Assembly: GCF_964213995.1 (NCBI RefSeq)
Contig: NW_027590154.1
Span: 248,001-312,000, forward strand
DNA: 64,000 bases
Source of the DNA: Mustelus asterias
Taxonomy: Eukaryota
Reading direction: 5' to 3'
Positions 1 to 64,000 of this stretch are shown here, piece after piece (positions within the stretch are counted from its first letter, which is position 1; every line of letters begins with the position of its first letter). The translations under genes and the position numbers were made by a program. The notes beneath the pieces were generated by a model that made no database searches, had not been told where the DNA came from, and saw nothing but the letters and a program-made list of their open reading frames with translations.

Positions 1-200
1 ATTACAAGATATTCAGATCCCAAGGAATATGACTCTGTCTAGACGTGACGGTTGAGATTTTTGCCTTTGATTCCTCATTCAATATCCTATGAAATGAGTT
101 AGCAAAAGTCATCACAGTCAGTATAGGATAGAAATTCAGAGCAGACATTTCTAGTTTCTATGGAACATTCTTTCCTATTTCATTCCCAAAAAGTTGTAAC
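1..200 (-). other. Splice acceptor and start of the main exon of a further C2H2-ZNF paralog that runs off the left edge (exon starts at 86)
   Basis: Reverse complement matches 13550-13750, the acceptor region of the 14-kb ZNF gene (ctcatttcatag|gatattgaa vs ctcattttccag|gatattgaa). Confidence 0.75.
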
Positions 201-619
201 TCTCCATCCATATCTATGGTTTCTATTTAAAAATGAAAGTGGTTGGGCATTTGAAGGAAATAAACTTTCAGGAGAATGGGGATATAGAGGGGGATTGGGA
301 CTGGAATGTTATACAGAGAGTCAGCATGGACTCGAGTTACCGAATGGATTCCTTCTGTGCTGTAATGACTTTATGACTGGAAATGTATAACATCGCTACA
401 GCATTATATTACAATGCAAGAACTAATAATAAAAGTATTTTATTACAGAAACATAAATAATATATCTAATCTGGGTACCATATAATAACACCAGACATAT
501 CTCTGTCCTATATTAACGTTCTGTCCCCTTAAATGTCAGCCATCTCCTGAGGAAAGCTGTCCTTTAATGTGAACATGAGGAAAAAGACCATCCTTTTAGA
601 CAGACAAATAAATGTGTCA

Positions 620-1115
620 AGCTGAGGGAGCAAAGGATGTTCACCAGGCTGATTCAGGGAATCGCGGGACTGATGTCGGAGGAGAGATTGACCAGGTTAG
701 GATTGTTTTCGTTGGAGTTCAGATGAATGAGGGGGGAATCTCATAGAGACTTATAAAATTCTAACAGGTCGAGACAGGATAGATGCAGGGAGGATGTTCC
801 CGATGGAGTCCAGAACCGGGGGTCACAGCCTGAGGATTCAGGGCAGACCATTTAGGACGGAGGTGAGGAGACATTTCTTCACCCAAAGAGTGGTGAGTCT
901 GTGGAATTTATTACCACAGGAAGTAGTTGGTGCCAAAACATTGAAGGTATTCAAGAGGCGGCTGGATAAAGCACTTGGAGCGAATGGGATCACAGGTTAT
1001 GGGGAAAAAGCAGGATGAGACGACTGAGTTGGATGATCAGCCATGATCGTAATGAATGGCGGAGCAGGCTCGAAGGGCCAAATGGCCTCCTCCTGCTCCT
1101 ATCTTCTATGTTTCT
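620..1115 (+). mobile_element. CR1-type LINE 3' fragment
   Basis: RT C-terminal peptide TGGHSLRI...FFTQRVVSLWNLLPQ, CR1 3' UTR and ttctatgtttctat tail. Confidence 0.85.
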
Positions 1116-1266
1116 ATATCAATGTCTTTAAGAGAGAGAGAGAGAGACCTGGGCCAATCTTCACAGAGTCTGCACCCTCCCTGGATTCAATTCTTTTCCC
1201 TTCAGTTGCTGCAAGTCCCCAATTTCCCCCAGAATGAGAAAAGAAAGTGTTTTACTCACAGATGTT

Positions 1267-2785
1267 GGCCTCTTTTAGGTCAAAACAAATAAACAAACTC
1301 AAGTTAAATCAGGACAAAGTAAAAGGGGCAGCTCCCCAAAAGGAGGGGGAACAGCCCGAACAAAATCAAAGTACAAAGGAAACTTAAAAACATCAAATTA
1401 AAATGTGATTATTAGGGTCAATAACGCACCCCAACCCCTGCGGTGCCCAACGGGCACGGAAGGCGTCGACCGCGCCCGTGGACACCGCATGCTCCCTCTC
1501 CAGGGACACCCGGCCGCGAACGTAGCCGAGGTAGAGGGGCAGACAGTCAGGATGGATGGCCCCCTCGATCGCCCGCTGCCTGGACCGGTAAATGGCGCGT
1601 TTCGCCAGGCCCAGGAGCAGGTTCACGAGGAGGTCGCCATCCCGACCCCAACAAAAAGAGAGTGCAACCTAAGACACCAAACATAGACATGGTCCACGGA
1701 CTTCACAAGGCCACAGAAGGGGCAAGCTTCATAGCCCGTGAACCAGTGAATCCTACGGTTGTGCGGAACTGCTGCATGCATCACCCTTCACCCCAGGTCC
1801 CCGATGTAATTGGGGCAATCTCTCCATAGAGGGACCTCTACGGAAACAAGGCCCGCCAAGGTGTATCCGGGCGACAGGCGATAGTGGAAGGTGTGCAGCA
1901 GCAGCCCGCACAGGAAACGCCTCCGCGCGGTAGAAAAAGGCACGGAGGACATTTCCGCGAGGCGGCTCAGGCTGTGGGGCACCTGACCCGAGGAGGAGGG
2001 TTGAAGTTTTGGGCCAATGTGGAATTCCGTCCGAACAGGGGAACGCTCGGGCGGGATCCCACCGCACGCCTGCGCCGCCTCAAGTTTGCATGCACTTTTG
2101 GGGCCGAGCACGACCGTCCTAAGGTCTAGGATGGCTTTGGCCGCGTGCCGGACGGACGTCCCCGCGCGCTCAGCCAGCACGTGGGGGCTCATCCAGCCCG
2201 CCCCTCCGCCATCGAGCACGTCCCCGATTCTGGTCACCCCGGCGTCCACAGCCCCCCTCTCCGCCAGCCACCTGAAGTTATACGGCTGGAGGAGCGGATT
2301 CCTGAGCAGCGGCTCTCGCACGAGAGCTGCTACTCCTGACGGGGGGGGAGCTGCGTCGTGAGGCGACCGTGTTCCAGACAGTGAGGAGGTCCTTGTAAAA
2401 GACGGGCAACTCCTGCAGGGCGGTCGAAGCACGCCCCAGTTCGATATGCAGGAGCTGCACGTCATAATTGAGGCCGTGCCACTGGCGGAAGAAATACGTC
2501 GCCATGGCACACCACTGTGGAGGGGGCTCAACGTAAAGGTACCTCTGCAGGGCCTGGAGGCGGGAGGTCGCTATCTGAGTGCGGAGGCACACCAGACCTT
2601 GTCCGCCCCCCTCAAGCGGGAGATGCAGAACCGCAGCAGGGACCCAGTGCAGTCGATTGCCCCAGAAGAACCGCAGGAGGGTTCTCTGGATATCGGCGAC
2701 AAAGCCAGGGGGAGGGGTCAAAGGGACCAGCCGGTACCACAGCATGGAGGCGACCAGCTGGTTTATGACAAGAACCCGTGCCTGT
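1267..2785 (-). mobile_element. Tx1-clade (L1 superfamily) non-LTR retrotransposon, 3' part of ORF2, frameshifted
   Basis: Peptides RVLVINQLVASMLWYRL...FFWGNRLHWV...LPLEGGGQGL and NLLLGLAKRAIYRSR are typical of Tx1 ORF2 downstream of RT; GC-rich. Confidence 0.8.
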
Positions 2786-3482
2786 GAATGGTCACAAACA
2801 CTCACCTCTGAAAGAATTTAACTGATTTTAATATTAAAACCTCCTGCTGGAGCCTGCAGCTGGAAAGATATCAGAAGCATTGGCATCAGAGAAAAATCTC
2901 CCAGTTGGGGAAATCCCCAGGGAGCGGGGGTGATGTCACTGTGCAATTGTAAGTGTGTGATGAGATCACAGACAAGAACACAGAATACCTGGGTCTGTGC
3001 AAACCAGTGAACACCACACATTATGGAGGATGCGAGGCTCCTTGACAGGGTGCAGAGGAGATTTATCAAAATGGTTCCAGGGATGAGGAATTATAGTTAC
3101 AATGTTAGGCTGGATAACTTGGGGTTGTTCTCCTTGGAGCAAAGTAGATTGATAGAGGTGTACAAGGGTACGTGGAGGGTGTTGAAGTTTACATGCTCTG
3201 TTTACGCGTGTACAAGCTCTGACTATGGGTTGTCCAGTCTCGAAACGTTGGTTCTATTCTCACTCCCCAGTGAGTGCAGACCTTTGGGGGTGTGCGGGGA
3301 CGGGGGGAGGGGGGGGGCGCGGGGGTGGTGCCGGAGGTGGAGAGAATGTTTATCCTCCGACCCTGACCTTGACTCGGGAGCCGTAAAGGTTGGTGAGAGT
3401 CGTAGCGGACATGCCGAATTTCCTTAGTCTTCTGAGAAAGTAGAGGCGTTGGTGGGGCTTACTTATCTATGGTGTAATTTTT

Positions 3483-3862
3483 CATTCGCGAGAAGAAGGT
3501 TAAGAGGTGACTTAATAGAGGCGTACAAGATGATCAGAGGATTAGATAGGGTGGACAGTGAGAGCCTTTTTCCTCGGATGGTGATAGCTCGCACGAGGGG
3601 ACATAGCTTTAAATTGAGGGGTGATAGATATAGGACTGATGTCAGAGGTAGGTTCTTCACTCAGAGAGTAGTAAGGGTGTAGAATTCCCTGCCTGCAGCA
3701 GTAGTGGACTCGCCAACATTAAGGGCATTTAAATGGTCATTGGATAAACATATGGATGGTATTGGAATAGTGTAGATTAGATGGGCTTTAGATTGGTTTC
3801 ACAGGTCGGCGCAACATCGAGGGCTGAAGGGCCTGTACTGCGCTGTAACATTCTATGTTCTA
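3483..3862 (+). mobile_element. CR1 LINE 3' fragment
   Basis: [21 protein letters not shown]...TRGHSFKL; tail ttctatgttctatg similar to the 56.4-58.0 kb copy. Confidence 0.85.
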
Positions 3863-4039
3863 TGCTATCAAATCTGCTGAGATTTTCCAGCATTTTCTGT
3901 TTTACTTTCCCTTTCTTTTTCCTTCTCTGTCACCGCTCTGCCTCATCAATAAGACATTGGGACTCAGAGGGTTGATGCAGTTTGATGGACAAGTTGTCTC
4001 CATTCTGAACACTGGGGAACAAGCTCCTCCCACTGATTG

Positions 4040-4460
4040 ACAACATTGCCCTTTACAAACATGGCGGCCGCACGTGCGCACTGCTGCATATTGCCCCCAA
4101 TAAAGATGGCGAACGTTAACGAACATGAGGAGCTGCAGCCCTGCTCGGTACAAACTGGGTCCGGGAGGCTCTCTTCCGCGGTTTGCGGCTTACACAACAT
4201 GCTTACGCAGCGTTTCCACCCACCTGGGCGATCCATTGCTCTCTCCGTACCGCCAATCACCTCGAACAGATTTCCGAGCCCAAAACAAAAGCCGCCTCCA
4301 TTGCCATTACTCAAACTGCGCATGCTCAAGTCAAAGCTGGCCCCGCCCCTCATTCACTTCTATTGGTTGGAGGACCGAGCGGTCCCGATCGGTCCTCCAG
4401 CACTGCCCCCTCTTCCCATTGGTCTGCGCTGCCGTCAATCAGCTGGGCATTGTGACGGTA
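4040..4460. promoter_or_regulatory. CpG-rich ZNF promoter cassette, inverted relative to the 10.1 and 46.2 kb copies
   Basis: Homologous to 10120-10600 and 46250-46750; YY1-like AAGATGGCG and ACATGGCG, NRF1-like TGCGCATG, GC box, two ATTGG boxes, GGAGGACC..GGTCCTCC dyad. Confidence 0.7.
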
Positions 4461-7400
4461 ACTTGCTGTTTGTCCAATAATCACAGTGACAGAGTCTCAG
4501 TGTAACAATGACACACACAGGCTCCAATACAATCAGAGTGGGGATGGAGCACAGAGACAACACAGCAAAGCACTGACTTACTCTGAGTGTAACAAATACA
4601 ATGTTTGTTCAAATAATAAGAGTCACGTTGCAGTATGTTAGTGAACACAGCATTAGATCCAATGTAATGGTAATACAGTCAGTATCTCGTGCACCAGAAC
4701 CAAAGTTTAGGTTTCATTTGATAGTGTGAGTGAGTCATGGTCCATTGATATAATGTATTTAGATTCCGGTGTGTGTTACTCTGCCACTGTCAGTATCAGA
4801 CAATAACCTGTCTGTTATTCCAATTCTGCTGTATTTTACAACTGCAGCTCCTGGGGCTGATTGGAGTCTGGTATAATGATCACTGAGGTCGGTTTCAGTG
4901 TCTCTGAGGTCATTTTAACTGCAGATAATCTGACATTAAGGGAGACAAGAGGCCCAACAAACATTTGATTATAATAGGAGGACAAAGTGTAAGGGAACAA
5001 TGATATTTTAAGGTGTCTGTGTTATGGTGAGTGTCACTGGGAGGTGAGTGATAAAATACAAGTGGAAACATCATGACAGAGGCACATGTGACTGACTCGG
5101 CCTGACTGAGAGCTGTTATACTCAAGGGGAGAATAATGAGGACATGGGGAACTCCAGGGATTTCTGATATCTGAGGTGTATCTGTTCGAGGAACTGAAAA
5201 TAATCAGTTCCTTCTCATGGTTATCTGCAGTTCTCAAGTTACACACAGGAAACAGATCTGAAGGCTCATCAAACCCAATGTTTAATCTTCTGTTTGAGAC
5301 ACATTGTGACTGAAAAGATCAAATATTAAAACCTCATGAGAGAAACATTCAGAATGTCACAAAGATGAGTGAACTGTCCAATTAATCCCATTGACCATAA
5401 CTCTGCCAATTTACCTTCTGCAAGTATTTATCCAATTCCCTTTGAAAGTTACTATTAAACCTGCTTCTAGCACCTGTCAGTTTGTGCATTCCAGATCATA
5501 TCCAGTTATTGTGTAAAAAATTCTCCTTATCACCCCCTCCAGTTCTGTTGTCAATTATATTAAATCTCTGTATCCTCTGCTTACAGACCCTCCTGCACCT
5601 GGGAAATAGATTCTCTCCATCGACAGACTTCCTGCTCCTGGGAGATAGTCAATGGAGAGAAACTATCATAAAGCATTTGTCATTTGAAACATCTCTATTA
5701 AATCGCCCCATCACATTCCCTATCTAAGATGGATAACCCATGTTTTTCCTGCCCTGAAGAATTATATGGACTCAAAATGTTAACTGTTTCTCTCTGAACA
5801 GATGCCGCCGGATCTGCTGGGTTTTTCTGCTTCTCTCCCTGTTTTTCCTTCTATAATCAATCAGAAACTCTTCATAATTTTGAACATGTCGATTAAATAG
5901 GAGCACACAGAGCCTGAGAAAGTTACAGAGGTAGAGAGAGACGGAAAGACTGAGAGAAACATTGAGGAAGATTTTAAAAAGCAGAAAGATGAGGAAGGTC
6001 AAAGATAAAAGCTGAGAAATAGAGGAAACAAGCAATACAGAGAGAAAGATATAAAATATAAGGGAGCAGGCTGTCAGTTCCCAGCTACAGGGAACAGAGG
6101 GAACTCAGTAACTGATCCACAGACACAACTGGTTATATCTGTGAATGGAAACTCTGAACAGAAATAACAGGCTCATTTGTAAATGTCACCACAATGTGAT
6201 CTGTGTGACTCTGCCCTGACTCTGTGGACAGATAAAGGTCACATTGACAGATGTTCTCACCAGATTGTGGTCCCTGGATTTATTTTCTGCTCAGAAGTGA
6301 GATGTGCGTTTTTAAACCGGCAGCAGAGAAACAGGAAGTTGTGTTACCTGAGAATGAAACAGCCGGCGTCAGTTTGATGTTATCACCATGAACAGTCTTC
6401 CTGTCTGTGAGGGTGAACTCACTCTGACAGCATCAAGAACAACCACACAGATTGCTGCCAGTCTCAGCATTACATTCAGCTCCATTCCCATTTTAAACAA
6501 TAAAGAAAGGAGATTATTTGGACTTTTAACACATTCACTGAATTGGGAGATGGACTGAGGGTCATCACTGGGAGAAATGAGGAGGAATTAGAGAACAAAT
6601 GAGTTTTCCCAAAGAGGGTTATTAGAAAAGAGGAGATTTAAAGTGAGTCAGGGCCTGTCAGAGGAAGTGGGAGAGAGAAACAGAGAGGATTGAATCTCCA
6701 TCAATTAAATGTTTTCTCAGACAGCGAAGAGAGATGAAGTTTGTTTGTGCTTTTTCAGAGAGAGGTAATGAGAGAGAGAAAACAATGAATAAGTTTAAGC
6801 ATTATCTGAAATAGGAAGGTTAAATGAGTGAGTGTTTGAAAGAAAGACAGAGAGACACTAAGTGACGAAGACAGTTTCTGAGAGAGGTTAAGTGAATGTG
6901 AGAGAGGAGCGAGGTTAGAGTGTAAGAGAGGTGGAAGGTGAGGTAAGTGTGAGTGAATGCCTGGAGAGAGAGAGAGACGTTCAGTGAGTGTTAGAGAGAT
7001 GAGAGATGTTGAGTGATTGAGTTTCTGAGAGAGAGGAGATGCTAAGTGAGTGAATGTCTGAAAGAGAGGAGAGCAGGTTCACACCCAGGGGTCACTGAGA
7101 ATGATCAAAATAAGGAGATCACCCAGAAAACTACCAACAGGAAACTTCATTTGAACACATCACTCATTCTTAAATGATCAGTCAGGGCTCTGATGCTGCT
7201 CAGCTTCTCTCTGTTCTGTTCATAATGGTTAAAGGCTGATAGGAGTGAGGTTTATTTAAAAGGATAGTGGATGGGAAGCACACATCAACAAAACTGAGAA
7301 TTCTTGGACATACACTGCAGCTCCTTCTCTATCTGGGAATCAAATTGTTGTCTAATTGTCCCAGCAGTTAACAGGCTCCTTTGAACGTCTCCAGCTGCTA

Positions 7401-7988
7401 CTTTAATGCAGACTTCAACCAATTTATTTTAAGCCAGTTTCTGGTCAATAAACCAGGACTGACACACACACACATTAAAACGTTTTAGACTTTTTTTCAT
7501 TTTTAGCTTGGAAACCTAAACCTGCCGTTTCACTCTCAGTCAGGAATAGATCCCAGTTTTACACCAATCTTTGACAGCACGTTTCCCGCATTCACCGTTG
7601 TTCTTCCTGACTCTAAACACAGTTGTAAAGGAGCTTCTGTTCCGTGTCCAGGAGCTCTGAACCATGGAAAAGAACGACTGGGACACATTTCTTACACACC
7701 TCAGGATTCACCCACACGGGGACTTTGCTGTCAGTGAAAAGTGACGAAAAAGACCAAAGTGCTGTTTGTCCCTCTCAGCGTGACCCTGAAGGACTGGGTC
7801 AAGAATGAAGTTCTGTTCCTACTGTGTGATCCTCCCTCAGATTGCCCTTTCTGAGCTCCAGCCTGGTGACGTTAAACACTCAAATGGAAAAGACAAAAAT
7901 CTACAACAATGATTCAATCAAATGTCTATTTCACATTTATTCAGAATATCAAATCTCAACAGAAGAAAAAAGTCAGAATGAAGATGAT

Positions 7989-9137
7989 TCAGTCCTGGAT
8001 ATGATTAACAGCATCAATAAGTGTAGAATCCAAACCTTGCAGTCCCTTGTGAACTCGCCGGTGTGTTAGCAGGTGGGATGACTGAATAAATCCCTTTCCA
8101 CAGACATTACAGGTGAACGGCCTCTCCCCACTGTGAACTCGCTGGTGGTTCAGAAGATAAGATAAATGAGAAAATCCCTTCCCACAGACAGAGCAGGTAA
8201 ATGGCCTCTCCCCACTGTGAACTCTCTGATGTGTCAGCAGGTTGGATGACTGACTGAATCCCTTCCCACACATGGAGCAGGTGAACGGCCTCTCCCCAGT
8301 GTGAACTCGCTGGTGATTCAATAGGTTGGATGAACGAGTGAATCCCTTCCCACACACGGAGCAAGTGAATGGCCTCTCCTCACTGTGAACCTGCTGGTGT
8401 GTCAGAAGGTTGTATGAACGGGTGAATCCCTTCCCACATTCAGAGCAGGTGAACGGTCGATCCCCTGTGTGGAGCTGCTGGTGTATCAGAAGGTTGGATG
8501 AATTAATGAATCCCTTCCCACAGTCTGAGCAGGTGAAGGGCCTCTCCCCAGTGTGAATTCTCTGGTGGTTCAATAGGGCAGGTGGACGGCTGAATCCCTT
8601 CCCACACACACAGCAGGTGAATGGCCTCTCCCCAGTGTGAGTATATTGGTGCGTCAGCAGATCCTTTTTGTTTTTAAAGCTCTTCGCACAGTGGGAACAA
8701 TTAAAAAGTTTGTTATCAGAGTGAACAAGTTGATGTGTCTGCAGGTGGGATGACTGAATGAATCCTTTCCCACACACAGAGCAGGTGAATGGTCTCTCCC
8801 CAGTGTGAATACGTTGGTGCGTCAGCAGATCTTTTTTGCATTTAAAACTCTTCTCACAGTCAGACCATGTAAACATTCTCTCATCTGTGTGAACAAGTTG
8901 GTGTGTCACAATGTGGGATGAGCGAGTGAATCCCTTCCCACACACAGGGCAGGTGAACGGCCTCTCCCCAGTGTGAACCCGTCGGTGAGTCAGAAGGTTG
9001 TATGAATGGGTGAATCCCTTCCCACAAACAGAGCAGGTGAACGGTCTCTCCCCAGTGTGACTGCGCCGATGAACTTCCAGTTGTGATGGGAAACCGAATC
9101 CTTTCCCGCACTCCACACATTTCCACGGTTTCTCCAT
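7989..9137 (-). CDS. C2H2 zinc-finger protein, 13 fingers (finger 4 has C>W), no effector domain; main exon acceptor at 9489, AATAAA at 7936-7941
   Basis: 382-aa ORF of tandem CxxC-x12-HxxxH units with TGERPF linkers; caccATGG start. Confidence 0.92.
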
Positions 9138-10119
9138 GGTGCCCTTGTGTTTCTCCAGGTTGGATGATCAGTTCAAGCCACATCCACACACACAACATAC
9201 ACGTAGTTTCACCCTGCTGTGAACTGTGATGTTTTTTCAGGCTGTGTAACTGGTTAAAGCTCTTTCCACATTCAGTTCACTGGAACACTCTCACTCGGGT
9301 GTGTGTTTGTCTCGATACTTTTCCGGTCATACTGATGTTTAATTTCTTTGCCCACAGGCAGAACAGACAAATATTTCTCCTTCCACATTCAAAGACCGAT
9401 GATATTCAGCTCCGAAGGAACTGAATGACTTTGTCAGATGTGATGTCCGGTTTGAGTTTTCTGTCTGCCAATCTTTCACTTCCAATATCCTGTAAAAACA
9501 GTTTAGAAAAGTCATCACTGTCAGAACACGATACAAACTCTGAACAGACAATTCTAGTTTCTCTGGAACATTTTTTCCTTTCTTGTTCCCCCAAATCAGT
9601 AAATCCCCGTCCCACACACTCTCCCTCCTCCCTGGGCTGAAATCCAAACCCATCTCACCATTTCTTTCCTCCACTCCCAGTTTTCTCCCTCCCTCTCCTC
9701 TGTCTGGGTTCAGTTCTCCAGCTCCTGTCTGCAGACTGACAATAAAACCAATGGGTCTTACTGGGGGTGTTGGGGCCTCCAGCGGGTGTTTGTGAATCCT
9801 CCCCGCCCACCTCCCAGGGTTTCCTTCCTTCCCAGAGATCAGAGTCCTCATTGATTTGAGGCCAAAGTGTAACCTCTTATTTATTGTCCCCCTCCCCCAT
9901 CCTCTGATGTGAACCATCCTCCAGTGGCTGAGCCAGGATGGGGCCGTTAACCTGGGCCTGTTCCCGGGAGGGAGGGAGGGAGAAGCCCCGCAGCTGCAAA
10001 CCAGGGAGCTGACAATGATTCTGAAGGGTTTGCGGATCCACAAAGTGTTTCCAAATCCTCCCAGCCACCGCCTAACGCTGACTCCGCTTCTCCGGGACAA
10101 ACAAGCGCCAAGGCCAGCA

Positions 10120-10600
10120 ATGACACTGCGCATGCTCCACATCACAATGCCCGGGGATTGATTGACGGCAGCTCCGGACCAATAGGAAGAGGGGGCGAGA
10201 CTGGAGGACCGAGCGGGAGCGGCTGGTCCTCCAACCAATCGGAGTGAATGAGAGGCGGGACCTGAAGCATGCGCAGTGCGGGTGAACCAGATAAACCTGT
10301 TGGACTTTAACCTGGTGTTGTTTGACTTGTTGCTGTGTTTACCCCAGTCCAACGCCGGCATCTCCACATCAGTGCGGGTAATGGCGACAGACGGCCGGTT
10401 TTAGTTTGGAAGGGAGATCAATACGAGGTAGTGGGCGGCGTGCGGGGAATGATAAATGTGGCGGGTGGGTGGAGAGACTTTGTAAACATGTTGTTCAAAC
10501 CCAAACCCGGAAATGAACTTCCCGGTCCCCCCCTTTGTAGCAAATGGAGCGACAGCTTGTAGTGTTAGACCCGGGCTGACTGCCGCCATTGAGGCTGCAT
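10120..10600. promoter_or_regulatory. CpG-rich ZNF promoter cassette
   Basis: TGCGCATG and GCATGCGCA (NRF1-like), CCAAT at 10179 and 10235, GC boxes, ETS-like CCGGAAAT, dyad 10202-10233; homologous to 46250-46630. Confidence 0.75.
10284..10369 (+). mobile_element. 86-bp Penelope-like 3' terminal fragment with 10-bp TSD
   Basis: Matches the Penelope terminal unit; direct repeat cagtgcgggt at 10274-10283 and 10370-10379; empty site in the paralog near 46401-46425. Confidence 0.85.
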
Positions 10601-10640
10601 GTGGGAGGCCGGCAGGGATTGTGATCGGAGAGTGAAGCCC

Positions 10641-10748
10641 TGACATCACAATGGAATGGGTGAGGGTGTGACGTCACAATGGAATGGGTGAGAGTGTGAC
10701 GTCACAATGGAATGGGTGAGAGTGTGACGTCACAATGGAATGGGTGAC
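10641..10748 (+). repeat. 28-bp minisatellite, ~3.8 copies, carrying CRE palindromes
   Basis: Unit tgacgtcacaatggaatgggtgagagtg; TGACGTCA at 10669, 10697, 10725. Confidence 0.95.
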
Positions 10749-10800
10749 GGTTCCAGATGAGCTGAGACTGGGCTGGAGTCGGGCGATGGCACTGACATGT

Positions 10801-10960
10801 GGCCCGGTGGCACAGTGGTTAGTGCAGCTGCCGAACAGCGCCAGGGACCCGGGTTCAATTCCAGCCTCGGGTCACTGTCTGTGCAGAGTTTCTACATTCT
10901 CCCCGTGTCTGTGTGGGTTTCCTCCGGATGTTCCGGTTTTCCTTCCACAGTCCAAAGATC
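10801..10960 (+). mobile_element. tRNA-derived V-SINE (HE1-like), 3'-truncated at a Penelope insertion
   Basis: A box tggcacagtggtt, B box gggttcaattcc, core gtgggtttcctcc...cagtccaaagat. Confidence 0.85.
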
Positions 10961-11341
10961 TGCCGGCGTTGGACTGGGGTAAGCACAGTAAGTAATCTCA
11001 CAACACCAGGTTAAAATCCAACAGGTTTATTTGGTAGCACAAGCCACAAGCTTTCAGAGCGCTGCCCCTTCATCAGGTGAGTGGGAGTTCTGTTCACAAA
11101 CAGGGCATATAAAGACACAAACTCAATTTAAGATTATGGTTGGAATACGAGTCTTTAAACGTAATCAAGTCTTAAAGGTACAGACAATGTGAGTGGAGAG
11201 AGGGTTAAGCACAGGTTAAAGAGACGTGTATTGTCTCCAGCCAGGACAGTTAGTGAGATTTTGCAAGCCCAGGCAAGTCGTGGGGGTTACAGATAGTGTG
11301 ACATGGACCCAAGATCCCGGTTGAGGCCGTCCTCATGTGTG
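10961..11341 (-). mobile_element. Penelope-like element 3' end (ORF tail THEDGLNRDLGSMSHYL* plus terminal repeat)
   Basis: Highly similar to 28277-28670. Confidence 0.85.
11044..11080 (-). ncRNA. Minimal type I hammerhead ribozyme motif
   Basis: Minus strand UCAC-CUGAUGA-A-GGGGC agc GCUCU-GAAA-GCU-U-GUGG: complete core, stems I and II, palindromic AGCU stem III. Confidence 0.75.
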
Positions 11342-11569
11342 ATTGACAGATCCATGCTCACTGCTTCTTGCTCTGGATGCAGAGAGCTGAAAATTTCCAT
11401 GCAGGCTGCCAGACAGATAAATGTCTGCATTACTGGAGTAAAAATGTGTGGAATATACAGACCGAATTCACTTCATTTCCTTCAGTTGCTGCAAGTCCCC
11501 AACTTCCCCCAGAATGAGAAAAGAAATGGAAAGGGGGAAACATTGATTTCCTCCCAGATGTTGTCCAGA

Positions 11570-12046
11570 GGAGGGAGTTTCACTCTGAAGCTCATTGGAC
11601 AACTTCCGCATTGTGACGTCACAATAGAGTCCTGCCTGAATCAGCCAATAGGAATCACTCTGCTTCGCGGTGACGTCTCCGGGTTCCAGTGCTCAGGCCC
11701 GGGCGCGCGGACCCAGGAGCCCCGCCCCCACCCATTGTTCCCCTCCCCTACACCTCCTTGAACCAAGGTTTCCAGGCAACCGGCTGACGGCTCCGGCAAG
11801 AGCAAGAAGCCGCTCGGTGATCTCCCCCTCCCCCCGGCCCGGGACTGCAAAATGTGCGAGGGAGAGGGGAAGCTGCGCATGTGCGGGGGAGAACCCACCC
11901 TCTGATCTTCATGCTGAGGTGTTGACCAATGGGAAGAGTTGGAGGACCGGAAGAACTCTGGTCTTCCAGCCAATCAGAGCGCGGGCTTTGTGTGAATGAA
12001 GATTGATTTTCAGACAGACTCAAACTTCCTCCTGTCTCAAACATCT
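11570..12046 (+). promoter_or_regulatory. CpG-rich promoter and non-coding first exon of the 14-kb ZNF gene (donor GT at 12047)
   Basis: Palindrome attgtgacgtcacaat 11610-11625, CCAAT boxes, GC box, TGCGCATGTGC, dyad 11940-11968, acatct|gtgagt donor. Confidence 0.65.
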
Positions 12047-12199
12047 GTGAGTAAAACACTTTCTTTTCTCCCCCTTTCCATTTCTTTTCTCATTCTGGGG
12101 GGAAACTGGGGACTTGCAGCAACTGAAGGGAAAGGAAGTGAATCCAGGGAGGGTGCAGACTCTGGAAAGGTTGGTCCAGGTTTCTCTCTCTCTTAAACC

Positions 12200-13390
12200 C
12201 CAGAAAATGATCCATTTCTGCCCACTGTTTGCTATGAGCCAATCTTCTATCCACGCCAATATGTTCTCCCCGCAGCATGAATTTTTATTTGCTGCAATAA
12301 CCTTTCATGTGGCACCTCATCAAATGTCTTCTGGAAATCTAAGTACAGCGCATCCACCGGTTTCCCTTTATCCAATTCCCGATGGGGAATTTTAGAAAAT
12401 TGAACAACACATCAACTCTCTCACTCTGTTAAGACCCGAGAATGAAGCCCAGCAGGACCTGAGGACTCATCAGCCCACAGCTCCAACAGTTTGCTGAGGA
12501 CCACTTCCCTGGGAATTGTGCTTTTTCAGAGTTCATCCCACACTTCTGTTTTCTGATTTCCAGCTGTTTCTGAGTTTTAACTGTATCCTCTATTGTGAAC
12601 ACCGAGGCAAAATACTTGTTCAATTCATCTCCCAGCTCCTTATTTTTCATTATCAATTCCTGGAATCACTTTCTATTAGACAGTTAAGAAATGAGGTGGA
12701 GCAAGTGACTGAAGTGTCAGTCAGGGAGCACTATTGGGAGCACCAATAGTTTCAAAATAGTTCTGGAAAAAGATAGGACAGGTCCACAAGTCAAGGCCCT
12801 AAACTGGAGCAGGGCCACTTTTGTGGGCATTAGGCAGGATCGAGCAGATGTCGATTAGGTGAATTTGTTTGAAGGGAAAGGAATGACTGGCAATTGGGAG
12901 GTTTTGAAAGTGTGATATCAAGAGTCCAGGGGCAGTATATTCCTGTTAAGATGCAGGGAAAGAATGGTAAATTTAGGGATCTCTGGCAGACAAGGGACAT
13001 TGAGGCTCTGGTCAGGTAAAAGAAGGAAGCATAGATTGGGTTTAGGCAAGTGAATCACTCTGACTATAAAAAGTGTAAGAAAATACTGAGGAGGGAAATC
13101 AGGAGGACAGAAAGAGGGTATGATATGGATCTGGCAGGTAAGATTAAAGAAAATTCCAAGAGGTTCTATAGCTATATTAAGAGTAAAAGGGTGGACAGAG
13201 AGAGAATAGATCCCCTTAAAAATCAGTATGGCCATCTGTGTGTGGAGCCACAGGAGATGGGTGAGATTTTTAATGAATACTTCTCCTCTGTGTTTTCTGC
13301 GGAGAGCACCATGGGTGCTAAAGAAATAAGGGAAACAAGTGATGATGTCTTGGGCACACGCATGTTACTTGGGAGGAGGTATCTGCAGCC
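12200..13390. mobile_element. Decayed CR1 fragments (minus ~12200-12680, plus ~12680-13390) in the ZNF intron
   Basis: Peptides ELNKYFASVFT and KIKENSKRFYSYIKSKR...EIFNEYFSSVF. Confidence 0.8.
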
Positions 13391-14015
13391 TTATAAAAGC
13401 AAATTACTGAGGATGCTGAAATCTGAAACCAAGAGAGAAAATGATGTTTCTTGTCTAGATGACCCTTTGTCAAAGCTCTGAAACATCAGTTCTTTTCTCT
13501 CCATACAGATGCTGCCAGACCTGCTGAGAATGGGGAGAGAGTGTGTGGGATGGAGATTGACAGCTTTTGGGGAATGAGAGAGGAAAGAATGTTCCATAGA
13601 AATTGTCTGTTCTGAATTCCTATCCTGTACTGACACTGATGACTTTTGTAAACTCATTTTCCAGGATATTGAAAGAGGAATCACAGGCTGAAATCTCAAA
13701 CGTCACGTCGAGACGTGACAGAGTCATATTCCTTGGGAGCTGAATATCATCGGACTTTCAATCCAGAAGGAGAAATGATTGTCCAGTCTGTCGATTTGAA
13801 AAGATTTGAAATGTCAGTGTGACTGAAAAAGCATTGACACACTGCCACACTTGAGTGAGTGTGTTCCAATGCACTGACTAAAGAGCTTTAACCAGTTACA
13901 CAGTCTGAATAAATATCACACCATTCACAGCGGGTAGAGACTGTAATCTTGTTCTGTGTGTGGACGAAGTTTCAACTAATTGTCCACTCAAGAGAGAGGC
14001 AAGGACACCTGCATC

Positions 14016-15026
14016 ATGGAGAAACCATGGAAATGTGCGGATTGTGGGAAGAGATACAGAGCCCCATCTAAGCTGGAAGTTCATCGGCGCAACCACACTG
14101 GGGAGAGGCCATTCACCTGCTCTCAGTGTGGGAAGGGATTCACTCGGTTATCCCTCCTGCAGAGACACCAGCGAGTTCACACTGGAGAGAGGCCATTTAC
14201 CTGCTCTCAATGTGGGAAGGGATTCAGTCAGTTATCCGACCTCCAGAGACACCAGCGAGTTCACACTGGGGAGAGACCGTTCACCTGCTCTCAGTGTAGG
14301 AAGGGATTCACTCAGTTATCCAGCCTGCAGACACACGAACGCGTTCACACTGGGGAGAGACCGTTCACCTGCTCTCAGTGTGGGAAGGGATTCACTCAGT
14401 TATCCACCCTGCGGACACACGAACAAGTTCACACTGGGGAGAAACCATTCACCTGCTCTCAGTGTGGGAAGGGATTCACTCGGTCATCCCTCCTGCAGAG
14501 ACACCAGCGAGTTCACACTGGGGAGAGGCCATTCAACTGTTCTCAGTGTGGGAAGGGATTCACGAACTCATCCACCCTGCGGACACACGAACGAGTTCAC
14601 ATTGGGGAGAGACCGTTCACCTGCTCTCAGTGTGGGCAAGAATTCACTCTGTCAGCCGACCTGCAGAGACACCAGCGAGTTCACACTGGGGAGAGGCCGT
14701 TCACCTGCTCTCAGTGTGGGAAGGGATTCATTCTGTTATCCAGCCTGCGGAGACACCAGCGAGTTCACACTGGGGAGAAACCATTCATCTGCTCTGAGTG
14801 TGGGAAGGGATTCACTAACTCATCTGACCTGCAGACACACCAGCGAGTTCACACAGGGGAGAGGCCGTTCACCTGCTCTCAGTGTGGGGAGGGATTCACT
14901 CAGTCATCCAACTTGCAGAGACACCAGCGCATTCACACTGGGGAGAGACCATTCACCTGCTCTCAGTGTGGGAAGGGATTCAGAGTTTCATCCCACCTGC
15001 TGAGACACCAAGAAGTTCACGAGTGA
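14016..15026 (+). CDS. C2H2 zinc-finger protein, 12 highly homogeneous fingers, no effector domain; main exon starts at 13665
   Basis: First ATG (MEKPWKC) at 14016; 336 aa = 12 x 28; near-identical 84-bp repeats. Confidence 0.92.
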
Positions 15027-15254
15027 TTCCAGGGGTTGGATTCTGCTGTTATTGTTTCTGCTCTCAATTACATCCAGGACTGCATTTTGTTCGTTCTCAC
15101 AGTTGGTCAATGGGGAGGGTCGGAGGGTTTCTTTCTGCTGGACTGGCCGGTCTCATGACTTTGCCTCCAGTGGGCTGATGCTCTTTGAGTCTTGTTGCAA
15201 ATACCTGGTTTCAGATTTCACAAGGATCACAGAGTGACAGGGTGTTAGGAAGTT

Positions 15255-15525
15255 ATAGAGGTTTACAACATGGAAACAGGCCCTTCGGCCCAACTTGTCC
15301 ATGCCGCTCAGTTTTTACCACTAAGCAAGTCCCAATTGCCCGTATTTGGCCCATATCCCTCTGTACCCATCTTACCATGTAACTGTCTAAATGCTTTTTA
15401 AAAGACAGAATTGCACCCACCTCTACCACTGCCTCTGGCAACTCATTCCAGACACTCACCACGACCTGAGTGAAAAACTGCCCCTCTGGACCCTTTTGTA
15501 TCTCTCTCCTCTCACTTTAAACCTA
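15255..15525 (-). mobile_element. CR1 3' end
   Basis: VVSVWNELPEAVVEVG peptide; ggccgaagggcctgtttccatg 3' UTR. Confidence 0.8.
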
Positions 15526-16124
15526 AAACTAAGAACAAGAAATGTATCGATAAAATGATTAGAGAACAGAGCCAACATTTTGAGTCTGAATGATGCTTCA
15601 TAAGAGCTGTTATGAAGGGTCATCCATTATCGAAACTTTGGCTCCATTCTTCACAGATGCTGTCAGACCCGCTGAGATTTTCCAGCATTTTCTGTTTTTG
15701 TTTCAGATTCCAGCATCTGCAGTATTTTACTTATCTGATAATTTGATTTGGTCTGAGTGGAATCCCCACGACCCTCCCGCAAAACAGAGGGAGTGGTGGC
15801 AAAGGGAGAAAAAGGATAAGGATGATAAAGTCTGGGTTCTGATTCTCCGAGCCCATGTAGAATCAACAAAACCAGTGAACCAGTCTATAAAGAACGGAAG
15901 TTACCTATCCCTAACAAAAACTGATCAAATAAAAATAATTAGGTTGAGGAAGAGAACAAAAGAATTAATAGATTAAGTTTAAAATCAACTTTATTTTGTT
16001 GTTGGACAAGTTTTTAAAAATTATGTAAAGTGATGTAATTGTGTGCCAAGTGTTTTCTGCTCACTCCCCACCCCTTTAGATTCTGTAGAAAAGTTAACCC
16101 TTTCAGCAGACAGTTCATTTAGTG

Positions 16125-19065
16125 ATAGAGGTTTCCAGCTTGGAAACGGGCCCTTCTGCCCAACTTGTCCATGCCGCCCCTTTTTTAACCCCTGTGCTAG
16201 TCCCAATTGCCCACGTTTGGCCCATATCCCTCGACACCCATCTTACCCATGTAACTGTCTAAACGCTTTTTAAAAGACAAAATTGTACCCGCCTCTACTA
16301 CTAGCTCTGGCACCTTTTTTCAGACACTCACCACCCTCTGTGTGAAACAAATGCCCCTCTGGATCCTTCTGTGTCTCTCCCCTCTCACCTTAAACCTATG
16401 CCCTCTAGTTTTAGACTCCCCTACCTTTGGGAAAAGATGTTGACTATCTCGCTGATCTCTGCCCCTCATTATTTTATAGACCTCTATAAGATCACTACAA
16501 AGCCTCCTACATTCCAGGGAAAAAAGTCCCAGTCTATCCAGCCTCTCTTTATAACTCAAACCACCAAGTCCCGGTAGCATCCCAGTAAATCTTTTCTGCA
16601 CTCTTTCTGGTTTAATAATATGCTTTCTATAATAGGGTGACCAGAACTGTACACAGTATTCCAAGTGTGGCCTTACCAATGTCTTGTACAACTTCAACAA
16701 GACGTCCCAACTCCTGTATTCAATGTTCTGACCAACATGCAGAATGCCTTCTTCACCACTCTGTCCACCTGCAACTCCATTTTCAAGGAGCTATGAACCT
16801 GTACCCCTAGATCTCTGTTCTGTAACTCTCCCCAACACACTACCATTAACTGAGTAAGTCCTGCCCTGGTTCGATCGCCCAAAATGTATCACCTCGCATT
16901 TATCTGAATTAAACTCCATCTGCCATTTGTCAGTCCACTGGCCCCTCATTATTTTATAGACCTCTATAAGTTCACCCCTCAGCCTCCTACATTCCAGGGA
17001 AAAAAGTCCCAGTCTATCCAGCCTCTCTTTATAACTCAAACCACCAAGTCCCGGTAGCATCCGAGTAAATCTTTTCTGCACTCTTTCCAGTTTAATAATA
17101 TGCTTTCTATAATAGGGTGACCAGAACTGTACACAGTATTCCAAGTGTGGCCTTACCTATGTCTTGTACAACTTCAACAAGACGTCCCAACAAGATCATG
17201 CTACAATCCTAGATAACCTTCTTCACTGTCCACGATACCACCAACCTTGGTGTCATCTGAAAACTTACTAACCATGCCTCCTACATTCTCATCCAAATCA
17301 TTAATATAAATGACAAATAACAGTGGACCCAGCACCGATCCTTGAGGCACACCGCTGGTCACAGGCTCCAGTTTGAAAAACAACCTTCTACAACCACCCT
17401 CTGTCTTCTGTCATCAAGCCAGTTTTGTATCCATTTGGCGAACTCACCCTGGATTCCATTAGATTTAACCTTAAGCAACAATCTACCATGCGGTACCTTG
17501 TCAAAGGCCTTGCTAAAGTCCATGTAGACAGCATCACCTGTACTGCCCTCATCTACCTTCTTGGTTACCCCTTCAAAAAACTCAATCAAATTTGTGAGAC
17601 ATGATTTTCCACTCACAAAGCCATGCTGACCGTCCCTAATCAGTCCCTGCATCTCTAAATGCCTGTAGATCCTGTCTCTCAAATACCTTCTGACAACTTA
17701 CAGATGTGAATCACACCGGCCTGTAGTTCCCAGGCTTTTCCCTGCAGCCCTTTTTAAACAAAGGCTCAACATTTGCCACCCTCCAATCTTCAGGCACCTC
17801 ACCTGTGACTATCAATGATTCAAATATCTCTGCTCGGAGACCCGCAATTTCCTCTCTAGCCTCCCACAGTGTTCTGGGATACACTTCATCAGGTCCCGGG
17901 GATTTATCTACCTTGATGCGCTTTATGACTTCCAGCACCTCCTTCTCTGTTATAAGTACACTCCTCAAGACATCACTTTATTTCCCCAAGTTCCCTAACA
18001 TCCATGCTTTTCTCAACAATAAATAATGATGAAAAATATTCATTTATGATCTCACCCATCTCTTGTGGATCGGCACATAGATGTCCTTGTTGATCCTTAA
18101 GAGGCCCTACTCTCTCCCGAGTTACTCTTTGGCCCTTTATGTATTTATAGAACCTCTTTGGATTCTCCTTTGCCTCATCTGCCAAAACAATCTCGTGTCC
18201 CCTTTTTGTCCTCCTGATTTCTCTCTTAATTCTACTCCTACACCCTCTATACTCTTCAAGGGATCCACTTGATCCCAGCTGCCTATGCATGTCATGTGCC
18301 TCCTTCTTCTTCTTGACCAGGGCCTCAATATCTTGAGTCAACCAGGGTTCTCGACTTCTACCAGCCTTGCCCATCACTCTAAGAGCAATGTGCTTACACT
18401 GAACCCTGGTTAAAACACTTTTGAAAGCCTCCCACTTACCAGACGTCCCTTTGCCTTCCCACAGACTCTCCCAGTTAACTGTCGAAAGTTCCTGCCTGAT
18501 ACCATCAACATTGGCCTTGCCCTAATTTAGAATTTTAACTTTTGGACCTGACCAATCATTTTCCATAGGTATCTTAAAACTGATGGAATTATGGTCACTG
18601 GTCCCAAAGTGATCCCTCACGAACACTTTTGTCACCTGCCCTTCCTTATTTCCCAAGAGGAGGTCAGGTTTTGCCCCTCTCTAGTCGGGCCATCCACATA
18701 CTGAATAAAAAATTCCTCCTGAATACACTCAACAAATTTCTCCCCATCCAAGCCTCGAATACTATGTCTGTCCCAGTCAATGTTGGGAAAGTTAAAATCC
18801 CCGACTATTACCACCCTATTTTTCTTGGAACTATCTGTAATCTCCTTACATATTTGCTCCTCAATTTTCCACCGACTATTTGGGGGCCTATAGTACAACC
18901 CTATCAAAGTGATTTCCCCCTTCTTCTTTCTCAGTTCACCCCTTTTGACTCAGTAGGCGAACCCTCGGATATATCCCCTCTCAGTACTGCCGTGATGTTT
19001 TCCTGAATCAAAAGTGCAACTCCCCCTCCTTTCTTTCCTCCTGTTCTGTCTTTCCTCTGGCATCT
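16125..19065 (-). mobile_element. Long decayed CR1 LINE (endonuclease to 3' UTR) with an internal 250-bp duplication
   Basis: APE motifs YRPPNS and VGDFNFPNIDW; RT motifs [35 protein letters not shown]. Confidence 0.92.
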
Positions 19066-19084
19066 TGTTTTTAACTTGTTTTTA

Positions 19085-20545
19085 AATCGCCCAGAAACTC
19101 GTGTCTATTTTAGTTTATAATTGTGGATTTATTGGAGCCAGTTAAATGTGGAAATTTTAAGCGTAGCCTGAAGGAATTTGGAATAACTATGAGAATTTTA
19201 TTGTGTTGTCACCTCAACCCCAGATAAAGAACAAAGAGTTTGCAGGTGGTAACGTGTTTGGGATTTTAAATCAACAAAGATTAGATGTTGCCGATAAAAT
19301 CAGGCCTTGGAAGTTGGCTGAAAAAGGGTTAAGTTACAATGAAGGATCTTGCATCTTATTTTAATCAAGGAGTTGTGAGTTTGTAGTGCTCTGTCGCTTT
19401 AAGAAGCTACAGCTGCGAGAGAGAATGCTGAGGATTCATTGTTTGAAATTTACGAGCTGTGAGAATCTGTGTGTTTTGTTTGTTTTATGTGGATGTTTGT
19501 AGATGTGTTTTATCATTGTTTTGGGCTACATTTGTTAAGGTTTATCTTTCTGGGGAATTAACCTTACCTTGAGTCTTTAATTAAAGGCATTTTTGGGAGT
19601 TTAAAAACAGGATCACAAGAACGCTTAAGTAATTAATTTTGGTTATTGTTGTTGTAAAGCACATGCTAAGTTTCTCTGTTTGTGTATGGATGATATTTGT
19701 GGGTTGAACGCTTTAAGCTTTGAGGTTTTCTGTCTGTGATTTAAATCAAACAGATTTTTAAAAAGGAAGTGTAATTAATAAAGCTTTTTTTTCAAAAGTT
19801 ATGAACTTGGAGCCATATTTACTGGACAGAGACAGGATTCCAGGATATTTCACTAAACATGCGGGAATTTTAATCCGGATACAATTCACTCATGAGAATG
19901 AGTTTTAATTTGTAATGGTTATTTAAAATTTGGGACATGTGAAATGATTCTGACCAATCCTGTGTTGGATTGATCTTGGGTTAAACTTCCTGTCAGGTCC
20001 AAAGACACAATTAACACAATGAAAAGGAAAATTCTGGAATTGGATACTGAAGAAAAGAGTTTAAAAAGAGAGATTATTAAATAGAAATGATTCCCAGACC
20101 GTGTGGTCGTTAGGTTGGAACAAAGGAAGAGTGCTGACATCCATTTGAAAACTTTTAATCCACCCCTTTTCAAACTCAGTCTCTGTACAAAGAAAACCCC
20201 AAGGATGGTAGATAAGGGGTTCTGGAAAACATCATGATGGGGGCACCTATCTGTTCATGAGATGATCACAAAGCCCCATGATGTCCAAATACTAATTTCA
20301 TTGGACCTTTCTGTAATGTATGTAATCTATCACCATTCTGATTGGATTGTGTCCAGCTGGGATGGGTTGAGTAACTGGATAAGAATTGATTATTTTCTTT
20401 GTTGGGTGGAGTTGCACATGGTCAGCCCCTGTGGCTTCTCCCCACTGGCGTAACTCAATAAACTATTTGTTGAATCAGGTTTAAGTGTTGAATGATTCTT
20501 CTGAGTTCATTCACCCCAACACACTGGGTACATTACCACTTCATC
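19085..20545 (+). repeat. ~1.45-kb direct repeat, copy 1; distal part LTR-like
   Basis: Colinear with 23755-25185; distal ~270 bp has AATAAA and ends ...ccccaaca. Confidence 0.8.
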
Positions 20546-20935
20546 CCCCCCCCCCCCCCCCGGTCCCCTTGCATCTTTGACCCAAAACAAGAAATCTGTG
20601 TCCCCCCTCGTCCTTGTCCCTTCAGCTAATGGGAACAGCTTTTCTTTGTCCACCTTATCTAAACCTGTCAGAATCTTGTCTACTTCTATCAAATCTCCCC
20701 TCAACCTCCTTTGCTCCAAGGAGAACAATCCCAGCCTGACATTGACAATAAAGAACAAACTAACAGAATATGTTACTGTCTGAAATCAAATGGGAATGTT
20801 TAATTTCTGTTTTAAAGATATTGTGGATATATTGTCCTGGACAATAAAGGAATTGGAATTACTCACCTTGGGTGTGGTTGAATGGAATATATCAATCTGG
20901 TATCCACCAACAGTCTAGTGAAAGTCTGGAATATG

Positions 20936-23560
20936 TACAAAGAACAATACAGCACAGGAACAGGCCCTTCGGCCCTCCAAGCCTGCACTGATCATGTCTT
21001 CCTAACTGGACCATCCGTTTGTATCCCTCTATTCCCAGTCTGTTCATGTGGCTATCTCAATAAGTCTTAAATGATCCTAGCATGTCTGCCTCAACCACCT
21101 TGCTTGGTAGTGCATTCCAGGCCCCCACCACCCTCTGTGTAAAATACATCCCCCGCATATCTGTATTGAACCTTGCCCCCCTTACTTTGAACTTGTGACC
21201 CCTTGTGTTTGTCATTTCTGACCTGGGAAAAAGCTTCCAACTGTTCACCCTATCTATTCCCTTCATAATTTTATAAACTTCTATAAGGTCGCCCCCTCAA
21301 CCTCCGTCTTTCCAGGGAGAACAACCCTAGTTTACTCAATCTCTCCTCATAGCGAATACCCTCCATACCAGGCAACATCCTGGTAAACTTTTTCTGCACT
21401 CTCTCCAAAGCCTCCACATCCTTCTGGTAGTGCGGTGACCAGAACTGGACACAGTATTCCAAATGTGGCCTAACCAACGTTCTATGTAACTGCAACATCA
21501 TATGCCAACTTTTATACTCTATGCCCCGTCCAATAAAGGCAAGCATGCCATATGTCTTCTTCACCACCTTTTCCACCTGTGCTGCCACCTTTAAGGATCT
21601 GTGGACTTGCACACCCAGATCCCTCTGCGTGTCTCTGCTCCTGATGGTTCTGCCATTTATCGTATAGCTCCCCCCTGCATTAGATCTACAAAATGCATCA
21701 CTTCGCATTTATCTGGATTAAATTCCATCTGCCATTTCTCTGCCCAATTTTCCAGCCTATCTATGTCCTGCTGTATTCTCTGACAATGTTCATCACTATC
21801 CGCAACTCCAGCAATCTTTGTGTCGTCCACAAACTTACTAATCAGACTAGCTACATCTTCCAAATCATTTATATATATCACAAACAGCAGAGGTCCCAGT
21901 ACAGAGCCCTGCGGAACACCTGAGTCATGATGTGGAGATGCCGGCGTTGGACTGGGGTAAACACAGTAAGAGTTTTAACAACACCAGGTTAAAGTCCAAC
22001 AGGTTTATTTGGTAGCAAATGCCATTAGCTTTCGGAGCGCTGCTCCTTTCGACCACCTGCTCCATCTGACGAAGGAGCAGCGAACAAACAACGAACAATA
22101 CAGCACAGGAACAGGCCCTTCAGCTCTCCAAGCCCACGCCACTCCCTGGTCCAAACTAGACCATTCTTTTGTATCTCTCCATTCCCACTCCGTTCCTGTG
22201 GCTATCTAGATAAGTCTTAAACGTTCCCAGTGTGTCCGCCTCCACCACTTTGCCCGGCAGCGCACTCCAGGCCCCCACCACCCTCTGTGTAAAATACATC
22301 CCTCTGATATCCGTGTTAAACCTCCCCACCACCCCCCCCCCCCCCACCTTGAACCTATGACCCCTCGTGAACGTCACCACCGATCTGGGAAAAAGCTTCC
22401 CACGTTCACCCTATCTATGCCTTTCATAATTTTATACACCTCTATTAGGTCACCCCTCATCCTCCGTCTTTCCAGTGAGAACAACCCCAGTTTACCCAAT
22501 CTCTCCTCATAACTAAGCCCTTCCATACCAGGCAACATCCTGGTAAACCTCCTCTGCGCTCTCTCTAAAGCCTCCACGTCCTTCCGGTAGTGTGGCGACC
22601 AGAACTGGGTGCAGTATTCCAAATGCGGCCGAACCAACGTTCTATACAACTGCAACATCAGACCCCAACTTTTATACTCTATGCCCTGTCCTATAAAGGC
22701 AAGCATGCCATATGCCTTATTCACTACCTTCTCCACCTGTGACGTCACCTTCAAGGATCTGTGGACTTGCACACCCAGGTCCCTCTGCGTACTTACACCC
22801 TTTATGGTTCTGCCATTTATCGTATAGCTCCCCCCTACGTTAGTTCTACCAAAATGCATCACTTCGCATTTATCAGGATTGAACTCCATCTTCCATTTCT
22901 TTGCCCAAATTTCCAGCCTATCTATATCCTTCTGTAGCCTCTGACAATGTTCCTCACTATCTGTGCTCCGAAAGCTAATGGCATTTGCTACCAAATAAAC
23001 CTGTTGGACTTTAACCTGGTGTTGTTAAAACTCTTACTGTGAACACCCTAGTCACAGCCCTCCAATCAGAAAAAGACCCCTCCACTGCTACCCTCTGTCT
23101 TCTATGGCTAAGCCAGTTCTGTACCCATCTCGCTAGTTCACCTTTGATCCCGTGAGGTTTAACCTTTTGCACCAGCCTGCCATGTGGGACCTTGTCAAAT
23201 GCTTTACAAAAATCCACGTAGACGACATCCACGGCCCTTCCCTTGTCAATCATTTTTGTCACCTCCTCAAAAAACTCAACCAAATTTCCCTCATACAAAA
23301 CCATGTTGTCTATCGCTAATGAGACTATTCAGTTCTAAATGTGTATAGATCCTATCTCTAAGAATCTTCTCCAACAATTTCCCTACCATGGACGTTATGC
23401 TCACTGGCCTATAATTGTCCGGGTTATCCTTGCTACCCTTCTTAAATAACGGGACCACATTTGCTGTCCTCCAATCCTCTGGGACCTCACCTGTGTCCAA
23501 TGAAGAAACAAAGATTTCTGTTAGAGGCCCAGCAATTTCATCTCTTGTCTTTCTCAGTAA
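20936..23560 (-). mobile_element. CR1 LINE interrupted by an inverted Penelope terminal pair (21921-23047) that is itself split by a second CR1 (22083-22963)
   Basis: RT peptides on both sides; TSD gaacacc at 21914-21920 and 23041-23047; empty site of the whole nest near 33050-33070. Confidence 0.85.
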
Positions 23561-23754
23561 CTGGAAGTCCCTTCCTCACAGCACTGTGGGTGTACGTACA
23601 CCTCAGTCATTGCAGCAGTTCAAGAAGGCACCCTTGGGGTTGGGGTTGACCATGGCCAAGGCAGCTACATAGCCACATATTCTGTTATAATTGAAGGACT
23701 GCAGACTGAATGTGAGGCATTGTGGGACTGGACTATCTTGACCATATTCCTGTG

Positions 23755-25185
23755 ACTGCCCGGAAACTCATGTGTCTATTTTAGTTTATAATTGAAGATT
23801 TCTGGGAATAAGTTAAATGCGGAAATATTAAGCATCGCCTGGAGGAATTTGGAATAACTGAGAGTTTTATCCCCAGATAAAGAACAAAGATTTTGCCGGT
23901 GTTTGGGTGTAACGTGTTTGGGATTTTAAATCAACAAAGATGTTGCCTCTAAATCAATCCTTGTAAGTTGGCTTAAAAAAGGTGAAGTTATAATGAAGGA
24001 TATTGTATCTGATTTTAATCAAGGAGTTATGAGCTTGTAGTGCTCTGTCGCTTTAAGAAGCTATAGCTGCGAGAGAGAATGCTGAGGATTCATTGGTTGA
24101 AATTTACGAGCTGTGAGAATCTGTGTGTTTTGTTTGTTTTATGTGGATGTTTGTAGATGTGTTTTATCATTGTTTTGGGCTACATTTGTTAAGGTTTATC
24201 TTTCTGGAGAATTAACCTTACCTTGAGTCTTTAATTAAAGGCATTTTTGGAAGTTTAAAAACAGGATCACAAGAACGCTTAAGTAATTCATCCTGCTTAT
24301 TGTTGTTGTAAAGCACATGCTGTGTTTCTCTGTTTGTGTGTGGATGATATTTGTGGGTTGAACACTTCAAGTTTTGAGGTTTTCTGTCTGTGATTTAAAT
24401 CAAACAGATTTTTAAAAAAGGAAGTGTGATTAATAAAACTTTTTTGTTCAGAAGTTATGAACCTGGAGCCATATTTACTGGCCAGAGACAGGATTCCAGG
24501 ATATTTTATTAAACATGTGGGAATTTTAATCCGGATACAATTCACCCATGTGAGAATGAGAGTTTTAATTTGTAATGGTTATTTAAAATTTGACACATGT
24601 GAAATGATTCTGACCAATCCTGTGTTGGATTGATCTTGGGTTAAACTTCCTGTCAGGTCCAAAGATTTATTCCTGACGCAAGTAACACAAAGAAAAGGAA
24701 AATTCTGGAATTGGATCCTGAAGAAGAGTTTAAAAAGAGAGAGTATTAAAGAGAAATGTTCCCAGACCCTGTGGTCATTAGATTAAAACAAAGGAAGGGT
24801 GCTGACGGCCATTTGAGAACTTGTAATCCACCCCATTTCTAACTAAGGGAGTCTATGTACAAAGAAAGCCCAAGAAAGACCCCCCCCCAAGGGGGGTCTG
24901 GAAAGCATCATGATGGGGGCACCTGTCCATGAGATGATCACAAAGCCCCATAATGCCCAGTTACTACTTTGATTGAACCTATAATGTATGTAACCTATCA
25001 CCATTCTGATTGGATTGTGTCCAGCCGGGATGGGCTGAGTAACTGGATAAGAATTGATGATATTCTTTGTTGGGTGGAGTTGCACATGGTCAGCCCCTGT
25101 GGCTTCTCCCCGCTGGCGTAACTCAATAAACTGTTTGTCGATTGAATCAGTCACAACACACTGGGTACATTACCACTTCATCCTT
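23755..25185 (+). repeat. ~1.43-kb direct repeat, copy 2; distal part LTR-like
   Basis: Colinear with 19085-20545. Confidence 0.8.
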
Positions 25186-26235
25186 GGGAGTGGCCTGATA
25201 GGCCGTGGTCCAGACTAAATGTGGCCTTTGGGGGGGCCTTTCATGAATCACATGTGTTTGGTCATTGTAAATGTGCATTCAAAATGGTTGGAAGCACAGA
25301 TCATGAGTAATATTCCAGCTCCTGTGGCAATAGAGAAGCTCTGTCAAATTTTCACTTGCCCTGGGTTACCAGATTGGCTTGTTTCAGATAACGACACTCT
25401 GTTTACAAGTGAGGTGTTTCAGGAATTCCTGTAAAGGAATGGTCTACGCCATGTGCGTACTGCACCGTTTCATCTGGCTACAAATGGTCTCGCAGAAAGA
25501 GCTGTTCAAACTCTGAAGGAGGAATTGAAGAGAATGGCAGGCGATACTTTAAGAACAAGCTCTCAAGATTTTTGTTCCAGTTTCGCATCACACCACAATC
25601 CACAACCGGACTCTCTCCTGTGGAATTTTTAGGTAGAAGGTTGAAGTCACATCTGGATCTGCTTCATCCAGATCTCAGAGCAAAAGTGAGCAGGAAACAA
25701 GAGAAGCAGAAGGAGGGACAGGACTGCCACGCCAAAGAGAGGCAGTTCAAACCGGGTGATCAGGTTTACATCAGAAAGTTTGGGAGTAACCAAAGGTGGT
25801 TACCGGGAATAATTTTAAACCAAAGTGGTCCAGTATCTTGGGTGGTGAGACTGTAAAATGGAAGAGTTGTTCAAGACACCAAGACCATATTCGCTTGCGG
25901 TGTGACCCCGAGTCAGGAACAGTTTCAGAGTCAGCAACCATTACTGAGAACATGGCAGAGGGTCATGCTGCTGTGGATGTTCACCAGGAAATGGTTCCAG
26001 CTTTGCCAGTTGACTCTGCTGTGGGAGTGGAAGAGGAATGTTCATGTACAGATTCTCAAACTACCTCTTCACCTCCCATTCCAGATCCACCATTACAAGA
26101 TTTACCAGTGGTATTGTACAGGTCGCAATGCAACCACAAAGCTCCTGACAGACTTCCGTATTGTTAAAGACATTACTTTGTTGTATTTCTGTCCTGATGG
26201 GGGATTGAAATTTAAGGGGAGGAGAAGTGTTACAG
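25175..26235 (+). mobile_element. Ty3/Gypsy LTR retrotransposon integrase fragment with polypurine tract and start of the 3' LTR
   Basis: HPWEWPDRPWSRL...HSKWLE...LVSDN..FTS, NGLAERAVQTLK, FRITPQSTTGLSP; aaggggaggagaag followed by TGTTA. Confidence 0.85.
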
Positions 26236-26650
26236 AGTGTTCTTCTCAGCCTCTCTCCCTTCTGAGCACGTGCGGGCTTTGGGCGGGCTTTCAGTCTGCA
26301 AGTCCAGGCTGGTTCCAATGCTCCTGTTTCCTTTTGTTTGCCAATGATTTTTAAACTTTCTTATTTATATAAAGAAGATCCTGCTTTTCACAATGCATTT
26401 GACTACCTTATTTGTGGACTGAAGTTTCCACAATTGTAAAGCAGGAGATGAGTTAAATGGACAGCCTGAATTGAGAGACAATTAAAGAATAAATGATTCA
26501 TTAATACAGATGTTAGGATGGAAATGTAAATTTGAATACAAAAGTTTACAACGTTTAGAATTATAAAGATATAAAGAATGTTTAAAATGCTGTGGGAATT
26601 ATAAAATGTTACCTTCTGGCACCAACCGAATAGAAAGAAACAGATCACAA

Positions 26651-26990
26651 GGGCCACACGGTAGCACAGTGGTTAGCACTGCTGCTTCACAGCTCCAGGG
26701 ACCCGGGTTCGATTCCCGGCTTGGGTCACTGTCTGTGTGGAGTTTGCACATTCTCCTCGTGTCTGCGTGGGTTTCCTCCGGGTGCTCCGGTTTCCTCCCA
26801 CAGTCCAAAGATGTGCGGGTTAGGTTGATTGGCCAGGTTAAAAAAATTGCCCCTTAGAGTCCTGGGATGCGTAGGTTAGAGGGATTAGTGGGTAAAATAT
26901 GTGGGGGTGGGGCCTGGTGGGATTGTGGTCGGTGCAGACTCGATGGGCCGAATGGCCTCCTTCTGCACTGTAGGGTTTCTATGATTTCTA
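26651..26990 (+). mobile_element. Full-length HE1-like V-SINE with CR1-derived tail
   Basis: A and B boxes, V core, tail gggccgaatggcctccttctgcactgtagggtttctatgatttcta. Confidence 0.9.
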
Positions 26991-27007
26991 CGAAGACTTG
27001 TTAGCAT

Positions 27008-27305
27008 GGCGCGGTGCCACAGTGATTAGCACTGCTGCCTCACAGTGCCAGGGACCTGGGCTCAATTCCCGGCTTGGGTGACTATGAGGAGTCTGCACGT
27101 CTCCCCCGTGTCTGCGTGGGTTTCCTCCGGGTGCTCCAGTTTCCTCCCACAGTCCGAAAGACGTGCTGGTTTGGTGCATTAGTCATGTTAAATTCTCAAT
27201 CAGTGTAACCGATCAGACGCCAGAGTGCGGAAACTAAGGGATTTTCACAGTAACTTCATTGCAGTGTTAACGTAAGCCTACTGGTGACACTAATAAATAA
27301 ACTTT
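27008..27305 (+). mobile_element. V-SINE with alternative tail
   Basis: Same head and core as 26651; tail ...cacagtaacttcattgcagtgttaa...aataaataaacttt. Confidence 0.85.
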
Positions 27306-27624
27306 AATACTTTCTTAACCTTGACTGGAGGGAATGAATCAGTTCCTGTTCAAGATGTCTCAACATTGAATGACTGATGTTAACCAATTATTGGTCAACA
27401 CTCAGGCTACCCCAAGCTAAGAGATATCGTTTGAGAGAAAGAATTGTCTTAAAATTCAGACAATGTGTGCAACTTGCTAAAAACCAAACCAGTTTCATTA
27501 TTGACAAGTTATAGACCAATTGGCTAATTCCCAACAATTGGCTGAGCTGGGCTTTCTACATTTTGAAAGGATAAAAAAGGGGATTCAAGAAACCAATTTG
27601 GTAGATGTTTTTAAAAGTTTAAGG

Positions 27625-27882
27625 TTTTTTAAAGTTTATTTATTAGTGTCACACATTCACACTGCAATGAAGTTACTCTGAAAATTCCCCAGTCACCACG
27701 CTCTGGCGCCTGTTCCGGTAAACCGAGGGAGAATTTAGCATGCTCAATGTACCTAACCAGCATGTCCTTCGGTCTGTGGGAGAAATCCACACAGACTGGG
27801 GCAGAATATGCCGACTCTGCACAGACAGTGACCCAAGCCGGGTCCCTGGCGCTGTGAGGCAGCAGTGCTAACTACTGTGCCC
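27625..27882 (-). mobile_element. V-SINE, alternative-tail type
   Basis: Reverse-complement homolog of 27008-27305. Confidence 0.8.
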
Positions 27883-28276
27883 TACAGAGAGGTGTTGAAA
27901 GCTGTTGATTTTACAAGTTATCCATGTTTTCAGAGCGGTCACTTTTTGTCCTGGTCTGAGAAGGATGGAGAAAAGTCTGTTCAGTTGTTCAAGTTAAGCT
28001 TTCTCCTTTTACTGTTAATAGATGCTTTGCTTTTTTTATCCTTCTCTCTTACATTTTTAATCGTTAATAAACTTTCCGAATTCACCATTTAAAGCGTTAT
28101 TTCTTGCCATTTGGTTAAGTCACTGGAACCTGGTGTGATTTACGATTAGGGAGGTTATTGGAAACAAGTGAACCCTATAAATCTTCATTTAAATAAATCA
28201 AAGTTTTTACAAATGGAATGCTATCCTTTATTACGAGGGAAATTGAACATCGGAAAGAGGATGTTATGCTTCAGTT

Positions 28277-28894
28277 ATGATGTGGAGATGCTGACGTTGG
28301 ACTGGGGTAAACACAGTAAGAAGTCTCACAACACCAGGTTAAAGTCCAACAAGTTTATTTGGCAGCAAAAGCCACTAGCTTTTGGAGTGCTGCTCCTTCA
28401 TCAGGTGAGTGGGAGTTCTGTTCACAAACAGGGCATATAAAGACACAAACTCAATTTACAAAATAATGGTTGGAATGCGAGTCTTTACAGGTAATCAAGT
28501 CTTAAAGGTACAGACAATGTGAATGGAGAGAGGGCCAAGCACAGGTTAAAGAGGTGTGTATTGTCTCCAGCCAGGACAGTTAGTGAGATTTTGCAAGCCC
28601 AGGCAAGTCGTGGGGCTTACAGATAGTGTGACATAAACCCAAGATCCCGGTTGAGGCCATCCTCATGTGTGCGGAACTTGGCTATCAGTTTCTGCTCAGC
28701 GATTCTGCGTTGTCGTGTGTTGTGAAGGCCGCCTTGGAGAACGCTTACCCGAAGATCAGAGGCTGAATGCCCCTGACTGCTGAAGTGTTCCTCAAGTTAA
28801 GGGAACACTCCTGCCTGGTGATTGTCGAGCGGTGTTCATTCATTCGTTGTCGTAGCGTCTGCATGGTCTCCCTAATGTACCATGCCTTGGGACA
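28277..28894 (-). mobile_element. Penelope-like element: GIY-YIG endonuclease C-terminal half plus terminal repeat with a G12>A-mutated hammerhead (28372-28408)
   Basis: CPKAWYIRETMQTLRQRMNEHR, frameshift, EHFSSQGH...AEQKLIAKFRTHEDGLNRDLGFMSHYL*. Confidence 0.88.
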
Positions 28895-30092
28895 GGAGCG
28901 GTGCCCAAGGACTGGAGGACAGCTGATATGGTACCACTCGTCAAGAAGGGAAGTAGGGAAAAAAACAACAAATTCCTGGCCAGTGAGTCTAACTTCAGCA
29001 ATAGGGAAACGATTGGAAAAAGTTCTGGGGGACAGAATTAATTTCCACTTGGGGAGGTGAGGATTAATCAAGGATGGGCAGCATGGTTTTGGCAAAGAGA
29101 GATCATGCCTTACAAATCTGGTTGAATTTTTGAGGAGGTGACTCGGTGTGTAGATGAGGGGAGTTAAGTTGATGTCGTCAACATGGACTTCATTAAGGCT
29201 TTTGACAAGGTCCCACATGGGAGGCTGACGGAGAAGGTAAAAGCCCATGGGATCCAGGGCAATTTGCCAAACTGGACCCAAAATTGTGTTTGTGACTGGA
29301 TGCCTGTGTTTAGTGATGTTCTGCAGGGATTGGTGCTGCGTTGCTTGTTGCTTGTAGTGTACGTTAATGACCTGGATATGAATATAGGAGGTATGATAAG
29401 TAAGTTTGCAGATGACACAAAAATTGATGATGTGCTAAAAACCGAGGAGCAAAACCTTAGATTACAGGACGATATCGACAGGGCGGCACAGAGGCACTGC
29501 TGCCTCACAGTGCCAGGGACCCAAGTTTGATTCCCGGCTTGCGTCACCCTCTGCGTGGAGTCTGCACGTTCTCCCCATGTCTGCGTGGGTTTCCTCCGGG
29601 TGCTCCGGTTTCCTCCCACAGTCCAAAAGATGTGTTGATTAGGTGCATTGGTCATGCTAAATTCTCCCTCAGTGTACCTAAACAGGCGCTGGAGTGTGGC
29701 GACTCAGGGATTTTCACAGTAACTTCACTGCAGTGTTAATGTAAGCCTACTTGTGACACTAGTAAATAAACCTTAAAACTTTAGTTAGATGGGCAGAACA
29801 GTGGCAAGTGGAATTCAACCCTGAAAAGATTAGGTAATTTTTGGAGGACGAGCAATGTAATGGAATGCGCAATGAATGGTCAGATCCTAGGAAGTACAGA
29901 GGATCAGAGGAACCTTGGTGTGCATGTCCATAGATCTCTGAAGACAGTAGGACAGTTACATAAGGTGGTTCAGAAGGCACATGGGATACTTGCCTTTATT
30001 AACCAAGGCATTGAATATATGGCTGTAGAGTTTCACATTCTAATCAGTATTCTGTCACTTGATTTTGTGCCTCTGTATGCCCTGTTTCCACT

Positions 30093-30129
30093 CCATCTGA
30101 CGAAGGAGCAGCGCTCCGAAAGCTTATGG
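30093..30129 (+). ncRNA. Minimal hammerhead ribozyme motif, first of tandem pair
   Basis: CCAU-CUGACGA-A-GGAGC agc GCUCC-GAAA-GCU-U-AUGG; predicted cleavage after 30125. Confidence 0.8.
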
Positions 30130-30251
30130 TATTTGCTACCAAATAAACCTGTTGGACTTTAACCTGGTGTTGTGAGACTTCTTACTGTGTTCACCCCAGT
30201 CCAACACCGGCATCTCCACATCATGGCCCTGTTTGAGAGCAGATATCCACT

Positions 30252-30288
30252 CCATCTGACGAAGGAGCAGCACTCTGAAAGCTAATGG
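30252..30288 (+). ncRNA. Minimal hammerhead ribozyme motif, second of tandem pair (weakened stem II)
   Basis: CCAU-CUGACGA-A-GGAG cagca CUCU-GAAA-GCU-A-AUGG; predicted cleavage after 30284. Confidence 0.7.
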
Positions 30289-31727
30289 CATTTGCTACCA
30301 AATAAACCTGTTGGACTTTAACCTGGTGTTGTTAAAACTCTTACTGTGTTTACCCCAGTCCAAGGCCAGCATCTCCACATCATTGAATATAAGGGCAGGG
30401 AGGTTATGATGGAGCTGTCTAAAACACTGGATAGGCCACAGCTGGAGTACTGTGTGCAGTTCTGGTCGCCACACTATAGGAAGGATGTAATTGCACTGGA
30501 GAAGGTGCAGAGGAAATTCCCCAGGGTGTTGGCTGGGCTGGAGTGTTTCAGCTATGAGGAGAGGCTGGAGAGGCTGGCATTGTTTTTCTTGGAGCAGAGA
30601 AGGGTGAGGGGGACCTGATTGAGGTGTATAAAATTCTGAGGGGCACAGATAGGGGGCATAGGAAGGAACTTTTCTCTTTAGTCGAGAGGTCAATAACCAA
30701 GGGCATGGATTTAATTTCAGGAGCAGGAGGTTTATAGGAGAAATGAGGAGAAATCTTTTGACCCAGAGGGTCATGAATCTGGAACTCAGTGCCTGAAAGA
30801 GTGGTAGAGGTGGGAACCTTCACAACATTTAAGAAGAATTTAGTTAAGCTTTTGAAATGCCTTAGCATACAAGGTTACGCACAAAGAGTGGAAAATGGGG
30901 TTGGAATAGAACGGTCCTTGATGGCCGGCACAAACACGATGGGCCGAAGGGCCTCTTTCCATGCTGTAAAACTCTATGACCACCCACGTTGGCAGCAAGT
31001 TCAATATCATCATCAGTCACAACCCCCCTGTATCTTCACTAACTGAATCAATCCATTTAAAACATTCTTAGTTGAGGTATGTAGCCATATTTCTGTTTGG
31101 CCGGCATCCTGCATGGAGATTTCCAGCTCTCTGTGTCCAGGACAGGAAGCAGTGAGCACGGATCTGTCAATCAGCCTCAATCAGCACCTTCAGGAGAATT
31201 GGGAGGGTGAATATTAGATACAGCAGAGTGAGAATGGAGGGAGAGTGTGTGGGATGGAGATTTACAGCTTTTGGAGAATAAGAGAGGAAAGAATGTTCCA
31301 GAGAAACTACAATTGTTCTGAATTTCTATCTTGTAATGACACTGATCACTTTTGTAAACACCTTTTACAGGATATTGGAAGGGGAGGATTTACAGACAGA
31401 AATCTCAAACCTAATGTCACATCAACATCTGACATCCTCACTCAATTCATCGGGGTCTGAATCTATCGATCTTTGATTCTCGAAGGAGAAATGTTTCCCT
31501 GTTCTGTCTGCTTCAAAAACTTCAATCATTTGTGTGACTGGAAAAGCACCAAGGCACTGATACACCCGAGTGAGAGTGTTCCAGTGCACTGAGTGTGGAA
31601 AGAGCTTTAACCAGTTACATTGCCTGAAAATACATCGCAGCATTCACAGCGGGGAGAGACTGTACCCGTGTTCTGTGTGAGATTTAACTGATTGTTTAAC
31701 CTGGAGAGTCACAAGGACACCCACACC

Positions 31728-32318
31728 ATGGAGAACCCGTGGAAATGTGGGGACTGCGGGAAGGGATTCATATCCCCATCTCAGCTGGAAGCTCATCAAC
31801 GCAGTCACACTGGAGAGAGACCATTCACTTGCTGTGTCTGTGGCAAGGGATTCAGTCAGTTATCAAATCTGCGGACACACCAGCGAGTTCACACTGGGGA
31901 GAGACCGTCCACCTGCTCTGTGTGTGGGAAGGGATTGACTGACTTATCCAGCCTGCGAGGACACCAGCGAGTTCACACTGGGGAGAGACCATTCACCTGC
32001 TCTCAGTGTGGGGAGGGATTCACTCAGTCATCCACCTTGCAGAGACACCAGTGAGTTCACACTGGGGAGAGACCATTCACCTGCTCTCAGTATCTAAAGG
32101 GATTCACTCAATTATCCCACCGACAGACACACCAGCGAGTTCACACTGGGGAGAGGCCATTCACCTGCTCTCAGTGTGGAAAGGGATTCACTCAGTCATC
32201 CACCCTGCGGAGACACCAGCGAGTTCACACTGGGGAGAGACCATTCACCTGCTCTCAGTGTGGGAAGAGTTTCAGAGCTTCATCCGCCCTGCTGAGACAC
32301 CAACCAATTCACGAGTGA
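31728..32318 (+). pseudogene. C2H2 ZNF pseudogene, 7 fingers, close paralog of the 14-kb gene; acceptor at 31370
   Basis: In-frame TGA at 32052-32054 (CGA>TGA in finger 4), C>Y in finger 5; 3' UTR nearly identical to 15026-15250. Confidence 0.85.
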
Positions 32319-34009
32319 TTCCAGGGGTTGGATTCTGCTGTTATTGTTTCTGCTCTCAATTACATCCAGGACTGCATTTTGTTCATTCTCACAGTTGGTC
32401 AATGGGGAGGGTCGGAGGGTTTCTTTCTGCTGGACTGGCTGGTCTCATGACTTTGCCTCCAGTGGCTGAGTCTTGTTGCGAATCCCTGGTTTCAGATTTC
32501 ACACGGATCACAGAGTGACAGGGCGATTGGAAGTTCAGACATGTTCAGTCAGCATTTCTATTTGAAACTCCCCCAGATGCCAATCGAATTTCCTTTGCAA
32601 TAGTTTGTTGTCTCCAATTCCTCCAAGCTCGTAGGCAGTGGGTTCCAGAACATTACCATTCACTGCATCAAAATATTCTTCCTCACATCCCCCCCCTGCA
32701 TCTCTGACCCAAAACCATAAATCTGTGTCCCTCTCGTCCTTGTCCCGTCAGCGAATGGGAACAGCTTTTCTTTGTCCACCTTATCTCAACCTGTCAGAAT
32801 CTTGTCCACCTCTATCAAATCTCCCCTCAACCTCCTTTGCTCCAAGGAGAACAACCCCAGCCTGACATTGACAATAAAGAACAAACGAATAGAATATGTT
32901 AATACCTGAGATCAAATGGGAATGTTTAATTTCTGATTTAAAGATGTTGTGAATATATTGTCCTGGACAATCAAGGAATTTGAACAACTCACCTTGGGTG
33001 TGGTTGAATGGAATATATCAATCTGGTATCCACCTTCATTCTGGTGAAAGTCTGGAATGTGTAGCTGGAAATCCCTCCCTAACCACACTGTGGGTGTACT
33101 TACACCTCAGGCATTGTAGCAGTTCAGGAAGGCAGTGTTGGCGCTGATCGTGGCCGAGGCAGCTACATACAGCCACATATTCTGTTATAATTGAAGGACT
33201 GCCGATTGAATGTGAGGCATTATGGGACTGGACTATCTTGACCACATTCCTGTGACTGCTCAGTTTCTGCAATCACGGACCATTAAAACTGCTTAGCAGG
33301 GCCCTGATAGAGGACCTGGTGAGAATATTTACTCAGAATGAGTTAGAATTAAACTTATTCCAGGACCGGCTGGTGTTCAGCAGCTGATACACCCGAATTT
33401 GTAAAAGGAGGGTCTGACCAATCATCAAACAGTGGTAGGTAGTTGGTTAAGAAGTGAAGAAGCGTTCTCAGGCATTGTTTAAATTATTTTATCATAAATT
33501 TGTGATAAGAACTGTGAGGGACTTGTGACCCGATAGTCGGTGAAGTGACGGTATACTCCAAGTAGCACTGGACTGAAAAGCAGAGCTCTGAGAGTGGATT
33601 CTAATGGTTATAATCCTACCCAAGCATGGCCAGTGAAAAATCAGAGCTCAACTGGGGACCGGACAGGTCTCTTACCTGCCATTTGGAAACTAAGAACAAG
33701 AAACATATCGATAAAATAATTAGAGAATAGAGCCAATGTTTCAAGCCTGAATGACACTTCGTAAGAGCTCTTATGAAGGGACATCTAGACTCGAAATATT
33801 GGCTCTATTCTCTCTCCACAGATGCTATCAGACCCGCTGAGATTTTCCAGCATTTTCTGTTTTCTTTTCAGATTCCAACACCCACAGTATTTCACTTTTA
33901 TGATTAAATGATTCGGTCTGATTGGAATCCCCACGACCCTCCCGCATTGTTCTGACTCTACCAGCTGGGCTGTGGAATTAATTGGATAGATCTTCCAATA
34001 ACAGAAAGG

Positions 34010-35895
34010 AAAGATAGATTATGAAACTAAACTAGCTCTAAACATAAAAAATAATAGTAAAAGTTTTTACAAATATATAGAAAGGAATAGAGTGGCTAGA
34101 GTGAATGTTGGACCCTTGGAGGACGAGAGGGGGGATTTAATACTGGAATACGAGGAAATGGCTGAGACTTTAAATAGGTTTTTTGTGTCGGTCTTCACGG
34201 TGGAAGACACAAATAGTTTACCAAATATTCACGATTGAGTGTTGGTAGGAGGAGAGATACTCAATACAATTATTGTTACTAGAGAGGCAGTGCTTGGTAG
34301 ACTAACGGGACTGAAGGTGGACAAGTCCCCGGGCCCGGATGGAATGCATCCCAGGGAACTGAAAGAAATGTCAGAGGTAATAGCAGATGCGTTAGTGGTT
34401 ATTTATAAAAATTCACTGGACTCTGGGGTAGTGCCAGCTGATTGGAAAACGGCTACTGTTACGCCGCTGTTTAAAAAAGGAAGTAGACAAAAGGCGGGTA
34501 ACTACAGGCTGGTTAGCTTAACGTCTGTAGTTGGGAAAATGCTGGAATCCATCATTAAAGAAGAAATAGCAGGCCATCTGGATAAGAATGGTTCGATCAA
34601 GCAGACGCAGCATGGATTCATGAGAGGAAAGTCGTGTTTGACGAACTTACTGGATTTTTATGAAGATGTGCCTAGTGCGGTTGACAGAGGGGAACCAGTA
34701 GATGTGGTGTTTTTGGATTTCCAAAAGGCATTTGATAAGGTGCCTCACAAAAGTTTGCTGCAGAAGATTGGGGCACACGGAGTTGGGGGTGTGGTGTTAG
34801 CGTGGATTGGGGATTGGCTATCCAACAGGAAGCAGAGAGTTGGAATAAATGGGTGCTTTTCTGGTTGGCAGATGGTGACTAGTGGCGTGCCACAGGGATC
34901 GGTACTGGGGACTCAACTGTTTACTATTTACATAGATGATCTGAAGGAGGGGACTGAGTGTAGGGTAACAAAGTTTGCTGATGACACGAAGATAAGTGGG
35001 AAATTGAATTGCGTGGAGGAAGCAGAAGGTCTGCAGAGAGATTTGAATAGGCTGAGTGAGTGGGCGAGGATCTGGCAGATGGCGTATAAAGTTGGCAAAT
35101 GCGAGGTTATTCACTTTGGAAGAAATAATAGCAAATTGGATTATTATTTAAATGGAAAAAAATTACAACATGCTACTGTGCAAAGGGACCTGGGGTTCCT
35201 TGTGCATGAGTCGCAAAAACTCAGTCTGCAAGTACAACAGGTGATCAAGAAGTCAAATGGGATGTTGGAATTTATCGCGAGGGGGAGAGAATATAAAAGC
35301 AGAGAAGTCTTGCTGCATTTGTACGAGGCATTGATGAGGCCGCAGCTGGAATACTGTGTGCAGTTTTGGTCCCCTTACTTGCGAAAGGATATATTGGCCT
35401 TGGAGGGAGTGCAGAGAAGATTCAGCAGGTTGATATCGGAGATGAGGGGTGTAGATTATGAGGAGAGATTGAGCAGATTAGGTTTGTACTCGTTGGAGTT
35501 TAGAAGGGTGATCTTATCGAGACCTATAAGATAATGAAGGGGCTGGATAGGGTTGAAGTGGAGAGATTCTTTCCACTTTGAAAGGAAACCAGAACTGGAG
35601 GGCACAGCCTCAAAATAAAGGGGAGTCAGTTTAGGACAGAGTTGAGGAGGAACTTCTTCTCTCAGAGGGTGGTGAATCTCTGGAATTCTCTGCCCACTGA
35701 AGGAGGCTACCTCATGAATATGTTTAAATCACAGATAGATGGATTTCTGATCGGCAGGGGAATTAAGGGTTATGGGGAGCAGGCAGGTAAGTGGAACTGA
35801 TTCACTTCAGATCAGCCATGATCTTATTGAATGGCGGGGCAGGCTCGAGGGGCTAGATGGCCTACTCCTACTCCTATTTCTGATGTTCTTATGTT
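34010..35895 (+). mobile_element. CR1 LINE, 5'-truncated, RT ORF 34239-35534
   Basis: 431-aa RT with [24 protein letters not shown] and FADD; CR1 3' UTR. Confidence 0.93.
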
Positions 35896-36239
35896 CCAGA
35901 GAGCCAGCAGAGACATAATGGACCAAATGATTTCTATTTATGCTGTATCATTCTCTAAAAGAGTGAACATTCAGTATCAGGGACAGAGAGAAGAACCAGT
36001 GACTGTGCGATTGAACCCAGCCAGAATCAGCACCATAAAGGGAGGAGTGAGAGGGACACGGTGTAAAAGCTTTGAAACCATTGCATGGTCCTGCAGCAGA
36101 ACTTTGAGAAATGGAGCACAGCAGATCACCAATTCTCAATATTTCATTAATTTACCTCAAATGCTAACAATGTTATTTTGAATTTACTGTGTGAGGTTTC
36201 AATGGCAGTTATTACCCAGCATTCGCTGCGGGTGTGAAA

Positions 36240-36575
36240 GTGCCCTATTCATCCACAGGAGCCCAGTACGCAGGCGCAGCGCTGTATCTGGTTCATGCGC
36301 AGTGTTACTTTGCTCGGAGGCCTACGAGTGCGGGAGACACTTATTTCAAGGGGTGAGAATCGGTGGGGCGGCGGGAGGAATGGAGCCGGGATTCGGGGTG
36401 GGGAGGGAACAGAGGCTTCACAAACATCTGCTGTAGGCCGCAAGGCCTGAATAAGAGCCTTCCGGTCCCGGGTTTGCGGCTCCGGGGATTTTATCCGGGA
36501 TCAGGCCGAGTGCCGTGGCCGCCATCTTTGTTCAGCGGGGAGCAGAGCGCATGCGCAGCAAGTGGGCGGAGCTTC
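36240..36575 (+). promoter_or_regulatory. CpG-rich promoter of the 39.5-kb ZNF gene (diverged cassette); probable non-coding exon ~37728-37828
   Basis: GCGCATGCGC, gccgccatctttg (YY1-like), GC boxes; exon donor cagag|gtgagt has a minus-strand homolog near 2795. Confidence 0.6.
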
Positions 36576-37258
36576 AGGATTTGGGTGACCAGGAGAGACA
36601 ATGTTTGAGTCATTGACTGACAGGCCGGGTTCATGGATGCTGCCTTTCCCGGGGGAAGGTGCTGCAGGGGGAATAACAGAATAAAAACATGATCAAAATT
36701 AGGAGCAGGAGGGGGCATCTAGACCCATCGAGGCTGCTCTGCCATTCAGTAAACACATGGCTTAACTCAATTTTCCTCCAGCCCCAACCTCTCTAACTCA
36801 TCACCTCCTGGAAGGTAAAATGGTATATAACACAGCTTTGAATATACTCAATGAGCGGGCCTCTACTGTTCAATGAGGGAGAGAATTTCACAGCTTACTT
36901 AACTTCTGAGAGAAGCAATTTCTCCTCATCTCTGTCTTAGATCATTATTTTTAAATTGTTCTCGCAGTTCCAGATTCCGTGTTGAGGGGTAAACCCTTTC
37001 AGCATTCACTCTGTCAAGCACCTTCAGAATCTCATATGTTTCAGTAAGATCACGTCTCATTTATCGAAAATCCAATGAGCATAGATGCACCCTGCCGAAC
37101 CTTTCCTCATAAAACAGACCCCTTCATGCCCGAAATCAGCTCATGAACCTTGTCTGAATTGCTTCCAATGTAAGTATATTCCATCTTAAGTAATCTTATG
37201 CTAGAAAACAGGAGGGGAGAATGTTATGGATTTATATTCAGGACTGACAAATGACTGT

Positions 37259-37610
37259 TGGGGGTGACACAGTGGTTAGCACTTCTGTCTCATAGCGCCA
37301 GAGACCCGGTTCAATTCCAGCCTCGGGTGATTGTCTGTATGGAGTTTGCACATTCTCCCTCTGTCCATGTGGGTTTCCTCTGGGTGCTCTGGTTTCCTCC
37401 CACACTCCAAAGATGTGCAGATTAGGTTGATTGACAGTGCTAAATTGTCCCTTTGTGTCCCAAGATGAGGGGGAAGGAAAGGGGAGGATTAGTGATGTAC
37501 GTACATCAGGTTACAGGGATAGGGTCTGAGTAAAGGTGCTCTGTTAGAAACTTGATGCAGACTCAATGGCCCAAAAGGCCTCCTTCTGCACTGCAGAAAT
37601 TCTGTGATTT
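37259..37610 (+). mobile_element. HE1-like V-SINE
   Basis: A/B boxes, V core, CR1-type tail. Confidence 0.85.
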
Positions 37611-38406
37611 TGGAATCTCCTTGGTTAGAAGAAGAGGATTTTCAAGCAATCTCAAACCCCCAAAAAATGTGTATCTCTTAATTTCAAGCCACAATTAACA
37701 CATGACTCTTGTAATCTCCTTTTGCAGGGAGTTAGAATATTTGAAGATTGCAATTCTTCTCTGATTCCAGTGCTTCTGACTTTCCAGCCGCAGGTTTCAA
37801 ATTAGAAAACAGTGAAATTGTTTCAGAGGTGAGTATTGTTGAACATTTACCTATAATTTTGAATTTTCGTGCTGTGCTCTGTTATCTGTGCTCTGGTTCC
37901 ACGTCTCTGGGGCTGGTGTGACTCCGTTACTGTGGATCTGAATCCATGTCCATCCATTGCTTTGTTTCACCCCTGCCCTCCCTGATCACCTCTCTGTCAT
38001 TGTCAGTTCAGAGAAGGATCTGCAGGTTGATACGTGGGATGAAGGCGTTGTTTTGTGAGGAAAGTTTGGGCCTGTCCTGACTGGAGTTTAGAGGTGACCA
38101 TAGTATTGACATCACATTGTGAGGTAGTGATTAGTATAGATGAAGAGAGGATGTTTCCAATGTTGGGGATTCCAGAATTAGTCGGCAGATTGTCAAAATA
38201 AAGAGTCCCCCATTTCTGATGGCGAGGAGGAGAAATGTCTTCCCTCAGAGGGCTGTTAGTCTTTGCAAGTCTCTTCCCCAGAGAGCAGTGGAGGCTGCAT
38301 CATTAAATATACTCAAAATACAGAGATTTTTGATCGAAAAGGGAGTCAAGGGTGACAGGAAGAAAAGTGGAGTTCAGATCACAATCAGATCAGCCATGAT
38401 CTTGAT

Positions 38407-38848
38407 GGGGAGACGATGGCCTTGTGGTATTATTGCTAGACTATTAATTCAGAAACTCAGCTAATGTTTTGGGGACCCGGGTTTGAATCCTGCCATAGAA
38501 TCATAGAAATCCTACAGTACAGAAGGAGGCCATTCAGCCCATCGAGTCTGCACCGACCACAATCCCACCCCATAGCAGCTGGTGGAATTTGAATTCAATT
38601 AAAAATATCTGGAATTAAGAAATGACTGATGACCATGAATCCATTGTCGATTGTCGGAAAAACCTATCTGGTTCACTAATGTGCTTCAGGGAATGAAATC
38701 TGCCATCCTTAACTGGTCTGGCCTACATGTGACTCCAAAGCCACAACAATGTGGTTGACTCTCAACTGCCCTTCAAGAGCAACTCGGGATGGGTAATAAA
38801 TGCTGGCCAGCCAGCAACATCCATGTCCCATGAATGAATAAAAAAAAT
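38407..38848 (+). mobile_element. Second tRNA-derived SINE family, carrying a ~75-bp inverted HE1-tail insertion (TSD ccatag 38493-38498 and 38570-38575)
   Basis: B box gggtttgaatcc; homolog at 60776-61092; tail gggatgggtaataaatgctggcc...gaatgaataaaaaa. Confidence 0.7.
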
Positions 38849-38969
38849 TCACTTGAGCAGCTTGGTGGGCTGAATTTCGAACTATTTCTTACGATCTGTC
38901 AGGAACATGAAATGGTGAGTGTCGATCAGCATTAATTAGCACCTTCAGGAGAATTGGGTCGTGTATATT

Positions 38970-39233
38970 AAAGTTTAAAGTTTATTTATTAGTCACAAGT
39001 AAGGTTTATATTAACACTGCAATGAAGTTACTGTGAAATTCCCCTAGTTGTCACACTCCGGCACCTGTTCGGGTCAATGCACCGAACCAGCACGTCTTTC
39101 AGAATGAGGGAGGAAACTCATGCAGACACGGGGAGAACGTGCAAACTCCACACAGACAGTGACCCAAGCCGGAAATCGAGCCCGGGTCCCTGGCACTGTG
39201 AGGCAGCAGTGCTAACCACTGTGCTACCGTGCT
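38970..39233 (-). mobile_element. V-SINE, alternative-tail type, inserted in ZNF intron
   Basis: Reverse-complement homolog of 27008-27305. Confidence 0.85.
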
Positions 39234-39558
39234 GCAGAATGCTAAATGGAATGAGAGAGAGAGTGTATGTGTGAGGGGCGTGGGTGGAGATTTAAAGAAT
39301 GTTCCATAGAAACTACAATTGTCTGTTTTGAATTTCTATCATGTGCTGACAGTGATGATTTTTGTAAACTCCTTTCAGTGGATATCGGAAGGAGAGGTTT
39401 GGAAAATGGAAATCTCAAAAGAGTCACTTGATTCATAAGGACGTGAAAATCATCAGCCTTTTTAACACCAGTGTGAGTGGAAAAGCACTGAGATTCTCAC
39501 ACCCGTATCAGAGTGTTCCAGTGCACTGATTGTGGAGAGACACAAGGACTCCGACACC

Positions 39559-40293
39559 ATGGAGAAACCATGGAAATGTGGAGACTGTGGGAAGGGATTC
39601 AGAGCCCCATCTGAGGTGGAATCTCATCGACGCAGTCACACCGGGGAGAGACCGTTCATATGCTGCACTTGTGGGAAGGGATTCAATCATTCATCGAATC
39701 TGCTGAGACACCAGCGAATTCACACTGAGGAGAGGCTAGTCACCTGCTCACAGTGTGGGAAGGGATTTAGAGATTCATCCACGCTGCTGACACACCAAAA
39801 GGTTCACACTGGGGAGAAGCCATTCACCTGTTGTGTGTGTGGAAAAGGATTCAGAGATTCATACACTTTGCTGACACACCACCTAGTTCACACTGGGGAG
39901 AAGCCATTCACCTGCCCTGAGTGTGGAAAGGGATTTACTCAGTCATCTAACCTGCTGACACACCAGAGAGTTCACACCGGGGAGAGGCCATTCAATTGCT
40001 CAGTGTGTGGAAAAAGATTCACTCAGTCATCCGCTCTCCTGACACACCAGCGAATTCACACTGGAGAGAGGCCGTTCACCTGCTCTGTTTGTGGAAAGAG
40101 ATTCACTCTGTCAGCCACCCTGATAGCACATCAGCGCATTCACACTGGGGAGAGGCCTTTCACCTGCTCCGTGTGTGGGAAGGGATTCACTCAATCATCA
40201 AATCTGCTGAAACACCAGCAAATTCACTTGGGCACGAGCCTTTCACCTGCTCTGAGTTTGGGAAGTGATTCAGTGATTCATCCAAGTTGCTGA
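39559..40293 (+). CDS. C2H2 zinc-finger protein, 8 intact fingers, ninth finger frameshifted
   Basis: caccATGG MEKPWKC start; degenerate [10 protein letters not shown] finger in a shifted frame. Confidence 0.88.
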
Positions 40294-41379
40294 GACACCA
40301 GAGAGTTTACAAGTGATAACAGGGGTCGAACTCTGTTGTACTGGCCGGTATAATATTGTAAAAGGTGGATCTTCATTTTAAAAATTCAAATTGTATAACC
40401 TGAAATGTGAGAAACTGCAGAGCTGGCAGAAATTGTTTAAACAAACAACTAATTTTAAAAAGCTACTGGACATCATAATCTGCCAAACTCCAGCTCAAGA
40501 ATAAGGCTCATTATATAATCTGATCAAGATCAGCAAGAGAGAAAGCTGTTGTCTTCCACAATCTGTCTTTTTGAACCAGCCTATCTTGTATTAATGAAAT
40601 GAATTAAAGATTACTGTACTAATTAGCAACAAATGATTGGTTCAGTCATGAGCTTTAATTGAGTTACAATTCATGAATCAGTCATTATAGCAAAAGACTG
40701 AGTTTTATTTACTGTAAAAATGAAAAACCTTAATAGCTATGCAAAGAATGTGCAATGAAGATAACTGGAGTGGCAGGAGAGATCTTCAAGCTTTGATTTG
40801 TCTCAAAATTTGAATTGTCCGATTGTATAGAATTGGATAAAGAGATGGTATGAAATACCTCTAAGAAAATGAGAGACAATGAAGTAATTAATTGGTGATC
40901 CAATTAATCTAGTCAGCAAATTGACCAAATGTCCTGTTACAACAGGTTCAACTCTAACGCGAGGTCACAGTCACTTTGGGGATAAAAGTAGAAATTCCAA
41001 AGGTTTTTTTTCCAGCCAACAGCTGAAGATTCCTGAGACAGAGTTCCAGGGAAATTATTGTCAAAGAAGAACACAGACTCCCAAGGCTGAATTCCACAAG
41101 AATTACTGTTAAAGAAGGAGCCAGACTTCTATGGACTTATCACCCAGACAGAGTTGTAAACATCATTGTCTTAAAGTAAATCTTTTTATTGCAATAAACT
41201 TCTTTTTGTATTTACCATCTGGAAAATTTTAATTTTGCCTTAATTTGGTTTTAACTGGTTAAAATTCTGTTCCAAACAAAGTGAATTAATGAAGTGGGAA
41301 GTTGGGGGTGAGTGGCTGTTATCAATTAAGTTGCAGATAACAAGATTAGGTGATATAAATCCTGAATTTAAAGTCTGAA

Positions 41380-42400
41380 CTTATAAAACAGGAGCAGAAA
41401 CAGACCATTCAGCCCCTCTAGCTCGCTCCTGATGTTCAATTAAGATCATGGCTGATCCATTTGTGTTTCGAATTCCACATTCCCAACTCCCACCTTTGAT
41501 TCTCTTGCTGAACAAGAATCTGCCATCTCTGTCTTAAAAATATTCCATAAAAAAACATTTCCATTCACCTGAATAACCTTTTATTCCTTTTCCTAACAAA
41601 AATCTATCTACCTCTGCCTTAAATATTCAATGACATCGCCTGCATCACCTTCTGAGTTCCAAAATTGTGCAACCCTCGGATAAAAATTCTCATCTCTGTC
41701 CTAAAAAGGTGACCCATAATTTTAAAACAGTGCCCTCTAGTTCTGGGTCACCCACAGACGGAAACATCCTTTCTACATCCACCTTGTTAAGACCATTCAT
41801 GATCTCACCTACTTCTATCAAGTCACCCCTCACTCTTCTAAACTCCAGTGGAAACACACCCAGTCTGTCTAGCCTTTCCTCATAAAGCAATCTGCTCATG
41901 CCAGGTATCAATCTAGTAAACATGCCCTCAACCACCTCCAAGCCAATTACATTCTTCCTTACATAGGGAGACCAAAACTGCATGCAATATTTGAAATGTG
42001 GTGTCATCAATGTCGTGTATAACTGAAGCATAACATCCTTACTTTAATGTTCAACAAAATAAAGAATAGCATTACCTTATCCTTTTTGATTACATTCTGT
42101 ACCTCCATACTTATTGTAGCTCATACACAAGAACACCAAAATTCCTATGCACCTCAGAATTGTGCAACCATTTCCAGTTTGAGTAACACGGTGTTATTTT
42201 AATTCTTCCTGTCGAGATGAAGAACTTCACATTTTCCCACATTATATACTCCATCTGTCAGATATTTGCCCATTCACTCAACCTATTGATATCCTTTTGC
42301 AAACCCCTTATGTCTCCTTCATAACATAATTTCCTACCAATCTTTGTCCCACCTGCAAATTTAGCTACCGTGCCTTTTCTCCCCTCATCCAAGTCATTGG
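41380..42400 (-). mobile_element. Decayed CR1
   Basis: LYTTLMTPHFKYCMQFWSP...RVRGDLIEV. Confidence 0.8.
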
Positions 42401-42589
42401 GAGGATCTTCTCGTGGACCTGCTCTAGATCCTGGTTAAAGCAGTAATCTGTAGATCCAGGATGGGTGGGGCTGAAGGGGGAGGCGGCTGATCTTCTGTGG
42501 TCTGGTCTGTGCCCAGGTGGTCCTGGAGAGGGAGATTCTGTTGGGACTTTGTTGCTGATTTTGGTCTTTTAGTTTTATTGAATCACATG

Positions 42590-42790
42590 TTTGAGGAAAC
42601 AGGTGGAAAGAATGTTCCAGAGAAACTGGAATTGTCTGTTCTGAATTTCTATCCTGCACTGATAGTGACACTGACACCGTCAACTCCTTTTACAAGGGAT
42701 TTGAAGATGAGGATTTACTGATAGAAAGTACAAATCAAACATCACATCAAAATCTGATAGAGTCACTCAATTCATCAGGACCTGAATTTC
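42590..42790 (+). pseudogene. Relic ZNF acceptor and main-exon start with no finger array following
   Basis: Homologous to 31285-31460 and 13585-13750. Confidence 0.6.
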
Positions 42791-43356
42791 ACAGAAGCTT
42801 GGTACAGAAGGAGGCCATTTGGCCCACCATGTCTGCACCAGCTCTCCAAATGAGCATTATGGCTTTGTGCCATTCTCCTGCCTTTTCCCCATGCCCCATG
42901 TTAGTAAACTTCATCAGCTATCCAGCTCTTCACTCCCCCGAGAAATCAGATGAAGATTTTTGGAGTCTACAATTGGCCTTTATTCAAGTTATAACAGGGC
43001 AAACTGGTTTCCACACATGTGGCTACAGACTCCTAGAACAAAGGAATACAATAGAATACAATTATACCTTTAGGATCAACTACAGGTAATTAACATACAC
43101 AGATTGAAATTTTACTCCAAACTAATAGTTCTGATTACTTCATTTGTTTCCCATAGTAGTGTTTAACCAATTACACCAACTCCACTTTTCCCTAATTACA
43201 ATATCCAATCATCAATAGGGCACGTACACATAGCTACATTATCAATAAACATGTGTCTATGGTCCTTGATTGTCTGGCAACCTGAGTAGTGTGTTTTGAT
43301 AGAAGTGTTATGACTTCTGTCAAAACACACTGCAGTCCTGGGCTGTTATTTGAAGT

Positions 43357-43635
43357 ACAGCAGGTTTATTTGGTAGCAAATACCATTAGCTTTCGGAGCG
43401 CTGCTCCTTCGTCAGATGGAGTGGAAATCTGCTCTCAAACAGGGCACAGAGACACAAAATCAAGTTACAGAATACTGATTAGAATGCAAATCTCTACAGC
43501 CAACCAGGTCTTAAAGATACAGACAATGTGAGTGGAGGGAGCATTAAGCACAGGTTAAAGAGATGTGTATTGTCTCCAGACAGGACAGCCAGCAAGTCCA
43601 GGAGGCAAGCTGTGGGGGTTACTGATAGTGTGACA
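43357..43635 (-). mobile_element. Penelope-like 3' fragment
   Basis: Homologous to 11020-11303 and 30020-30150. Confidence 0.85.
43383..43419 (-). ncRNA. Minimal hammerhead ribozyme motif, intact
   Basis: Minus strand CCAU-CUGACGA-A-GGAGC agc GCUCC-GAAA-GCU-A-AUGG. Confidence 0.8.
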
Positions 43636-44299
43636 CTATGTCACACTATCAGTATGTCACACTATGTCACATTATGTCACAGAAGAGTTAGAGTATGAGA
43701 GAGAGACAGCTAGAAATATACAGATGTATATATAGTAAGAGTTTATGTGGATATCTAAATTTTAAAAAAAGTTAAAAGTGAATGTTGATCTTATAGAAAG
43801 TGAGTCTGGGAATTATTAATGGAAAGTAAGGAGCTGGCAGATGAATTCAACGGGTACTTTGCATCAGTCTTCATTATAGTCGAGTACTCTACCCAATAGT
43901 ATAGAAGATAGACGTAATATGCTATCAGGATGTGGAAGGGAGGGAGGAACTCAGGAAACTTACCGTTACTTATGAAATGGTACTGAGCAAATTGTTGAAG
44001 CTGTGGGCTGACAAATCCCTGGGTCCCGATGGACTTCATCCTTTGTCATTTTTTGCTGTTCTTTATATTCTGTCCAGTTTTCTGACCTGCCACCTGTCTT
44101 TGTGCAATTATTTACCTTTTTCTTTCAGTTTGATCCTATCTTTAACTTTTTAGTGAACCATGGATGGTGGGTCCTCCCCTTGGAATTTGTCGTTCTCATT
44201 GGAATGCATCTGTCCTGGGTTTTCTGAAATATTCCTATCAATGTCTGCCACTGCATCTCTATTGACCTGTCCCTTAACCTCATTTGCCAGTTCACTTAC

Positions 44300-44860
44300 G
44301 TTGAACACAGTTCGGTCCTGGATGTGATTAACAGAAAAATCCAAGCATTGTAGTTAGTTGTAAACTTGCTGGTGGCTCAGCATTGTGGATGATCGGCTGA
44401 ATCTCTTCCTCGGAAGAGAATCTCAAACTCGGAGCAGTTGAATGGTCTCTCCCTAGTGTGAACCCACGGGTGTACAGTGAGTTGAGATGGTCCCCTGAAC
44501 CCAGTCCCACAGTAAAAGCATCTAAATTATCTCAGTGTGAACTCACTGGTGTGTAATCAGCTGGGAAGACTGTGTGAATCCTTTCTCACACTCAGAGCAG
44601 GTGAAGAGCCTCTCCCCAGTATGAGTGCGGCAAACTCTGTTTCAAACACTGACGGGTAACTGAATCTCTCCCCACAGTCTCTACGTTCCATGGTTTCTCC
44701 CTAATGTGACTGTGGTTGTGCTGTTTTCTTCTGTGTTCAAAATTCTCTGCTTTTCACGTTATGATAAATTGTGTGGCTCCATCCAATCCTGACCTGATGT
44801 TTTGTGCGAGTTTCCTGGCCCCAAATCCTCCCCTTTTCAGACCAACTATATTAACTCCTG
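44300..44860 (-). pseudogene. Decayed ZNF copy directly downstream of the 45-kb gene
   Basis: Finger and linker remnants (ctggggagaggctcttcacctgctctgagtgtg) and the family 3' motif ttaatcacatccaggac, with stops and indels. Confidence 0.75.
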
Positions 44861-44958
44861 TAACAGAGCTGGAGTTATTTTTCAATTCAGTAGAAACAGA
44901 TCCAAATGAACATGGTTCAGTCTGAATATGGTTAACAGCAAAATTCCAATGACAATAG

Positions 44959-45630
44959 TTACTTGTGGACTCGCTGGTGTCTCAGCAGTCTGGATGAGGT
45001 AATGAATCCCTTCCCACACTGGGAACAAGTGAACGGCCTCTCTCCAGTATGAACCCGTTCATGATTTATCAGCGTGGATGACTGCCTGAATCCCTTCCCA
45101 CACACGGAGCAGGTGAACGGCCTCTCCCCAGTGTGAATTCGCTGGTGTTTCCGAAGGTGAGATGAGTGAGTAAATCCATTCCCACACTGAGAGCAGGTGA
45201 ACGGCCTCTCCCCAGTGTGAACTCGCTGGTGTTTCAGCAGATTGGCTGAGTGAGTGAATCCCTTCCCACACTGAGAGCAGGTGAACGGCTTCTCCCCAGT
45301 GTGAATTCGCTCGTGTAATGCTAGTTTGGATGATTGATTGAATCCCTTCCCACACACAGAGCAGGTGAATGGCCTCTCCTCAGTGTGAACTCGCTGGTGT
45401 ATTGCTAGGTTGGATGACTGATTGAATCCCTTCCCACACACAGAGCAGGTGAACGGCCTCTCTCCAGTGTGAATTCGTTGGTGTTTCAGCAGCTGGGATG
45501 AGGTAGCGAATCCCTTCCCACACCGGGAGCAGGTGAATGGCTTCTCCCCAGTGTGGCTGCGTCGATGAGTTTCCAGCTGTGATGGAAAATCAAATCCCTT
45601 CCCACAGTCCCCACATTTCCATGCCATCAT
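44959..45630 (-). CDS. C2H2 zinc-finger protein, 8 fingers; main exon acceptor at 45855
   Basis: First in-frame ATG at 45630 (MMAWKC); the ancestral-type ATG at 45744 is closed by TGA at 45715-45717. Confidence 0.85.
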
Positions 45631-46249
45631 CCGTTTGTGACTGCAATAACAGTCCAAAAGGCCCGATGAGTGATTGAAGTCTTGTCGACACACAGAACAT
45701 GCGTACAGTGTCTCTCAACTCTGAACAGTGCAATTTTCTTCCATGTTCAAAATACTATGACATTCAGGTTCTCATAAATTGGTGCTGGCTCCATCAGATT
45801 CTGATGTGATATTAGGTTTCAGTTTCCCAGCTGCAAATCCTCCTCTTCTGAAAATCTGTGAACTTGATTTAAAACAGGAAAAAGGGAATGAGAGAGAACC
45901 CACAAAAAACAAATCCATCAGTGTGAGTGCAGGATAGAAATTCCCCCCATTCTCTCCTCCTGCTCCAGGGTCAGTAAAGTGAGTTAAAGATGATTCTCAT
46001 TCACAAACCCATTGCTGCATTTCCTTCCTGAAGCCACATTTGTCCACTGGGTCCTGGCCCCGGGAGAAAGCGCTGCAGCTGCCGTTGTGTTGGGTGTTGA
46101 GGCGGTGCCGCTAGTTCCTTATTGGGGGTGTTGAAGCCTCCACTGGGTGTGTGGAGCCTCCCCTCCCACCCACTGCCCCTAACGCTGCCTCCGCTTATCC
46201 GCCTCCTTCCCGCCTGAAGATCAGACAAACAAGCGCCTGTCCCTGGACA

Positions 46250-46750
46250 TGAGCCGCACTGCGCATGCCCAACGTCACAATGCCCAGGGACTGATTGACG
46301 GCAGCTTTGGACCAATAGTAAAAGGGGGCGGGGCTGGAGGACCGAGCGGGAGCGGCTGGTCGTCCAACTAATCAGAGTGAATGAGGGGGCGGGATCTGAA
46401 GCATGCGCAATGCGGGTAATGGCGGCGGACGGACGGTTTTAACTCGGATCCGAGATTAATACGAGGTCGAGAGCGGCGCGCAAAGAGCGATCAATCAGGT
46501 GGGTGAGTCGAGAGGCTTCGTAAACATGCTGTTCAAACCCAAACCCCGGAAAAGAAATTCCCCGTTCCCCCATTTGTACCAAAATGACCCGCAACTCGTT
46601 GTATTCGGCCTGGGTTAACTGTTCATTGATTTAAAACGTGCATTGGTGTGCATGTGGCGGCGCCATCTTTGTAAGGGGCAATGTGTAGCAGGGCGCAGGC
46701 GCAGCTGCCATGTTTGTAGGGGCAGCAGAGCGCAGGCGCGGCTATCTTTG
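46250..46750. promoter_or_regulatory. Candidate bidirectional CpG-rich promoter between the divergent 45-kb and 50-kb ZNF genes
   Basis: NRF1-like, CCAAT, GC box, YY1-like cgccatcttt, dyad 46335-46366; homologous to the 4.0 and 10.1 kb cassettes. Confidence 0.75.
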
Positions 46751-46802
46751 GCGTCTGGGACAGGTGCGTGGCTGGCTGTCTGTCCATCCTTCGTTGCCCT
46801 GC

Positions 46803-47552
46803 AGGTGGTGGTGGTGGTGGTGGTGAGCTGCCTTCCTGAACCCACTGCAGTCCATGTGGTGTAGGTGCATCCACACTGCTGTTAGCGAGGAAATTCCAGC
46901 ATTTTGACTCAGTGACCGTGAAAAAATGGTGATATATTTCCAAGTCAGGATGGTTAATGACTTGGAGGGGAGCTTGCAGCTGGTGGTGTTTCCATGTATC
47001 TGCTGCCCTGGTCCTAGATGGAAGTGGTCATGGGTTTGGAAGGTGCTGTCTAAGGATCTTTGGTGAATTGCTGTCGTTCATCTTGTGGATGGTACACACT
47101 GCTGCTACTGAGCATCGGTGATGGATGGAGTGGGTGTTTGTAGATGTGGTGCCAATCAAACAGGCTGATTGGCAGGCTGCTTTGTCCTGGATGGTGTCAA
47201 GCCTCATGAGTTTTGGAACTGCACCTATCCAGGCAAATGGAGACTATTCCATCACACTTCTGACTTGTGCCTTGTAGATGGTGGAAAGGCTTTGGGGAAT
47301 CAGGAGGTGAGTTACTCATTGCAGTGTTCCTAGCCTCTGACCTGCTCTTGTCGCCACTGTTGGCAGTGGGTGATTCAGTGATGGTAACAACATTGATTGT
47401 CAAGGGGCAGTGGTTAGATTATATCTTACTGCTGATGATCATTGCCTGGCATTTGTGTGGCGTGAATGTGAGTTGTCAGCCCAAGCCTGGATATTGTCCA
47501 GATCTTGTTGTATTTGAACATGGACTGACTCAGTATCTGAGGAGTCGCGAAT
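46803..47552 (-). mobile_element. LINE 3' fragment (CR1/L2 superfamily, distinct family)
   Basis: Minus-strand peptide TIYKAQVRSVMEY; gcagctcaccaccacc 3' region. Confidence 0.7.
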
Positions 47553-48184
47553 GTTGCCTCTCCTCATTCATCCCTTTCTCCCAATACCGAGTTCCAGGCT
47601 GCAGTCTCCAGCTGCTCAATATGTGTGTCCTGTTGGATGGGGGATATTTGTCAGTCTCAGAACTGGTTGTTGGATTGGAGAGAGGCAGCCAGGGAGAGAT
47701 TTAAAAACAATGATCAGCATTTTAAAATTGAGGTGCTGCTGAACCAGGAGTCAGAGTGGGTCAGAGGGCAGAGGGGACGATAGGTGGGTCGGGCTTGGTG
47801 AGAGAGAGGACAGAAGCAGCAGAGTTTTAGTTTATTTTATGAAGGGTAGAACTTGTAAAGCCAGCCTGGAGTGTGTTAAAATAATCAAATTTATATATAG
47901 TTTCAGAAGTAGATGAGCCAAGGCATGGATAAAGTCAGGCGATGTTACTGAGGTGGAAATAGTGATGGTGCAGATTAGTGATGATGCAGATATAAAGTCA
48001 GAAACTCATCTTCTGGCTTCAGGCTTTCCAATATTTAAGTGGAGGAAATTTCTGATCACCGAATACTGGATTTCAGACAAATCAGAATGTTGTACGAGCT
48101 GGAGAGGAACTTGGGGGTAATGGGTTTCATCAACTGCTACCCTGTCCTTCTCATTGGTGGTGGGTGAGGGCTTTGAGAGACTCT

Positions 48185-49368
48185 GGGCCCGATTTTACCA
48201 TTTTCATTCTAAGTGCTGAATCTGGGCGCAATTCAGATCCGACTTGGCAACCTGTTCTCAGAGGCCCCCTTACACACTCAGCCTGAAAAAAACCCGCGAG
48301 TCTGAATCGCACTGTGGGCGGGGCTTATCGCGCCAGATTCGCTGCAGCTCCAATCGGAGCTTTGAACTGCGCATGCGCAGTGAGAAAAAAAAATTGAAAA
48401 ACACGCCTCTGTCACATCCCTCCTGGGCTGCAAAAAGCGGATAAAGCAGCCTGGAAGCGATGGCCTCCACAGACATCGCCCCACTCCCACAACATAACTG
48501 TCCCCCTTATCCACCCAGCCCCCCCCACTACCCAGACTGATCGTGACCCTCTGCCTCCCTTCCACCCCCACCGATCGCCTGCAGAGTGACAGCGGTCCCC
48601 CCCCCCCCACCCCACCAGAGAGTGATTGGGCCTCCCTCCACCCCAGAGAATGATCGGGCCTCCCTCCTCCCTCCACCCCCCCCCCCTCCCCCCCCATATC
48701 CCTCAAGACAACGATCGGGCCTCCCTCTCCACACCCCCCTTCCCCACCAGACAACAATCTGACCTCCTTTCCTCCCCCCCGCCCCCCCCACCCCTCCCCC
48801 TCCCCTCCACCACCACCACCACTACCAGAGAATGATCTGGCCTCCCTTCCCCCCACCCACCTTCACCCCCATCTCCCCCCGCCCCCCCTCCAGACAACGA
48901 TCTGTCCCTCCCCACCAGAGAATGATCTGGCCTCCCTCTCGTCCCCCCCCCCAACCCCCTTCCCAGAGAATGATCTGGCCCGCCTTCCTTCCCCCACCCC
49001 GCCATCGATCTGAGTCAGAGAGCCATTGGAAGCTCTGAATTTACCTCTTCAGAAGCTGGAGCGCCCGAAACAGACCTTTGCTGAGCACGTCTGTTTCGCG
49101 CCAAATCTGGACATGCAAACGTGATGGTAAAGGGGGAAATGCTGGTAAAGTTGGGGCGCAGCACATTAATTCAATTTAAATGCATGCAAATGCATTTAAA
49201 TCGCCGTTGTGCCCGTTTTGGGCGCAATTCAGATCGCAGCCATTTTTGGGCCTTGGTAAAGTGGGCATCTGCGTGGACGCGAGCGCGGATCATGTTAATG
49301 GCCTCACGTCCGACTTTATCAAGTTTCCGTGCCCGTTTTCGGGCACGACGAAATGGTAAAATCAGTCT
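48185..49368. mobile_element. Non-autonomous TIR element (MITE-like) with internal C-rich minisatellite (~48520-49010)
   Basis: gattttaccattt near the left end and aaatggtaaaatc near the right end; repeats of ccagagaatgatctggcctccct between C runs; no transposase ORF. Confidence 0.65.
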
Positions 49369-49908
49369 TGTAAATATCTAAAATCTGCCTCCTTCACCCA
49401 ACTTCTCCCACTTCTCTGTCCTTGTCCTATAGAAGCCAGTTTCTTGTATTGACACAGATCAGGTTCCCTTCTTTGAAAGACATTAGTGAACCAGTCAGAT
49501 TTTTAAGACAATCCAGTTTTCGTGGTCACTTTTTCCTTTACCCCACGCACTCTCTCTCCCTCAGCTCTCATAGAAGCCAGAGACATGTGTTGACCCAGAC
49601 TGGATGGGCAGATTCCTTCCCTGAAGGACATTAGTGAACCAGTTGGGTTTTTATGACAATCGATCAGTTTTCTTGGTCTCTTTTCCCCAGTGCCGGCCCC
49701 ACAAATTACCAGATTCATTCAGCTCAATTTCACAACCTGCCTTTGTGTTTGTGTGGGTTCTCTCTCACTCCCTTTTGCCTGTTTCAAATCAATTTCACAG
49801 GGACTGGAGTGGGACAATTTGCAGTCCGGGAACTGAAAACAAACATCATATCAGGAGCTGACGGAGTCACCCAATTTATCATAACCTGAATATCAGTGGA
49901 TTTTGATC

Positions 49909-50691
49909 ATGGAAGGAAAAAGCACCGTTCACAGTGGAGAGACACCATACACGTGTTCTGTGTGTGGACGAGGTTTCAGCCGATCAACTGGCCTGTCAAA
50001 ACATAAGTGCAGTCACTCCATAGAGAAACTGTGGAAATGTGTGGACTGTGGGAAGGAATTTAATTACCCATCCCAGCTGGAAACTCATCAGCGCAGTCAC
50101 ACTGGGGAGAGGCCGTTCACCTGCTCTGAGTGTGGGAAGGGATTCACTCTGTCATCCCACCTACTTACTCATCAACGACTTCACACCGGGGAGAGACCTT
50201 TTAAATGCTCAGACTGTGGGAAATGTTATAAAAGTTCCTGGGAATTGATGTCCCATCAACATGTTCACACTGACGAGAGACCATACAGATGCTGTCACTG
50301 TGGGACTGGGTTCAGGCAATCGTATAGCCGTACTGCACATCAGCGAATTCACACCGGGGAGAGGCCGTTCACCTGCTCTGAGTGTGGGAAGGGATTCACT
50401 CGGTCATCCCACCTGCTGAGACATCAACGTACTCACACTGGGGAGAGGCCATTCAACTGCTCCAAATGTGGGAAGGGATTCAGACAGTCATCTGAACTGT
50501 TGACACACGAACGCATTCACACGGGGGAGAGGCCACTTACGTGCTGTGTGCGTGGGAAGGGATTCATTCAATCATCCCATTTGCTGATACATCAGCGAGT
50601 TCACAGTGATAAAAAACCTTTTAAATGCTCAGACTGTGGGAAATGCTTCAAAATGTCCCATCCATGTGTTCATAGTGAGGCTGAGGGGTGA
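49909..50691 (+). CDS. C2H2 zinc-finger gene, 7 intact fingers plus 1 degenerate, ninth finger truncated at a CR1 fragment (possible pseudogene); exon starts at 49801
   Basis: [16 protein letters not shown]...; array breaks at [11 protein letters not shown] and the ORF stops inside CR1 sequence. Confidence 0.8.
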
Positions 50692-51072
50692 CCTTATAGA
50701 GGTCAAAAAAATAATGAGGGGCATATACAAGGTAGATAGTCAATATCTTTTCCCACAGGTAGGGGAGTCTAAAACTAGAGGGCATAGGTTTAAGGTGGGA
50801 GGGGAGAGATACAAAAGTGTCCAGAGGAGCAATTATTTCGCACAGAGGGTGGTGAGTGACTGGAACAAGCTGCCAGAGGTAGTAGTAGAGGCGGGTACAA
50901 TTTTATCTTTTAAAAAGCATTTAAATAGTTATATGGGTACGATGGGTATAGAGGGATATGGGCCAAATGCGGGCAATTGGGATTAGCTTAGGAGTTTTAA
51001 AAAAAATAAGGGCGGCATGGACAAGTTGGGCCGAAGGGCCTGTTTCCATGCTGTAAACCTCTATGACTCTAT
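50676..51072 (+). mobile_element. CR1 3' fragment
   Basis: RLRGDLIEV...KTRGHRFKV; tail ctctatgactctat. Confidence 0.88.
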
Positions 51073-52302
51073 CTCCCTTTCCTCTCTGAAGTCCTTGAAC
51101 GTTTTACCTTCCACATATTGTAAATTGTTTTACCTTTCTGACCTTGTATAGGAAAGTTTATTTTTATTCAGTATCTGTGGAATCTTGTGCCTTATTCACT
51201 TGTTACATATCTTGAATCTCCACCTTTATCTATTTTATACAAACTCACTCAAATCTAAAAGCAGTTTAGTGGGAATTGGGAAAACAGAAGGTGGGTTTCC
51301 TGGACAGGATGAGCTGCTAAGAGGAGATGGAGAGCGTCACAATCCCAGCTGGTGTTACTACTGGACAGGAAGGTTCCAGAATAAGACGCTGGCTCAATTG
51401 ACCATAACATTTACCTTTTTGTTTTAGAAATGTGGATGAACAGAGTCACAGGATGGCCCATTAGCTTTTAACAAAAACATCTTTTAAACATGAAAAGATT
51501 GACAGTAACACAAGATTCCTTCATTCCGCCCACCTCCTGCTGCAGTGAACACACAGACACAGTGAGGGAGCTCCCTCTAGTGGCGATGGGTGGTAAATGG
51601 CCTCTGCCTGGGAGATCACTGAATCCTCAGACTACTGAAGGATCTTATTCAAACTTAGAAACGTTGGAGGATTGTGCTGCTGTATTTTTATTGTTCCTAT
51701 TATTTTTATATTAACGCAGTCGAACCTATTTAGAGAATTGAAACCAATCTCAGAAACAGCTATAGGCGAACTCACAGATACACAAACACATTCACAGATA
51801 TACACTCTCAGAGAGACACAGACAAACTCACACACACAGACATGTGGACAAAAAAACACTCTGACTTACACAAATATACACACACACTATCACACCCACT
51901 CTCACAAACACAGAGACAGATTGAGACCACGAAAGGTTGATGTCAATTTCAGTCCAAATAATTTGCTGGGCACTAAAATAATAACAGAAGCAAATCTGAG
52001 GCTCGGTGTGTGGGTTTTAATGTGAAATTAGAAAATGTATAAATTTATCCCATAGCTCCGTGTGGGAGTGGAATTGATGATTTGTCTGCTGTCTATCTCC
52101 CTGAATATTAAATTGGAGAGATTATAAAATTTGAATTGTAATATCTAATGGTATAAAGTGTCTGAAAGCAGGGTGGATGTGATAAAGGCTGGAATAATGA
52201 CTGGGGGAATGAGGCTGAAAGTGCTGTGCAGAGTGAATGGTTCTTATTGTCGGGAGGGATGGATAGAGGGAGGGATGAATGAATGGCGGTGAATGCGAGA
52301 AG

Positions 52303-52714
52303 CTGAAGACCGCAAGAAACTACAAAAGTTTGTGAATGTAGCCCAATCCATCACTCAAACCATTGACTCTGTCTACACTTCCCGCTGCCTTGGCAAAGCA
52401 GCCAGCATAATTAAGGACTCCACGCACCCCAGACATTCTCTCTTCCACCTTCTTCCGTCGGGAAAAGGATACAAAAGTCTGAGGTCACATACCAACTGAC
52501 TCAAAAACAGCTTCTTCTCTGCTGCTGTCAGACTTTTGAATGAACTTACCTTGCATTAAGTTGATCTTTGTCTACACCCTAGCTATGACTAACCCTACAT
52601 TCTACACTCTCTCATTTCCTTCTCTATGAATGACATGCTTTGTCTGTATAGCGTGCAAGAAACAATACTTTTCATTGTATACTAATACATGTGACAATAA
52701 TAAATCAAATCAAA
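52303..52714 (+). mobile_element. Rex1/Babar-type LINE 3' end
   Basis: YTSRCLGKAASIIKDSTHPRHSLFHLLPSGK; tail caataataaatcaaatcaaa. Confidence 0.75.
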
Positions 52715-52813
52715 AACATTTATATTTGAAGAGGTTCCCAGTCTGTGCAGCAGAACTGGGGAAGCCTTTGGGCAGAGACTGTGCTGCTGTTTACCCTTCT
52801 GATCGATGGTAGT

Positions 52814-52884
52814 CATGATGTGGAGATGCCGGCGTTGGACTGGGGTAAACACAGTAAGAAGTTTAACAACACCAGGTTAAAGTC
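52814..52884 (-). mobile_element. ~70-bp Penelope terminal fragment without the hammerhead
   Basis: atgatgtggagatgccggcgttggactggggtaaacacagtaag...ccaggttaaagtc. Confidence 0.8.
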
Positions 52885-54076
52885 TGTTGTTCTGTTTTTT
52901 GTTTTAAATAAATGTTCCGTCCTTACACAGAGATATCTGCCACGTGAGTTTTATATTGTCTGTAATTAAATTATATTGTTTTATATTGTCTGTAGTCAAA
53001 TGATCCCATAGCACTCGCCTTAATTTGGAAATTTGTAATCTATTATGTGCTTATGTGAAATGCACCTCAGTCTCTTGGTTTCACCTCATGGTTTGCACCT
53101 CTGCTCTGTATGTGTTCTCTATCTAGCTTGTGGCATGTCTGCCTTGTAAGTATTTCATCGGACGAAATATAGAGAGATTCACACTGTTAACCCACGCTGC
53201 AGCGACACTGATAGTTTTTTTAAGGGGCAGTGTAAAGGAAACTATCTTCTGCCACACACTGTCCTGCATCGGCCTCTGATGAAACAGAGCCTTTGCTTTT
53301 TAGAATTAACTGAAACTCGGTCAGTGACAGACCAGTTTATGAGTGAAATCACCGAGGTTCTCCTCATTCTTCACTCGTTCTGTCTCTGGATTTTATCATA
53401 AAAAGGCAGAGATGAAGGTGTCTTTATACGGATGGGCCACTGGGTGGCGCAGTGACTCTTTCACTGAACGGCCTTGAGTTCAAACACATCCCACACAGGA
53501 CTGGGGGAACAGACATGTCTGGGAAAGAGGGGAAACCGTATAATATGGAATATGGGGCGGAGTTGATGGGCTTTGGAAAACGGAATTAAGCCAAGCCAGA
53601 GATGGTTAAATTTTCATTCAATATTTATTTTAAAAAGTCAGAATATTTTACAGCGACATTATTTTTTAAAGTTAGAAAAGTGAATTTAACGATCGAGCTT
53701 CACATTGAGAACACAACACATGCACAGGGAATCCGTCAATATTTGTACATCTGTTACATACACCAGAAAGAGAAAACAGGACCTTAATAGAAAGAGGAAT
53801 TAACAAATTTGGATAAGGAATGAGAAAAGTTTCTTATTTATACATGATATTTAAACTATGGGGAAATTGTTAACCACAATTACATTATAACAAAAAATGC
53901 CTCGTACTTTTCACTCTGAAAAAAATACAGTCTATGATTGTCTCAGTTACAGATTCAGAATGATAAACTGAGAGAATTTTACTGATAGAGTCACCAAGGG
54001 CAGATATTGTATTTGTGTCATACGGAGATCATAATAATCAGCTGAGGGAAATCTGCAGCATCCAAAATTCAACCCA

Positions 54077-54085
54077 TCACTTGAT
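54077..54085 (-). CDS. IGHM: IgM heavy chain TM2 exon coding part (IK*); candidate polyA signal at 53624-53629
   Basis: tctttcttttacag|ATC AAG TGA, just downstream of the TM1 donor. Confidence 0.8.
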   Translation of the reverse strand: MK

Positions 54086-54221
54086 CTGTAAAAGAAAGAT
54101 ACAATAATGAAGCAGATGTTTATGATGCAGGACATTAAAGTTAGAGTTTTTAATGGAACATTGAGAGATTTTTCAAATCCATTCTGTCAGTTTGATATGT
54201 GAGTGCATTCAATCATCTCAC

Positions 54222-54349
54222 CTTCACCAGAGTGACCGCAGTGCTGTAGAAAATGCTCAGGAAGAACAGGACAATGAATGTGGAAGCCGTTGTCCAGATG
54301 TTACTGTTATCATCCTCATTGTCTTCAATCCAGATGCGGTCGGTTGAGT
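54222..54349 (-). CDS. IGHM: IgM heavy chain TM1 exon
   Basis: (D)[42 protein letters not shown] with the antigen-receptor TM motif; ccctag| acceptor and |gtgaga donor. Confidence 0.93.
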
Positions 54350-55221
54350 CTAGGGGATGGAGACCAGGATATGAAATTAGATTACTTTATTTATCCAGCT
54401 AATGTTATTGTTATTTTTCTTTTCCCAGTTCTCCTTTTTAAACTGATCATTTATTCTTGAACTTAATTTTCAATGTATACCTCCTCTTAAGCTCAGGACA
54501 CTCAGTAACCGATCTCCGTAACTATTTTCACACCTGATCTTTATTGACATTCCTTGGACAGTCCATGTCAGAAAGCACTGAAGATGTTTAATTGAAAATC
54601 AGTTGATTTTTTGACAATTCGGAACTATCCCTTATTGAAGAATATTATCACTGATATCGAGGAACGTTCACTAATCAATGATTATTTTCACAGATGGTTA
54701 CTGATCTGTAAACTGTGAATGTTGTTGTTTAAGAGTTGGGATGTAATTTCCGATCTGTGCTTCTTTATGGTGGAAATGTTTAGTAGATCGTGAGCTTAAT
54801 TCAGTTTCTCAACGTGTTTATCTGTTCATTGGACATTGGGATAATAAATCTGTGGATATCTCCATTAAAAAGTCACGTTTAAATTTTACTTTCATCATTT
54901 GCCTACCGTTTGTATTGAAGATTTTGCATTTGTGTGCGTGTGCATGAGCATCTCGTGCTCTGCATTAATCTTTGGCTCTGAGTTAATATGTGATTATGAG
55001 TGTTAATGTGCGCCTACATTTGCCAGTGATTGTTGATTGTGTAGTTGTGTGTCTGCATCTGTGCGCATATTTTATTCTTTTGTCATTGTGTATATATGAC
55101 TATTATTGTGTGAAGTCTATGAATATATATTAATGCCACTATTAATGCGTGCACATGTGTTTATGCCTATTGCTATGTGTTAATTTCTGTCACTTTAATA
55201 ATGTTTGTTTCCCTTTCTGTG

Positions 55222-55346
55222 GAGTTGCCGGCGTTGGACTGGGGTCGGCACAGTAAGTACTCTCACAGCACCAGGTTAAAGTCCAACAGATTTATTTGGT
55301 TGCACGAGCTTTCGGAGCATTGCCCCTTCATCAGGTGACTACTTAC
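55222..55346 (-). mobile_element. Solo Penelope terminal unit with 16-bp TSD in the IgM CH4-TM1 intron
   Basis: Direct repeat tgtttccctttctgtg at 55206-55221 and 55347-55362. Confidence 0.85.
55303..55337 (-). ncRNA. Minimal hammerhead ribozyme motif on the IgM sense strand
   Basis: Minus strand CAC-CUGAUGA-A-GGGGC aau GCUCC-GAAA-GCU-C-GUG. Confidence 0.72.
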
Positions 55347-55952
55347 TGTTTCCCTTTCTGTGTGCGTCTGTTTCTCCATGTATCTGTGTGCACGCCTGTT
55401 GACATGTCAGTGTATGTATACACGTGTTGAAATTCTTTATAACGGTGCGTTGATGTATATTTGTGTTTCGATGTGTAGTAATGTGTGCTATGGTGTTCTG
55501 TTCTGTGAGCATGTTAATGTTTGCGTCTACATGTTTGTGTGTAAATGTTTTGCTGTCCGTTCTTCTGTATGCAGTCTGGTGATTTGTTTATATGTATTTC
55601 CATATATGTTTGTGAATGTGTATAACATTGTGTGTCTTTATATCTATATTCCTATCAGCGTGAACGTGTGCTAATATATGTATTTATTTGAGTCTAAGTA
55701 TGTGCTTGTGTATTTATGTGGGTCTGCATGCGTGTGTATCTGTCTATTGTGTCTATGCATGTATGTGTTTGTGTTTGGGTCTGTACCTACTCACGTATGT
55801 GTATGTGTATGTACTTGTGTGTTTCATGTGTACATGTGTGCGTTTGTACATATTTGATTATGTGTGTGTGTGTTGTTGTTTTAGTGTCTGTTTGTACAAG
55901 AGCGCGTGTCTATGTGTTCGTATGTGTGTGTGTGTGTATGTGTGCGTGTGTA

Positions 55953-55985
<33 letters not shown>

Positions 55986-56434
55986 GGGTGTGTCCCTATG
56001 TATATTTGTGTACGGATGTGTTTGTGTATGGGTGTATTTTTGTGTGGGTGTATTTGTGTAAGTGTGTATTTCTGTTTGTGCATGTGTTGCCCATGAGTGC
56101 ATTTGTGTGTGCATTCTTGTTTCTCTGCATGTGTGTTCGTCTGTGCAAGTATTGAGTGTACCTATGGTGTGTGAAAGTGTATCTGTTGTGTATTTGTGTG
56201 TTTCTGTGTCTGTATTTGAATGTGCCTATCCCTATTTCTGTATATGGATGTGTGTGGGGGTATGTGCATGCGTTTGTGTGTGTATGTTTACATGTGTCTT
56301 TCTGTATTTGTGTGCATATGTGTGAGTATGTGCATTTGTGTGTGCAGTTGTGCATTTGTGTCGATGTGTGTGTATGTGTGTGAGTGTGAGTGTGTGTGTG
56401 TGCGCTTATGTGTGTATTTATAATTGTGACAGTT

Positions 56435-58029
56435 TTGTGGAGGATGTGCAGGATATTCTGGAGGGTCTGAAAATAGATAAATCCCCTGGTCCGGATGGGA
56501 TTTATCCAAGGATTCTCTGGGAGGCAAGAGAAGTGATTGCAGAGCCTCTGGCTCTGATCTTCAGGTCGTCGTTGGCCTCTGGTATAGTACCAGAAGATTG
56601 GAGGTTAGCGAATGTTGTCCCATTGTTTAAGAAGGGGAACAGAGACTTCCCCGGGAATTATAGACCGGTGAGTCTCACTTCTGTTGTCGGCAAGATGTTG
56701 GAAAAAATTATAAGGGATAGGATTTATAGTTATTTGGAGAGTAATGAATTGATAGGTGATAGTCAGCATGGTTTTGTGGCAGGTAGGTCGTGCCTTACTA
56801 ACCTTATTGAGTTTTTTGAGAAAGTGACCAAGGAGGTGGATGGGGGCAAGGCAGTGGACGTGGTATATATGGATTTTAGTAAGGCGTTTGATAAGGTTCA
56901 CCATGGTAGGCTTCTGCAGAAAATGCAGATGTATGGGATTGGGGGTGATCTAGGAAATTGGATCAGGAATTGGCTAGCGGATAGGAAACAGAGGGTGGTG
57001 GTTGATAGTAAATATTCATCATGGAGTGCGGTTACAAGTGGTGTACCTCAGGGATCTGTTTTGGGGCCACTGCTGTTTGTAATATTTATTAATGATCTGG
57101 ATGAGGGTATAGTTGGGTGGATTAGCAAATTTGCTGATGACACCAAAGTCGGTGGTGTGGTAGACAGTGAGGAAGGGTGTCGTAGTTTGCAGGAAGACTT
57201 AGACAGGTTGCAAAGTTGGGCCGAGAGGTGGCGGATGGAGTTTAATGCGGAGAAGTGTGAGGTAATTCACTTTGGTAGGAATAACAGATGTGTTGAGTAT
57301 AGGGCTAACGGGAGGACTTTGAATAGTGTGGAGGAGCAGAGGGATCTAGGTGTATGTGTGCATAGATCCCTGAAAGTTGGGAATCAAGTAGATAAGGTTG
57401 TTAAGAAGGCATATGGTGTCTTGGCGTTTATTGGTAGGGGGATTGAATTTAGGAGTCGTAGCGTTATGTTGCAACTGTACACAACTCTGGTGCGGCCGCA
57501 CTTGGAGTACTGTGTGCAGTTCTGGTCCCCACATTACAGGAAGGATGTGGAGGCTTTGGAGAGGGTGCAGAGGAGGTTTACCAGGATGTTGCCTGGTATG
57601 GAGGGGAGATCCTATGAGGAGAGGCTGAGGGATCTGGGATTGTTTTCGCTGGAAAGGCGGCGGCTAAGAGGGGATCTTATTGAAACATATAAGATGATTA
57701 GAGGTTTAGATAGGGTGGATAGTGATAGCCTTTTTCCTCTGATGGAGAAATCCAGCACGAGGGGGCATGGCTTTAAATTGAGGGGGGGTAGTTATAGAAC
57801 CGATGTCAGGGGTAGGTTCTTTACCCAGAGGGTGGTGAGGGATTGGAATGCCCTGCCAGCATCAGTAGTAAATGCGCCTAGTTTGGGGGCGTTTAAGAGA
57901 TCCGTAGATAGGTTCATGGACGAAAAGAAATTGGTTTAGGTTGGAGGGTCACAGTTTTTTTTTTTAACTGGTCGGTGCAACATCGTGGGCCGAAGGGCCT
58001 GTTCTGCGCTGTAATGTTCTATGTTCTAT
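56435..58029 (+). mobile_element. Young 5'-truncated CR1 with an uninterrupted RT ORF (to 57939), antisense in the IgM intron
   Basis: ~500 open codons with all RT motifs; intact 3' UTR and aatgttctatgttctat tail. Confidence 0.95.
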
Positions 58030-59128
58030 TGTCAGTGTGTGTATTTTTTAGCTGTTGCTCCAAGTTTCACCACAATCATTAACTAAAAATGATCCAAACA
58101 ATACGAATAATGGAGCATATTTTCAATATTTTGCTGTATGAATGTAGTTTATGTGAGTGGCACGGTGATATCAGGAGAAAGAATGAAATCATTCATTGAT
58201 GCATCTCAGAAACATCAGGGACAGAACAGTAAAAACCGGGGAAGATTCAATCATTTGTTTCAATTTGCATTATGGGAAATCAATGCCAGGACATGATTAA
58301 CAGGAATAAGAGTACAGAAACATTTTAAAATTATGTTGCATAAGTATATATGCATCACATTGATTAAGATAATGATACTTCAAACTCTGCAGCAAATAAA
58401 CCAGAAGCTAATTTATACTGTTGGCAACTGGGTTCTTTGAGTAGAGAGCTGGTCCCTTCCAAACACGTTACTTGCGAAGAGGGAGGGAGTGAGCTCATAA
58501 TTTCCCTCACTCTACCCGGTGCCTGATGGTTCTAACCGCTGACGAGGTGGAGGTGAGTGGATTAAATAATGACATTCCTCCTCTTTTCATTAAGGAAGTG
58601 GTGGTACATGGGTTAGCTACTGCTCTCCCCTCTCTTTGTTGGGTGAGTAGGAATCCGGTATGTTAACAATTTCACTCTCCCCTCTCTCTGATGGGGGGAT
58701 TGTTGCTCCATGTTTCTGTGTGACCCTCACTTCAGTTCCCAGTGGGTGTGGTGCAGCAGCTTAAAGCTGACATCAATGGTAAAGGCATGGACAACGAGAG
58801 AAGCAGGAACACCGAGATCTAAATTGTGTTTGTCAGAAATGTTGAAATTGTCGGAGTTTTCCTCAGGGAGGAAAGTCGGTGAAGATATTTTGCAGAATCC
58901 TGTAATGAATGTGCTCTACTCTGTCTCTAACACAGGGTGTATCTGAGCTGGGTGCACTGGTTCAACAAGGCTTGGGCCCGAGACATGAAAATACCTGACT
59001 CAAATCAAAGATACATAGTGGAAGTAAAATTGAAAACCAATCAATTAAGCGTTTGGATATTTCATTTGTCGTTAGAGGAAAATGATTTTATTATTTTTAT
59101 TGAAGTTTTTAATGTAACCGAGTGATTC

Positions 59129-59520
59129 TCATTGACATGAATTAACGGTGTCCATCAGTGCAAGGGAAATGTTCACAAAACTGGGTTTACCGCTGGATTT
59201 GTCAACTGTTCTGTTGATGATCTTCAAGGGGATGGCTTCATGTCCCACCACACAGGAGTAAGAAGCACCGCTGGACCATTCCTCTGCTGCAATGGATAAC
59301 AGGCTGTACATGAAGAAGGAGCTATTCCCGCTCTCCGCGACCACCTCGGTGTTCTTATAGTTCCCAGGATTCACCGGCTTGTCGTTGACGGTCCACTTGA
59401 CGAAGATCTCTCGAGGGGAGAAACGTCTCACTAAGCAGCTGAGGGAGACGAATCTCTGAGCGGAGACTTCTTCTGCCGAGGGCAGGAGGACAGAGACGAA
59501 CGGTTCCCGCGGATTTGGAT
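59129..59520 (-). CDS. IGHM: IgM CH4 exon plus secretory tail; internal donor for the membrane form after 59191; AATAAA at 59096-59101 and 59087-59092
   Basis: [31 protein letters not shown]...[21 protein letters not shown]|[20 protein letters not shown]; penultimate Cys and NIS sequon. Confidence 0.96.
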
Positions 59521-60022
59521 CTGCAGAAAATGTACAATAAATGTCAATAAACTGGAGAATTCCGGAGAGAATGTAACCACTGGCGAGATATCAGAAAAAT
59601 GTGCTTCGCTTTCGATTTTAAATGTTTCCATTTTTGACTTCCAATTTGGAGCAGAGGTGAACACAATTATTTTCTCAAATAACTCAGGGGGCTGGACTGG
59701 GAAGTTTCAGAAATTTTACAGCACTGAATCAGGCTATTCGGCCCAACTGATCGGCTTTAATTTTGGTTTTCTGGTTTTTATGCTCCACATCAGGCTCCTC
59801 CCTCGTTATTCAATCTAAACCCAATAACATCGCCTTCAGTTCACTTTTCATTCATCAACACATCAAATTTCCCTGTTAAAATATCTACAACCCCCAGTTT
59901 TTAGTTAGTGGAGTTTCCACTCAGGGGAGACCATTAATGCACTGAATACTGAATATTGACCAGTACACTGACACTGGAAATAGACACAGTGACGCATTTA
60001 TTGCTTCAATCTCTCAGCTCAC

Positions 60023-60331
60023 CTGTTTCCTTGTGGATGGATTTTCTTAAAGGAGTCGGCAGATCCTGATGGCTCACCACGCAGTCAAACACAGCCGCAC
60101 TCAGCCAGGCTTGTGTCGAGATGTTTAAGTTGCTGACCACGCTGTCAGGATCCGCTCCAGGCTTTTCGGCAATCTCTGATTTCAAATACTTCCTGTCTCG
60201 GATCCAGGACACGTTGACTCCATAAGGAGCATTAGAAATGATGCAGGTTAAGGTCACGGTCGCCTCCAGTAAGACCTGTTCTATTGGTGGTGGCTGTATC
60301 GTCACTGTGGTATCAGGGCACTGGGGAGGAT
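60023..60331 (-). CDS. IGHM: IgM CH3 exon
   Basis: [30 protein letters not shown]...W...[12 protein letters not shown]; 309 nt, phase 1-1, canonical splice sites. Confidence 0.95.
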
Positions 60332-60775
60332 CTGTGAATGAAAAATGAAAATCAACCCTAGTTCCCTCTTCAGAAGCAGGACAGCAGTGTTCAGCCTGAA
60401 GGAGACGAAGTTGCCTTCGATATATCAACCTCTAACTATCACCTTTCAACCTCTATGGAGGATGGAAAACCAGCCTGCTCTGTGAAATTATTCTCTTTTT
60501 GTTCAAGTATTTTAGCAGCGGTATCATTCTCATGAATCAACATTGCAGTATTCCCCAACAAATATACCATTCCTGAACTCAGGAACCAAGTACTGGCAGT
60601 TAGTTTATAAGTAGGGTGGATGCACTTCCCAATATTTTACCCCTATGCTGTGACCTGTGAAACAGTCCGACACCGACTGTCTCTCCAAATCTTACCAGCT
60701 GTCTCAGGAAAAAGCTGACATCAAGACCACCTCGCTTACTATATTACTTCAAAATGGAAGGGAACACTATTTCAA

Positions 60776-61092
60776 GGGGAGGCAGTGGCATGGTGGTGTT
60801 GCCAATGGTCTTGTAACCCAGGGCACGACTCTGGGGACACAGATTCGAATCTCACCACTGCAGATGGTGAAATTTGAATTTAGTAAAAATCTATCATTAA
60901 AAGTCAAATGATCATCATGAAGCCATTGTTGTAAAAACCCACCTGGTTCACGAATGCCCTTTAGAAAAGTAAATCTGCTGTCTTTATCTGGCCTGGCATG
61001 CATGTGACTCCAGATCCACAGCAATGTGGTTGACACTTAAGTGCCCTCAGGGATGGGAAATAAATGCACATCTCATGAAGGAATAACAAAAA
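60776..61092 (+). mobile_element. tRNA-derived SINE, same family as 38407
   Basis: Shared core ctggttcac..tgtgactccag..gcaatgtggttgac and tail. Confidence 0.7.
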
Positions 61093-61251
61093 TTGCTGTT
61101 GTGATGAAATTCTGAATGGGGCACTGTCCCAATGCAGCAAACCACATGACAGTAAATTAGAAGTTGTTCTATCTTTGTACTAACTTTAATAGATCCCTAA
61201 TTTCGATTAACATCGAAATTATATATTTTATCGTCGGTTTGAGTCTCTTAC

Positions 61252-61563
61252 CCAGAGATCCGCTGATGTTCTGACTCTGGGTGAATCCTTGATGAGTGAC
61301 CTGGCAGGTATAGACCGCTTTGCTGATCCATTCCTGAGCGGAGACTGTCAGCCGACTGCTGGCCGAGAAGTTCCCGTTCACTTCACAGGCGGGAGAGGTG
61401 ACAATTCCTGAATCCATGGGTTGTCCATTCTTCAGCCACTTCACCGTCATTGACTTTGGCTGGAAATCGATGATTGAACAGACGATGGTTGCAAATTTTC
61501 TGCTGGTGATTTCTTCACTGGAACTCACGGTGAGGATAACGGTTGGGGGGAGAACGCGTGGGC
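61252..61563 (-). CDS. IGHM: IgM CH2 exon
   Basis: [46 protein letters not shown]...YTCQVTH; 312 nt, phase 1-1. Confidence 0.95.
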
Positions 61564-61639
61564 CTTCAACAAACAAATGTTCAGACGTTACTTGAAGATT
61601 CAATTGACATCAATTAAAATTAGTTCTTTTATTTGAGCA

Positions 61640-62395
61640 CCATAGCTGCCGATTTGAGAATTATATCCATGGTTTGGTTGAATTGGCAGGGAAATGGCGA
61701 ATGGAATTCAACCGTCAAAAGTGCCACACAATGCATTTGGGGAGGGAAAACAAAGCAAGGCAATAAACTGGAATGTTAAGAGGGATTGAGGAAATGCAAG
61801 ACCTTAGAGTGCACGTCCACAGGTCCTTGTAGATGGTAGGGCAGCTGGAAAAGTTGATCAAGAAAGCATATCGGATTAGTTCCTCTGTTATGTGAGATAT
61901 TGAATGCAAAAACAGTGATACAATGATGGAGCTGCATAAAACCTAGTTAGGCCACGTTTGGAGGTTGCTGTACAGTTCTGGTCACCACGTTGCAGGAATA
62001 ACGTAATGACTCTGGAGAGAGATGAGGTTTACAAGAATGTTGCCAGGGACTGAAAATTCCCGCCATGAGGCGAGATTGGATCGGCAGGGTTTGTTCTCTT
62101 TAGGAAAAGAGGAGGCTGAGGCGTGACATAATTGTGGTTCACAAAATAATAAGGGACGTAGGCAGAAATAATTCATTCCCCAAGTGGAGGGCTCAATTAC
62201 CAGGGAGCATGGTCATTTAAAAGGTATCTGGATCTGCATCTCAAGTGCTTTAAGCTGAAATGCTACGGAGCAAGGGCTGGAAAATAGGCTTACTTTGTCA
62301 GGCTTGTTTATTTGTTCTCCCTTTTGGCCAGCACAGACATGATGGGCTAAATGGCCTCATGCTGCACAGTAACATTTCTGTTGTTCTTTGGTTCT
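61640..62395 (+). mobile_element. Old, degraded CR1 fragment
   Basis: Remnants of the WQMEFN..KC and LVRP.LE..VQFWSP regions and CR1 3' UTR. Confidence 0.7.
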
Positions 62396-62534
62396 GAGCA
62401 ACTTTTCAGTCAGGAGGCACTTACCTGGATTTTGCATAATTCAATTTTTCAGAGTGCTACATATCAGTTATAACTAAAGCCTTATACAGTTCAATCAGAG
62501 CGTTCCTGTCTTGCCCAAGTTCCACAACACTTAC

Positions 62535-62834
62535 ATTGCATTCCAATGCTCTTGACCGAGCTGCTGTGTCGAACCTCACACTTGATTTTGCTGCACTCTC
62601 CCTCTGACTGGGTGATGGTTAACTGGCTGCTCAAGGTGTAGGTTCCCTTCGCGTTTCTCACTGATGGATAAGTCTTAAATCCAGTGTCGATCAGCTGCCC
62701 ATTTTTCTTCCAGGTCAGTTTGGAGACATCTGGAGAGTAGTCCATCGCCAAACAGCCGTAGGTGATGGAGCCAGCGGAGTTGTGTTGCTGACAGGAAGAG
62801 ACGAGGCTGTAGAGAGTGGGCGGAGACGGTGTCG
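62535..62834 (-). CDS. IGHM: IgM CH1 exon
   Basis: [45 protein letters not shown]...YTLSSQL...CEVRH; 300 nt; ttcccag| acceptor and |gtaagt donor. Confidence 0.95.
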
Positions 62835-63365
62835 CTGGGAAAGAATAGTCGATTCAACAAGTTAGACTCTTACCTACGTTTATTAATTAATCAAACATAT
62901 TTATACAAGTATGTTTCTATATTAGGTATAACTCTTGGGGCTAAAGGGATCAGTGGATATGGGTAGTAGGCGGGCTCAGGATATTGATGAGCCGTAATCA
63001 AAGTGAATGGTAGAGCAGGGTCAAAGGGCCGAAGAGCCTCCTCTTGCTTCTATTTTCTATGTTTGAACGTCACAATTTGACTAGAATTATGAACTTAAGT
63101 TAATATTTCCCGATTAAGACCTACGCACACCTTTGAGCTTCTGTTACTCCTATCATTTGGGAATCGCCATCTTTGGAGAAACTCACATCACTGTCTCCAC
63201 CTCTATCAGATTGGAAAGAGAAAAAACATTTTGATGTCATCGTAATGACATACCATTCACTGGATTAACAGAGAAGTGTAAAGAGTTTCTCCATTACTTC
63301 AGGCACTACCTATTTCTCAAACAACAGCACTTTGTGATGAAGAAGTTGTCTCTTCATTCATATCA

Positions 63366-63490
63366 GCCACTCGCCTGATGAAAGAGCTCCAAAAGCTCAC
63401 GATTCCAAATAAGCCTGTTGGAGTTCAACCTGGTGTTGTCAGACTCCTTACTGTGCCCACCCCAACCTAGCGTCGGCATATCCACATTGT
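63366..63490 (+). mobile_element. Older Penelope terminal unit with a degenerate hammerhead, antisense to IgM
   Basis: cctgatgaaagagctccaaaagctc...ccaaataagcctgttgg...ggcatatccacat. Confidence 0.7.
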
Positions 63491-63809
63491 AGTTTTGGCT
63501 ATTGCCTGTGTACAAACTAACTGATGCCCCTTCCTCTCTCCAACTCACTGCCCCTCACTCCACAAAACGAAGATTGGTGACTTTGCTTCAAAACTACCTT
63601 CGGAATGAATACTTACTGAATGACCAGGAAACTCTAAATGTGATTACAAATTCAAATAATTGCAACATTGACTAATTGAAGGGTCATACATTAATAGCAA
63701 GAGTTGGCCATTCGGGCCCTGACGTCTCCTCCATTATTCACTGAGATTACAGATGATCTGGTTGTGGTGCTAGCTCTATTTTGCACATCCTCACTCCGCC
63801 CGTCGATCA

Positions 63810-64000
63810 CCCACTCTCTGCCCATTTTCCCCGACTCTCTGCGCTTTCCCCTGGCTCTCTGCTATTCCCTCTGGCTCTTTTCCCCTTTCACCCGGCTCTC
63901 CGCACTTCCACCTGGCTCTCTACACTTCCCTCCAACTCTGTCCCCTCTCCCCCGGCTCCCTGCCCTTTCCCTCAGCTCCCTACCCTTTCCTCTGGCTCTC
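63810..64000. repeat. Degenerate ~19-20-bp pyrimidine-rich tandem repeat running off the window
   Basis: Units resembling ctctgccctttcccctggct. Confidence 0.75.

Follow-up and report, generated by a model that had tools for sequence, protein, structure and literature searches.

The hammerhead-like motifs scattered through the window, that is, the whole 64-kb stretch of DNA analyzed here, are best explained as parts of 3' pseudo-LTR (pLTR) fragments of one abundant Penelope-like element (PLE) family in sharks, probably Neptune, which the RT/GIY-YIG protein of the element itself is likely to have inserted from uncleaved RNA (probability of roughly 0.8). The window contains 11 PLE segments in nine insertions (Table 1), and the copy at 28277..28894(-) was used as the reference for all element positions.

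Table 1. Insertions of the shark PLE and predicted features of the element within the 64-kb window
Feature	Positions	Strand	Details
Minimal-hammerhead descriptor sites (CUGA position)	11076, 30097, 30256, 43415, 55334	-, +, +, -, -	
86-bp copy without hammerhead	10284..10369	+	10-bp TSD (10274-10283, 10370-10379)
381-bp 5'-truncated copy	10961..11341	-	hammerhead 11044-11080, core intact, G10.1-U11.1 wobble
Head-to-head palindromic insertion in CR1	21926..23040	both arms	14-bp TSD with 2 mismatches; left arm, tail present: 21926-22048(-); right arm, tail absent: 22060-22082 + 22965-23040(+)
Later CR1 LINE fragment	22083..22964	-	inserted in stem-loop II of the right-arm hammerhead
Longest copy, ~618 bp	28277..28894	-	3' end of ORF, 3' UTR, pLTR with G12-mutated hammerhead, downstream hairpin, tail
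GIY-YIG endonuclease C-terminal fragment of PLE ORF	28617..28894	-	frameshifted near 28795; from translation and homologues
Predicted pLTR core promoter	28408..28441	-	TATA-like box 28441-28435; Inr-like CCCACT, A at 28410
Conserved hairpin 3' of the hammerhead	28291..28350	-	outer stem GUUGGACU/AGUCCAAC, internal loop, inner stem
Optional ~36-nt tail between two preferred 3' ends	28277..28313	-	ends 28277/8 and 28313-28315
Partial tandem, 361 bp, in CR1	30020..30380	+	11-bp TSD; period 159; units 91% alike; hammerheads 30093-30129 (unit a) and 30252-30288 (unit b)
~290-bp copy, 3'-shortened	43350..43681	-	16-bp palindrome and short repeats at 5' junction; hammerhead core 43383-43419
74-bp copy without hammerhead	52811..52884	-	
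125-bp copy, third subfamily	55222..55346	-	16-bp TSD; intact hammerhead 55303-55340
121-bp decayed copy	63367..63487	+	hammerhead G12 changed, stem II deletion

Judged by their sequence, the scattered motifs are genuine hammerhead-ribozyme sequences lying in the broken tail ends of PLEs. A minimal-hammerhead descriptor (stem I-CUGAnGA-stem II-GAAA-UH-stem I') detected five sites in the window, while 0.05 were expected from 100 dinucleotide shuffles (maximum of 1), and every site named in an earlier note on this DNA was found where it had been placed. All seven full-length motifs in the window carry the extra A and the AGCU. Both the extra nucleotide that follows A9 and the palindrome at 15.2-16.2 agree with the PLE minimal hammerheads of PMC4209133, which also bears out that the class is a known one (PLE-associated minimal type I hammerheads, described in 2014). 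The Rfam hammerhead models matched nothing in the window at an E value of ≤5, nor did they match the distant PLE L001 (see below), and a covariance-model scan of the window gave nothing beyond the 11 segments found by BLAST.

The state of these hammerheads was uneven. Five cores had been described as intact, and their core letters are indeed kept, but only those at 30093, 43383, and 55303 combine an unbroken core with an unbroken stem II. The G10.1-C11.1 pair, read by letters in five of the seven full-length motifs, is now G-U at 11044 and 30252, with a second stem II mismatch (C-A) in the latter. The motifs at 28372(-) and 63370(+) are mutated as claimed (G12 to A in both); in addition, 5 nt of stem II are missing from 63370(+). 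The copy thought to be split at 22072/22965(+) is the right arm of the palindromic insertion, broken later by the CR1 fragment. Three segments had been overlooked, two without a hammerhead (10284-10369 and 52811-52884) and one with half of it (21926-22048). In total, six of the nine hammerhead-bearing segments are damaged or incomplete, which speaks against the host having co-opted them to process zinc-finger or immunoglobulin transcripts. Zinc-finger arrays do lie close to two copies, one of them 1.2 kb downstream of the 30-kb tandem and on its strand, another 1.3 kb upstream of the intact 43-kb copy, but the copies are found on both strands, several of them inside other repeats, and we regard co-option as extremely improbable.

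The compensatory change reported for stem I holds, although CCAU/AUGG versus UCAC/GUGG comprises one wobble and a single pair changed on both sides (U-A to C-G) and, given that the switch marks subfamilies, counts as one event rather than many. Among the few independent lineages available, three of the four helix I pairs showed a two-sided change, and the changes in helix II were one-sided only. H17 was A, U, or C in all nine window copies having this position; the claim that it is never G carries little weight, since G was read there at 0.9 to 3.7% of depth in four Logan runs (in X19, 3.7% for G versus 3.1% for C). For stem I of the CCAU/AUGG type, an extension to 4+7+6 bp is predicted, and in the best-preserved hammerhead, that of the 43-kb copy, the predicted extension reaches AAUAAA. 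Under unconstrained folding, this was the only one of the seven window motifs to adopt the hammerhead shape (z score of -1.8), and tandem unit a, with core and stem II intact, also did so when folding began at the predicted transcription start. No z score in the window was strong except that of the 55-kb hairpin (-2.5).

On sequence grounds, the parent is a shark PLE, the 28.6- to 28.9-kb fragment being up to 91% identical to shark proteins. Among 39 candidates, 26 matched this fragment (66 to 92% identity), and the named ones were all sharks. The earlier suggestion that the GIY-YIG fragment marks the parent is upheld by the homologue P0005, an RT plus GIY-YIG polyprotein with an RVT_1 domain and a YIG motif (91% identity; 78% over 32 amino acids in a second comparison), and P0002 (89% identity) matches Pfam GIY-YIG. 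Pfam recognized neither of the two GIY-YIG pieces in the window, so their identity rests on homologues, as does the single ORF with RT and C-terminal GIY-YIG typical of EN+ PLEs; the window holds a C-terminal fragment and no full-length PLE. P0005, P0006, and their relatives have a C-x4-C-xx-C linker between RT and EN, and a CX2-5CxxC linker at this place is a Neptune trait, common to Nematis (PMC8557442). By this motif, rather than by a tree, the element probably belongs to Neptune. An ATG at the 3' end (52816) is a candidate ORF start; the full-length proteins of distant relatives have other starts.

Contigs from viruses, metagenomes, and prokaryote genomes gave no matches in pattern scans, and a protein-guided scan of viral contigs gave no loci. 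Overall, the protein-guided scans provided one useful locus, L001 (56% protein identity), in which the order ORF-TATA-hammerhead-hairpin is identical to that of the shark PLE and a hammerhead core is present in type I order. Another locus, L002, stops just past the stop codon; its assembly had no pLTR by covariance model and four core-pattern matches with spacers lacking an obvious stem II.

Within the pLTR, the predicted promoter would have RNA synthesis begin within stem I, on its 5' strand, and L001 shows the same TATA-Inr spacing (TATA at 947-954 and Inr A at 978). The hairpin downstream of the hammerhead, located at the presumed RT start sites and predicted to be an RT-loading/initiation structure, is kept in L001 more strongly than the hammerhead region. 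RNAalifold recovered its outer stem, with a covariation term near zero (two-sided change in 1 of 17 pairs), which makes the inner stems less certain. At or just past it, loose 3' ends were found at 28277/8 and 28313-15 in all four Logan runs (in X19, 1,543 + 853 contigs at 28277/8 and 665 at 28313). Summed contig depth in these runs is unfit for copy number or truncation profiles, as short overlapping contigs inflate it. These two 3' ends delimit a tail within the 30- to 40-bp range, and in the 22-kb palindrome one arm carries it, while the arm ending at 23040 does not.

The copies themselves show what is expected of EN+ PLE insertions, namely, 5' truncation, a partial tandem, and inverted pLTRs. 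The 5' ends of the 11 arms are staggered (28894, 28671, ~28635, ~28492, 28434, 28412, ~28410, ~28409, 28398, ~28364, and 28346), giving lengths of 74 to ca. 618 bp. TSDs of 10 to 16 bp flank four of the nine insertions and were not found at the other five; that of the 86-bp copy, which sits in a CpG-island promoter-like region, is backed by an empty paralogous site (46407-46416). CR1 host reading frames pick up again past the 22- to 23-kb and 30-kb inserts. The arms of the palindrome are identical at 75 of 75 shared nucleotides, the 125-bp copy bears a 6- to 7-nt inverted 5' piece derived from the second 3' end, and inversions made up 9 of the 15 joints listed of 322 in the Logan runs.

The earlier note had proposed an independent retrozyme/SINE-like unit, to be abandoned if truncation lengths were smooth. 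The staggered 5' ends are broadly of that kind (n = 11, window only), running on into the 3' UTR and ORF and thus delimiting no discrete ORF-independent monomer. Copies read straight through the cleavage site (28376/28375), at which none of the 11 arms begins or ends, and the two shortest lack the ribozyme. The independent unit is therefore unsupported, and the copies probably represent ordinary insertions that were truncated, not a mobile element of its own driven by the ribozyme. A true non-LTR retrozyme, in which tandem monomers would self-cleave, circularize, and be reverse transcribed from the circle, is in our view very unlikely. Retrozymes, which derive from pLTRs, are reported from one chondrichthyan genome (bioRxiv 10.64898/2026.07.22.740005), and the 30-kb tandem, with two hammerheads 159 nt apart, would pass a permissive retrozyme pipeline. 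But it is the only tandem among the nine insertions, reaches just 1.9 units, and begins 80 nt into the PLE 3' UTR. Its units diverge by 9%, with a 12-nt deletion besides (upstream in unit a), unlike a rolling copy of one circle, and two changes damage stem II of unit b. A go-back joint from 28277 to 28434 was absent among the 15 joints listed of 322, which is a weak argument, as the reference belongs to another subfamily.

Three of the 11 arms begin within 4 nt of each other (28409-28412), at the TATA/Inr-predicted start in stem I and each after a G, which hints weakly at a discrete class of ca. 125 bp (P of about 0.08). Logan inversion joints pair 28410-28412 with 28361/2; these may stem from stem I self-complementarity and so do not by themselves prove that an RNA 5' end lies there. 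A tentative reading, which we hold possible but doubtful, is that a capped mRNA starts inside stem I, ca. 135 nt upstream of the RT-loading hairpin, and that priming at the hairpin copies this leader up to the cap, producing "complete" mini-insertions of ca. 125 bp that carry a G from the cap. In that case, the hammerhead would serve the element's own mRNA as a 5' decapping/processing switch, and in read-through RNA the poly(A) signal would be hidden by extended stem I. If so, mini-insertions would let PLE transcription starts be mapped with DNA alone, and PLE-based RNA-to-genome insertion would have the hairpin as its cis signal.

Less probable still, and in our view unlikely, is that the short copies at 55 and 63 kb belong to a non-autonomous family of SINE-like kind, with solo pLTRs driving transcription and the PLE protein mobilizing it in trans. 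They have in common a shorter spacer after the hammerhead, near-equal lengths, and starts ≤4 nt apart, and their subfamily shows recurrent loose ends in all Logan runs compared and no upstream PLE sequence within the window; non-autonomous PLE derivatives are also on record (PMC8557442; bioRxiv 10.64898/2026.07.22.740005). However, both copies lack a predicted upstream TATA and would be sterile unless the promoter were internal, as it is in Penelope of Drosophila virilis (PMC2377424). Moreover, an arm from a different subfamily (22060) begins at this start too, suggesting a common RNA 5' end rather than a separate family, and the start cluster is not significant.

Truncated insertion by the PLE's own protein remains the preferred reading. 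By extension from the anole PLE, the endonuclease would cut the target, and RT would have two alternative internal start sites, located at the conserved hairpin or just past it, with short microhomology. Early RT termination would leave stumps of 70 to 600 bp, and priming on both strands would generate palindromes. From knowledge of the family, the hammerhead would be a weak ribozyme, dimer or protein assisted, that processes tandem or read-through PLE transcripts. We propose that it is carried along only because of its place, 60 to 130 nt upstream of where RT starts, and that the majority of copies in the genome are decaying passengers.

These results add a shark family to the class described in 2014 and reveal in genomic DNA the two-start, uncleaved-template behavior that a 2024 study reported for the anole element in vitro. 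They are also of value for annotation, as Rfam misses the motifs. The function of PLE hammerheads is still called unclear (PMC8557442), and the open-access literature yielded nothing on a Neptune Penelope-like hammerhead with a stem-loop. A worthwhile lead is offered by the conserved hairpin where RT presumably starts, together with the transcription start predicted within stem I. If confirmed, these would establish what the cis signal of Neptune-type PLEs is and provide PLE hammerheads with a testable role.

Minimal hammerheads are described in metazoan PLE pLTRs, including the fish Xena, Poseidon, and Neptune; those of fish are mostly solo motifs that truncated PLEs left behind (Cervera and De la Pena 2014, PMC4209133, available portion). 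The shark motifs resemble them in being type I, in lacking helix III beyond the palindromic 15.2-16.2 region, in the extra nucleotide between 9 and 10.1, the G10.1-C11.1 pair, and the 4-bp proximal helix I, and in occurring as several, mostly solo, subfamilies in the pLTR after the GIY-YIG stop. They differ in host, sharks not being named in that portion, in helix II (5 bp, versus 7 to 8 bp in Schistosoma), and in the predicted 17-bp interrupted helix I of one subfamily, covering part of AAUAAA.

Inverted pLTRs, tails, TSDs, and partial tandems are standard for PLEs (PMC3846280, PMC8557442). In the anole PLE, two internal RT starts define a 30- to 40-bp tail, both strands are extended, and hammerhead mutants insert normally (Frangieh 2024, PMC11167929). 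The shark copies share with EN+ PLE insertions (Arkhipova 2013, PMC3846280; Craig 2021, PMC8557442; PMC11167929) the 5' truncation, partial tandem, head-to-head inversion, junction palindromes, optional 30- to 40-bp tail, TSDs, TATA plus Inr-like pLTR motif, and insertion of uncleaved RNA. On the other hand, their linker is of the Neptune rather than the Poseidon type, their TSDs measure 10 to 16 bp (8 to 10 bp in Adineta PLEs), and their likely start codon is downstream of the hammerhead, in contrast to the anole ORF, which starts within the hammerhead. With metazoan non-LTR retrozymes (PMC7229834; bioRxiv 10.64898/2026.07.22.740005) they share a type I hammerhead, a relationship to pLTRs, and a small, mostly non-coding nature. 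Yet canonical loop-loop hammerheads and circRNA are retrozyme features, while the shark copies, known from DNA alone, show one tandem of 1.9 units rather than arrays of like monomers, have ends unrelated to the cleavage site, and are continuous in length with ORF-bearing copies.

The motifs in this window, as judged from sequence, are minimal hammerheads of the pseudo-LTR (pLTR) that Penelope-like elements (PLEs) carry, a known kind, lying within truncated insertions. This agrees with the earlier note as to class, and every motif that it named could be located. A minimal hammerhead descriptor gave five sites in the window (100 shuffles, mean of 0.05 and maximum of 1), while Rfam gave no hammerhead matches there. 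BLAST and a covariance model concurred on 11 PLE segments, equal to nine insertion events, with a full-length motif in seven, a partial one in two (the arm ending at 22048 and an arm split by CR1), and none in two. Five cores had been described as intact, and in three of the seven full-length motifs (30093, 43383, and 55303) both core and stem II are indeed unbroken, but in two others (11044 and 30252) the G10.1-C11.1 pair is now G-U. The two cores reported as mutated (28372 and 63370) have both lost G12. Stem III depends wholly on trans pairing of the palindrome AGCU, a duplex computed at -2.5 to -4.5 kcal/mol, and in the 43-kb type, an extended stem I is predicted to pair with part of AAUAAA. 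Passages of PMC4209133 describe absent monomer cleavage and low dimer cleavage for PLE minimal hammerheads, and by analogy, the hammerhead in the window copies is expected to be weak.

The GIY-YIG fragment had been taken to mark the parent, and this was borne out. The 59-aa piece at 28620-28796(-) had 26 matches among 39 candidates (66 to 92% identity), reaching 91% with a 643-aa RT plus GIY-YIG protein, and the adjoining upstream piece, in a different frame, was 78% identical over 32 aa to that protein's YIG region. All named homologues were from sharks. The linker of the homologous protein contains C-x4-C-xx-C, a type of motif ascribed to Neptune and Nematis in parts of PMC8557442. The family is very abundant, with 154,877 contigs of one run matching a 761-bp stretch, a figure that is not a copy number. 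A bacterial symbiont assembly (NZ_MPRK01000347.1, 1-1304) also contains a PLE ORF that shares 61% identity with the shark-type protein and is probably leftover host animal DNA. PLE-derived sequence occurs as well in annotated shark isoforms P0012, P0018, P0019, P0025, P0026, P0034, and P0063 (XRCC5, PPP1R12A-like, FAM210B, septin 5a, FAM204A, DIPK2Ab, and epsin 2), as either exonization or annotation artifact.

In coordinates of the longest copy (28277 to 28894, minus strand), 3' ends cluster at two spots, 28277/8 and 28313-28315, with loose ends in all four runs; 8 of the 11 window arms end at 28270-28281, and one each at about 28313 (defined by its target-site duplication [TSD]), 28289, and 28339. 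PMC11167929 derives the PLE tail from two internal RT start sites, and the 36-nt gap between the shark 3' ends corresponds to that tail. The 5' ends, with junction bases assigned by eye, are staggered (28894, 28671, about 28635, about 28492, 28434, 28412, about 28410, about 28409, 28398, about 28364, and 28346). TSDs of 10, 11, 14 (two mismatches), and 16 bp flank four of the nine insertions, and the 10-bp sequence is single, in empty form, at the paralogous promoter at 46.4 kb. The insert at 21926-23040 is a head-to-head palindrome in which each arm uses another of the two 3' ends and 75/75 shared bases agree between the arms; the host CR1 frame continues on its far side, and a second CR1 interrupts one arm. 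The 55-kb copy repeats this plan in miniature, and 11 of the 15 joints listed, of 322 in contigs, connect opposite strands. At several 3' junctions, the RNA start region and the target share microhomology. At the 5' junction of the 43-kb copy (43620-43681), a perfect 16-bp palindrome is preceded by about five imperfect 8- to 10-bp repeats of the same letters, which suggests that the RT folded back or slipped repeatedly.

The retrozyme-like unit proposed by the earlier note is unsupported in the window. Neither end of any of the 11 arms falls at the cleavage site (28376/28375), which every full motif spans, meaning that the templates had not been cleaved or had been religated. PMC11167929 reports the same in vitro for an anole PLE, whose hammerhead mutants insert normally and whose cleavage requires the protein. 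A ribozyme is missing from the two smallest copies; therefore, the inserted piece needed none for mobility. The only tandem, at 30 kb, begins 80 nt upstream of where the RNA is predicted to start, within a stretch that also occurs in the 3' UTR of the 43-kb copy, and there is 9% divergence plus a 12-nt deletion between its units. Rolling replication of a single 159-nt circle would not yield such a tandem, but a template switch would, as would another insertion into the end of the element itself. The second unit has one diagnostic in common with the 22-kb arms. A small nonautonomous subfamily may exist among the window copies. Portions of a 2026 preprint (bioRxiv 10.64898/2026.07.22.740005) accept any two-unit tandem as a retrozyme, report retrozymes in one chondrichthyan, and record cleavage in one of nine dimers assayed; the 30-kb tandem might pass that filter, yet as a PLE by-product. 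Sections of PMC7229834 set canonical retrozyme hammerheads apart from the minimal PLE type.

The earlier note had also claimed stem I covariation. In an alignment of eight window segments (leaving out the 43-, 23-, and 52-kb copies) and L001, a distant PLE with 56% protein identity, three of four proximal stem I pairs changed on both sides, and 0/500 shuffles reached the whole-structure score, although kinship can itself lift scores above shuffles, the structure was derived from the sequences scored, and misaligned L001 columns account for some distal-helix changes. Taken alone, the shark copies show two-sided change cleanly at two pairs, one beside the core (U-A to C-G) and one in the distal helix (U-A to A-U). 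The compensatory change is present, but each of the two counts as one event at the subfamily level. The subfamily with CCAU/AUGG looks lineage restricted, since it is abundant in run X1 and, upstream of the core, nearly absent from X19, X2, and X8. The best independent support comes from L001, whose hammerhead aligns with the shark one (score, 31; null maximum, 28) with one stem I pair changed and a different stem II, while the 3' UTRs of the two cannot be aligned (score, 18; null mean, 19.6).

A hairpin 3' of the hammerhead is common to both elements and aligns better than the hammerhead region (score, 55; null maximum, 25). Pairing reaches 96% in its 8-bp outer stem, and L001 has two-sided changes at two of the inner pairs; the RNAalifold covariation term is about zero. 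One 3' end falls in its 3' arm and the other about 14 nt beyond, positions that recall the AC-rich stem-loop where RT starts in the anole PLE (PMC11167929). Nothing on such a hairpin in Neptune elements turned up in a search of open-access literature. Both elements also have a TATA-like box 29 to 31 nt ahead of an Inr-like motif within the 5' strand of stem I. TATA plus Inr in the pLTR is already known from parts of PMC3846280, and excerpts of PMC2377424 give Drosophila virilis Penelope an internal, TATA-less promoter. Three arms start at 28409-28412, each preceded by a G, which would fit cap copying (untemplated G, described in passages of PMC3287187); these could be flank or subfamily letters, and the cluster, spotted post hoc, has by itself a P of about 0.08.

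The surroundings are vertebrate DNA, with six zinc-finger arrays (84-bp period, some apparently frameshifted), many CR1-type RT fragments, and immunoglobulin exons that we take to resemble the heavy-chain constant region of shark IgM. Just upstream of these exons, in antisense, is the 63.4-kb PLE copy, and the 11-kb copy adjoins one of the tRNA-like-headed repeats, presumably a shark SINE. A 28-bp tandem (10641-10747; 3.8 copies, 97%) in a promoter-like region contains the CRE-like motif TGACGTCA.

Features neighboring the PLE copies
Feature	Position	Strand	Basis
C2H2 zinc-finger arrays	7989-9167, 44959-45714	-	
C2H2 zinc-finger arrays	13909-15100, 31.6-32.4k, 39.5-40.3k, 49885-50691	+	
Immunoglobulin constant-type exons (four, last with secretory-tail-like sequence)	59129-62853	-	Translations; two match Pfam C1-set
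tRNA-like-headed short repeats, one family	10805-10955, 26659-26819, 27012-27169, 29477-29627, 37262-37418		
CpG-island promoter-like regions, paralogous	about 4.2-4.5k, 10.1-10.5k, 46.2-46.6k		
Repeat pairs	19297-19596/23951-24250, 20603-20902/32729-33028		93-95% identical, at least 300 bp

Homology, end structure, TSDs, and decay are observed in the window copies. A full-length master would be transcribed from its own pLTR, and the PLE protein would bind near the pLTR hairpin, cut DNA, and prime at either of two sites; stumps would result from early stops and palindromes from priming on both strands. A shark family of predicted catalysts would be newly added to the PLE pLTR minimal hammerheads, and the tail, staggered ends, TSDs, and inversions in the window fit the standard PLE forms described in parts of PMC3846280 and PMC8557442.

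Follow-up and report, generated by a model that had tools for sequence, protein, structure and literature searches.

A tandem hammerhead insertion in a shark genome as two truncated Penelope-like element ends, probably joined from two RNAs

Two hammerhead ribozyme motifs lying head to tail inside one short insertion raise the question of whether this shark locus is the copy of a circular RNA or the remnant of a more conventional mobile element. A preliminary description of the window, by which we mean the whole 64-kb stretch of DNA analysed here, had read the pair as a retrozyme-like unit. That reading is not supported: both halves are 5'-truncated ends of an autonomous Penelope-like element (PLE), and the two templates to which they point contradict rolling-circle copying of one circle. 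The insertion is of PLE origin, its two units come from two lineages, a single target-site duplication (TSD) surrounds both, and both hammerhead halves are damaged. We consider it probable that the insertion represents two truncated PLE 3' ends of different sub-families, likely joined by the reverse transcriptase (RT) from two RNAs, and that it is probably inert.

The insertion is bounded by the 11-bp sequence CATTGAATATA, which occurs at the two sites given in Table 1, as had been claimed, and is found nowhere else on either strand of the 64-kb window. CAT, the first three letters of the right-hand copy, is also the element's own 3' end, so that the duplication proper measures 8-11 bp. Both flanks belong to a single LINE reading frame, which we take to be CR1-like, interrupted by the dimer insertion: residues 1-53 of P0029 align to 29872-30030 on the left, residues 47-123 align to 30382-30612 on the right, and the RVT_1 match to the host LINE lies further upstream of the insertion. 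Repeat copies indicate that the same LINE is also split by a SINE-like repeat at about 29480-29783. Contigs with an empty site, in which 30008 is joined to 30381 and the 11 letters fit either side, occurred in all four shark runs (at least 6, 2, 2 and 4 contigs among the 15 of 540 joints listed; these contigs may be paralogous LINE copies). The earlier view that one TSD-bounded insertion holds both units is supported. Tandem Repeats Finder (TRF) reported a repeat at 30087-30383 with a period of 159, 1.9 copies and 91% agreement, and the insertion as a whole folded no better than its shuffles (z 0.40). Rfam gave no match at gathering score in the window; three weak lncRNA matches (E 1-2.8) in 29400-30500, none of them on the element, were set aside as chance. 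Pattern scans yielded no loci in metagenome contigs and none in viral contigs, a protein scan returned a single distant locus at 30% identity that was not used, and a bacterial promoter scan stayed at chance level and is irrelevant to the locus. At 28883-28900 a PLE copy (-) and a LINE fragment (+) meet by their 5' ends, which overlap slightly in head-to-head orientation; a search for a TSD at this contact found none.

Table 1 Features of the insertion and its surroundings (window coordinates)
Feature	Position	Strand	Basis or remark
Left TSD, CATTGAATATA	30009-30019	+	11-mer match; empty-site joint in 4/4 shark runs
Unit 1, 5'-truncated 3' UTR/pseudo-LTR of a PLE, with hammerhead and tail	30020-30227	+	Alignment; family pieces reach 30227
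Hammerhead 1 (4-bp stem I, CUGACGA core, extra A, 5-bp stem II, AGCU palindrome)	30093-30129	+	Predicted cut after 30125 (CUU)
2-nt GC overlap at the unit junction, inferred template-jump point	30226-30227	+	Contigs of the family reach 30227 in unit 1 and begin to match unit 2 at 30226
Unit 2, a second and shorter pseudo-LTR end, 5'-truncated and of another sub-family; contains hammerhead and tail	30226-30383	+	Closer to copy 21926 than to unit 1
Hammerhead 2, with distal helix I arm	30238-30297	+	Predicted cut after 30284 (CUA)
PLE tail, the stretch of about 36-39 nt that separates the two 3' ends (short and long) of the family	30349-30383	+	Loose ends in contigs; counterpart at ~30190-30227 in unit 1
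Right TSD, CATTGAATATA	30381-30391	+	First 3 letters common to the element's 3' end
Host decayed LINE, 3' part of reverse transcriptase	28883-30857	+	RVT_1 match; contiguity with P0029/P0036/P0038
Frameshifted sister copy in which this 3' end is linked to a PLE GIY-YIG endonuclease C-terminus	28277-28900	-	Peptide match

The element to which both units belong accounts for 10 insertions (11 units) in the 64-kb window, with scattered 5' ends and a common 3' end, as expected of variable 5' truncation. Eight of the 11 units stop at a long 3' end, one (copy 22965) at a short end ~37 nt earlier, and two are cut earlier. The end of the open reading frame (ORF) is reached by 3 of the 10 insertions (28277-28900, 10961 and 43350), and the focal dimer insertion itself holds no ORF. 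The peptide of copy 28277-28900 is identical at 52 of 57 positions (91%) to the C-terminus of a 643-aa shark RT protein. The homologues that carry a name come from sharks, which suggests that the window is shark DNA. Among relatives, P0004 has a GIY-YIG Pfam match and P0007 an RT domain; Pfam gave no match on the two short endonuclease peptides themselves. All five relatives checked carry a CX4CXXC linker, which between RT and endonuclease (EN) is a trait of Neptune and Nematis (PMC8557442), and by this Cys linker the family is provisionally assigned to the Neptune/Nematis type. Loose ends of family contigs in the shark runs pile up behind 30186-30189 and behind 30222-30227. In run X1, at least 456 + 371 contigs leave the element behind 30188/30189 and at least 461 + 364 behind 30224/30225, running into unrelated flanks (agreement 0.33-0.34; among the 24 of 409 rows listed). 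These are assembled contigs of what may all be other species, the best share of words being 0.47 among the 24 runs listed, none of which was listed as RNA. A tail of 30-40 bp is a known PLE feature (PMC8557442) and has been traced to two RT start sites (PMC11167929). Because the sister copy links the 3' end to the ORF and the family has two 3' end points, both units are, judged by their sequence, 3' pseudo-LTR (pLTR) ends of an endonuclease-bearing (EN+) PLE. Our literature search found no study of this shark family, and preprint supplements, which include the retrozymes of one chondrichthyan, may contain it.

Several other copies in the window show how the family inserts. The TSD-bearing copies at 10275-10381 (+), 55202-55362 (-) and 30009-30391 (+) have duplications of 10, 16 and 11 bp, and in these three clear cases, out of 10 copies examined, the right duplication begins with 2-4 letters that also form the 3' end of the element, which suggests primer-template microhomology. 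Copy 21927-22082 (-) bears a 23-nt inverted 5' piece that mirrors the first half of the hammerhead, a typical inverted PLE junction folding back inside the ribozyme. Copy 52800-52815 (-) runs past the usual end into ATG ACT ACC ATC GAT. If these are the opening codons of the PLE ORF, as they may be, the long RT start would lie at the start codon. Copy 10961-11447 (-), cut by a SINE-like repeat, sits inside a small upstream exon-like stretch of a paralogous zinc-finger (ZNF) gene, and this stretch is homologous to 31062-31173. In dozens of contigs the short 3' end, at 30184-30191, is joined to 30223-30225 on the opposite strand, the long 3' end in inverted orientation; such tail-to-tail joints recur in other shark genomes, with 5, 17, 15 and 3 contigs in X1.

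The two units are in tandem, as had been described, but they are not equal copies of one monomer, measuring about 208 nt (unit 1) and 158 nt (unit 2). Unit 1 is 85% identical to copy 43350-43502 and 80% identical to copy 28277-28490, carries a 12-nt deletion near 30085 with TTT microhomologies on either side, and ends in GGC, the family's own continuation past CAT. Unit 2 agrees with copy 21926 at 116 of 120 positions and with unit 1 at 108 of 120. It has a four-site block and one more site in common with window copies 21926 and 22965; at these diagnostic sites unit 1 shows the alternative states, together with copies 43350 and 28277. Comparison with the window copies thus confirms the site differences noted earlier and indicates that the units descend from two lineages, and hence from two templates.

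These observations bear directly on an origin as a non-LTR retrozyme, in which a double hammerhead would free a 159-nt monomer that then closed into a circle and entered the genome after copying through more than one turn. Such an origin would account for head-to-tail units with minimal hammerheads and palindromic AGCU, for which a nested double-hammerhead fold is possible, and the monomer falls within the 150-450 bp range reported for retrozymes (PMC7229834). The operational screen of a recent preprint (bioRxiv 10.64898/2026.07.22.740005), applied here with TRF and fold energies, would likewise count the locus as a dimer, since it is a TRF tandem with two motifs each below -5 kcal/mol, and one contig with a similar junction was found in run X8. 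Circling would, however, give identical units and place junction sequence upstream of hammerhead 1. Instead, the alignment upstream of unit 1 continues into ordinary PLE 3' UTR with no turn round a 159-nt circle, and the contigs matching the start of unit 2 come from the same PLE 3' UTR (63 in X1, 16 in X8). The different sub-family states of the units are impossible from one circle, and the focal dimer is the only one among the 10 insertions, with no longer array within the 64-kb window. We therefore regard a retrozyme origin as highly improbable.

Joining of two PLE ends by RT accommodates both the two lineages and the single TSD. The endonuclease would nick the AT-rich LINE target, and the CAT common to the target and the RNA end would prime copying at the family's long 3' start. 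After 158 nt the cDNA would halt and, by way of the 2-nt GC overlap, jump to another RNA at its long 3' start; copying would end 208 nt later, and end repair would leave the 8-11-bp duplication. Since both cDNAs extend across their predicted cut sites, the RNA templates had likely not been cleaved; uncut RNA served as a template in vitro for the Anolis Poseidon element PAc (PMC11167929). The 159-nt spacing would then be an accident that reflects the point at which unit 2 was truncated. PLEs normally leave partial tandems of 5'-truncated copies (PMC8557442, PMC2377424). Of the RT switching between two templates proposed in the preliminary description, the two lineages are borne out, and the jump itself likely took place at the 2-nt microhomology; the case for it comes from one locus and that overlap. 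A source tandem, gene conversion or two insertions would leave nearly identical sequence.

The first of these supposes that the chimeric tandem pre-existed in the source element (or that one unit was later gene-converted) and was copied whole from a single RNA. That one TSD encloses both units fits this account, as does the report that active PLEs are themselves partial tandems (PMC2377424). A similar junction is also present in a contig of another organism in X8 (depth 7.76), which spans 30152-30272 with 8 mismatches and 5 gap letters and is the one bridging contig among the 32 of 60,359 pieces listed. The junction is thus not strictly unique to the window, and the contig may represent either this locus, if it is old, or a join that recurs. 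None of the eight pieces listed for each of X1, X15 and X17 crosses the junction, which is not taken as evidence because short junction contigs could lie among the 60,327 other pieces. Within the 64-kb window itself, however, the 30225/30226 junction has no second copy, and other joints that run, without change of strand, from the 3' part of the element to its 5' part fall at seven different position pairs with 1-2 contigs each (near single-copy depth; among the 15 of 33 joints listed, for which the letters between the joined ends are not given). A source tandem would, moreover, only shift the two-template event to an earlier locus, and we think it unlikely. Two separate insertions, with one copy landing at the edge of an earlier one, would explain why the units come from different sub-families. 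PLEs have a tendency to land within or beside earlier copies (review, PMC6765202), and AT-rich DNA inside its own pLTR is cleaved by PAc (PMC11167929). Against this, there is a single TSD, outside both units, and no second duplication was found round either unit, one confined to the common 3' letters being invisible. The GGC past the CAT of unit 1 is family continuation, so that unit 1 probably never joined the right-hand target directly. Two insertions are accordingly very unlikely, and joining by RT from two RNAs remains our preferred explanation.

Whether the pair could still act as a ribozyme depends on the condition of its parts. The hammerhead cores were located at 30097-30124 and 30256-30283, and the pattern has six matches in the window vs none in 100 shuffles, in line with the predicted cuts, 159 nt apart, of the preliminary description. 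Position N17 is U at 30125 and A at 30284. Each unit has the core, the extra base before stem II and the palindromic stem III of a minimal, dimer-type type I hammerhead; the AGCU palindromes had been recognised before, and the cores are invariant. Hammerhead 1 lacks the 5' arm of distal helix I, removed by the 12-nt deletion. Stem II of hammerhead 2 has a C.A mismatch at 30272 and a G.U at 30276 in place of G10.1-C11.1, a pair kept in unit 1; both are CpG-type changes at sites where the family majority carries an intact G and C. The U17 of unit 1 was considered as a further local decay and rejected, as T is common there in the family and A makes up only 1.78 of 4.70 million depth in X1. The motifs fold at -10.7 and -6.4 kcal/mol. 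Stem II contributes -5.8 kcal/mol vs -1.7 once damaged, and its pairing probability is 0.75 in the intact copy 43388, 0.16 in unit 1 and 0.02 in unit 2.

The proposed pairing of the AGCU palindromes into a double hammerhead is possible as a nested fold in which all four stem I and stem III pairs are canonical. In that fold, the core of unit 1 meets the cut site of unit 2 with an intact stem II and only a 4-bp stem I, and the damaged core of unit 2 meets the cut site of unit 1. The full dimer fold is predicted to cost 16.8 kcal/mol over the ensemble, the half cutting after 30284 costing 7.3 and the half cutting after 30125 costing 11.6 kcal/mol; these energies come without an intact-dimer control and take no account of tertiary contacts, Mg or assistance from protein. 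Folding of the predicted 159-nt circle does not stand out from that of its shuffles (z -1.3), 33 of 300 of which do equally well, and both this and the dimer cost speak against a retrozyme. Double cleavage of the dimer is unlikely on these models, which predict at most one weak cut, after 30284, if the locus is transcribed. Both halves being damaged, and both cuts being required, the prediction is that little of the 159-mer would be released. Cleavage by PLE minimal hammerheads is weak even in the dimeric form (PMC4209133), the PAc hammerhead required its protein (PMC11167929), and eight of nine predicted Xenopus dimers showed no cleavage (bioRxiv 10.64898/2026.07.22.740005), which likewise tells against a retrozyme here. 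For the intact copy at 43364-43441 (-), the predicted fold on its own comprises stem II, a stem I of 4 bp and two additional helices (z -3.0; 1 of 200 shuffles). Its helix I is extended by helices of 7 bp and 6 bp, with one compensatory change between sub-families. Over seven copies, 92% of 116 stem cells pair vs 31-48% when the structure is slid, and the stems hold seven double changes, a number reached in 5 of 500 shuffles (seven related rows, with the structure taken from one of them).

The dimer belongs to a known kind, the partial-tandem insertions of PLEs, and the closest system is that of partial-tandem, 5'-truncated insertions of C-terminal EN+ PLEs of the Neptune/Nematis type (PMC8557442, PMC3846280, PMC2377424). 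Points of likeness are the hammerhead-bearing pLTR after a GIY-YIG ORF, the heavy 5' truncation and head-to-tail order, the 30-40-nt tail, the 8-11-bp TSD, the Cys linker in the family's proteins and the inverted 5' piece in sister copy 21926-22082. Unlike in those tandems, both partners here are truncated inside the pLTR with no ORF between them, and they come visibly from different sub-families. The ribozymes resemble the minimal hammerheads (min-HHR) of metazoan PLEs (Cervera and De la Pena 2014, PMC4209133) in the CUGAYGA core, the extra nucleotide before stem II, the short stem I, the palindromic 15.2-16.2 and a G10.1-C11.1 pair conserved in the family. The shark family, judged from seven related rows, may also show covariation in stem I. 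Helix I of the shark family, unlike min-HHR, carries two further helices; at the locus itself, G10.1-C11.1 is missing from unit 2 and the distal helix from unit 1.

Animal non-LTR retrozymes (PMC7229834; bioRxiv 10.64898/2026.07.22.740005) have in common with the locus a non-coding tandem with a type I hammerhead per unit, a GC content of 47%, a TSD of >4 bp and an ancestry in PLE pLTRs. The locus differs from them in that its units are unequal and of two lineages rather than repeats of one monomer, that unit 1 enters PLE UTR, that there is no array, and that the hammerheads are minimal and not canonical. PAc, the Poseidon element of Anolis (PMC11167929), is comparable in its two 3' end points separated by a tail, its AT-rich target and its likely uncut RNA template, but it is of a different clade than the shark element. 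Initiation in PAc was reported to be non-homologous to the cut DNA, whereas here all three TSD-bearing copies, a small sample, share 2-4 letters with it (PMC11167929).

The neighbourhood of the locus includes ZNF sequences, and the preliminary description had noted a ZNF acceptor ~1 kb downstream in sense orientation. The acceptor at 31370/31371 does lie 980 nt downstream of the insertion on the same strand, and a further candidate acceptor was seen at 31140. A link between the insertion and the ZNF acceptor is unsupported. The exon behind 31370/31371 has four in-frame stops before its end and fingers in two frames, and with 10 insertions and several ZNF arrays in the same 64 kb, the proximity requires no explanation; an effect of the dimer on the ZNF gene was rejected for want of support. 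C2H2 zinc-finger arrays are found on both strands, at 31371-32318 (+) and near 8.1-9.1, 14.0-15.0, 39.6-40.2, 44.5-45.6 and 50.0-50.5 kb, and the array at 31.4 kb contains in-frame stops and a frameshift.

Taken by itself the locus matters little, being the degraded remnant of a highly abundant element, lodged in a LINE that is itself dead. It is probably the ordinary footprint of a very common shark jumping gene and not the copy of a circular RNA. More tentatively, and with some doubt on our part, the locus may illustrate how Penelope tandems are built from two RNA molecules within one insertion, the enzyme restarting at the long 3' start of the second RNA. If this is true, tandem partners genome-wide would differ in sub-family as often as RNA abundance predicts. 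The two-RNA jump would then explain the regeneration of pseudo-LTRs, and it would set two hammerheads 100-300 nt apart, seeding new retrozymes.
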